Shown: one piece after another, positions 1 to 55,943 of the stretch
How positions within the stretch are numbered: the first letter of the stretch is position 1
How the letters are laid out: the number at the start of each line of letters is the position of its first letter
From: Octopus bimaculoides
Taxonomy: Eukaryota
Assembly (NCBI RefSeq): GCF_001194135.2
Contig: NC_068985.1
Span: forward strand, 31,616,968-31,672,910
Length of the DNA: 55,943 nt
Direction of reading: 5' to 3'
Notes under the pieces: generated by a model
Seen by the model: only the letters and a program-made list of their open reading frames with translations
The model's database searches: none
What the model was told of the DNA's origin: nothing
Position numbers and translations under genes: made by a program

Positions 1-299
1 TTTGAGCTAGATCGTTGCCAGTGCCCCTGGACTGGCTCTTGTGCGGGTGGCACATAAAAGACACCATTTTGAGCGTGGCCGTTGCCAGTACCGCCTGATG
101 GCCCTCGTGTGGGTGACACGTAAAAGCACCCACTACACTCTCTGAGTGGTTGGCATTAGGAAGGGCATCCAGCTGTAGAAACTCTGCCAAATTAGATTGG
201 AGCCTGGTGTTGCCATCCGGTTTCACCAGTCCTCAGTCAAATCGTCCAACCCATGCTAACATGGAAAGCGGACGTTAAACGATGATGATGATGATGATA
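1..299 (+). mobile_element. RTE-type LINE 3' UTR end
   Basis: About 60-bp internal repeats, then aaagcacccactacactc...ggaagggcatccagctgtagaa...ggacgttaaacgatgatgat tail shared with many copies in the window. Confidence 0.8.
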
Positions 300-1784
300 G
301 ATTACTTGGAGTGTCTCTCTCTTTAAGGTTCTTACCATAATAAATGCTAATGCTTTTATCCTATGATAAAATAATTGCTTGGTAAATAGACATCACTTCT
401 TTCTTGGCTTTCTAGAATGCAAATAGTTGTACCAACTGAACCTGCCTATTATAGATCCTGTCTATAAGATTTAAAATTTCTTTCTTTCCCAGCATATGAA
501 CTTATTGCAAATACCAACTACTTCAAATTCTAACTTTCATTAGTTGCCCCTATTCCGAATCATTAACTGATACTTCTTTACTCAAAACTTCTTACCTCTC
601 CTTCTTACTCTCATAACACCTGATAGTTAAATTTTGGGTTTTTAGCTTCCATAAACTCTATTTAAATTACATTTCTAGAAATTCCTTCTAACAAATCAGT
701 CATATTTAGTCATTCCAAATAACCTGTCTTTATTTCTCAATGTTTTTCCTTCTTATGTATACAAAACATAACTGTTTCAAGACCTCTATACTAAGGCCAC
801 TATATCAACTCCTAGGTACCCAAGTAACATTGCTTAAAATATTTAAAGTAAAATGTTACTGCAGATCAAAAATTTTTGGAGGTTGGGCTAAATACTAAAT
901 TCATTTAGTATACTGCAATAGTTTGGTTACTCTGAAACATTAAAGTCAATGTTCAAAAGATTTGAATAACGTATTCAAAGAATGGTTAGAATTACTACTA
1001 GTGGGCTACCAATCAAATGGATTGATGGTGTTAACTAGAACCTGCATTGTCTCAAGTTTCTCACCCACTTTCTTAAAACTGCCTATGGTTTTATGATACA
1101 AAGCTTTTTTTTAAAAGTGTCCATATTTAAACTCTTCTATCATGCTTTTACAAAAAGACCTTTCTTTCAGTTATGTTTTAAACTCCAGTTTAATGACGAA
1201 ATGTTATTTTACTAAATTCCTCCAAAATCTTGTATGCATTCACAATTAATCAAAGCCTTTAGACAGGAAATTTCATTAGAAATATAGTCACAGAATAATC
1301 AAGACATTTGGGGAAATTATTCATATCTATTTTACAATATTTTTATACAAACTATTCTGAATGTTTGCCCAAAATAGAAAGAGTAGAAAGTAAGAGGGAG
1401 CTGTGAGACAGCGAATAAACATATATCACTATTTAGGACCTTGCCCACTTCAGATAAATGGCTCTGCTTGATATGTAGGAAAGGTGTAGGCAGAAATTCC
1501 ATTTAATGTACCCATTGCAAGCTCTGGATGCACAAGAGGTGCAGTGGAATAATAGGAGGGTTAACAGATATAGTATTTGTAAGTGGAAGATGTACAGGAA
1601 TCATAAAGACTACAGATATATGGGAAACTGATTTTGTAAGATGCCTCAGAGGCAATAGTAGATAATTTCTGCTACTTAAGTGACCTAATTAGCTGTGGAG
1701 GAGGTAGTACAGAAAGTACAATTGCTATAATAAGAATAGGATGGAGAAAGTTCAGAGAACTTTTACCTCTGTTGACAACCAAAG

Positions 1785-2550
1785 GTCCCTCTCTCCAAGT
1801 GAAAGGAAAATTGTATGATGTAAACTAACTGCAATGCTGCACGGTAGTGAGATGTGGGCCATGAATGCAGAGGACATGTGAAAACTAGAGAAGAATGAAG
1901 TTGGTATGTTCCACTAGATGTACAATGTCAGTGTACATGTGCAACACAGTGATACTGTATTGAGTGAAAAGTTAGCCACAGGAGGAATTGGATGCAGTGT
2001 GCAAGAGAGAAGACTGCACTGGTTTGATCATATGATCCATATGGATGAGGATAGTTGCATAAAGAAGTGCTGATCACTTAAAGTGGATGGAAGTTGTGGA
2101 AGAAGAGAACTCAGGAAGACATGGGATGAAGTATTAAAAGCCGATTTCAAAACACTGAGCCTTGTGAAAAATGACAAAGGGCTGAGATATATGGTACATT
2201 GCTGTACTCAAGTAGACCTGCCCACCACAACAGAATTGATATTTTAAGACCATCTTCATAATGCTTGTCCACAAGGGACTTTACTCTGTCAACCTTCTCC
2301 CCCATCCCTACCCCCATTTCATCCTCTAACACCCAAAAAACAGTGGTAATGGTGTCACATAAAAAGCACTGGTGATGAAGCCATGTAAAAAGCATCCAGT
2401 ATACTCTGTAAAATGGTTGGCATTAGGAAAGGCATCCAGCTGTAGACACCAAGCCAAAACAGACTATGGAACCTGGTGTGGCTCCTGGCCTTGCCAGCTC
2501 CTGTCAAACCCAAACAAGCTTGCAAATGGATGTTAAATGATGATGATAAT
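1785..2550 (+). mobile_element. Degenerate RTE LINE 3' portion
   Basis: Decayed KGLSLRVKGRLYD...GRxRKTWDEV coding tail plus the same 3'UTR and GAT tail. Confidence 0.7.
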
Positions 2551-2779
2551 CAACCATCACCATCATACAAATGTTACTATTTACAAAATCTGTCCAAAAA
2601 ATAAGCCAAACGTTTAAATCAGTGTGCCAACCAGTCAGGACAACATGTTCACAACAATAATACTATGTATGGGTGATCTTAACTTTCAGCTTAATAATAA
2701 CCACATTACACCATGCCATTTAGTCATTGATCTACATGTACTAGATTGACTGCATGTCAAGTGCACTTAGTGATTTTCA

Positions 2780-3510
2780 GAAACTGAACAATGAAAGATT
2801 TGAAAAGTAACAAATTTGTGTGAAATTCTGCTTTAAGGAAAACCTTTTTACAGAATTGCTTTTTACAGAAGTTTAGCTAATATCACAAGCTTATGGTGGG
2901 GATTATTTGAGTCATGTGCATTGTCATGAGTGCTTCCAGCATTTCAAATTCAGAAGAATGTCTACTGAAGACAATCCCAAATCTAGATGACCTTGCATGA
3001 GATCAGATGATTACAACATGAAAGTGCATGCTGTAATCCATGAAAATCATTACCTGACTGTCCATAAAGTTTCCAAAGAAACAGTCATCTGTAAAAGCTT
3101 GTGCCACAGGATTTTAAAATAAAAATTGAAGATGTTTTGTGTTGTTGCAAAATTTGTGAACAAAAGAGAACCAAATTACAAATGCTTGAGCATTCAAATG
3201 CTGATGAAAACTCTCTGGAAAGTGTCATAGCAGGTGATGAAACGTGTGTAAATTTTAGGAAAGCACAAGATAACTTTCATTCTCCCAGTCACATTACTCT
3301 ACATTTTGGGATCAGCAGACTTTTATTTATTCCTAAAGCTGAAATCCACTCTGAAAGGCTGCTGATTTTAGATGACAGAAGAGCTTGAAGAGAATTCACT
3401 ATGAGAAACATATCCCAAGAAGCATTAAAAAACTAGAAGAAATGTTGGAAGTAGTGTACCAACGGTAGGGGGTGACTATTCTGAAGGAGACAAGGGATAT
3501 TTTAAAATTG
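2780..3510 (+). mobile_element. Internally deleted mariner-type transposase remnant
   Basis: MKDLK..VKFCFK-like N-terminus, HTH-region similarity and C-terminal ggtgactattctgaaggagac (GDYxEGD), with many stops. Confidence 0.65.
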
Positions 3511-6124
3511 AGTAAAGCAGTAGCTTTGTTTTTTTTAAAAGTTTGTTTTCTTTTGGGACAATTCTCATATGCATATTTTAAATTTTGTTTGTTACACCAA
3601 TGTACTTTATTTTTGTTAGAAGTGTAAGTGATACATTAAAATTTTTTTTTTTCTGTAAGTGGAACAAGTGATGAGAGAGTATGAACATTGAAATGATTAA
3701 TCAATTAAATTAGCTTTTGCATTGATGCATCCACTTCTCTCAAATTTTCAATCAATTGTCTCTTGCAATTATTCTTTCCAAAGATTTAAAAAAGCATTGT
3801 TTTAGCAACTGTGTCATTATTCACAATAGATTGCATAAACTTTCTTGTTTCTTGGTTTCTGCTTGGTTGCTTTAAGGTATGTCTACCCCTATTTTTTCTT
3901 TATATTTCTTGTACCTTCTTGGATTTTTATGTCTCATATTATTTTTTATCATTTGTCACATCATCTGTTTCTTCTCTCATATTAACTTTACATCTTATTT
4001 GTTCTCTAAGGCATTTTATTCACTCCATCTTATTTAACATTACATCCTATACAGCTTGTGTTGATGAGAATTCCCTCAAAAGGGAATATTGTAAAGGAAT
4101 TATTGCATTACAAAATTGACAACTGCTTAATGAACACATATCATTTAAAACATTCATTTTTTTTAAAAACAGAAACATATGCTTCTTTTCTTTGTTTCTC
4201 TGCCTGCATTTATCTGGTTTTGTATAAATTATATCCAATAGTAGTTTTTACGGAATTAATATCAGCAAAAAATAAGAAAGAGATAGAAAGGTAGAGAAAA
4301 AGACAGCATTCATAATCTTTATATCAACTATCAGTGATAGTAGAAATAGAGAAAAGGCACTGAAACTATAGTTTTACAGCAGGAAATATAGCACATTATA
4401 TTAACTGAAATGTTCAGAAACTATTGGTATAAGCAAGGACATTTAGTAAGATATTGTCTACTTTGGTACACATAATGTTATTAAACTCTCACCATGCTAA
4501 TTAATCTGCTTTCATTAATCAGTATTACAGTTATCACTATTATCATTGCTAGCATTATTTCAACATTTGTTTTTGATTTTTTCTCCTCCTTTGTGTCATG
4601 AGTTAAATGCTTCTTTCCAAACATCTCAAAGAAATCCAATTTTCTCACATTTTATTCATTTCATGTTTTCTTTGGCCTACTTAAACTGTGGATACTTACC
4701 ATTACAAGTACTTTTTCACCCAGCATGATATATCCATTTACATTTTATTATATAACTTTGTTTAAAGCAATAGCTAATATGAGCAAATACACAAGTTCAA
4801 CCTATACCAACATGAATTAAAAGAATGAGAAGATGTATGTTTATTTCAAACTGTTTTCCACTTAATCTTTAGAAGTCTTTGTGCATAAAAATGTTGATGT
4901 GTGTTTTCTTAATGTTTATTAACAGGTTACATACCAAAGTGTGGATATGGAAATTTAAACACTTGAAACAAGATTCTGACTAGTAGGCAACGAATCTAAA
5001 TATTTTATGCAACTGTAATTTAAATATTCATCAAATCTAAGTTTGTAATTCTTGTACACTTCTGTTCATTAGATCTGGATCAGCCTAGATCAAATAAACC
5101 AAACAATCAAACATTCAGGATTTTTTTTAATGAAGACAAACAATATCTAGGATTAATTTATCTAGTATGAGATAATTAATTTCAATTTGGAAGACTATGA
5201 CTTGAGGAAGATTTGGCTGCTATTTTAGCAAGTTGAGTGACTACACAGAACACAGAGGTATCCTTGATTGTTCATAACCATCAACACTTCTGCTAAGTGG
5301 CTGATGGTATGAAAATACTAATTCTGTGGAGGAAAATTGAAAGAAGGTACCATAAAAGATAGAAATATAAAAAATTTAGAAGTTTGAAAGTAAATGAACA
5401 AGAGATAAATCTATATTTATACCGACTTAAAAGGTAAATACATAGCTTATTTTTGTTGTGGGATCCAACAGTGGATTTTGAGGTTAGCATGAGCCATATT
5501 CTGAGTAACTGGTTGGACCAAACAAACAAAAGCAATCAACCAAAAAAGCAAGCATGCTCACACATTCACTCATAAACATAAATCAATACATACGCATATA
5601 ATCACTGCTGTAAAATGTAATTTGCTGCATGTGAGGTGCAAATAGAGTCACAAAAGAACTAGAATAAAAATAGAAGCTGTTAGCCAGAGAGATGCCTAAG
5701 ACAGATAAGAAATATGCAAGAAGTAATAAAAATGCAAGAAAAATTGTTGAGAAATAACAAAAGCAGACCACAAAACTTAAAAAAAGAAATGAACCAAAAG
5801 AATTAGTATTAATGAAATAAATAACAAGAAAACATGTTGATGATAGAATATAAGAGAAAAGTAAATTTTGAAAATAAAGTTTTCAACATTATTTACTGTC
5901 TTCATTCATGGTTGCAAAAACAGATTAAACACTTCATTAATATATATCAATCTATATAGATACACACACATACACACAAATGTGCATACATTATGATTAT
6001 TGTTATTAAACCATGACTATATCATATAGGGTCAAGTTTTGGATTTGGCTATGGCAGCGTGACGGAACCCAAGACCATATGGTTGAGAAGCAATCTTCTA
6101 ACAACACAGCCATACCTGCACTTT

Positions 6125-6745
6125 ATCTGTCTGTCTGAGTCTATCGTGAATATTGTCACGCCTCCTTCCTTGAAACAGGAAGGAAGAGCCATTTTCATCG
6201 TACTTGTGGCTATGGCGAAAGAATGTATATGGTGGATGCGTCTGAAAGGTCTAGAGACAAACACTTCCCTCTCCGGTGAATCTCTCATCAACTTCTTCAA
6301 GTATCACTTGAAGAGGAAAGTGAGAGTAGAGAGAGAAGTTTTGTCTAGTGAATGTTTAAAAAAAAATGGATGAATGTAGCAAAGATGGCACGTGTGAATG
6401 ATTGGAGCCACCTTGAGCATAATCCTATGAATCAGAAAAAGAAAGGAAAAAAGAGAGTCACTTATTGTACTGTGTTTTTTGTATAACATTATTGCCCGAG
6501 GTTACCATGGTCTTTTCTGTAGGCTTTTCTTTCCACGGATAAAACTAATCTGTTTCCCATTTTACACTATAACATTTCTGTGATACACGATCCCTATTGA
6601 TCGGCTTCCCCACCCTTATTTTTTCCTGATACCTTTTGATCGAAATTCTACACCCCACCACCTTGTTTTTTTTCCTTCCCAAAAGAAAAGCTCTACTTTG
6701 TATTTTGTCCCCTCTGTGTTCAGCCCTGAGTGGCCAATAAAGAAA
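6125..6745 (+). mobile_element. L1/Tx1-like LINE 3' end (ORF2 C-terminus plus 3'UTR)
   Basis: AIFIVLVAMAKECIWWMRLKG...LINFFKYHLKRKVRVERE resembles the post-zinc-knuckle tail of L1/Tx1 ORF2; ends in aataaagaaa. Confidence 0.55.
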
Positions 6746-7119
6746 CATCTCTCTCTCTATATATATATATCTATCTACCTACCTACCTACCTGCATAGCA
6801 ACCATAAATGAGTAATATCATGACTATATCATATAGGGTTAAGTTTTGGATTTGGCTATGGCACATTCTTGACATTGATGGATTTCCTTTGGGACTTCAT
6901 TTAATTGTAGATAGAATGAAAACAACAGACATTTTTGTGCTAAGATATAAAGTTACTGTGTGCATAAATCTCTTTCACAAACATATATATAAACAGATAC
7001 ACACATATTTGCGTGTGTGTGTGTGCGCGCACACACGCTCGCATGTGTTTGTGTGTGTGTAAGCATGTGCATAAATGTACGTAAGTGTATGTGTGCATGT
7101 ATACACACACACACACACA

Positions 7120-7290
7120 ACACATACATCATCATCATCGTTTAATGTCTTCGCTCCATGCTGGCATGGGTTGGATGGTTTGACAGGAGCCAGCCAGGCA
7201 GAAGTCTACATCAGGCCACTGTGTCTGTTCTGGCATGGTTTTTATGGCTGGATGCCTTTCCTAACACCCCACCCCCACAGAGTGAATTGA
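7120..7290 (-). mobile_element. Short RTE 3' end fragment
   Basis: catcatcatcatcgtttaatgtc...ggatgcctttcctaac, the reverse complement of the shared tail. Confidence 0.7.
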
Positions 7291-7550
7291 GTGCTTTTGT
7301 GTGTGTGTATGTATACACACATGTACTAAGCAGGTTTACATATAAAATATTAAACACTTATAGCAAGCAAATTAGTAGTTCCAGTTCTCTGGAGCTACAA
7401 GATTTGATGTATTTATAAATACTGTAATCCTTTGACTATCGCAGGTGTTACATTCCAAAACCACCCCATGATAGGCAAAAATCCATGAAGTAGAAACAGT
7501 ACTGTGTTGTATATTTTCTGTTATTATTTTTATAATTTGTATATATTATT

Positions 7551-9545
7551 TCATCATCATCATCATCGTCGTTTAACGTCCGCTTTCCATTCTGGCATGG
7601 GTTGGACGGTTTGACTGAGGACTGGCGAGCCAGAAAGCTGCACCAGGCTCCAATCTGATCTGGCAAAGTTTCTACAGTTGGATGCCCTTCCTAACGCCAA
7701 TCACTCCGAGAGTATAGTGGGTGCTTTTACGTGCCACCAGCTCGAGGGCCAATCAGGCGGTTCTGGCAATGACCATGCTCAAAAGGTGTCTTTTACATGC
7801 TACCTGCATGGGAGCCAGTCCAGCGGCACTGGCAACGACCATGCTCGAATGCTGTTTTTCACGTGCCACCAGCACATGTGCCGGTAGGGCAATGCTGGCA
7901 ATGATCAAGCTCGAATGGTGTTTATTACATGCCACTGGCACAGGAGCCAATCCATGGCCCTGGCAACGATCATGCTTGGATGTACTTTTAACATTCCACT
8001 GGCATGAGTGCCAATCAGGTGGTACTGTCATCGGCCATGTCAGCGATTTTGATTTCACTTGCCTCAATAGGTCTTCACAAGCAAAGTTTATTGTCCAATG
8101 AATGAGGGGTACTCATAAGTGGGCTGGTTACATCCACTGGCATAGTCCACAAGCTATTGTCTCACTTGGCTTGTTGGGTCTTCTCAAGCACAGCATATCT
8201 CCAAAGGTCTTGGTCACTAGTGATTGGCTTGGAAAGGCCCAATGTTCGAAGGTTGTGCTTCACCACCTCATCCCAGGTCTTCCTGGGTCTACCTCTTCCA
8301 CAGATTCCCTCAACTGCTAGGGTGTGACACTTTTTCACACAGCTGTCCTCATTCATTTGCAGCACATGACCATACCAGTGCAGTCATCTCCCTTGCACAC
8401 CACATCTGATGCTTCTCAAATCCAACTTTTCTCTCAGGGCGCTTACACTCTGTCATGTATGCATACTGACATTACACATCCAGCAGAGCATACTGGCTTC
8501 ATTCTTTGCAAGCTTACGCATGTCCTCCACAGTCACGGCCCATGTTTCACTGCCATGTAGCATGGCTGTTAGTACACATACAGTCTACCTTTTACTCTGA
8601 GTGAGAGGCCCTTTGTCACCAGCAGAGGTAGGAGCTCTCTGAACTTTGCCCAGGATATTCTTATTCTAGCAGCTACACTTTCAGAGCATTCAAACCCGCT
8701 ACTGACTTGGTCCCCTAGGTAATGGAAGCTATCAACTATTTCTAGTTTTTCTCTCTTGAATGTGACAGAAGCTGTTCTTTGCATATTTTCAGTGTTTATT
8801 GCTCCTGAGCCTTTGCCACATACAAAACTATCTTCTCAGTTAGCCTCCCTTTGATACTGCTGCACCTCTTATGTGTCCATAGCTTACGCTGGGTACATCT
8901 TATGGAGTTTCTACCTACGCCTTTTCTACAGATTGAGGGATTTGTGGTTTGTCAGCCTTCCTACTTATTAAGACTTTGGTTTTAGCTAAGTTGACCCGAA
9001 GGCCCTTCAATTCTAATCCTTGCTGCCACACCTGAAACTTTTCCTCTAGTTCTGATAATGACTCAGCAATTAGAGCAAGGTCATCAGCATAGAGGACCTC
9101 CCAGGGGCATCCTGTCTTGAATTCTTCTATTATTGCCTGGAGGACTATGATGAATAAGAGGGAGCTGAGGACTGATCCTTGGTGTACCCCTACCCCTACC
9201 CGGAATTCTTCACTGTACTCGTTGCCAACCCTCACCTTACTGACAGCGTCTCTGTACATGGCTTGCACAGCTCTCACTAACCATTCATCTATCCCTAGTT
9301 TCCTCATTGACCACCAGTTAAGGGATCGGGAGACCCTGTCAAAGGCTCTCTCTATGTCAACGAAAGCCAGGTACAGAGGTTTATCTTTGGCTAGGTATTT
9401 CTCCTGCCGCTGTCTTACCAGAAATATAGCNNNNNNNNNNGCCAGGTACAGAGGTTTATCTTTGGCTAGGTATTTCTCCTGCCGCTGTCTTACCAGAAAT
9501 ATAGCATCAGTGGTGCTTTTCCCTGGCATGAACCCATCATTCTCC
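7551..9545 (-). mobile_element. 5'-truncated RTE-clade LINE with reverse transcriptase
   Basis: RT motifs AFVDIERAFDRV, GVHQGSVLS, LYADDLAL, VNLAKTKVL; C-terminal GRGRPRKTWDEVVKH; minisatellite 3'UTR and (GAT)n tail; frameshifted. Confidence 0.92.
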
Positions 9546-9768
9546 CTTTTCCATACTAGCATGGGTTTGATGGTTTGACAAGAGCAAATGAGACACTGCT
9601 ATGACATGGATTCTACAGTTTGATACCTTTCCTAATGCCAACTACTTGACATAGTGTACTAGACACTTTTCATGTGACACCAGCATCAGTGTGGTTGCCA
9701 AGTACCCATAAGATAAGGCCCCCCCAAATGAGTGGTATATGAACGAGAGAGAGAGAGAGAGAGAGAGG

Positions 9769-9819
<51 letters not shown>

Positions 9820-9829
9820 NNNNNNNNNN

Positions 9830-9861
<32 letters not shown>

Positions 9862-10360
9862 AAGAGGTGTTTTGTCAAAGAGGTTAATGCATGGCTTGCC
9901 CACCTGGAAAGTGAAAGGGAGAAAGAAAAAAAAAAGATGTGATGTCCCGGTAGAAGATGAATATGAGATGAATAAGTACACAGAATGAAAAATAGTATGA
10001 GAGATGATTAGAGATAGAGAATGAGTTGGATGCTGCGAATATTAAACCAGTGTTGTGGGAAATGGAAAAAAGAGAAGAGTTGTGAGGGGAAGGTTTCATA
10101 GAACCTCAATTTTGCTGAGATGGACAGATTTTCTCAAGCACAGCATAACATCATTCATCTCTGTGCCCCCTCATCTCCTCTGAGAGCTTCAACATCTTGA
10201 GGTCAGCCTTCACCATTTTGTCCCACATTTTCCTAAGTCTGCCTCTTCTACATGTTTTTTCGATGTTTAGTAATCAGCATTTCTTTATACAACTGTCTTC
10301 ATCCATCTGCATGACATGACCATACCAGTGCAATCTTCTCTCCAGTACACCATATCTGAT
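9546..10360 (-). mobile_element. Older degenerate RTE 3' region interrupted by a (GA)n microsatellite
   Basis: A second tail (ttccatactagcatggg...) abuts the truncated RT; decayed coding tail at 10090-10360. Confidence 0.55.
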
Positions 10361-10967
10361 GAGCAAGTTCTCAAAATGGAGTCTAGCTATGTTAAAGATG
10401 TGCACCCACCATGAGTGATGCTTGGTGATTATAAATTTTCATATTTAAAGCTTTAACTGCATGCTAACCACATTAAAGGAGGATGAGGTGTGATGATGAT
10501 TTCTTGATACGAATATTGCTTATGAGTTTTTGTTTTCTTTTATCTTGACGAGACAAAATTAATATGATCTTGTTGGAGGATGCTTTCAAGGTTTCTGGTC
10601 ATAGAATCTGCAGGTTTACTGTATGCTATTTAGGCTGTATGGTACTTATTTTTATTTATCTCGATTTGTTTAACTGTTATGTTATAGGACTTAATATCAA
10701 CACAGGTTTTATTTTGACCAGTGTAAGCATAAACACAGACATGACATAGACACATGTACACACACATGACAGCTGCCCGCATAGTTTAAATATACCAAAT
10801 TCTACTCACTCAGTATTGGTTAACCTAAGGATAGAAGATACTTGCTCCAGGTACTATATAATGGGATCAAACTCAGAACCAGATACACAAAAAAAGAACT
10901 TCTAAATTGCACAGCTATATTTTGCTATTTGAAAACCTGCATTTATTTTTTATTATTATTTTAGAGT

Positions 10968-11190
10968 CTAAGGTGGTGAGCTGGCAGAATTGTTAACATG
11001 CTGGATGAAATGCTTAGCAGTATTTTGCCTGTCGCTATATTCTGAGTTCAAATTCTGGTGAGGTCGACTGCCTTTCATCCTTTCAGAGTCGATAAAATAA
11101 GTACTAGTTAAACACTGGGATGACATAATCAACTCATCTCTACCTCCCACAAACTGCCCTTGTGGCCAAAAATTGAAACAATTATTATTT
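10968..11190 (+). mobile_element. tRNA-derived SINE (family also at about 17490-17700 -, 17715-17850 -, 19250-19410 -, 48600-48780 +)
   Basis: A/B-box-like head ggtggtgagctggcagaattgtt...ctgagttcaaattc, body tttcatcctttc..gtcgataaaataagtac, tail ttgaaacaattatt. Confidence 0.7.
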
Positions 11191-11457
11191 TAGAGTCTAA
11201 TTAAAAAAGCTTGATTTAAAAAGACTGTTTGTTTATTTTTATGACACTAATAAATTCCTTTAATTTTATTGGTGTCATAAAATAATATTGGTGTCATAAA
11301 ATATTACTGGTGTCAAGAAAAGTCATTAATAGTATTAAAAAATTAAGTCTTTCAGTGAACTTAGTTCACTAAAAAGATTTAATAAAATCAGCAAAACACA
11401 TTGTAGGTTTCTAATAAAGGGAACGTAGATTGTGAAGTTTATAATAGTAGTCATAGC

Positions 11458-11736
11458 AGGTGAGGACAAATGAAGAAAAGGAAAATATGTCTTTGCATGT
11501 CTGCAAGAGTTACAGCTAGGCAGTGGAGTGGGTAGATGGATGGAATACTTAAAATAAATATAAAGAAGTTATATACATCCAGTACAGATGTATATAAATA
11601 TCAGTTATGTTAGAAACTTCATTAAAGGCTCTCACATAATTTCAAAGACAAGAAGAAAATTACTGTAATTTTGCAACAAAAAAGTAACAATCTTTGCAGG
11701 TTGATCTTACCATCTCTCCCACTTCAGTCAGTAAGC
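11458..11736 (+). promoter_or_regulatory. Promoter plus non-coding exon 1 (about 11621-11730) of peptide gene copy 1
   Basis: TATATAAA at 11591, Inr-like TCATT with its A 30 nt later (11621), ATG-free exon, donor CA|GTAAGC at 11731. Homologous to the 27.8 and 46.7 kb modules. Confidence 0.7.
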
Positions 11737-12039
11737 TAACTTTTATTTAATATTGAATTCAACTTCGGTTGAAACAACAAAAATGTTTTGCTTTTCATAA
11801 AAGCTCATCAAAAGCATTTGCATTTAATTACGTGATTTTAAAAAATATTTGATATATATATGTGGTGATGTTCAAATAGCATAAAATTGAGAAAATATAA
11901 AAATCCAGAAAGTTGAATAAGTAATAGTTCTAGATTGTGATTAATTTCATTTTGAATCTGTCATAATTATGATAACAGGTTTACTAAGAACCTGTTCACT
12001 GAACTGAAGAGTGGCTCTTTATCGTGCACAAAAAAAGAA

Positions 12040-12770
12040 TTGGATGAGAGCCATGGACCACTTCCACATTCCAGACAAAGTGATCAAAATAATATTATGA
12101 CAGTTTTGAAATGAGGCTTACAGCTGAAGATTTTAAAACAGATTGGCACCGACTGGAGATTGGCATTGCTGCTGGTTGTACAATATCTGTTACGCGGTTT
12201 ATCTTAATCATGGAGATGATTTTGAAAGCTGTGGATTTTTTGGAACAAATCACCCATGTACAATTGCCTAAGAAAGCCTTCATGGATAACATGACACTTC
12301 TAGCAACATAAACAAATTATGCAGAATGCCCTCTTGAAATTAGATGAACTTGTGAGGTGGTCAAGGATGTGGTTTAGAGCAAAAAAGTCACATAGTCTGA
12401 CATTTGTTAAGTGAGTGCAGAAAGAATTTAAGTTTCGAAAAGCTGAAGAAAGCATTCCAGCAATCAAAGAAGAACTCATCAAGAGCTTGGGGCAAGTATA
12501 CGCTGAAACATTGTCAGATAGGAGTCGCGGGATGGAAATTATGAAACAAGCCGAAGGTGGATTATCAGTGAGTGATAACTCGAAGTTACCAGATAACTAT
12601 AAAATTTGGTGCTTGTAGATCAGCTTGTACCCGCGACTGTTGTGGCCATTTTTAATATATGAGGTAGCCTTGTCACGAGTTCAGATTATTGAACAAAAAT
12701 GTAATGTTTTCATTAGAAAGTGGCTAGGCCTACCTCAGATGTTGAACAGTTCAGCTCTATATTAGTGGCG
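12040..12770 (+). mobile_element. HERO-like (RLE-type non-LTR) RT fragment inside the intron of copy 1
   Basis: DWHRLEIGIAAGCTISV, AFMDNMT, KSLG, YPRLLWPFLIYEV, IRKWLGLP..L.SSALY match the HERO-clade RT pattern as I recall it; frameshifted. Confidence 0.7.
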
Positions 12771-12950
12771 TCTGAAGGAAAACTTTATCAAATGAAATGT
12801 TAAGGTAATTACAACATATAGAGCATAAAATGATTTTATCATTTCTTGTTAAATAATATTGAATTATGTAATCTAATTTTAAATGATAGTTAATAAGATG
12901 TTTCTTTTTTTTTTTTGCAATCTTTTAGATCTTATCAAAGGAAATACAAT

Positions 12951-13205
12951 ATGAAGCAGTATTTGAGTAACTTGTCAATGATATTTGTCTTCTGTTGTAT
13001 TGGAGTGATACTAACTGCAGAATCTTCAAATGAAGTAGAAAACTCATTGCAAAACAATGTATTTAAGGCCTTACCATCTGGATCCTACAGCCAACTGTCA
13101 CCTTATTTACAAAAGTACAGAAGAGCAAAGAAGCCATTTGGTCGTGATCAAGTGAAAGAATATTACTTCATCTCCGATCCATTCCCTCAAACGAATATTC
13201 CTTGA
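12951..13205 (+). CDS. Small secreted prepropeptide, family copy 1 (84 aa), whole CDS in exon 2
   Basis: MKQYLSNLSMIFVFCCIGVILTA signal-like N-terminus, basic cluster KYRRAKK, C-terminal EYYFISDPFPQTNIP. A polypyrimidine tract and ttttag acceptor (12927-28) lie 22 nt before the ATG. Paralogous to 30684-30959. The upstream in-frame start of the ORF track (12915) is intronic. Confidence 0.85.
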   Translation: MKQYLSNLSMIFVFCCIGVILTAESSNEVENSLQNNVFKALPSGSYSQLSPYLQKYRRAKKPFGRDQVKEYYFISDPFPQTNIP

Positions 13206-13696
13206 AAAATAGACATTTCAGAAACAGCTAACAATGGATAACTCAATATTTTTCTTGATTCTTACAATGACACATATTTTTTAGATTTGACATTTCTATG
13301 TAAAAATAGAATTATAATTGCTCTATAAAAATTTGTCTTATTTTTATTAAGTTGTAAAGCTTGGATTTTATTTATGTTATTTTATATTTATTTCATGCTA
13401 TTTTGTGAGCAATAGGGTCTTTGGTTACATGTTTCCAACAGGCCAATTACTGGTTCATTTCATTTAAGATATCAAAGGTAACAAAGGGGTGTGTGTGCAA
13501 TATGAATGGAAAAAATACTACCGGTTTTCATTTAAAAGAATTAGCATTTAGTTTTCCTTGCCAACATTCACAATATTTGCTGATATACATCAGTATAATG
13601 TGCATGTGGACACGGACACACACACACTACAGGTTTCCATACAGTTTTCATGCATCAATGTTACTGACAAATGTTATGTAAATAATTTTAAATCAA

Positions 13697-13916
13697 CCCT
13701 TTAGCATTCAGATTACTCTGTCAAATGTAATGCTTATTTATTCACATTGTTATGAATTAATCAGGTATTATCTCATAGCTTTGAGATTTTGATGATGTGT
13801 TTGTTGATTTTTTAGAATGACATTGTAAGATAGGTGTGAGAGGCTGGATGAGGCTGGTTAGAACATAAAACAAGTAAAATATTTGGATTAGATATGGTTG
13901 TTTAACTGCTAAGGGG
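13697..13916. mobile_element. piggyBac-like MITE
   Basis: Ends CCCTTTAGCA...TGCTAAGGGG, flanked by degenerate TTAA sites (tcaa/ttca). Confidence 0.55.
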
Positions 13917-14106
13917 TTCATATATATATACTTAATAAAGCATGAGAAAAAGATCACAACAAAAACAATAGAAGAAAAATTAAAACAAAAAGTATAAAAT
14001 TTGATTTGCTGTCCCAAAATTAAATTTGAAGTATACTCTTTCTCTCTTTCTATTACATGTGTGTGTGTGTGTATGCGTACATATATAGATATGTATATAA
14101 TGTATA

Positions 14107-14137
<31 letters not shown>

Positions 14138-14307
14138 NNNNNNNNNNNNNNNNNNNNNNNNNNNNNNNNNNNNNNNNNNNNNNNNNNNNNNNNNNNNNNN
14201 NNNNNNNNNNNATATAATATAGGATAAAATCTTTATAAGAATTTATCAAGTAGTCAGCGTGAAAAAACCCCATAAGGAAAAAAAACTCATTGTTTTTTCC
14301 CCATAAA

Positions 14308-14500
14308 TATATATAATTTATATAAGGGCATTAACTATATAGTAATGTCTCATGCTTAGAGGGACTAAATAAGTAAAAAACTACCAAAAAATAAGCAACA
14401 TATTTACCGTTGCTTATTTTTTGGTAGTTTTTGACTTATTTAGTCCCTCTAAGCGTGAGGCATTACTATATAGTTAATGCCCTTATATAAATTATATATA
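14308..14500. repeat. Near-perfect foldback inverted repeat (about 91-bp arms, 11-nt loop)
   Basis: Arms 14308-14398 and 14410-14500 are complementary with 3 mismatches by eye; lies in TA-rich flanks. Confidence 0.9.
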
Positions 14501-14711
14501 TATATACATATATGTAAACACTAAATTAAATAGAGAGATCCAATTGACAATCCAATAATTTATTTATATTTCCTTAGTTTGTTACTTTATGCACATATAT
14601 AGATATGTATGTGTGTGTGTATGTATATGCATATATATGTGTGTGTGTATGTATATGCATATATATGTGTGTGTGTGTGTGTGCATGTATATACACACAC
14701 ACACACACATA

Positions 14712-15447
14712 CAGAGGTTGGACAAAATAATGGAAACACCTTAAAATTTCAAACAAATTTATTTTAATATGGGGTAGGACCACCTTTGGCAGTAATTACA
14801 GCTTGAATTCTATGAGGTATGGACTCATACAAAGGTTGAATTGTTTCCAAGGAATATTTGTCCATTTTTCAGCTAAAGCAGTCTCTAGTTCTTGTAGTGA
14901 TGATGGTGGAGGATATCGACTCCTTACATGTTTTTCTAAAATGCACCGTAAATGTTCAATAATATTGAGATCTGGGGACTGTGGTGGCCAGATAAGATGT
15001 TCAACTTCACTAGAATGTTCCTTGTGCCATTCAATAACAAATTTAGCTGTGTGAATTGGTGCATTATCATCCTGAAATATTGCATTTTCCTCCGGAAACA
15101 GTTCCGCAACCATAGGATGAATTTGATCAGATAGAATGCTTAAATAGTCTTGACTATTAATTCTGCCATGATGGGAAACCATTCCCCACCCCTCAGATCA
15201 TCACAGATCCTCCTCCATGTTTAACAGTTGGAAGAAGGCAGTCTGAGTCAAATGCTTCTTTTGGCTGTCTCCACACGTACACTCAGCCGGTGGTCATAAA
15301 TAAGGTAAAGGATGACTCGTCTGAGAAAATAACATTCTTCACTGCTCTAATAATAAATAAAAAAAACAAGCTTTTGATGGTTTTATAGATATTTCAAGAT
15401 TATGATGCTATGATGCTAGGTGTTTCCATTATTTGGTCTAACCCCTG
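14712..15447 (-). mobile_element. Internally deleted Tc1-family transposon with both TIRs
   Basis: FQDDNAPIH and WPPQSPDLNIIE catalytic motifs (14796-15182). 29-bp TIRs at 14712-14740 and 15419-15447 (26/29 match); TA on the left flank. Confidence 0.9.
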
Positions 15448-15449
15448 TG

Positions 15450-15506
<57 letters not shown>

Positions 15507-16086
15507 NNNNNNNNNNNNNNNNNNNNNNNNNNNNNNNNNNNNNAATTAAAACAGTCACGATGTCTGGTGCAGGCTTCTACCTGGCCGGCGCTTGTGAAAC
15601 CGTCCCACCCATGCTAGCATGGAAGGCGGATGTTAAATGATGATGATGATGTATGTGTGTGTCTATATATGCATATCTGTGTGTGTGTGTGCGTGTGTGC
15701 ATGCATGCATGCTTGTATGTGTGTGTGTGATGATGATGATGTGTATGTGTGTCTATATATGCTTATGTGTGTGTGTATGTCTGTGTGCACATGCGCATGT
15801 TTGTGTGTCAGTGTGTGTGTCTTTACAGTCAATGAAATTAAGTTAACATCTGATGTATCTTATCTCTACTTTAGCTGTAAAGCTAATACCTTATTTTAAA
15901 CTGCATGCTGTGGACTATACATCCTTAGTCACAGGTTTTCAATACACACGTCAATGTAGCTAAGTTAAAGAAATATAATATATATTTCTTTTTGGTCCAA
16001 AAGCACTGGCTTATTGGTTTCCTTGCTTATGTTTGCTGATATACATTGACAAAGGTGTGTGTGTGTGAGAGAGAGAGGGGGAGAGA

Positions 16087-16147
<61 letters not shown>

Positions 16148-19100
16148 CAAACAACCAGTTTAGCACTGGTAATTTGGTGTGGCAGTTTTCATGCTAACCC
16201 CTTCTGGTCTCAAAGATTTTGATGCTAGGATATCTATTGTTGGTCAGTTGAGTCTAGGAATTTAACAAAAAAAGAAGAGAAAATTTAGAAAAGTAGTTTT
16301 CCAATGAGTTCAGTCTGTTTATGTATGATAAGATGTCAAACTCATGTGGCCACAAAAAGGGTTTCCCATAGTTGCTGTTATTTTCCAAGTTTGAGTGAAA
16401 TAGATTGTTCTAACAAGAAACAGTAGTTATGAATTAATAATTTTATTTGTTTAAAATACTGAAATTCAGTATGACAAGAAAAGAATATGTTCCTATATTT
16501 ATTACAAATGGTTGTGTACATGGTTACGTACCAGTTTTCAACAAAGGCAACCCATAATATATCTGGATCAGAAGTAATAACAACTACCACTGTCTATATT
16601 TATATTGTACACATAGCTACTATTATATAGTCACTGAATAAGTATTGTTCGTTTTAACATATTTCTGTTGTGCATGATGGTGGTGATGGTCAAAAGGTAA
16701 ATTGTAAGCATATTTGAACTTATCACAGTAAGAAAACTGAAAGAACAATGATCAAACAACTCTTTGATCAGCTACTTTTGTCTAATAGATCTACTTCATC
16801 AAGCTGACTGGCAGTATTTTTTTTATTCAGTCAATTAGAACAATAATAAGCTGAAATTCACTAAAGTAAAATATGTAAATTAAACAAGTCATGCTGCACT
16901 TTCTTGAATCTCTTGACTAAAACTGGATGGCCCTTGGATTCTCAAGATAAGATGTTTATGAGTTAAGTGGAATATAATAGCAGTCTCTCTATTGTTGCTA
17001 GTATATGAGAGTCTTGCTACCAATTTCACTATTGCTTAGACATAACACTTAACAATTTTCTAATCACAGCTCCAATATAACACTAATTCCGTTAACACTC
17101 AGCATCTTTCTAAAGTTTCAATAACACTAAAAGATATTTTTTAACTCTTCTACTATATTTGACTTTGAACATTAGCTAAATATTATATAATTTCAAGGAA
17201 TATCATTAGTTCTGCAATAATAATAAGCATCAACTTTATACTGGAGTCAATTTCATCAATTGCCTCTCATAAATCTTTGACCTTGTGCCATAAATATGAG
17301 AAACTACATTAATTGATTGAAGTGTTGTCAGCACTTCTCACCCATAATGCCTTCTATATATGTTGGTAAAAGAAAAGTTATGCAAAAAAACTTAGAGAAG
17401 TTTGATTCCAATTAAAAGAATGCATCTGCTAGAAATGTGACACAGGCATATAAAATACCCAGTCATTGCTGACACAAGTCTATTAATACTAATGCTTCCT
17501 GCATAGGCACAAGACCTGAAAAATAGGGGAAGGGGTTAGTTGATACCACTAATCACAGTATTTTATTTTAGCAACCCTGAAAAGATGAAAGGCAAAGTTA
17601 TCCTTGTGGGATTTGAACTCAGTACACAAAGGGCTGGAACAAATATTGTAAGCTATTTTATCTGCTGCTAACAATTCTACCAATCCACTATCTCCATAAG
17701 AACAACAATCCTGTTTACTATAAGCACAAGACCTGAAATCCTGGTATTTATTTTATCAACTCAAAAAGGATGAAAGTATAAGTCAACCCCAGCAGAATTT
17801 GAACTCAGACTGTAAAAGTGGATGAAATGCCACAATTCTACCAGCCCACCACCTAAGTGCTAATTATAACCACTCAAAAACAAGCCGTTGGGATGAATCT
17901 GATAAAGGCAAAAATAGACAGAATCAATCAGACAGTAAATGTAGAATCAGCAGGAAAGGAGATGAGAGTATTAATCATCTTTTGAGTTAGTGCATTAAAC
18001 TAACACAAAAAGAGTATAAGTGCAGGCATGACTCCAAAATAACTATTGCTTTCTTGCTTTAACTCTCTTCCCACTGAGTTGAATGAGTAAGAAAGGAATG
18101 AATAAACAGACAATACAGAGAATAACAACTCTTTAATCTTGCCAGAGATGCAACAAACTACTGGTGCCAGTGAACAACTACATGGAAATGATGTAATGTA
18201 ACAAGGACTGTTTAGTCTTGCTGGGGACAAGACAACCTCCCAAGTGCTGGTCAGTTATTGTTATATTTGTCTTTGGTTACATTAGAATAAACATCTGCTC
18301 TGGTACATAAAAACCAACAAAGAAGTTGTGAGCTGAGATTTTTTACCTGTTTCTTTTTATAGCTGCATTACCTAAATGGATGATAAATGAAATCTGGTTG
18401 GGCAATGCTGCTTCAGTTGTATCAGTGAGTAAATTACAAAACCATTATGATCGTAGACCATATAGACAGTCAAGAAGCTCTATAGTCAAAATGTTTAGTT
18501 TCAACACCTCGGTGTAAAAGACATAGGTTAAATAGAAAGGTTTGACTAGATCATACTTCAATGGATGACCATACTTAGAGCTTGATTGCATGACTGTAAA
18601 CATAATGGAATTTGATAAAGGATTCTGATGTAGAAAAGCATGAATATATAATGTATAATGCTTTTTGTTTATCGTTTACTGGGTAGCAGTAATCACTGCT
18701 ATGTGATCATTAATCAGTATCATTAAAGATAACACTAAATAAAAGAAAGATTAGACAGACTTAGAGTAGACACCTCAAAAAAAGATTGGAAGTAGTAGTA
18801 GTAACAGAAATATATGAGCAAATGTTACTCATTGGTCGTCCATACTTAAAAAAATGTAAGAAAAAAGAACTTATGCATACAAACATACATACTGCTGTTA
18901 ATAGTATTTTCTTTTTGATTTTCAAAACACAAGTATTATCTATATATACAAACAACATCATGAATAGCTGAATCAAAGATACCTTCAATAATAGCAATTA
19001 TTGATGTGAGAAAAGTACTAATGTTTCTTTTCTGAAGTAGTTTTAGTCTTTTATTCAAACAGACTCAGCTGAAAAACCCAGTTTTCTCTTCATTGTTAAC

Positions 19101-19859
19101 TTACATCTTTTTTTTTTCTTCATTAGTGATACAACTTACCTTTAAATCTTAATCCTTAGTATTTATCTTAAACTTCAACTTCATATAAGTGAAACAGTAT
19201 TGTGAACTCAAGAAGTTATTCACATGATAATTTACAATAATGATAATAATAATAATACTGGTTTCAAATTTTAGTACTAGGCCAGCAATTCCAGCAGAGT
19301 GGGTAAGTCGATTACATCAACCTCAGTGCTTAACTAGTACTTATTTTATTGACCCTGAAAGGATGAAAGACAAAATCAACCTCGACAGAATTTGAGCTCA
19401 GAATGGATGAAATACTAGACAGATTTAGAGAGAATAAGTTAAAGGAACGAGAAACTTGAATAAAGTAAAGAAAAGATAAATAAGTGAAGCGTGGCGATTA
19501 AAAGGAATGCATGAATTTAAGACAAAACAGAGAACAGGCGATGTTTACATGGAAAATAAATAGATAGATAATAAAGAACGGTGGGGGAGGGGGAATAAAA
19601 GAAATTGATTGTTAATAAAAAAATTAAAAGGGGAGATGTTGTATAGTGAAACTGCACACCCTTCCTGGTAAAAAGTGATAGTAGGCAGCCATTATAAATA
19701 GACCAGTAGCCAGTCAACAGGAGAAGGTGAGAAGGTTGAAAGTACATGTAGATTGTGTTGATAGTCATGTCTGTGCTGATATAGTAATTATACTGTGATA
19801 CTGCGTGGACATTATAATGATCCAGCTTGTTGAGGATAATAACACTGTACGACTGGGGG

Positions 19860-20700
19860 TTGTACAGTGCCAGATAGAACCATTCTATCAATGACTTCGG
19901 AATATAACAATATCTGTCAGAGTGATAACTGTCATCAAAAGACAGATACAACAATGGCAAAAGGCTGCTTTACAACACCTTTACAGTTTATTCTGGTACT
20001 CCATTACAGCCTTCTTTTTTCTCCTCCTCAGTTGCACCCAGCTAACCCCATATAAAGTTGGGTAGCCATGTATTTGCTTTACAACAAGACACCTGTGCTT
20101 GTTCCATCATACTTTAGCCTTTTGACACCTGGCACAAAGCCACCTCTTGTACAAGCAACAAGTGATTATGACAAAGGAGTGTGAGGGGCATCCAGGTAGT
20201 CTGCTCAAACAGCTGTCCTTATTAGTACTTGATGCTTTTAGATATCACTGAGTGCTTGATGTGAAATGGCAATTGACATCCATGAAGACAATCTAGTTAT
20301 CATTCCTGGTGGGATGACCAAGAACCACTAGATGCCAGCATAAACAAGCTGTTAAAGCTGCATATTCATGCTGAGTGGAGGCTGGTAGAGGGTTACAAAC
20401 CTACCACTCCAACAAGCTACATTCACTGACCAGAGTTCTATGTGTACATAGATACTTGAAGCCTGCCTGAGCTACCTTGAAGCCATTGAGGCAAAAATCT
20501 TCCAAAAAGAATACAGTATCACAGACACAGGATAGCAGTAAAGAAATCATATTTTTACTCTGTGGACAGTGACATTAAAGGTGAACAAGATATTATCTAC
20601 ATTGACAATGTAGATGATGATATCATGGCATCCATTTTTGACACAGACAGCAGTGAAACAAATTTTCCTGGTGAGTGACTTGTATTTGAAATATGACCGG
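19860..20700 (+). mobile_element. pogo/Tigger-type DDE transposase remnant
   Basis: LVLDAFRYH and LVIIPGGMT motifs plus an acidic C-terminus (DDDIMASIFDTDSSE); many frameshifts. Confidence 0.7.
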
Positions 20701-22749
20701 TTAAATTTCTAAATGAAAATTGTGTATTGAAAGTAAAAACCTTATATTTCAATTAAATTTGGAAAATTGAAATACCTACTTAAAAAATTGAAAATAACTT
20801 GTTTAAATGTGCTTAATGACATTACTTTACATCATTACTTTATTATTGCTGCATTATTAAAATTAATATGTAATTAAAACATTTTAAACCTTTCCAGTCT
20901 TTCATTACTTACTTCCTGCAAATATAATTTAGTGGAACATAAATTTGTTGACACCATTAATAAAGTAGACAGTATTTGTTTATAGTATGAAATCACACTT
21001 CCCTTTGTGTGAATTTTCAGATAAAAACAAACAAACAACAAAAAACAGTGTTCCATTCCTACCTCTGTCACTTATATTTTCTGATTACTTTCGTAGCAAC
21101 AATTCACGAGCAAAATTTTACTGCTTCTAGCTGGACATTAATTGATATGATCTCTGATGTAGGCAGCTGTGCATGGTAACCATTACTTATAAGCATGATG
21201 CAACAGGTATCAATATTTGGCCAACAACATAAAATCTACATCCCTAATGCAAACTAGCAAATGTAATGAAGAGTTAATATCATCACAATTACAGAAAAAT
21301 GTAACAACATTATAGTAATTTAAACGCTTCACAAGGCATCTGGACAATAGATAAAACTCACTTCCAGTTATGCCTTCTCAAATATACCCAAATATATGGC
21401 TGAATCAAAAATGTTAATATTTAAGTCTTTTGTATAAAGTGCACAGGTAATTTTCAGGTTTAAAAGGGCTTTCTCACCAATGTTTAAATCAAGTTAGACC
21501 ATGAATCAGTAGAAAAAAAATTTTGCTCTTCTACTGATTATGAAATAAGAGATAACTCTTACAGTAATTGGGTTAAAAGGGGAGAAGAGCAATGGGCAAG
21601 AGAAAAATATAATCAACAACTTGATAGATTACAGAATTGTGGGAGGAGGAATACATTGTTGATAGACAGAACATCACTGTACCATCAAAAATCTTTACAC
21701 AAATTAATTAAATGAAGACTGAATATATACTTAGACAAATGAAATGGAAGGCATGTGCCATCAACAAATATTTTATCTTTTATCTTTCACTTGTTTCAGT
21801 CATTAGATTGCAGCTATGTTAGGGCACAGCTTTGCAAATGTTTACAGCACCTAGGTTTCTCATGTGGTCACCTATCTAAGTACTAGCTAAGCTTGATATT
21901 ACTAAACTTCAGTGATCAGATGAGAACTGGTATTTTCAACGTGACATAAATAAGTTCAGTTTCAAAACCAACAAAAGAACCATGGTAATATCTGAATTAG
22001 ATTCAATATCATAAAAAGAAATGGATGAATAGAACATCACAACTAGAGAAATCTGTACTTCAATGCTATTAAAACCCATGACAGCATTGCTACATTTCTA
22101 TTCAATTAATTTCATAAATAACCTAATACTTATGTTTATGGAGTTAAGTATATTTTTGCTATGTCTAATTCTTTTCATTTTATTATTAAGGGTTCTCTAT
22201 AAGGTTATCTTTGTGGCCTTTCAGCATTATGTATGTTTTATATTGATTAAGGTGTTCTACACAGTCTTGTATGTCTAATTGTCTGAAATTCAATAATCAT
22301 ATCAAATTTCCAAAATGAGTTAAGAGGGCATTTATTACTCTTCCAGAATTCTAATAATCTATTTATGCAGGCTGATAAGACTAAAAATTTGTATGAACTT
22401 GATGCAAATGCATATAGCACACATGAATACATACAAACTCCACTGCAGGTCCAATACCCAGAGTACAATAAATGATAAGGCAAAAACATTAGCTACACAA
22501 TTAAAAATAGAAGACTGCGATAGAACATCTTAATCAATATAAACCAAGCATAATGCTGAAGGACAACAAAGACAATTTTAAAGAGAATCCCCAGTAATCT
22601 AATGAAAAATGAATTAGACATATACTTGACTCCATGAATTCAAGAATTAGGCGATATATGAAATTATTTACATAGAAATGTAGTAGTGCCATCATCAATA
22701 AGTTTTAATACTATTGAATAGAAAGTTAACCATAGATTTGTCCAGTTTG

Positions 22750-23240
22750 ATGCTGTGGCATTCCATTCATCCATCTCTCTCCAGATCTTTCCTTACAATG
22801 TGCAGGATAGATGTTGGAGTAAATTCCATTGAATGTCCAATATGCACCAGGTGGATTAAACGAAAATGTAGTGGTATAAGATGGTTATTAACTAATGTAG
22901 CAGCTACACTTAAGTGCAAGGTGTATATGAAGAGAGTGACATGCGAATAAGAGGAATGCTGGATCTTGGAAATGGCATGAAGATGGAAGTTGCAAAAGCA
23001 TTTTGTTACCAAGGAGATGTTCAATGGAGAAGATGGACTGGATTTGGTGGAGATAGTTAGAGGTATATAGAAGTTCAGGAACCAAAGAGAGTATCAATAT
23101 AACTGAAGAGCAAGTAGTATGCAGCATGTGCGAGAAGTGCTATGATTTATAGGTGTGTGAGATAAGTAATAAGCATGAAGTAACCAAGAAAAAATGGAAA
23201 TGAGAATGGATCAGCAGAAGAGAGAGAGGGGGGGGAGAGA

Positions 23241-23289
<49 letters not shown>

Positions 23290-23490
23290 TGAATTACAGA
23301 GAAAGATAATAAAGCCAGTGGTGGATACTGTGAAGAAAATTGGATGGCATGGCAGGATGATTGGTTAAGAGAATTAGTGAAAATAAATGTAGAGAGAAGT
23401 AGAGGGAGGAGAAGACCAAGAAAGACAGGGCTGAAGATAATGAAAGAGAGGAGATATAAAGTATAGAGTGAAATAGAAGAGATTGTCATG
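22750..23490 (+). mobile_element. Highly degenerate RTE fragment with (GA)n insertion
   Basis: CRIDVGVNSIECPICTRWIKRKCSG zinc-finger remnant and ggagaagaccaagaaagac (GRPRKT). Confidence 0.55.
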
Positions 23491-24999
23491 GATCCACAGA
23501 GTTAGATCCTGCTTTAGTAAGGAAAATGGCTTTTAAAAGCTTGTTGTTCTTTTATTATATGCTTGACATTTCATAATCAATGGTATTCAACAATGTGATA
23601 TCAGCTCACTTGATTTCATGAAGCGAAAGAAACAATGAAAAATGTGAGATGTGACAGTCATCCTTTTCTAAAATCATTAGTTATATAACGTGAAGTAGAA
23701 AGAACTATAACTTGAAATAAAAATCCAGCTACAAACACACTTTCTATTTAGCTTTATATGATTATCACAGTGTGTTAATGGTACTTACTTTATCTCATAA
23801 ATTTGAAGGAATATCTTGAGTCAATTCGAACAAGGAAGTTCTAAATTTAACATAATATCTTCCAACAAGATTACAGGAAGAGAGCTACAGCTTTTTTATG
23901 CCTTGTGAGACACACTTGGAAAGTTTCCAGCATGGGATCATCATGCTGAGTAAAGACCCATGACAAGACAAGACAAGCATTGTTCAAAACCTTAGTGATG
24001 ACTGATGGAGAGCAAAAGTGCCTCAAATTCTGATGGACTTAAAAAGATACTGCTGATGGAACATGCGACATGTCATTGTACCAATGCAAACGCAAATAGT
24101 AGCTAGCAGATGAGGATTTCTCGTTAGTTTCATTCTGAAACATTGTATAACATTTAAATAACATTTGATCAACTATTTTATTGGTATTATAAAAGAATTC
24201 TTTTTAAACAATTCAAGTTATAAAACCAACAAAACACTGCAATGTACACAAAAATTTCCACTTTGCTGATTTTATAGCTTATATGCCACATTGTCCAGCC
24301 ATAGAAACCATGCCAAAACAGACAACTGGAACCTGGGCAGCTCTTCAGTTAGTCAGCTCCTGCTAAACTGTCCAACCCATGCCAGCATGGAAAACAGAGT
24401 TTAAATGATAATGATGATGATGACAATAATTTTTATGATACAAATATATTAAATAAACACACATACAAATTCATACAGTATACACAGCACACACATACAC
24501 ATATATATGTACAAATACATACTGATGTCATCATAAAATCAAATTAAAAAAACTTGGAAAAATCTAACTTAATAACTCAATCATTTCTAAAAACACAACA
24601 CATTAATTCACTGTTTACATCAGAAAATGACTTGTATCCACATGCAACTTGGCTCTTCTTTGATTGAATTTTTTGTGAAGTTGATTTCCTTTACATATGC
24701 AGTGTTTACATTCCATACTCAAGATAGAAAATATTAACAAGAAGACAAAAACATTTTAATTTCTTTTTTCCTTTGCTCTGCTTCTCCCCATGTTTTCCTG
24801 TATCTTTTTACAAATTATTTATTTTTTTTATTGGACTGGAAACATTGTTTCTCTTATACACAGCCACATGTGACTTTGCTCACCAAATATGTCTGTGCCA
24901 ACCTTACCACATTTTCTGTCAGAGTTGGTTCACTGCCCTTTGTTAACTGTCTTCTGTTAATATCCATGTACCCATTTGTATATGTGTGTGTCTTTGTAT

Positions 25000-27300
25000 G
25001 CACAGTCACAAATCTGTGCTGCTGGTAACATATGATCCAGTATAACCTGTATTCCTGGCTGGGTGGTCAGTGACTAAACATGCTCCCCTGTCAGGAATGC
25101 CTAGTGAGGAGGATTCACTAGAAATCAAGCAGGAGAAATACATGACCTGTCATAAGGTAGAAGAATTCAGGAAAATGTCAACAACTATCAAATAACAAAC
25201 TATGGTGACATGAGATGGTAAATGAGTGAGGTTTAAGGACCACTTGGAAGTGATGGATCCCTAGTTCTACCCAGAACATTCAGCTAAGAGATAGAAAATT
25301 CCAAATTTTAAACCCTCACGATTTTGTTGGTTGCCATAGTTGGCAAAGATTAGGAGAAGGAAACTCTAATATAAAACCTCCAGTTGATAGTGCCACCAAT
25401 CATCTTGATCATTTCTTGTCACTGGAACATGGTAGCTGATACTTAGAGAGTGGTACTTGTATTGTACAAGTGTCTATAATCTCTATAAGGTGCTGGTGTT
25501 TCCAAACACCACAGTATATTATGTCTTTCAAAACTAGCATTATCCAGTATCAAAGTATTTTATGAGGAAAAGAAAGTAACCAGTTTTATTGAAACTGGTC
25601 TGTTAAAGTTTTTAGGTGATAAGTGTGTGGTGATGTATGCAGGCTTAATGAGTTATAAGCATGGTCAAAAACCTGCCCATTAGGTATGAACAGGATTTCT
25701 CTTAACATTTTTCTCCAATCTTGGCAATCAGAAGAATTATGTAGAATCCCTTATAACTGAGAAACCTTATTTAAGAAGGGCACTTCTCACTCAATTACTA
25801 GTGTAAAGACTAAAAAAGGTGCCCCAAACACTGCTGTTATACAAGCTGGTCAGCTCACCATGACTGTGAGTAACAGCTATTAGTTTAACAGGAGCAACAA
25901 ATGTAAAATGCAAGAACAAATAAGCAAAGTACACATCAACAGATGTGATACTAGAATGTGTGAGCCCTGCTAGAAGATGAATAATCCAGCAGATCTGAGC
26001 ACCACACTGTTTTTGTTGTAGCAGAGCATCACTAATATTGCTGCCTTTTTTGAGATATGATTGTCAGGAGAATGTTGTTAGTTAACTGAAATGGATTGTG
26101 ACTACAGTTTCTTTTCTGCAAGCCAACAGATGAGGAACAAGAGGATGCCATTTGTGATGTGGTCAGGAAGAACTCAGCTGATAGGCTAGATCAACTCTGC
26201 TTGCTAGTGTCTTGTAGGTACCTTTATTCTCTGTGTTTGCACCAACTCTTCATTCACAAGGAAAAATTCTCCTTCTTTTCTAGAAAATTATAGCAATGCC
26301 ATTTTTCCCACAGTGATTGGCAAAAAGATAATCCTACATGGTGACTTTAATGCCAGGGTAGGTTGTGACTGCAACACATGGTCTAATTTGGGACAACTCA
26401 GCATAGGGAAAATGGATAGTACCAATTTACATTTACTATAACTATGTTATAAGCTAGGTCTTGTGTAGATAAAAACACTCTTCAACTTAAAACTCAGGTA
26501 TAAAGTTATCTGGAGAAACACTCAGCTGAATCAAGGCCATTTTATTGACTGCCATATGTAACCACAACACTTGTGTTCTCTGTAGCATTAAAATTTTGCA
26601 TGGGGCTAGCATCATAGAACTGGTAAAGCTGAATCTGTTTGTTAGGAAAACATTTATAATGAATAACATGAAGGTCCAAATGGCTGAATGTTGGGAAATT
26701 CTAAGTCCCACCTGTAGCTTTTCATGGAATTCGGGGCACACAGACACAAATATTGATTCTATGAAAACAATTCACAAATATCTGAGCTTCTAGGCATCAG
26801 GCAAAAATTATGCCAGAAATTGTTCAATTTAAATTTGTCTTGAAAGGAACATTTTCAGCCAGAAGAATTACTGAAACACCAAAAATAACTTTACAGAGAG
26901 AACTGAGGGTACTGAAAATGCATGGTGGCTGAATATATCTGTGAATATTTAAGTGAACTTTGATAAAAGAGTACAATTTGTTGAAACAAATATTTGCTTC
27001 TTGTCATTCAACTATCAGTCTTCTCCATTCCAAAGATGGATCTACTTTTATCAGTAATATTGAAGGTTTTATGGGCAGAGCATTTCACAAATATTTTTCA
27101 TAATCCATCTCATAGAAAACTTACTGCAGCATCATGTTATTTAAAAACAGTTTAATAATCTTAATATAGAGGAAGTCAACTAAGGAAAAATTTCAAGAGC
27201 TTAGAGATACCTGACATCTAACTTCATTTATCTCCAAGAAAATACTTTCTATGCCCATATTGTATAAATAATATGTAACTTTAAGGAAACTTCCACCACA
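25000..27300 (+). mobile_element. Old RTE/BovB-like LINE remnant (5' region and AP endonuclease)
   Basis: ILHGDFNARVGCD...W..LG...GK APE motif at about 26330-26430; surrounding sequence heavily decayed, boundaries approximate. Confidence 0.55.
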
Positions 27301-27623
27301 TATAAAATAAAGGTGACCACTACCAAAATTCACGTGCTTAACATGACTTTCAACAAGACATGATATATTTCTAAGTATTTAGATATTCGAAACCTATAAT
27401 TTGTTTTTATGATTTTGTTGCTTGATTAAAAAACTTTATTGTTTTCATGACACGAATAAAATATTTAAATGCTTTTGCTATCATAAAATGTTATTGAAGG
27501 TATGAGAAAAAAAAATAAAGTCTTTTTTAGTCAATTTAAGCTATAAAATCAACTAAATACATTGTAGGTTTCTATTCAATAAAGAGTGTAACCTGTGTAA
27601 ATAAATAGACAAGTAATGACAAG

Positions 27624-27932
27624 AGGTGGGGATAAATGAAGATTAAATCAAAATATCTTGCTGTACTAGCATGGTAAAATGGACATAAAAATACACTAAA
27701 ATGAACTGCAGGGGGTGGATTAAATAGTAGCACTATTCTATAAGGAAGGAGTATGCTTGTACAGATGTATATAAAAATCAACTATGTTGGGACCTTCATT
27801 AAAAGCTACCACACAATCTAGTAGGAAAGAGAAAGATCACTGCAATATTAGAAAAGGTATAGAAACAGAAAAATAACAAATCTCTGTAGTTTGATCTAAG
27901 CATCTTTCCATCTGCAGCCAAAATCAGTAAGT
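27624..27932 (+). promoter_or_regulatory. Promoter plus non-coding exon 1 (about 27798-27926) of peptide gene copy 2
   Basis: TATATAAA at 27768, TCATT A at 27798 (30 nt), ATG-free exon, donor CA|GTAAGT at 27927. Confidence 0.7.
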
Positions 27933-30683
27933 TAACTTTTATTTATATCTGAATTCAACTTCAGTTAAAGGAAACATTTTTTCACAGCAATTCATCACAA
28001 ACATCTACATTTTATTCAGTGATGTAACAACAAAACAATAAAAAAACAAACAAAAATGAGGTAATGTTTAGCTAGTCTGAAAATGGAAAGAAAATAGAAA
28101 AACAAATTCAGTAAATGGAGATTCTAGATTATGTGACTATCTCATTTTATAGCTTAACATTATCTAAATTACAAATATATATTTTTTCTTTGAGTGGGGC
28201 AGTAGATCTTGCAACACATAAAGCCATAAACAAATTGCATGTAAACATTCAGTTGACAAACACTTTTGGACAGAAGTCAAAGGCTGCCCATGGAACTTGA
28301 ATCCGTATATCCTGTAGATATGACAGGTGTTCTATCCAAAAGGGTTTTCCAACACAATATTTACATGCTATTATTTATAGCTTTATGTACTTCAAGATCC
28401 ACTCTTCCAAAAAAGAATAATTTTACACTCTCTTGTAAGTTTATAAAATTCTTATAAAATAAAATATATCTTTGTTTAAAATATGTAATGAAAAAGTAAT
28501 TTTATGTTTTATTACATAACAGTTATATGTTCATTCAGTTTCCCCAATTAATAATTTCTAAATATAATTTAGTTCATTTTTAATAAGTTATGGAAATTAT
28601 ATATATATATATATATATATTGTGTGTGTGTATGTGTGTGTGTGCGTGTGCATCAGTAATTTGTATAGCTCAATGAAAATTAAGTAAATAATGGCTGTGT
28701 GGTGAAGAAGTTAGTTTCCCAATTACATGGTTTTTGTTTCAGTTTCATAGCATGGTACCTTGGGCAAAGGTCTTTTATATAGCACAACAAACTGCTTTCA
28801 TAGTGATGTAGCAAGGTCAGATGATTGCATCTGTAATAATCTAAGATCTTTCAACTGCTTAAAAGAATGTGTATGAAGCCAAACATGAGATGATATTGGA
28901 AATTTTCCCTGTTAACTTGTGGGCAACACTATTAAACCTTTATAAATTCAACAAATACAAATTCTGTCACATATGCAGAAAAAATGTACACACTGCAACA
29001 AACAAAAGCAACTTCAGTTAAATTGCTACAGTCAATGTATTGATAAAATCTGACTGAATATCTGACCTGCAAAAGTTTAGTAGAAGAGAAATTGCTATGC
29101 AGAGCCATCACAGTCATAATATGCCATGTAAATATGACAATCTCCATGAGAAAACACATAGACTTGGTGAAGCTTTAGGATCTGATAAATGAATACTAAT
29201 CCCTGATATATATATCAATATATTCTCCAGCATTAATATACATATGTGTTTAAGTGTTTGTATCTGTGATAGTACACATAAAGGAATAGAGTACAGAGTA
29301 AAACATAAACCAATAGACACACATGCATACACATATGTGCACACACGCACACACACACACACATACAAGTAAAATGTCCATATTAAAACAGCCAAACATC
29401 AAAGCAATCATGAACAGTGTGCAGCTAGAATTCTTACAATTGTTCCAAAAGTTTAACTTCTCTATTTCTAAGTATCTCTCCTAACCAAAACACGTTATTA
29501 ACATTGCTAAGATGACATCCCAATAATTGCCCCTTCTTCTCAGGACCAGAAGATACTTTAGCCACTAACAACTGTCGATGCTTTTACAAAGTACAAGTGA
29601 AGACCATGATGAAGTGTTACTCTCACATTGGGATGCTACTGCTGCTGCTGCACACATACATTCCTGACTGCATTCAGAAAAAGGACTGCCTAATTGATTG
29701 CATAGTCACTAACATATAAACTCCAGCCTCTAGCCCACAGACACACTGTTGTCTCTCTCTGTCATCTTTCTATTTCAACTGCTAAAGTTGGTCTAGGAAG
29801 CTGTTAATATGAACATCAGAGTAATAGATAAGCAATCTTCGAATTCCAGAACAATAGCAATCAATGTAGGGACTGTGGTTGAAGGAATTTATTGAATGCA
29901 ACATATGTATAGCATATATATGCCTAATTTTAAAAAGGTAAGTGATATTCCTACAGCAAATGGTCTCATTTGAAAGTCACAAAGATCAGTGGTTCTGCCA
30001 GTGTATAGGGCTTTTAATTTCTCAACAGAAATGTTGGAAGTAGAGATGACAGCAGTAATATATAGGTGAAAGTACTCGCTGGTTGCCAATACATAAGAGA
30101 TGATAAAAACACAAACATATATACTTTTATTTTTAACAAATGCCAGCATGAATATTTGAAGTAAAGATACCAATATTGATGGCAATCATTGATGTGACAG
30201 TAGTATCAATTCTTTTCTTTGTTTTCTGATGCAAGGAAAGAATGCTATTCAAAGTCACTTTGCTAAAACCATTAGTTTTCTCTTCATTATCAATTTTTAT
30301 TGCTTTTTACTCTTTTTATGTTTCCCGTCTTGCATTAAGACAAGACTTCTCATTAAACATTCATTTCTATTAAATATCTTACACTTCAACTTCATATCCA
30401 TGTTAAGTGAAGAAATATTGCTTTGGAAGGTATTCACATAGCAATTTATAACAATAACCATAAAATATGTCATGTAATATGTTCTCTTCATATCCTAATA
30501 GCAGAAAGCAAGCTTTTGACATGAAATGTTATGTTAATAAAAACATATACAACAGAACATGAATAAATTTTTATCTTTCTGGTTGAATAATTTAGAATGA
30601 TATAATGTAATAGTTATTTAATGATAGTCAGTAAAATACATACATTTCTTTTGTGATCTTTCCAGTTCTTACCAAAATACAAC

Positions 30684-30959
30684 ATGAAGCAGTATTTGAG
30701 CAACCAGCTAATAATTGTTGTCTTCTGTTTTATTGGAGTGACATTGTCGGCAGAATTTTCAGAAGTTGTAGGAAATCCTGCTGTTGAATCTCAAAACTAT
30801 GCATTTATGAGTCAATCAAATGGATATCAACGCAGAATACCATCTCATCCCTTACGAATTCAAAGGCAAGTTTTCAAACAAGAGAATGAGCAAAAGTTCG
30901 TGGATCCATGTAATGAAAATTTTGAAGTATCAGATCCATTCCCTAATAAGAAACATTGA
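30684..30959 (+). CDS. Small secreted prepropeptide, family copy 2 (91 aa), whole CDS in exon 2
   Basis: MKQYLSNQLIIVVFCFIGVTLSA signal-like N-terminus (17 of the first 24 aa identical to copy 1), RIQR (R-x-x-R) site, C-terminal ENFEVSDPFPNKKH. Acceptor ttccag at 30664-65; AATAAA at 31053-58. Confidence 0.87.
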   Translation: MKQYLSNQLIIVVFCFIGVTLSAEFSEVVGNPAVESQNYAFMSQSNGYQRRIPSHPLRIQRQVFKQENEQKFVDPCNENFEVSDPFPNKKH

Positions 30960-31149
30960 TTAAAAATGCAAATTCTTAAAGAATTGCCAATATCTCTGTG
31001 TTTCTCCTATTTCCTCAAATGATACACGCTTGAATCTAATATTTTTGCATAAAATAAAGTTACCATAGCTCTATAAAAGTTTGTCTTATTCCTACAGTGG
31101 CTGTAAAGCTAAGGTATTATTGATTCATGTTATATTGCATATGAATGTG

Positions 31150-31565
31150 CTGACATAGCTGCAGGGTTAAAAAGTTTGCTTCCTGACCATGTGGTTTTAG
31201 GTTCAGTCCCACTGTGAGGTATCTTGTGCAAATGTCTTCTACTATAGCCCCTGACAAATCAAAGCCTTGTGAGTGGATCTAGTGAATGGAAACTAAAAGC
31301 TGATTGTGTGTGTGTGTGTGTGTGTGTATATACATACATACATATATGCCCTTGTCTTGACATCATGTGATGGGTGTACATCAGCATGTTGTTCATTTTC
31401 AGTCTTCTGTGAAATATATGTTTGGCTATGGGAATATTACTTTGCATGGAAACAGTTGGGGGTTGGCAACAAGAAGGCCATCAAGCCATAGAAAATCTGT
31501 TTCAACAAATTCCGTCTGACCCATGAAACATGGAAAAGTGGACATTAAATGATAATGATGATGCT
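31150..31565 (+). mobile_element. tRNA-derived SINE with RTE-type 3' tail (also 39965-40440 +)
   Basis: Head ..gtttgcttcc..ccatgtggtttt.ggttcagtcccactg, internal (GT)n, tail catggaaaagtggacattaaatgataatgatg. Confidence 0.75.
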
Positions 31566-31691
31566 GATGTTGAAGAGCATCATCCTTTGTCATAGGTTAC
31601 TAAGAGATTAAGCTGTAGGCCTTAATAATGTATATAATCAACAAAAGGCTTCACAGTTATGTGCAAAAGTGCTTTCACAGCATAATATACT

Positions 31692-31745
<54 letters not shown>

Positions 31746-31831
31746 CGCGTGCGTGTGTGTGTGTGTGTGATTAACAGAATGAGATAAACATCCAAGGCTG
31801 TGAAAGATTTCAGAGCATTTATAAAGAGAAG

Positions 31832-31879
31832 GTCTTACAGCTGTTTCCGGGATATCTTATATATCCCTTCATCGGAGAC
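31832..31879 (-). ncRNA. Minimal type I hammerhead-like motif of Penelope-like element type (core CCGAUGA variant)
   Basis: Minus strand GUCU-CCGAUGA-AGGGAUAU auaag AUAUCCCG-GAAA-CAGCUG-UA-AGAC: stems I and II pair, stem III is a palindrome, GUA cleavage triplet. Confidence 0.7.
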
Positions 31880-32156
31880 AGTGCGAGAAAATGGTTAAGC
31901 AATAGTTATTCTAGAGAAGATATGAAATAGAGAGTGAAGTGGAGGAATGAAAGCAGACGTGATATATGCAGGGATATTGTATCTGCAGTTCCATTATTTA
32001 AGCAGAATGGTATACATATAAGTTTCCTGTGCCTTGTGTGTAAGTTCCAATAATATTTAAAATTGGTCATTCCAAGCATAGAGTTTGTACAAACTCTATG
32101 CTTGGAATGACCAATTTTAAATACTACATATGTGTGTGTGTATGTGTATATACATA

Positions 32157-32216
<60 letters not shown>

Positions 32217-33844
32217 TGTCCACATTTATATATGTGGGCATATATTTGCGTACATATTTATTTGCATATTTGTATGTGTGTCTATATGTGTGTATGCTTG
32301 TATTTATGTAGATATACATGTAATTTTATATGTGCATTTTTATATGTGTACATTTCGCAAGCTGAACGAAGTATTTAACTTTTGTTATACCCTTATTTGA
32401 ATCATTTCACTCTCTCTACCTCTATCTATTTTTTCCCTTTCTCTCTCTACTTCTTTTTCCCTTTTTTCTTTCTCTTACCATCACTTGTTATTATCTGATT
32501 TTTCCCTTTTCTTTCTTTCGCCTGTAACAACTAACTTGTATAAGCATACACCAAAAGATTTTGTATGCATGCGTATGTGTGCATGCATACATATATATGC
32601 ATTTGTATATAGTTATATTTTACCTCTATATCTCTGTATATGTATGTAGCCGTGTACCAACGTCTGTATGTTTAGTGTATATATATGTATATTATTTGGT
32701 ATGTGTATATATTGCTAAATGTATATGTAATCTAGTGTGAAACATATGTCTTTTAATTTATTAATTTATTATTATTTTTGCAGCTAATTATTTACCCTGA
32801 GTATTCAGGACTTTTTCCTTCTTTATAAGCTGTTTTTGATTTAAGGTTTTCTTCGATTTTTATAATAATATGATTTTAAACCGCAATTTGTTATTTCATG
32901 CAACTGGTTACTGAAAAGATCGTTTGTTGAAAGGACCAATGAAACAAAACCATTTTCAAATGTGTATCTATCAAAGTATTTGTATTTCTGCATATAATTT
33001 TTATCTTGCTCCATTCTAAACAAAATTGTCCGACGAACGGGAACATGAAATTCTGAGTAACAGTTTTTGTGATATTTTTGCTGCTTTTTAATAAAGCATA
33101 TTACTCTACCTCTGGTATTCGAGTACTATTTTTTCCAACCTTATTTCACATTTATATGCTTACTCTGGTATATATATATTCATATATCATACACATACAC
33201 ATGTGTGTATGTGTGTCAGAGAGAGAAAAAGAGTGTCTGCAAACAGTGCAGAAGACATTCTAGTAGAAAAGTTCAGCACACTCGGGGTGGAAGCTGGTGG
33301 TTGTAAAAAGGCCATATATCTAAGCTGTTAACACAAGGTAGCCAGGTGGGCTTATAGTAGTTCTTATGTAAGCTCAGTTACTGCTCTGTTAGTTGGAGGT
33401 AAAAACTGTATTTGAATTGATGGTCTGCTGCACAATGTTGCTATGTTTTGATACTGCATAGTCTGCTGTCTGTTACTTCTATGCCTGTTGTGATTACCAC
33501 TGTGATAAGAGCTACCAGAAACACTGACTACTGATACATTCATTATGTTGACCTGTACACAGAGACTTGCTTCCACATGTCTGAATTGGGCTGAGCAGCA
33601 TGCCCACTGAAGACTACCAACAATTCCAGTTAGTAAACTCCTTTACAATACTCCATCTTAACAGTGATGTTTGTTAGTGCAATATCAGTCTGAGTTACTG
33701 ATGGGTGCAGGCACATTTATTGATGAAGTGGATGTACTAATAAGCCTGAAATGTGATGACAGAAATATCTGTTGACACTAGTGCAGATTAATGGGCCAAT
33801 GTATGAGCTGAGTGGCACTTTTGTTGATACCAGATAATCTAGAC

Positions 33845-34155
33845 CAGTGGTTCCCAAACTTTTTCAGGCTGCTGCTCCCTTCATATCAATGGCCACATTC
33901 CTAGCTCCCCCACCCCAACTAACCATCACAAATATAGACCTCTTTCTGAAGCAAATTCAAAGCAACTGTATTTCACAAATAAAACTTAAACTAATGAATC
34001 CATTATTTTGTTGTTTTTACATGAATCATTACCCCATTATCACCCAACTTTTTACATGAATTGCTACCCCATTATCACCCCACTTTTCTTCAATGTTCCC
34101 TTAGAACTTTCCACCACCTCTAGGGGAGCAATACCATCCACTTTGGGAACCACTG
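33845..34155. mobile_element. hAT (Charlie-like) MITE
   Basis: 14-bp TIR CAGTGGTTCCCAAA and a perfect 8-bp TSD ATCTAGAC (33837-44, 34156-63). Confidence 0.92.
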
Positions 34156-34304
34156 ATCTAGACCAATAAACAAGCTGCTGCATAAGTTGATTGATCCAAA
34201 AGAAAATTATGTAGACAGATTAATTGTCATAGCAGGCACTAATGTGCCTACCATGACAATACTACCAACTATGTGAGGGTGTCTGGTCAAGCAGTTAGGG
34301 TGTC

Positions 34305-34570
34305 TGGTCAAGCAGTTAGGGTGTCATGCTCATGATTGTGAGATCATGGTTTTGATTCCTGGATCAGGCAGTGTACTGTGTATTCTTGAGCAAAACACTT
34401 CATTTCACCTTGTTCTGCAATTATTTCAATATCTGATGTCTGACACACCATGCCTCATAGAGGCAATGTCAATTTAATGGAGGGAGTGAGCTCATGTACA
34501 GTACAAACATTTGATCATGATAGACAAATCATCTGAGCAGGTTGTTCAACAAGAAATTGCAGAGTCATCT
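34305..34570 (+). mobile_element. tRNA-derived SINE
   Basis: ggtcaagcagttagggtg...ggttttgattcctgg head followed by cttgagcaaaacacttcatttcac. Confidence 0.55.
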
Positions 34571-35391
34571 TTCACAGATTTGAGAAGCTACTAGTTGACT
34601 AGTCTAAAAAGTGGTGATGTAGATATATCTGTTGATCTTAGCCTGTTAGATGGTTGTCAGTAGAAGTAAACTACCAATTTGTGGATTTACATTTGAAGCA
34701 CTATCAATATAACAACATATGGTATCCACTACAAAGTGTTGCTGACTCAAGAAGCTAACATGGCAATTTATAGTTACTAGTATTACAAAAATAACAACAA
34801 AAACATCTGTTTGTGTGAATAATTGCATTATCTATTAACCACATTTGTGTTTTAGTTATTGTATAGGTTTTATTACCAGAACATTCAATCACTAAAATCT
34901 ACAACCATCTTCAGAAGTCAACTTTGTTACATACTAATAGAAATAAAGTGAAAGACAAGAAACGAAAAAAAGCAAATGAGAAATGAAGAATAAAAAAAAT
35001 TTCAAGTGATAAATTGATATATGTGGAAGTCAACAATAGTGGTAGTGTCTTTGAAACTGTAAACCAAAATGATTAGATAGCCAAGATATATTTTTATAAA
35101 GAGACTTAAGTTCTCTTCATTTTCTTTAATCTTCTGAAGTATTATAAACTAGCAGTGGTTTCTGAAGAAAATTTTTCCAAATGAAAGTAATAAAACATAA
35201 GAACACATGAAAATAATTTTCTTATTTCATGCTAAACATTTCAGAATTATACAATATAATATTTATTTAATGAGGGTTAATAAAATCTGTGTGTGTGTGT
35301 GTGCATGCATGCATGTGCATGTGTGAGTGGGTGGGCATATGTATGCATATGCATGTGGGTGCACATGCACATCTATTTGTGATATTTTTAG

Positions 35392-35696
35392 TTATTACCA
35401 AAATACAATATGAAGTAGTATTTGAATAACCAGCTAATTGTTGTCTTCAGTTGTAATAGAGGTGATACTATCCCCAAAATCTTCAGATTAAGTTATAAGA
35501 CATTCTACAACTACATTAAAACAAATTTGCATATAAGCATGAGCATAGCTGTGTGGTAAGAGGCTTGTTTCACAATCACATGGTTCTGGGTTCAGTCTCA
35601 CTGCATGGCACCTTGGGCAAGTGTCTTTTACTACAGCCTGGGGCCAACCAAAGCCTTGCGAGTGGGTTTGGTAGACAAAAATTGAATGAAAAACCC

Positions 35697-35730
<34 letters not shown>

Positions 35731-36140
35731 TGTGTTTGACCCCCCCATGATTGCTTGACAACCAATGTTGGTGTGCTTACGTTCCTGTAACTTAGCAGTT
35801 CGGTAAAATAGACTGATAGAATAAGTACTAGGCTTACAAAGAATCAGTCCTGGGGTTGATTTCTTCAACTAAACAACCTTGGCTGCAATCAAATGACTGA
35901 AACAAGTAAAAGAATAAAAAAGAATATCAATGTTAAATCCTGTCCTATCATTTGTGAACTCAAGGAATCTAAACGAAAAATGAAGCTAAATCTAGTTGAG
36001 AACTAAGCTTCATGAATCTATGGCAGAGTGGAATCTTAACTGATCTTGTAAAAAAAAATTACTAATGATGCATCCTTTTCATATTTCACATTTCTACAAA
36101 ATAATATATTTACAATTGCTCAATAAAATTTTCTCTGCGT
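35392..36140 (+). pseudogene. Pseudogenised coding exon of the peptide family (copy 3), split by a SINE
   Basis: Acceptor ttttag|ttattaccaaaatacaat, then ATG at 35410: ATG AAG TAG TAT TTG AAT AAC CAG CTA (stop at codon 3), a frameshift, and VILSPKSSD* matching VILTAESSNE. After the SINE, homology resumes (gaa tat caa ... ttg tga act caa vs gga tat caa ... tta cga att caa). A homologous 3'UTR follows at about 36085-36140. Confidence 0.8.
35536..35925 (+). mobile_element. tRNA-derived SINE inserted in pseudogene copy 3 (related copies 47815-48240 -, 28690-28790 +, 10720-10920 -)
   Basis: gctgtgtggtaagaggcttg...ggttcagtctcactgcatggcaccttgggcaagtgtc head, (GT)n, tail caaatgactgaaacaagtaaaaga. 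Confidence 0.85.
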
Positions 36141-36239
36141 CTTACTATTGCCATAAAACTAGGATCTTATTTATATTTCATACTGTGAACAATACGATCT
36201 TAGGTTACAGGTTTATCACTGCATGTAATATAACAAGAG

Positions 36240-37740
36240 TAACAAGGAAGTATTTGTGCACTTGGGTGACTGTAAACCCTTGCAATTTCTGCACCGCATG
36301 AAGGAATTGGCCCAAAATGCACCTGCTGATAGTGATTTATTGAAACAACTTTTATTTTCCTGGTTGTCCTCTAATGTCCAAGCCTCTATGGTGGAGATGA
36401 CTCCCATCGAGCCAATAGCCTCCGCCGCCGACAGAATCACAGAGTATACACCACCAAGCCGACCCCAGTACCACTGCATACCTCTGCACACCCACCAGCA
36501 GTGTCAGTTTCCCCTGATAAGGACCTTGTTTTGGCTGCTATCCTAAAGGCAATAGCTGAATTAATGAGAGGAGGGCAACTCCTTCACACTTCCAGGCCAC
36601 GCTCACCCAGACTGCGTTCTTTTGATTGCTCCTTCTCTCCTCACCGTCACTTATCCACTGCTCATTCATCTATATGCTGGTACCATGCCAAATTTGGAGC
36701 TTCAGCACAAAAATGTACCCAACCCTATACTTTTTCTCACCAGGAAAATGACCAGCCAGAGAACTGAGCGCAACACATTCTCTGCAGCAGCCAGCGGGCA
36801 ACTGTGCATTTTTCATAACAGACTGGCTATCCCATGCCCGCTGCCTTGTAGATACAGATACTGCCTGCAGTATCTGACCATTAAAACTCTTCATGGATAA
36901 ACTGCTGTTATCCCCAGTGACTCTACAGGCAGTGAACCATTCACCGATTCCAACTTTCGGCCAGATATCTCGTTCGTTGGATTTAGATCTGCGACATGAC
37001 TTCAAGTGGATTTTCACAGTTGCAGATCTCTCTTACCCAATATCAGGTGCAGATGTTTTGCACCACTTCCATTAGCTTGTGGACATGTGCAATCAGCACT
37101 TATGGGATGCGACCATAGAACTTTCTGTCCCAGGTAAAAGGCCACTAACCACTGCAGTTAGTCCAGTCTCTTTCATTGCTGCCACAGATGACTCATACCA
37201 TGCACTCTTAAACTCATATCCAGAGCCGACTAATCTAAATATTTTTACTGCTGCTCCAACTCATACCACCACCCATTTCATCAAAACTAAAGGTGCTCCA
37301 GTTTTTCTCTCACTCTTGCTGCCTCTCCTCAGAGAAGCTACAGGTGACCAAGACGGAATTTAACCACATGCTCCAGTTGGGCATCATCCACCCCTCTAAT
37401 AGCCCCTGGGTGTCACCCTTGTATATAGTTCTAAAGCGTTCTGGGAACTGGCGGCCCACTGGTGGCTACAGGAGATTAAACTCCTTCATGGTGTCAGACA
37501 GGTCCCCAATACCTTACATTCAGGATTTTGTGTCATGTCTCCACAACTGCAGAGTATTCACCAAACTGGACTCGGTTAAGGCATACCATCAGATTCCTGT
37601 AAATCCAGAGGATATTCCAAAGACTGTCGTAACCACTACATTTGGCACCTTCGAATTCCTAACTATGCCATTTGGTTTACAGAATTCAGCCAGCACATTT
37701 CAGAGGCTCATAGACGAAGTTGTCTGAGACTTAGACTGTC
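36240..37740 (+). mobile_element. Ty3/gypsy LTR retrotransposon internal fragment (gag, protease, N-terminal RT)
   Basis: Gag LGDCKPLQFLHRM and CWYHAKFGASAQKC; protease-like WIFTVADLSYPISGADVL; RT SPWVSP...YRRLN...FTKLD...AYHQIP...MPFGLQNSASTFQR. Frameshifted, truncated before YxDD, no LTRs seen. Confidence 0.9.
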
Positions 37741-38180
37741 TTCATACTCTTGATTGCTTTATCTACCAAGGTACTGTCAATTAGGATAGCTGGTCCCTCT
37801 GTTGGGTCTACATTTGGTAGACTCTCTTTCTCCCATTCATTCTCTTTATTGAGCAACCTTTCATAGTGGCATCTTACATGTAAAAATATTGTTGTTTTAT
37901 GATGAATAGTTCAGTAATTATTATAGGTAATTATTATTTTGGATGCTTAATTACAAAATATGGATTACAGTAAATTGTTAATAGAAGGCAAAAATGAATG
38001 GGAAAAGTGCAAGTAGAAACCCAATAATTACAATGGTGAATATATAAGGACAACAGAAAAAAGATTCAGATGGTATTCAAGTTATTCAACTTGCTGACAG
38101 CAAATGATATCTGATTGTGATGACTGAAATATAATATTTAATAACAGTCAATAAAACAATGTTTTTTGTAATATTTTCAG

Positions 38181-38600
38181 TTCTAATCAAAATATGAAGC
38201 CTTATTTCAGCAGGTAGTTAATAATTTTTACATTCTGTTGTATTGGAATAACACTGGCTCGAGGAACTTGGAAAGGGAACCATGAAAATATTGACAAGAA
38301 TTTAGCATTATTGATTGCCAGCGCTAAAGTAGCATCATGAGATAATGCATTTGTGGTACCATCAAGTAGATATCAATGTCAAATGAACATCTTATTCTTT
38401 AAAAATCAAAACTAAATTTTTCATTGGACTCCAGGTATAACCTTTGATGAGGTATATGGGAGAAATTAGAACTATTAAGTAACTGCCAACATTGGATAAC
38501 TCTGTATTTCTATTGATTCTTACAGTGACACATAATTGTTGCATTTCCCATTTCTACATAAAAATAAATTTACAACAGATCTATAAAACTGTGTCTGACT
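38181..38600 (+). pseudogene. Pseudogenised coding exon of the peptide family (copy 4)
   Basis: Acceptor tttcag at 38179-80, ATG at 38194: MKPYFSR*LIIFTFCCIGITLA...AS*DNAFVVPSSRYQ...QN* with in-frame stops. The 3'UTR closely matches copy 1 (ggataactc...ttgattcttaca.tgacacata). AATAAA at 38563-68. Confidence 0.82.
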
Positions 38601-39229
38601 AATATGATGGTTGTAAAACCAGGAGCTTGCTTATTTATCACATTTTGTGCTGAATAACATCCAAAAGACAATCGCTAGTTCATTACATTTATGATAGTGA
38701 GAGTGACAAGGGAGCATCTGTGCAACTTTGGTAGTATAAATACTAAGGATATTTTCAGTCAAAAGCACCACTTTATTGGTTTTCTTGTTGATACTTAAGA
38801 ATAAGATCACAACAATGGCAGTATCAGTAGACTAAATACAGAAAGTAACAATTTAGATTTCTGTCTAAAATAAAAATCCCTGTATGTATATACATGTGTG
38901 GGGGTAGAGTGTATGTGTGTGTGTGCTTAATGGATAGTATAGTGCAGTGAAAAGGAGAGATTCATTGTTATACAGTACAGTGAATAGAAAAAAGAATTAG
39001 GATAGAGATGAGCGATAGATGAATGAGAGAAAGAGAGATGATTGACAGCAAAATGACTGACAGTGAAGTGAAAGACCAAGATGAGTGACAGTAAAAGGGA
39101 TGCTAGAAGGATGAGTGAGAAAGAAATGAGAGGGAGAGAGATGAGTGGTTGAGATGAATGATAGATAGGTAAGTGGATCAGGCAGCAGATACAGACTCAA
39201 TGGGGATATATTGGGTGAGAGACCCGAAA

Positions 39230-39600
39230 TAAAGATATATTAGACCTCCCAACCTTCAGTACCATCACTATTTCAACATTCTTTTCACTATACTTGTATG
39301 GTTGGATAGATCCTCTCCAGCAGTAAATGTTGCCAACCATCATATCCACTTGACACCTCCTCCAAGATGCTCAGCATACTGAAATCAGTCTTCACTCCAT
39401 CATCCCAAGTCTTCCTGGGACTCCCTCTTCTACAGGTTCCATCCACTTTAAGCATTCCACACTTCTTCATGTAACTGTTATCTTCCATACACATATGCAG
39501 TCTTCTGCCTTGCCCACTACCATGCAGCATGACATTTTATACACAAGCACCATACAGAAACTGTTTGTTACCAGTAGAGACAGTAGCACCCTGAACTTCC
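39230..39600 (-). mobile_element. Degenerate RTE C-terminal fragment
   Basis: VDGTCRRGSPRKTWDDGVKTD in ORF 39288-39530. Confidence 0.6.
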
Positions 39601-40125
39601 TCTAATCTGTTCTTCTGGCTACTATCTTTCAAAGCACCCACCTCCACTACTAACTAGGTTGCAGAAACTTTAATAATTCTCTGATTTGAAGGAATTGGCA
39701 AAATATTTTGAGAGAATTCATTTCACATGTGCTCCTAGTGTTTGCTACACTTGAGAATTTACCACAAATAAAATCTACCTTCCCCATTAGTCTGCCTCTG
39801 ATTCCACAACACCTTTTGTGTGTCCATTAGTTTACACTGAGCACACTTGTTGGAATTTCTACCTTCTCCTTTTCTGCAAATTCAGCATTTCATAGATTAT
39901 ATTTTTATGATAAAAATATAATCTTTTTAGTTTTATTTTTTTCACATGTTTCTGAGTGAATAGGAGCAGGCATGGCTGTGTGGTTAAGAAGCTTGCTTCT
40001 CAACTGCATGGTTTCAAATTCAGTCCCACTGAGTGGCATCTTATTAAGCATTTTTTCTTCTATAGGCCTGGAGCAACAACCGATGCCTTACAAGTGAAGT
40101 TGGTAGACAGAATATGAGAGAAGCT

Positions 40126-40201
<76 letters not shown>

Positions 40202-41084
40202 ATTGCTATCTCTTTGTCTTGATTTCACATGGCTGTTACAAACAAGCACTGTCATCGTAGAAACCATATCCTTTATTTCCATTCTTCCATGAAAGTATGT
40301 CTAGCAATGTGGAAATATTGCCTTACGTGACAAGAGGTGAAGGTTTTTGGCAGGAAGGGCATCTAGCTGTAGAAAACCTGCCTCAAGAACTTCTGTCTAA
40401 CTCATATGAGCATGGAAAAGTGGACATTAAAATGGTGACAATGTTTCTGTATATTCACCACATTTTGTCAAATTGCTAAAGTAAGCATTATCTTAAGTCT
40501 ATAATAATACATAAATTGAAAGAGAGGTCTATTTTCCAGTGAGAACAATTAAAACAAGGTACTGCACATTGTAAAAGAAACTAAATACAGGGGTTGTGAA
40601 TCACAATCGATTCAAGCATTCTTTAAGAACAATTAAGCCATGAAAAATAATTTTGAATACTCCTGCCTGTCATCTCCTTTCTCCATAATCACCAACTCAA
40701 GTAAGGAAAAAAATCTATAAAGATAACAACATCACTACACTGAAAGGAAAAATACTCATTTTAGGACCTTACAATGGTACATGATGGTAGTGATAGTGAA
40801 TTAGAGAGTTTCAAAATTCAGTGAGATTCTAATAAATACTTGGTCTTAATAGATTATATAAGAGTAAGTCAGTTTGATGAAACTCATCCTACACCAAGCT
40901 TTAAACTGTAGTAGGATGGTAACTGATAGAACACTAATGAACAATTCTTTGATCAGCTTCTTTTACTTAATAGATCTACTTGAACAAATCTGACAGAGTT
41001 ACTTAGCAATAGCAAGTTCCAATTAACTGAGAAAAATATGTGAATTATACTGCACTTTTCTCAAACCTCTTGACCGATCAATAC

Positions 41085-41456
41085 ACATGGCACTCCGTCG
41101 GTTATAACGACGAGGGTTCCAGTTGATCTGATCAACAGAACAGCCTGCTTGTGAAATTAATGTGCAAGTGGCTGAGCACTCCACAGACATACGTAGTTCT
41201 CAGGGGGATTCAGTGTAACACTGAATGTGACAAAGCTGGCCCTTTGAAATACAGGTACAAGAGAAACAGGAAGCAAGAGTGAGAGAAAGTTGTGGTGAAA
41301 GAGTACAGCAGGGTTTGCCACCACCCCCTGCTGGAGCCTCGTGGAGCTTTAGGTGTTTTCACTCAATAAACACTCACAGCGCCCGGTCTGGGAATCAAAA
41401 CCGTGATCCTACAACTGTGAGTCTGCTGCCCAAACCGCTGGGCCATTGCGCTTCCA
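41085..41456 (-). mobile_element. tRNA-derived SINE, relatively young
   Basis: Minus-strand head ggaagcgcaatggcccagcggtt...ggttttgattccc; it interrupts a block homologous to about 16.9 kb. Confidence 0.8.
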
Positions 41457-42229
41457 CATGGATCAGTAGAGAAGTTAAATGAAAGACTATCTCTTTTACA
41501 ATTTCTACCCTACTTTAGGAATCTTCTTTTTTTTTTTTTCCAAACAGATTTATGATTAATCAAAGCTGGAGGTCTCTTATTTTCTTGTGGTAGGGTTAAT
41601 TATGAATTAAGTGGTAATCATAGTAAACTATAGACTGCAAAGATGTCCACCATCTTTCTTGAAAATTAGTTTTACTAGTGAATGAGATTCCTGCAACCAA
41701 CTACATTGTTGGTAAATATGATATTTTTCAATAGTTTCTAATCACATCTCCAAATATCCCTTTAATTCTTTTAACACATTTAGCTTTTCTAAATATTTCA
41801 CTTTTTAATGAAAAAAAATAGGCATCAGAGGGGCAATGCATATCCTGCGTGCAGATAAATTTTTTCACAAATCATAGTGTGTCTTAGCCATGCTTTTTAA
41901 TTGAACTGAATTAATTTTTTTTTTAAGTATCATCATTATAAGTATTTATACTCTGGTGAAATTACGAAATCAACTTGTAAATAAACGAAACTCTCAAATC
42001 CATCACTGTACACACGCACCCACACACAGAGTTGCATATCTGTGTATGTATGCATGTATGTATGTGCGTATGTATGTACCTACTTGTGTCTACGCGCATA
42101 GATACACCATGATCTATACACATGCAGATGAAAGTCGATTCATATGAAAAAGAAAGTAAGCAAAATAGTATGACCACTTGCTTATCGGGAAATTTGTGAG
42201 TTCGATTTTAAAAAATTTTTTCCTTTCTT

Positions 42230-42395
42230 AAATAATCAAACCAAATGTTCGCTTTGAGCCACTCATCTGATGAGTATTTCTGCCAAATGTGGTCAAAATC
42301 TGTTCAGCTGTTTTCCAGTAATTTTGCAAGCACAGACAAACAGACAAAGACAAGTGATTACAATACCCTGCTTTCGCTTACAAGTGCAGGGTAAA
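42230..42395 (+). mobile_element. Possible DINE/HINE-like (Helentron-derived) non-autonomous element end
   Basis: caaaatctgttcagctg...(cagacaaa)n...aataccctgc-loop-gcagggtaaa terminal hairpin (42365-71 / 42386-92). Confidence 0.4.
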
Positions 42396-42912
42396 CATGT
42401 GTGTGTGTGTGTTTAAGTGTATGTGTGTGAGAGAATGTGTGTGAGAGAATGTGTGTGTGTGTTGGTGCCATTTAAAAAGCACCTAGTACATTCTGTAAAT
42501 TAGTAAGCATTAGGTAGGGCAGCCAGCTGTAGTAACCAAGCAAAAATCAGACTATGGAACCCGGTGAGGCTCCTGACCTCGTAAGTTCCAGTCAAACTGT
42601 TCATGAGGTTAGAAGTAGGTGTAGGGGTAAATTTGAAACCTTTCAATAAAAGATTAATTTCATTTTTGTTGAGGTTTCTTTTCAACATATTTATAATTTT
42701 AGGGTGTATATGTTCTATGGGTTTATTTAAATTGCTTGTTTTACTGGATCTGAGGCCCAGTTGTAGTATGTTCTCACAAAAAAGGAGTTGTAATATTACA
42801 TCCCCATTTCATGTTTCTGGAGTTCTTGCTTCTCAGTAGGTGAGAAAATATTGCAGATTCTATTTGCATTACATTACTTATAGTGTATGCCTCCTTTCCA
42901 TCCACTTTTATG

Positions 42913-42973
<61 letters not shown>

Positions 42974-43311
42974 GTATGTATGTATATATATATATATATA
43001 ATAATATTAGGGACAAAATCTAAAATTACAGGTAAAAACTCAATTCAAATCAATTTATAAAAAATTAAAATTAAATTGAGCTTTATAGATTATAATATAT
43101 AAAAATATATAGTTTTAGGGAAAAGAACCAAGTTTCAAGAACTCATCAATGAAAATCCACTATCACATATAGAAAAATTAATAATTAAAAGCACAATAAA
43201 TGAGTATAATATAAAACAAAGTAAATATCATAAGATAAAGATAGTATATATGTGAAGTATATTTGCCACTTAAATGCGGCTAAACCCTACGGGTGAATGA
43301 TGAGTTTAGAT

Positions 43312-43633
43312 CAGGCCTGACCAACTCGACTTACATTGTGGGCCACTTTAATCACAGGAAGTTTTTTGAGGGCCGCTTGTACACTTTATGCACTAATAGT
43401 CAAATAATCAAATTACAGAATTGAGAATTTTTCATACTTTTTGTTTGTTTAAAATGATAAAATTGTAGGCTATTGCTTTATCGCCACTTATAAATTTAAA
43501 ATTTATTTTGAAACAAATGTTTTACACAATCAATTGAAATTAAACACAATACTTCAAGAAAGTATGAAGCGGACCACACGATAAAAGTCTGTAGGCTGCA
43601 TGCAGCCTGCAGGCCTCAGATTAACGAGCCTTG
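43312..43633. mobile_element. hAT-like MITE
   Basis: Perfect 8-bp TSD GTTTAGAT (43304-11, 43634-41), degenerate CAGG.. ends. Confidence 0.7.
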
Positions 43634-44809
43634 GTTTAGATAATAAACAAACTAAGAAACATCTCATAGTATTCTGAAGCTACGACCCTAAAGTTGATGC
43701 AGATACAACATAGCTACTTCACAGAGAGAGAACAAAAGGAATGGTACAAATTGACAGCCAGTACAAAGTAACAACAACTGAGGTAGAAAAATATCAAGAC
43801 GCAAGCAAATGGAAACAAATTAATGTGAAGGAAACAAAAAGTTAATTCTCTATAGATAAGGAAACAAACAAACCAGAAACTAACTACACTGGGGAGGAAA
43901 TAGATTTAGATAAGGACAAAACAACAGAAAGAGAGAGTAGGAAGAAAAACCTCTTCATGGCCAATACCCTGCACTGACTGACTCAACAAAGATGATATAG
44001 ATAAGAGTAAAAGCTGACAACAGCTATAAGGGTCTGAACTAAAAGTAAAAATGACAAGTTTGGTGTACAGGGTCAATGCTTAGTCAGAAATAACTATGAA
44101 AAATGAAAAAGTGGCTAACATAAGTCAGTGGGACATCTGATAACACCATTTTTGTGAAAATCAGTATATTCCTTGATATAGTTGTGTCAACAGCTATGTC
44201 CAGTGGACAAAAACAAAACCAAGTACAGTACATAACAACAATTTGGCTACAATTATCTAGAACATATAGGCTCAAATTAACATGGGGATTAGGGTGAACT
44301 GCCCAAGGATAATTATCAAGGATTACAATGAAAATATCTACATTCAGAAAAACATGATCAAAAGGTTGTTTGGAGGCACAATCAAAGTTCAAGGAACTTG
44401 AAGTGGAAATAATGTAGGGTAAGAAAGTAAAACAGTACCAATAATAACTGGAACAGTAAGTAGTGATAAAGAAGAGCATCAACATAAGCAGGTGCAGCCA
44501 ACAACCCACACACTACACAAAACATTTTCAATTCAGTAAGGTAACTTGTGCAGTACCATCTCTGCACAATTCAAACAACAAAAACTTGAAACAATTATCA
44601 CTTCATAAAATAACACAACACATACTCTGCAGAATCACTACTCAATAATATATCACAACTTAGTTGGTGTTGCAGATTAAAAAGTTACATGCATCACAGA
44701 ACTCCAGTAGCCTGGTTCCCTCTTCATTTCAGGAACCAATACCGTGGCCCCCGTGTACACTAATCAAGATACTGGATTGCTGTCCAACATGACCATTAAA
44801 ATCTCCAGC

Positions 44810-45594
44810 CACAAAAATGAGAGAAATGTTGGACATAAGAAGCATCGGATGTGGCGTGCAACAGAGACGTCTGCGCTGGTATGGTCATGTGCTACAGATG
44901 GATGAGCAGAGCTGTGTGAAGGAGTGCCAATCCCGAACAGTGGAAGGAACACGTGGTAGAGGGAGACCCAGGAAGACATGGGATGAGGTGGTGAAGCATG
45001 ACCGTCAAACGTTGGGCCTCACAGAGACAATGACGAAAGACTGAGACCTCTGGAGATATGCTGTGACTGCGGGGACCCGGCAAATAAAGTGAGATCACAG
45101 CTGTAGCCCACACCAGTGTCGCATAACCAGCCCACTCAAAAAGTACCTTTGGATCATAGGGTGACATGCATTGCTTGAGGAGACCAATTGAGTCAAGTAC
45201 ATCATCAACATTAAAATCAAATCAAACCACAATCAAATGGAAATTGTAGCTGTGGCTGATGCCAGCACTGCCTGTCTGGCTCCCTGTGCTGATGGCATGT
45301 AAAAAGCACCATCCGAATGTGGCTGATACCGGCGCTGCCTAGAATGACTCCCATGCTGGTGGCATGTAAAAGCACCATCCAAATGTGGTTGATGCCAGCC
45401 CCCTCTGGCTCCTGTGCCGGTGGCATGTAAAAAGCACCCACTACACTCTAGGAGTGATTGGCGTTAGGAAGGGCATCCAGCTGTAGAAACACTGCCAGAT
45501 CAGATTGTAGCCTGGTGCAGCCTCCTGGCTTCCCGTCCAACTCATGCCAGCATGGAAAACTGATGTTAAATGATGATGATGATGATGATGATGA
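44810..45594 (+). mobile_element. RTE LINE 3' end
   Basis: RRLRWYGHVLQMDEQSCVK...GRGRPRKTWDEVVKHD, three 60-66 bp UTR repeats (45250-45440), (GAT)n tail. Confidence 0.88.
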
Positions 45595-46575
45595 ACTTAC
45601 ACTACCCATACTCTAAACTAGGTATGAGGAAGCATTTTAGTAGAAGGGGAACATGAATGAGTGCTTCTATGCTCAGAAAATTAATTAATTGGAAGCATCT
45701 TATATTAAATTACTGTTTTAGTCTTAAGGAAGAGTATTTTTCTTTCATTTTAAAAATGTTGTTAGAGTGTCTTTTCAAATTTGCAAGTTTCTAATAAGGA
45801 GACTGTATATTTACATACTTATAAACCAGTATCATATAGATTATTGCATATATCAAATCATTAGATATTATTAAACATAAAAGTATGCTAATTTTTATTA
45901 CTATTGCTTCTTAAATCATTTTTTTAAAACAGGAGCATATGTTTATATAAATATGTGGCTATATAAAAATTCATTAGATATTAGTGGATATGTACATGTG
46001 TTTCTATGTGTATATAAGCAATGTAGGTATATAAATTTAGTTAAGTGTGCATCAACAATTATTTTAGTACATATATTAGGTTAAGCATGTAAAATTAAAT
46101 ATTTAAGTTCATGGTGCTTGGATATAAGTGCCTAATATAAACATTGTGTGTTACCACAAATAAAAACAATACAATCCTGAATTTTTATCTTAATGACTCT
46201 AGGCAACTTTTGCAAGTATTACAAGTTGTGAGTCAAGAAAAAAACAAGATGTAAAAATCATATGATCTATATATCTATAGAGTAGAAGAAATATGAGGAA
46301 GGAATGGATTGTAAGAAGTGGGAAGTGTTTGGGAAGTGAGAGAAAGATGGAGGAAGATTAAAAATCACAGATAAATGTGCAGGAGGAGAAAAAGAAGAGC
46401 AATTGATGCTTCATCCAAAGAAAGAGGAGGGACAGAAGGTATAGAGGAGGGAATTATATGATTGGCACTGTTTCAATCACTGTGATAAGGCTAGCTTGGA
46501 AATTGTTGCTGTTAATGTTGCTGGATATTGTTCAAAAGAAATTAACTTATTTGTCATTGCGCAAGTAGTCACAAG

Positions 46576-46835
46576 AGGTGGGGACAAATGAAGAGAAAAT
46601 TAAATATATCACCACATGTCTGCAAGACTTATAGAGGAGGCGGATGTAATTGAGGTAATACATACTGAAGGCGTATGCTGATGCAGATGTATATAAATAT
46701 CAGCTACGTTGAAACTTTCATTAAAGGCTCCCACATAATATAGGAGAAAAAAGGAAAGTTGCTGCAATATTGCAACAGAAAAGTAACAATTATTGCAGTT
46801 TGATCTTAGAATCTCTCCACCATCAATCAGTAAGT
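46576..46835 (+). promoter_or_regulatory. Third promoter plus non-coding exon 1 (about 46720-46829), no coding exon found in the window
   Basis: TATATAAA at 46690, TCATT A at 46720 (30 nt), donor CA|GTAAGT at 46830. Most similar to the copy 1 module. Confidence 0.68.
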
Positions 46836-48011
46836 TACTTTTTATTTATTATCAGACTCAACTTCAGTTAAAACAAAGACTTTTTCCACAGCAATCAACC
46901 ACAAGCATTCACATTTTATCCAGTGATGTAACAACATTTAATGCATATATGAGGTAATATCTGCTTAATCTGAAACTAAAAGTAAACAGTGTTTTGTTTG
47001 CTTGTTTGTTTGTTTTTATAATGTTGTAGTTTGTTTTATCTCACAGATGTTGCAGTGAGAGACATCGTTCTCTTCATTGTACAGCATAGCATGTAAATCA
47101 TACTTTTAAAATCTTCAGCAAACTTTTTCTTTATACTCTCTGTAAATTTTACAATGCTTTAATTAAAAACAATGTTTTAATTAAAAATGTTCTTCAACCA
47201 AATAAATGTTCATTCCCATAAGACATGTATATTTAAAGCATGTTAACCTGATAAGTCCTAACCCTCACAAAACAATACATACCACAATATGTATTCTCAT
47301 TTCTGAAATCTAATGAACTGGCAGTCAATTACATGGCTCTCATACAATTTAGAACAATGGACTGTACCTCACCAGAGTGACCACACACAGCAGGTGGATT
47401 GTACCAGATAGAGTTAAGTTTCTTTTCTTTTTCCAGACACACAGTACAACAATGAAAAGATCTGGACTGCTGACCATTTGGGCTAATGATTCACACATTT
47501 TGAACCCTGGCTGAAACAACATTCCTTTCAATCTTTAAATCATAAATATATATATATAACAATTATTTATGCCTTCCAAGAAGATGAGAATTTAATATGG
47601 GAGTCTGTCAATAACAACACTTTAAGTATTTTATTTAGAATAACTACAATGAACATGATAATAAATAAAACTGCACAAAATGTGCAGTAATAGTTGATAT
47701 CCTGCTTCAAATAAACAACACATACATTTGGAAATTTAAAATATCTACATTCCATTGCACAAACTCACTAGAAGCATAAACCATGTGGCAGACCATGTGT
47801 CTATAGAGTGAACAATTCTATATTCTTTTACTTGTTTCAGTCATTTGACTGCAGCCATGCTGGAGCACCGCCTTTAGTCGAATAAATTGACCTTTGTAAG
47901 CCTAGTACTTATTCTATTGGTCTCTCTTGCCAAACCACTAAATTATGGGGACATAAACACACGAATATTGGTTGTCAAGTGATGGTGGGGGACAAGCAGA
48001 CACACACACAC

Positions 48012-48098
<87 letters not shown>

Positions 48099-48809
48099 AC
48101 GGGCTTCTTTCAGTTTCTGTCTACCAAATCCACTCACAAGGCTTTGGTCATTCCAAGGCTATAGTAGAAGACTTAAGGTGCCACACAGTGTGACTGAACC
48201 TGGAACCATGTGGTTGGGAAGCAAGCTTCTTACCACACAGAACATATCAGAGCATATTTAGAAAATATGAATATATTTGTTTTAATGGATATCTTAAAAG
48301 TAGATTAATAGGGTAAAAAAATCAGGATGGTCATAGCTGGAACGTTTTTAATCATAACTCTATTTGATCAGGATTATAACAACAACAACCTCAATATTTC
48401 ACAGGCACTTAGCTCATCCATCCAAGATAGATGAAATACAAATTTAATTCCTGGCATAAAAATGATTAAACACAAAAACGCATTAGTCTAATAGTCTACA
48501 GTATCTACCAGCTTACTGCTTCTATATACAGTTTATTCAAAAAATCCTGCTTTAAATTTCCATATATAACACACAAGGATGAGGGATTTCAAGAATCATT
48601 AGAATGTTGGAAAAATGCTTTGTGACATTTATTCCAGATCTTCACATTCTGAGGTTAATTTTACCTTTCATCTTTCGAAGTTGATTAAAATATAGTACCA
48701 GCCAAGTACTGGTGTTTATGGCATCAAAAATTCCCCTCTCCACAAATTTCAGACCTTGTGCCTAAACTAGAAATAATACATAAAATACTTTTATAAAAAT
48801 GATGGTATA

Positions 48810-49015
48810 CAGTAATCCCTCACCATATCACAATTTATTATTTAAGCTTATGTTGATTCCTCCATGGTGTTGTATTGCATTTATAAAATAAATATATAGA
48901 AATTATAAAAATAATTTAAAAAAATATACAGTACAGTACTGTTTCTACTTCGCAGATCTTCACCTATCACAGGGGGTTTTGGAACGTAACACCCCCGGTA
49001 GTCAAGGGATTACTG
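48810..49015. mobile_element. Tigger/pogo-like MITE
   Basis: TA|CAGTAATCCCT...AGGGATTACTG|TA. Confidence 0.8.
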
Positions 49016-50117
49016 TATTTTTTAAAGACTAAGTAGTAGAAAAAAATCTCAATAACACTCATTTATTATTAGATAAGGCTATGTCAGATAAGTGACATTG
49101 TAGATTGTAGTAAATCAGTAAATGATTTATCAATGGATAATGAACATTACAGCATCATTGAATTGGTTAACCATCAGATAGAGTTATTTAATTCACCATT
49201 ACATATTGATAATGTAATTACTAACATGCAACATTCTGCAACACTTGATACCTCTACACATGAATCCAATAAGTCTGTATTCTTGTGTGAACACCAACAA
49301 ATACCCTAGCATATGTAAACAAATAGAAAATAGAATATTTCTAACAATAATGAATATACAATCACAATAAGATGGACTATATAGTTTATTTGCTAATTAA
49401 CTTCACGAGATATCGAAGATGATATATCAATGGTCAATATTAGGAGGTTTTGCATATCTTGGAAGGGAATGGATGTCATGAGATTATAAATAGAACTTGG
49501 TTAACACGGAAGAATATAAGAGACAGTTATTTTGGATTCTTTAGTTAAGCAATTATACCACTATTATAACTAGATCAATTATATGGGTAAAATGACTGAA
49601 TATATAACTCACCTACTAAAGAACATCTATAATAATCTACCAATTCAATAATCAGATCATTGATCCTGATAGAATATGCTGTAAAACTGCCTGATCAGCA
49701 AATAGTAAACATATCACTTTGATGTAGTTTACTCTATACAGTGTGTAAAATATAACAATTTTTATTGAAGCAGTATCATCTACCAGTTAAAGTTATATAA
49801 ATGACAGCTTCATTTGCTAAATAGCATCTCAGCAGCTGCCAGAATAAGGTAATTATATTTTCTAGAAAGCCTTTTTATGTATATTTTTTCAGTCACAGAT
49901 TAACATTTGACATGAACTTCTGTGATAAACAATTTACTGCAGGATTTGAACACAGTATCCCAGGCATTCTTGTTATGCTGTGCATCTCTACATATGTTAT
50001 GATAATAGTTTTGATAATTGTTAAAAGTTTGCTTCTTGTTTCAAATGCTTAAGTTTCAGATTAAGGATGATTATTAAAGCCAAAATAGTGAATTAATTTA
50101 TTTTAAAAAGCTATGTA

Positions 50118-50382
50118 CAGTAATACCTCACCTTACGAGGACCTGCTTTACAAGACCCTGGGTTTAAGAGTTTTATTTTACAATAAATATAAAAAGGTTA
50201 AACAACCATTTTGTGCATGTGGCAACACTGGTTCTGATGCATCTACACAGCTGCATATAGCGATGGAGTAAAATGACAGCATAAAATTTCATTGCTATGG
50301 GAAATTATGGCTTTGCTTTACAAGTTTTCACTTTACAAGCAGTCTCTGGAAACAAATTAACTTGTATATTGAGGCGTTACTG
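50118..50382. mobile_element. Tigger/pogo-like MITE
   Basis: TA|CAGTAATACCTC...GAGGCGTTACTG|TA. Confidence 0.75.
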
Positions 50383-51354
50383 TATTATGTGAGTTTTAGT
50401 CCCTATTTCTCTATAGTATCTCTTCTGTTTCTAATGATACTAAACTCTATGGATACTTCTATTATTGTCATACATCAATACACAGACATTCACTAATGTC
50501 TCAACACTGAAGGTTGTGTCAAAATTATTTTAAAATTTGTTTTCATGGGGACTTTATATTATTTAGGTAGGACTAAAATCAAGACCTTTACTTCAAATGT
50601 TTAAAATGTCAACACTACATTAGAAATAAAATTATCATTTCAATCCCTACCAAAATTATATAGATGTATAGAGTAAAAATCTACATACGAGTAAGTACGT
50701 GGTTTTGAATGTATGTGTGTGATATGTATGTGTGTGATATGTGACGGGAAAGATAACTGGAAAAGAGTATAAATGAAATATAGAGTAAATTCAAAAAGAA
50801 AAGGTGAGATTAAAAGTCTGTAAAGTTTCATACTGCTCTAGTAAAAGTTCCAGCATTCAGTAATACATTAAAAATGCTTTCTATACAACAAAATCCATTA
50901 ATTGATGATATCTTGAGCAATAAATATGCTTGTTTGAAGGGCTGAAGGTATTTACTGCAACATTAAAAATATCAGCTGGATATCATACCAGATGAGATTA
51001 TTCAAATATATTGCAACATCTATTTTATGGCAGTGATTAATATTTTTCTTGAAATTACAATTTTTTAAATTGTACATGTGTTTTCACATTTTAAATGTTT
51101 ATGCACACAGCCTTCAACATTTTACAAGGGTAAGCCAGAAAGTAATGCAAATAAAAATTGCATTTTTTTGTGACTCACCCTTCTATGTAGTATAATGTAG
51201 AAAAATATTGTCACTGAACATTGAAGGAAAATTCTGAAATAATCATCAACTAAATAATCTTGAAGATAATTTATATCTTCCAAAATGAAATAAATTTCCA
51301 AGTTATTACAGATTTTAGAAACTAACTTTCTGAATTGTTTGTAAGTGGATGTCA

Positions 51355-51890
51355 AATGATGATGATGATCCTAAAAACAGGAATTTTGGACTCACTTATG
51401 TCACACATTGGAAGGCTGCACCAGTATGATTTGGCATGGTTTTCTAGGGCTGAATACGCTTCCTAACACCAACCACTCAGAGAGTGTAATGGGTGCTTTT
51501 ATGTGCCACTGGCACGGGTGCCATTTGTGTGACACTGGGGTATGTTTACATACCACTGGCATGGGTGTCAATTTGCGTGACACTGGTATCTGCCATGACT
51601 GTGACTTTGCTCGACTTGATGGGTCCTTTTCTCAAGCACGATATAATGTCAAAGGTCCCAGTCAATGCCTCTGTGAGGCCCAACACTCAAAAGGAACTCA
51701 GCCATCTTGCCTCAATCAGGCCTAATGCTTGAAAGGAACTGAGCCAGCTTTGCCACTGTGAGGCCCAAAAGATGTTCTTTATGTGCTACCAGTACAAGCA
51801 CACTTGGCTTCATGGGTCCTCTCAAGCACAACACATTGCCAAATTCCTGGCAGAGTGAATTGCATCATGGAGATGTTTTTCTCACAGAAG
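51355..51890 (-). mobile_element. Degenerate RTE 3' end
   Basis: acgcttcctaacaccaaccactcagagagtgtaatgggtgctttt and decayed UTR repeats. Confidence 0.65.
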
Positions 51891-51989
51891 GTGCCCAATT
51901 GACCCTACTATACTGTGTAGTCGGCAAAATCAAAGCAAACAATGTGCATGTGCAAAATTCAAAATATAAAATAGTAATAATTTAGCCAT

Positions 51990-52082
51990 TGCACCCTGTA
52001 TATTCATATATTTTGTGTATGTGTATATAGATATAAATATATATATGTATGTGTATATGTATATGTATGTGTGTATATATAT

Positions 52083-52128
<46 letters not shown>

Positions 52129-53218
52129 NNNNNNNNNNNNNNNNNNNNNNNNNNNNNNNNNNNNNNNNNNNNNNNNNNNNNNNNNNNNNNNNNNNNNNNN
52201 NNNNNNNNNNNNNNNNNNNNNNNNNNNNNNNNNNNNNNNNNNNNNNNNNNNNNNNNNNNNNNNNNNNNNNNNNNNNNNNNNNNNNNNNNNNNNNNNNNNN
52301 NNNNNNNNNNNNNNNNNNNNNNNNNNNNNNNNNNNNNNNNNNNNNNNNNNNNNNNNNNNNNNNNNNNNNNNNNNNNNNNNNNNNNNNNNNTATATATTGT
52401 GTACATACATTTTATATATATATATATATATTAGTCGCGACTCCAGCACTTGGGCTGTTCGGGCTTAACCCGAGTATAAATTTAGTAAAGTGAATGTGTA
52501 TTTGCAAGCTGATTTAATTTCTGCCAACACTGACTTCAGCTATGTAATTACAGCCAATAACTTGGGCTCCTTTTATTGAGCCTGGTCGCAGTTCATTTAT
52601 TTTTGTTCAACATCTGCCGGTGTCTTAGAAGTGCTCCGTGTCAAAAATTATCATGCGTAACAGACATTCTCTCGACATCGTTCACATGCCCCTGACTCGG
52701 ACTCAGAAGTTACAGCCCGAATTGTTATCTATAATTGTAAAAATTAAAGGTAATTCAAATTCAATGTTTTCTGAAAACAATAGATTTCTATAGAGATTAG
52801 TATTTCAATTCCAATCTATGAAAAGTTTCCGTTCTATAATATTCTTATAGGAACTCAGGCTAATACAAATGAGCCTAGTAGTATGTAAAAAAACTAACTG
52901 GCATCTCTTCTCAAGAGTACAGGAGACAGTCAGATCGCTAATGTTTGTTGTGCACTCCGCTGTCGTTATTTGATTGTCTGTGTGCAAAGATCAGTTATGT
53001 TTTGCAGGGTTGCCTTACTTTAACCCTGAACTTAGAAATAGAGAAAGACATAGAACTAGATATAAAAAATAAGCCATTTTGGGTTAGAAATAAAGTGGGA
53101 AAACCTGAAATTCTTTGAGCATGTATCTTATGCAAAATCTGAGATGAGTCTGAGGGATGCTGATGAACTGGAGTCGCCTGAGATATATATATATATATTG
53201 TGGGCAAACATACATACT

Positions 53219-53258
<40 letters not shown>

Positions 53259-53289
53259 GTGCATACATATATATATATATGTATATAAA

Positions 53290-53325
<36 letters not shown>

Positions 53326-53870
53326 NNNNNNNNNNNNNNNNNNNNNNNNNNNNNNNNNNNNNNNNNNNNNNNNNNNNNNNNNNNNNNNNNNNNNNNNNNN
53401 NNNNNNNNNNNNNNNNNNNNNNNNNNNNNNNNNNNNNNNNNNNNNNNNNNNNNNNNNNNNNNNNNNNNNNNNNNNNNNNNNNNNNNNNNNNNNNNNNNNN
53501 NNNNNNNNNNNNNNNNNNNNNNNNNNNNNNNNNNNNNNNNNNNNNNNNNNNNNNNNNNNNNNNNNNNNNNNNNNNNNNNNNNNNNNNNNNNNNNNNNNNN
53601 NNNNNNNNNNNNNNNNNNNNNNNNNNNNNNNNNNNNNNNNNNNNNNNNNNNNNNNNNNNNNNNNNNNNNNNNNNNNNNNNNNNNNNNNNNNNNNNNNNNN
53701 NNNNNNNNNNNNNNNNNNNNNNNNNNNNNNNNNNNNNNNNNNNNNNNNNNNNNNNNNNNNNNNNNNNNNNNNNNNNNNNNNNNNNNNNNNNNNNNNNNNN
53801 NNNNNNNNNNNNNNNNNNNNNNNNNNNNNNNNNNNNNNNNNNNNNNNNNNNNNNNNNNNNNNNNNNNNNN

Positions 53871-53915
<45 letters not shown>

Positions 53916-53960
53916 GTGCATACAGACATATATATATATATATATACACATATATATGTA
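51990..53960. repeat. (TA)n/(TG)n microsatellite blocks with assembly gaps (other microsatellites at 6990-7120, 9745-9860, 14050-14215, 15450-15810, 16055-16145, 31700-31770, 32130-32220, 40128-40200, 42915-43000, 48000-48100, 55745-55943)
   Basis: Directly visible dinucleotide runs and N blocks. Confidence 0.95.
52431..53185. mobile_element. Possible TIR element inserted in (TA)n
   Basis: GCGACTCCAG (52437-46) and its reverse complement CTGGAGTCGC (53168-77) bracket a CpG-richer block between TA runs. Confidence 0.4.
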
Positions 53961-54055
53961 AGATATAGAAATAAATTTATTTCTCAAATGTGTGATAATG
54001 CTATAAATAGTGTGATCTGGATAAATTATCCATACATTGCAGAAAAATACGTTAC

Positions 54056-54128
54056 TGGCAAGCCATGAGACTCGAACTCACATCTCTGTGATTACGCGTC
54101 AAGTGTTTTACCATTAAACTAAACTGCC
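54056..54128 (-). pseudogene. tRNA-like sequence (Thr-CGT-like), probably a pseudogene or SINE head
   Basis: Minus strand: D arm GTTT-AATGGTA-AAAC, anticodon-position CGT, T arm GTGAG-TTCGAGT-CTCAT. Acceptor and anticodon stems are imperfect. Partial second copy at about 54347-54393. Confidence 0.55.
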
Positions 54129-54530
54129 CAGCAACAAATTCTTCTGCAATTTTAGAACTTATAAATTTTGCTTCATAAGACACTAACGTTAAATTCAACT
54201 TTACGATGAAAATAAACAAAGTTTGTTTTTTAGAAGCGTTGAGAGGGATTGTAAGATACAGAATAAATTTATTTCTCAAACGCGTGATAATGTTATAAAT
54301 AGCGTGATCAGGATAAATTATCCATACATTGCAGAAAAATACGTTACTGGCCAGACATGAGACTCAAACTCACATCTCTGTGATTACGCGTCAAATAAAT
54401 TTATTTCTGTATCTTACAATACATCTCAACGCTTCTAAAAAACAAACTTTGTTTATTTTCATCGTAAAGTAGAATTTAACATTAGCGTCTTATGAAACTA
54501 AATTTATAAGTTCTAAAATTGCAGAAGAAG

Positions 54531-54591
54531 TCGCGTATTGTCCTTGCCTTCGAAACGCGGAGTAGATGAACAGGGACAACTGATGACGAGG
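54531..54591 (+). ncRNA. Hammerhead-like motif with rearranged strand order
   Basis: CUGAUGA (54580-86), GAAA (54552-55) and GUA (54535-37) with in-register stems I (9 bp) and III (6 bp) and a partial stem II; see findings. Confidence 0.45.
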
Positions 54592-54861
54592 AATATTCTT
54601 TATGTTGCATATCTCGTTTCTCTGTTTGTCTTTTCGTTGTTCGAAAAAAGTTTGTTTACTGTTTTCATCTTTATGTTGTCATTTCTCATTGTGTTTAACG
54701 TTTTTTTGTGATGTCCTATACCCATATATGCATGTATGTATGCATATAGATGTAGGTATGTGCATATATGTATGGATATATGCTTATATTTATAAATTAT
54801 TTATATTATTATATGATCGAATGCCACACATCCTTTTCCAAGTATATATATATATATATAT

Positions 54862-55735
54862 ATATCATCATCATCATCATTTAACATCTGCTTTCCATGC
54901 TAGCATGGGTTGGACGATTTCACTGAGGACTGGTGAACCAGATGGCTACACGAGGCTCCAATCTGATTTGGCAGAGTTTCTACAGCTGGATGCCCTTCCT
55001 AACGCCAACCACTCCGAGAGTGTAGTGGGTGCTTTTACATGCCACTGGCACGAAGGCCAGTCAGGCAGCACTGGTAATGGCCACGCTCAAAATGGTGTAT
55101 TTTATGTGCAACCTGCACAGGAGCCAGTCAGGCGACACTGGCAACGACCTCGCTCGAATGTCTTTTCACGTGTCACCGGCACAAGTGCCAGGAAGGTGAC
55201 ACTGGTAACGATTATGCTCAAATGGTGCTATTTATGTGCCACTGACACAGAAGCCAGACAGCTGCTCTGGCAACGATCACACTCAGAAGGTGCTCTTAGC
55301 GTACCACTGGTATAGGTGTATAAGGATTTTGCTTTCACTTGCCCCAACAGGTCTTCGCAAGCTGAGTTTAGTGTCCAATGAAGGAGACGTTGGCATGGGT
55401 TCCAGTCGTCGAATTTAGTTTGATTTCGATTTNNNNNNNNNNGGGTTCCAGTCGTCGAATTTAGTTTGATTTCGATTTCACTTGCCTCAACAGGTCTTCG
55501 CAAGCGGAGTTTAGTGTCCAATGAAGGAAAGGTACGCATAAGTGGGCTGGCCATATCCATGGCAGAGGCCTTGGATATTGGTCTCACTTGGCCTGCCGGG
55601 TCTTCTCACGCACAGCATATTTCTAAAGGTCACGGTCACAAGTCATTGCCTCGGTGAGGCCTAATGTTCGAAGGTCGTGCTTCACCACCTCATCCCAGGT
55701 CTTCCTGGGTCTACCTGTTCCACAGGTTCCCTCAA
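54862..55735 (-). mobile_element. RTE LINE 3' end with minisatellite UTR
   Basis: (CAT)n tail at 54865, about 60-bp repeats 55030-55310, coding tail caccacctcatcccaggtcttcctgggtctacc (GRPRKTWDEVV on the minus strand). Confidence 0.88.
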
Positions 55736-55766
55736 GCGCTAATATGTATCATATATTATCATATAA

Positions 55767-55797
<31 letters not shown>

Positions 55798-55871
55798 AAT
55801 ATTTATATTTATATATAATATATATATATATATATAAATATATATATTTATATATATATAAATATATGTTA

Positions 55872-55904
<33 letters not shown>

Positions 55905-55943
55905 AATATATGTTAATATATATAAATATATATATATATATAT

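Follow-up and report, generated by a model that had tools for sequence, protein, structure and literature searches.

NKY is a lophotrochozoan neuropeptide, and NKY-2 is one of its subgroups (De Oliveira et al. 2019, PMC6425005). The published consensus is G[YF]WIWMPAQG for NKY-2 and FW[RQ]P[LM]G[YG] for NKY-1 (PMC6425005), and the synthetic NKY of the oyster C. gigas is GGIWIWMPAQGYVSVPRDEVGGASNKGSSSNLLRY-NH2 (bioRxiv 10.1101/712687). NKY has a C-terminal RY/RF-amide motif in common with NPY/NPF and sNPF, and it has been treated as a paralogue of NPY. The "NKY receptor" from Platynereis groups with sNPF receptors; the physiological receptor of NKY itself is unsettled. In Conus, copies of NKY have taken on the 5'UTR of a conotoxin superfamily, and the venom gland expresses them (PMC13542836). 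In the text of a preprint on cephalopod venom, NKY appears solely as a query peptide.

Octopods encode NKY-2 precursors (type C) such as GAB1602875 from Argonauta hians, CAI9722525-7 from O. vulgaris, and A0A0L8HY72/HY98 from O. bimaculoides, which end with ...KREPNWIWMPSHGYVP(V/I)P...GSTILRYG. The octopus NKY-2 peptide is 50% identical to C. gigas NKY (E 4e-10). The ancestral NKY-2 gene has a TATA/initiator promoter and a non-coding exon 1 of ~110-130 nt, which a long intron separates from the only coding exon. That exon supplies the whole precursor: a signal peptide, a conserved pro-region, a basic cleavage site, the 34-residue NKY (WIWMP...RY), and a glycine that is the amidation donor. NKY-2 is conserved throughout (omega 0.10-0.27): between Octopus and Argonauta, the coding sequences are 87% identical with no gaps, while the flanks are 73-81% identical and gapped.

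We analyzed a 55,943-nucleotide stretch of DNA from O. bimaculoides (the window). The best overall explanation, which we consider highly probable, is that the window covers part of a cluster of NKY-2 (neuropeptide KY) genes in the octopus. Tandem duplication gave rise to two intact genes (g1 and g2), two dead copies (psi35k and psi38k), and an intact NKY-2 gene, of which exon 1 is in the window (at 46.7 kb). When we searched the whole window with nhmmer profiles (E <= 1e-49), we found exactly four copies of exon 2 (12860-13213, 30592-30970, 35321-35559, and 38113-38466) and exactly three exon-1 modules (11382-11799, 27541-27990, and 46501-46917), all on the + strand, with no further matches to either exon elsewhere in the window. 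In all three modules, the A of the initiator (TTCATTAAA) is exactly 29 nt downstream of the TATA element (TATATAAA at 11591, 27768, and 46690), and we placed the start sites by inference from this spacing. This promoter core is kept in all of the paralogues and in Argonauta.

On the + strand of this DNA, a first-pass annotation had described two intact ORFs, two decayed copies of exon 2, and three TATA/initiator/exon-1 modules; each of these is present where it was placed. It had also described a tandem family of two-exon genes that encode a putative signal peptide and then basic cleavage sites, which we confirmed. The birth-and-death evolution it proposed is borne out by two intact genes alongside two dead copies. 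The splice sites that it predicted (11730/12929 and 27926/30666) agree with ours: the donors are TCA|GTAAG, and the acceptors of exon 2 in both g1 and g2 have a polypyrimidine tract and AG.

The window has two assembly gaps between the 3'UTR of g1 and the promoter of g2 (14138-14211 and 15507-15543, no strand). Both are intergenic and follow (TA)n runs, and neither breaks an exon or intron of the family, so they affect only the adjacency of g1 and g2. Our comparison to the O. vulgaris locus begins at the equivalent of 21890, which is past g1 and both of these gaps; 21890-52128 is gap-free, and the next gap begins at 52129.

The surroundings are rich in transposable elements, including a DDE_3 transposase fragment (14796-15182) and RVT_1 fragments (8915-9562 and 37293-37727), which might suggest that the copies are themselves transposons or dispersed repeats. 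But the copies contain no transposon domains, their positions are orthologous between species, and the O. vulgaris copies were found at two sites on a single chromosome (the cluster and one dispersed paralogue). Also, among 1.84 billion representative proteins, just four clusters matched at E <= 1e-3. Given the few clusters, the orthologous positions, and the absent domains, we rejected this explanation, which is hardly credible. The same four clusters confirm another proposal of the first-pass annotation, that the family is lineage-restricted, as the matches are to octopods only.

The g1 gene (type A) begins with a promoter module at 11382-11619 (+ strand; nhmmer E 4e-113), which is followed by a predicted non-coding exon 1 from the initiator to the donor TCA|GTAAGC (11620-11730, with a putative start). 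As in the other two modules, exon 1 contains no ATG. The short intron of g1 has ~0.8 kb of extra sequence. Exon 2 (12929-13330, with an approximate 3' end) includes the coding sequence (12951-13205) for a protein of 84 amino acids, with a putative signal peptide, a pro-region that ends in KYRR, and a C-terminal peptide of 26 amino acids that ends in ...QTNIP. The conserved poly(A) signal AATAAA is replaced by AATAGA at 13305. An orthologue of g1 (P0005, 82 amino acids) is on the genomic Logan contigs L003-5.

The g2 gene (type B1) has the same layout on the same strand: a promoter module (27541-27796), a predicted non-coding exon 1 from the initiator to the donor TCA|GTAAGT (27797-27926), and exon 2 (30666-31075), with the coding sequence at 30684-30959 and AATAAA at 31053. 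The promoter module is 95.2% identical to positions 5623-6060 of the orthologous O. vulgaris locus (L009). The g2 protein has 91 amino acids and is 37% identical to the g1 protein (E 2e-12). It comprises a putative signal peptide (1-23), a pro-region (24-61) that ends in RIQR, and a hypervariable C-terminal region of 30 amino acids that ends in ...NKKH; it also has a second basic site, QRR.

The first-pass annotation could not assign these proteins to any family and took them to be new. If this were correct, then g1 and g2 would belong to a lineage-specific family of secreted peptides that is unrelated to any described family, and indeed, neither protein matches a Pfam domain (Pfam also has no model for NKY), and g1 as the sole query finds nothing in a word-indexed protein search. 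However, a profile of types A and B clearly matches the NKY-2 profile (hhalign probability 99.2%, E 1.7e-19), with columns 1-62 aligned to columns 1-74 of NKY-2, which cover the signal peptide and the pro-region. Using tblastn, Argonauta NKY-2 matches g2 (6e-13), g1 (6e-8), and psi38k (1e-21) in the window. The relationship extends outside of the coding sequence: in both O. vulgaris (E 9e-96 and 1e-102) and Argonauta (E 3e-34), the exon-1 module precedes exon 2 of NKY-2, and g1 and g2 have their promoter, exon 1, acceptor, and 3'UTR in common with NKY-2. Furthermore, g1 and g2 lie inside the NKY-2 cluster. The DNA alignment with NKY-2, the profile match, and the collinearity with O. vulgaris (see below) led us to reject the unrelated-family explanation, which is very improbable. 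Nor is the family unrecorded: relatives from O. bimaculoides, O. vulgaris, and O. sinensis are already in the databases as "uncharacterized" or "hypothetical" proteins.

The DNA alignment with NKY-2 also indicates what was lost. Relative to NKY-2, g1 and g2 have two deletions, one of ~45 nt in the pro-region and another of ~54 nt that encoded the C-terminal RY-amide half of NKY (...GSTILRYG). The 3'UTR motif and AATAAA are in common. The basic sites of g2 (RIQR) and g1 (KYRR) align with RTQR-x-LKR of NKY-2, and what is left of the NKY part has diverged past recognition. Both the WIWMP-type (NKY-2) consensus and the central consensus of NKY-1 are missing from g1, from g2, and from the orthologues of each, and neither g1 nor g2 has the C-terminal Tyr-Gly of an RY-amide. 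Thus g1 and g2 retain the NKY-2 promoter and exon 1, acceptor, signal peptide, core of the pro-region, basic cleavage site, and 3'UTR. As judged from these alignments, they are fast-changing tandem copies of the NKY-2 gene from which the hormone part was lost, and they belong to the NKY-2 family by descent and not as functional NKY peptides.

To the right of position 21890, the window is collinear with the O. vulgaris locus, with the elements in the same order: 21890-52128 aligns at 94.0% identity. (We use 94% as the background below.) In O. vulgaris, another NKY-2 gene (alpha) is 29 kb upstream of this locus. The third exon-1 module in the window had been proposed to be the start of another novel peptide gene. 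Instead, it belongs to a genuine NKY-2 gene, NKY-2 beta: positions 46501-46829 (+ strand) hold its promoter, with TATATAAA at 46690, and its exon 1 (~46719-46829), while its coding exon lies beyond the readable window. This module is 95.9% identical to L009 39821-40236, and ~25 kb past that exon 1, exon 2 of the O. vulgaris gene (65182-65595) encodes an intact NKY-2. In a spliced cDNA contig of 1013 nt (L010, the sole cDNA that we found), the last 42 nt of exon 1 (equivalent to 46788-46829 in the window) are joined directly to NKY-2 exon 2, and the junction falls at the predicted donor and acceptor.

Between g2 and NKY-2 beta are the two dead copies, both on the + strand. The A/B-like copy psi35k (34867-36182) comprises the 3' end of the intron, the start of exon 2, a SINE-like insert, and a remnant of the 3'UTR with AATAAA at 36122. 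Its ATG (35410) is followed by TAG at codon 3 (35416), and it is interrupted after ~130 nt by the SINE-like repeat (35531-35918). The NKY-2-like copy psi38k (38113-38660) is 53% identical to Argonauta NKY-2 over 72 amino acids, but it has an ATG at 38194 and stops at 38215 and 38338, and the part that encodes NKY is gone; AATAAA of its 3'UTR is at 38563. Both copies have orthologues in O. vulgaris (L009 25451-25691 for psi35k and 28621-28974 for psi38k), and both stops of psi38k are shared. Both are conserved above background (97% identity between species for psi38k). The cluster may still use them, either as exons or for regulation. Because dead copies also exceed the background, local conservation by itself does not prove that a sequence has a coding function.

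The conservation of the pseudo-exons raises the question of whether the cluster is one complex transcription unit, with the copies of exon 2 being alternative or read-through exons of NKY-2 beta. An O. vulgaris gene model (CAI9722527.1) has this form, as it uses an internal donor to join B1 exon 2 to NKY-2 beta exon 1 (L009 40062-40148) and then to exon 2, and the cDNA has 369 nt of unmatched, unexplained sequence upstream of its 42 nt of exon 1. But this chimeric model requires a donor within a coding exon and may be a product of annotation for the longest ORF. Also, g1 and g2 each have a separate, conserved TATA/initiator module, and g2 has its own AATAAA (in g1, that signal is mutated). Overall, a single transcription unit seems improbable.

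Alternatively, g1 and g2 might be non-functional relics: duplicates of NKY-2 that no longer encode the hormone and are on their way to becoming pseudogenes, their ORFs having stayed open by chance. Across the whole ORF, omega is near 1 (1.1 for type A and 0.76-1.5 for B1), and in comparisons of orthologues, the coding sequences are no more identical than the flanks. In simulations, the probability that the frame has no stop by chance was 0.11-0.23 per species pair, which is not rare. Two of the four copies of exon 2 are already dead, and the conserved poly(A) signal is gone from g1. We found no transcripts of g1 or g2, and their exact products are absent from the gene-position collection, so whether they function is inferred. 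On the other hand, three species have an open ORF of the g2 type. The one in O. vulgaris, the orthologue of g2, is intact (87 amino acids), and the sole indel between the two, of 12 nt in the C-terminal region, is in frame. In O. bimaculoides, O. vulgaris, and O. sinensis alike, the dispersed paralogue B2 is intact and keeps the same architecture.

There is also a contrast within g2. From the end of the intron through the 5'UTR, signal peptide, and pro-region, g2 is 97.6% identical to O. vulgaris, which is above the background (p 1.6e-4), and the omega of the signal peptide is 0.12. The C-terminal region is just 81.7% identical (15 of 82 sites differ), or 3x faster than the background (p 1e-4), while a neutral relic would be expected to match the background in both regions. 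The differences in the C-terminal region include 12 non-synonymous and 2 synonymous changes, although the non-synonymous/synonymous contrast with the signal-plus-pro region is not significant by itself (Fisher p 0.13). A conserved signal and pro-region with a C-terminus that changes faster than neutral DNA fits a functional, diversifying secreted product, and we lean towards this view of g2. That both genes are relics is unlikely, but it deserves serious consideration. A function for g1, which evolves near-neutrally, is somewhat doubtful.

If g1 and g2 are translated, their precursors would probably enter the secretory pathway. The N-terminus has Lys2, a 15-residue hydrophobic core (mean Kyte-Doolittle 2.4-2.7), and S/T-A before E, and this segment is conserved (omega 0.12-0.35). 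Enzymes of the furin or prohormone-convertase type would then most likely cut at RIQR (or also at QRR) in g2 or at KYRR in g1, which would release the conserved pro-peptide from the N-terminal side and, from the C-terminal side, a peptide of 26-30 residues that is not amidated. A more speculative idea, which we offer tentatively, is that types A, B1, and B2 are neofunctionalised offshoots of the ancient NKY-2 gene, in which its promoter, signal peptide, and pro-region were kept as a secretion cassette and the amidated hormone was swapped for a short peptide under diversifying selection. If so, that peptide would be a new effector (for defence, reproduction, chemosensation, or venom), or else the pro-region would have given rise to a new neuropeptide. 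The first-pass annotation had suggested a possible gland, venom, pheromone, or antimicrobial role.

The closest known relatives of g1 and g2 are the NKY-2 precursors of the same cluster. The promoter, exon 1, acceptor, 3'UTR, and poly(A) signal are homologous, as are the signal peptide, the core of the pro-region (QN/DN-x-A/F-M...P/S-x-G-Y-Q...R-x-x-R), and the basic cleavage site. In contrast to NKY-2, g1 and g2 lack the WIWMPxxG core, the RY-Gly amidation signal, and a 15-residue segment of the pro-region (GNHENxDKNLLSLITRA), and their C-terminal peptide is shorter, non-amidated, and fast-evolving. Because g1 and g2 do not have the RY/RF-amide end of NPY/NPF and sNPF, nothing suggests that they act on receptors of those types.

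The NKY-derived "doppelganger" toxins of cone snails (PMC13542836) are also duplicates of NKY in which the peptide-encoding region diverged. The octopus copies differ in that they retain an NKY-2-type promoter and exon 1, and in g1 and g2 the NKY motif was lost instead of being mimicked.

Precursors of conotoxins and of amphibian skin peptides combine a conserved prepro region with a hypervariable mature peptide. The octopus proteins have no cysteine framework (type B has one cysteine and type A has none). Nevertheless, g2 resembles these precursors in how it changes, with 97% identity for the signal and pro-region and 82% for the C-terminal peptide, against a background of 94%. This likeness is one of evolutionary pattern only, and not of ancestry.

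The anatomy proposed by the first-pass annotation (two ORFs, two decayed exons, and three exon-1 modules, all on the + strand) was borne out by comparing the window to itself and by nhmmer profiles. These found four copies of exon 2 (at 12.9, 30.7, 35.4, and 38.2 kb) and three exon-1 modules (at 11.4-11.8, 27.5-28.0, and 46.5-46.9 kb), all on the + strand, and no further copies of either exon elsewhere in the window. The two intact genes for predicted small secreted peptides are g1 (type A; ORF at 12951-13205, + strand, 84 aa) and g2 (type B1; ORF at 30684-30959, + strand, 91 aa), and their proteins are 37% identical (E = 2e-12). The splice coordinates that had been predicted for them were exact: exon 1 ends at 11730 in g1 and at 27926 in g2, with the donor TCA/GTAAG, and exon 2 starts at 12929 and 30666, respectively. 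Each of the three exon-1 modules contains TATATAAA, followed at a distance of 29 nt by the A of TTCATTAAA, which puts the predicted start sites at about 11620, 27797, and 46719. Exon 1 lacks an ATG; the first one occurs in exon 2, with an A at position -3. The decayed copies of exon 2 are psi35k (35.4 kb, + strand), whose third codon is a stop (35416) and which a SINE-like repeat cuts short, and psi38k (38.2 kb, + strand), which has stops at 38215 and 38338. The poly(A) signal of g1 is AATAGA (at 13305), while every other copy has AATAAA about 100 nt past the stop codon. The orthologue of g1 on the Logan contig L003 retains AATAAA. The intron of g1 includes about 0.8 kb (11980-12758) with two ORFs of 66-67 aa and no Pfam match. 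The similarity of L003 to the g1 locus ends at 12759, and the 0.8 kb is probably a lineage-specific insertion.

A search with the g2 protein found three proteins: A0A0L8HDN1, which is an "uncharacterized protein" of O. bimaculoides; a "hypothetical" protein of O. vulgaris/O. sinensis; and P0001, a partial ORF from a genomic contig of Logan. When 1.84 billion representative proteins were searched with a profile, just four clusters reached E ≤ 1e-3, among them P0005 (an orthologue of g1) and P0006 (from Argonauta hians). Using P0006 as the query, we found proteins from O. vulgaris and O. bimaculoides at 85% identity, and one relative at 57%. These proteins, which we term type C, end with ...KR-EPNWIWMPSHGYVPVP...GSTILRY-G. 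The published consensus for NKY-2, a subgroup of neuropeptide KY, is G[YF]WIWMPAQG (PMC6425005), and the NKY peptide of C. gigas is GGIWIWMPAQGYVSVPRDEVGGASNKGSSSNLLRY-NH2 (bioRxiv 10.1101/712687). Because type C matches the consensus, and because the octopus peptide is 50% identical to C. gigas NKY (E = 4e-10), we identified type C, by sequence, as the cephalopod NKY-2 precursor. Pfam had no family match for g1, g2, or NKY-2, and Pfam itself lacks a model for NKY. A word-indexed protein search with g1 as the query gave zero candidates, although P0005 exists, so this kind of search can overlook short relatives.

Judging from these comparisons and those below, g1 and g2 derive from NKY-2. The first-pass annotation could not assign them to any known family, but in a profile-profile comparison, types A and B match type C with a probability of 99.2% (E = 1.7e-19), and the match spans the predicted signal peptide and the pro-region up to the basic site. 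Also, a profile of the window's exon 1 and promoter finds matches ahead of the second exon of NKY-2, both in Argonauta (E = 3e-34) and in O. vulgaris (E = 9e-96 and 1e-102). All of these modules, whether from the window, O. vulgaris, or Argonauta, retain the TATA/initiator core and the GTAAGT donor. In a DNA alignment of all of the exon-2 copies, two segments are missing from types A and B: about 45 nt (encoding GNHENxDKNLLSLITRA) and another 54 nt or so that encode the C-terminal half of NKY, including RYG. The 45-nt one is still present in the pseudogene psi38k, which has 53% identity to NKY-2 from Argonauta. The copies share the 3'UTR motif TTAAGTAACTGC(T/C)AACAT and an AATAAA roughly 100-125 nt past the stop, with the signal of g1 as the exception.

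The cluster is also present in O. vulgaris. The start of CAI9722527.1 (P0011), which is a gene model from the O. vulgaris NKY-2 cluster, is identical to g2 at 58 of 61 positions. Its locus (L009; OX597818.1:24305291-24380885) is collinear with 21890-52128 of the window, which is gap-free (the next gap is at 52129), with 94.0% identity excluding gaps (standard deviation of 2.4% per 250 nt). The elements are in the same order in both species. L009 has an exon 1 at 5.6-6.1 kb; a B1 exon 2 with an intact ORF of 87 aa at 9.9-10.3 kb (83.5% identical to g2); the orthologue of psi35k, also a pseudogene, at 25.5 kb; a pseudogene with both of the stops of psi38k at 28.6-29.0 kb; another exon 1 at 39.8-40.2 kb, which is 95.9% identical to 46.5-46.9 kb of the window; and an intact NKY-2 exon 2 at 65.2-65.6 kb. 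Since both pseudogenes are in L009 as well, they are older than the split between the species. The first-pass annotation had placed the third exon-1 module (46.7 kb) in a family of novel peptides, but its counterpart in L009 leads to an intact NKY-2 exon 2. From this order, a genuine NKY-2 gene, NKY-2 beta, begins with the third module, and its coding exon is past the end of the window. We found no exon 2 for this module in 46.9-55.9 kb. As the intron in O. vulgaris is about 25 kb, the missing exon is outside the window, and there is no need to place it in the gaps of 262 N or 545 N. Selenoprotein S is beside NKY-2 beta on the opposite strand (L009 67332-75595), and in Argonauta hians (L006), the model for Selenoprotein S covers the NKY-2 locus. 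The pairing of Selenoprotein S with NKY-2 is a conserved microsynteny across Octopoda.

Two other loci in O. vulgaris had been considered as orthologues because of collinear similarity of about 75%, and both were rejected given the 94% identity of L009. L007, a candidate for the orthologue of the 46.7-kb exon 1, is 29 kb upstream of L009 and contains NKY-2 alpha, the second intact NKY-2 gene. L002 (OX597818.1:31.24-31.27 Mb; P0003), a candidate for the orthologue of g2, is instead B2, a dispersed paralogue (P0002-P0004, at 31.26 Mb). The similarity of L002 to the g2 region (23978-31485) extends over about 7.5 kb, of which 3.8 kb precede exon 1. L002 appears to stem from an old segmental duplication; it is 7 Mb away from the cluster and in the opposite orientation. 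A 7-Mb inversion, which would account for types B and C being apart in O. vulgaris, is made needless by L009. The B2 proteins are A0A0L8HDN1, CAI9722653, and XP_036359008; the latter two have doubtful N-terminal extensions, which differ between annotation pipelines and would bury the signal peptide. In CAI9722527.1 (209 aa), residues 1-63 of the g2 orthologue are joined to exon 1 (L009 40062-40148) and exon 2 of NKY-2 beta, using a donor within the coding exon of the g2 orthologue. This two-gene chimera reflects either read-through transcription or an artefact of the annotation.

We found no transcripts of g1 or g2. The Logan contigs for their orthologues, L001 and L003-L005, were rejected as transcripts because they contain intron sequence and hence are genomic. 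For NKY-2 beta, the contig L010 (1,013 nt, from SRR16213285) runs directly from the final 42 nt of exon 1 (46788-46829 of the window, 95% identity) into exon 2 (L009 65240 onwards, 95% identity). These two parts are 25 kb apart in the genome, so L010 is a spliced cDNA of NKY-2 beta. Its splice uses the predicted donor and acceptor, and the O. vulgaris model CAI9722527.1 has the same end of exon 1. Upstream of those 42 nt, positions 1-369 of L010 do not match the window, L007, or L009, so the start site of NKY-2 beta is still inferred. This stretch may represent an alternative distal 5' exon, or it may reflect a difference between species or a chimeric assembly.

NKY-2 itself is strongly constrained, by sequence comparison: the ratio of non-synonymous to synonymous rates (omega) is 0.10-0.27 across the signal, pro, and NKY parts, and the coding sequences from Octopus and Argonauta are 87% identical with no gaps, versus 73-81%, with gaps, in the flanks. 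Part of the pro-region, DKNLLSLITR...RDNALMxPPSGYQGRxPSYY (alignment residues 34-70), is conserved to the same degree as NKY, and it is nearly invariant from Octopus to P0009, the relative at 57% identity, which comes from an ENA assembly. This part might serve as a sorting signal or as another bioactive peptide. Type B retains it as AVESQNYAFM..NGYQRR.

Between g2 and its O. vulgaris orthologue, omega is 0.76 for the entire ORF and 0.12 for the predicted signal peptide. (Omega values against L002 compare paralogues, not orthologues.) The pro-region has 2 non-synonymous changes and 1 synonymous change, versus 12 and 2 in the C-terminal 30 codons, which also have a 12-nt in-frame deletion; the contrast of the C-terminal region with the signal and pro-regions together involves small counts (P = 0.13, Fisher exact test). 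Relative to the 94% background, identity is 97.6% from the 3' end of the intron through the pro-region (P = 1.6e-4) and 81.7% in the C-terminal part (15 of 82 sites differ, P = 1e-4). A comparison with the outgroup L001 gives this gradient too, as does B2, where 21/23, 30/38, and 16/30 residues are identical between O. bimaculoides and O. vulgaris. A neutral relic should be at the background level throughout. The gradient fits a conserved cassette for secretion and processing with a diversifying product. As a caveat, a frame would stay stop-free by chance with a probability of 0.11-0.23 per species pair. A function for g2 is plausible. For g1, omega is about 1.1 and the poly(A) signal is broken.

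The dead copies of exon 2, along with the intron-like sequence just upstream (34500-35506 and 38000-38660), are 96.5-97.6% identical to O. vulgaris, versus 94.0% for the background (P = 2e-4 to 5e-4). Of the ten 250-nt bins with the highest conservation in the 30 kb, six are at exon-2 copies. The dead copies may still be exons or regulatory elements; scans of these conserved pseudo-exons with Rfam and for tRNAs gave no match.

The surroundings are rich in transposable elements, as had been claimed. We found a Tc1/mariner-type DDE_3 fragment (14796-15182, - strand), RVT_1 fragments at 37293-37727 (+ strand) and 8915-9562 (- strand), and at least four copies of a SINE-like repeat of about 400 nt with a (CA)n tail (35531-35918; 47817-48240, - strand; 39960-40200; and 31154-31347), the first of which cuts off psi35k. 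A full-length 5S rRNA-like match (21839-21951, - strand, 59.4 bits, E = 6e-10) and a borderline tRNA-like match (54057-54127, - strand, 29.8 bits; no tRNA according to ARAGORN) are probably 5S- and tRNA-derived SINEs or pseudogenes. Two assembly gaps (14138-14211 and 15507-15543), each after a (TA)n run, lie between the 3'UTR of g1 and the promoter of g2. No exon, intron, or reading frame crosses them, and they matter only for whether g1 and g2 are truly adjacent. The 10-N gaps at 9431-9440 and 55433-55442 have identical sequence on either side (65 nt and 36 nt) and are unmerged contig overlaps, so the assembly contains small artificial duplications. One of them falls within the reverse-transcriptase ORF at 8915-9562.

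NKY is an ancient lophotrochozoan neuropeptide whose receptor and function are still unsettled in the literature; NKY and its two subgroups are known from all classes of molluscs (PMC6425005). The octopus genes for NKY-2 are unlabelled in the databases ("hypothetical" or "uncharacterized" proteins). In the searchable literature, we found no report of a cluster with two intact NKY-2 genes, of hormone-less NKY-2 paralogues of three types (A, B1, and B2), or of two old NKY-2 pseudo-exons that are conserved above background, and searching by accession and peptide string found nothing on types A and B. Overall, the NKY-2 cluster combines at least two intact copies in O. vulgaris with derived paralogues that have lost the hormone and have the secretion and processing cassette. 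If the g2-type genes are expressed, they are an example of a neuropeptide gene becoming something else. The annotations of CAI9722527.1, CAI9722653, and XP_036359008 need correction.

We propose that the signal peptide of the derived proteins, whose hydrophobic core has a mean hydropathy of 2.4-2.7, would be cut after S/T-A. A convertase would then cut at the conserved R-x-x-R (RIQR or KYRR), which aligns with RTQR..KR of NKY-2, and in type B it would also cut at QRR. The predicted products are an N-terminal pro-peptide ending in ...NGYQ and a C-terminal peptide of 26-30 residues that is not amidated; type B would also yield the octapeptide IPSHPLRI(Q). The C-terminal peptide of type B includes a single conserved Cys and could form a disulphide dimer. 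Cone snails have independently turned an NKY gene into a toxin gene (PMC13542836). In the cone-snail toxins, the 5'UTR was swapped for the toxin type, whereas types A and B in octopus have kept an NKY-2-type promoter, so NKY-like (neuronal) expression is the default expectation.
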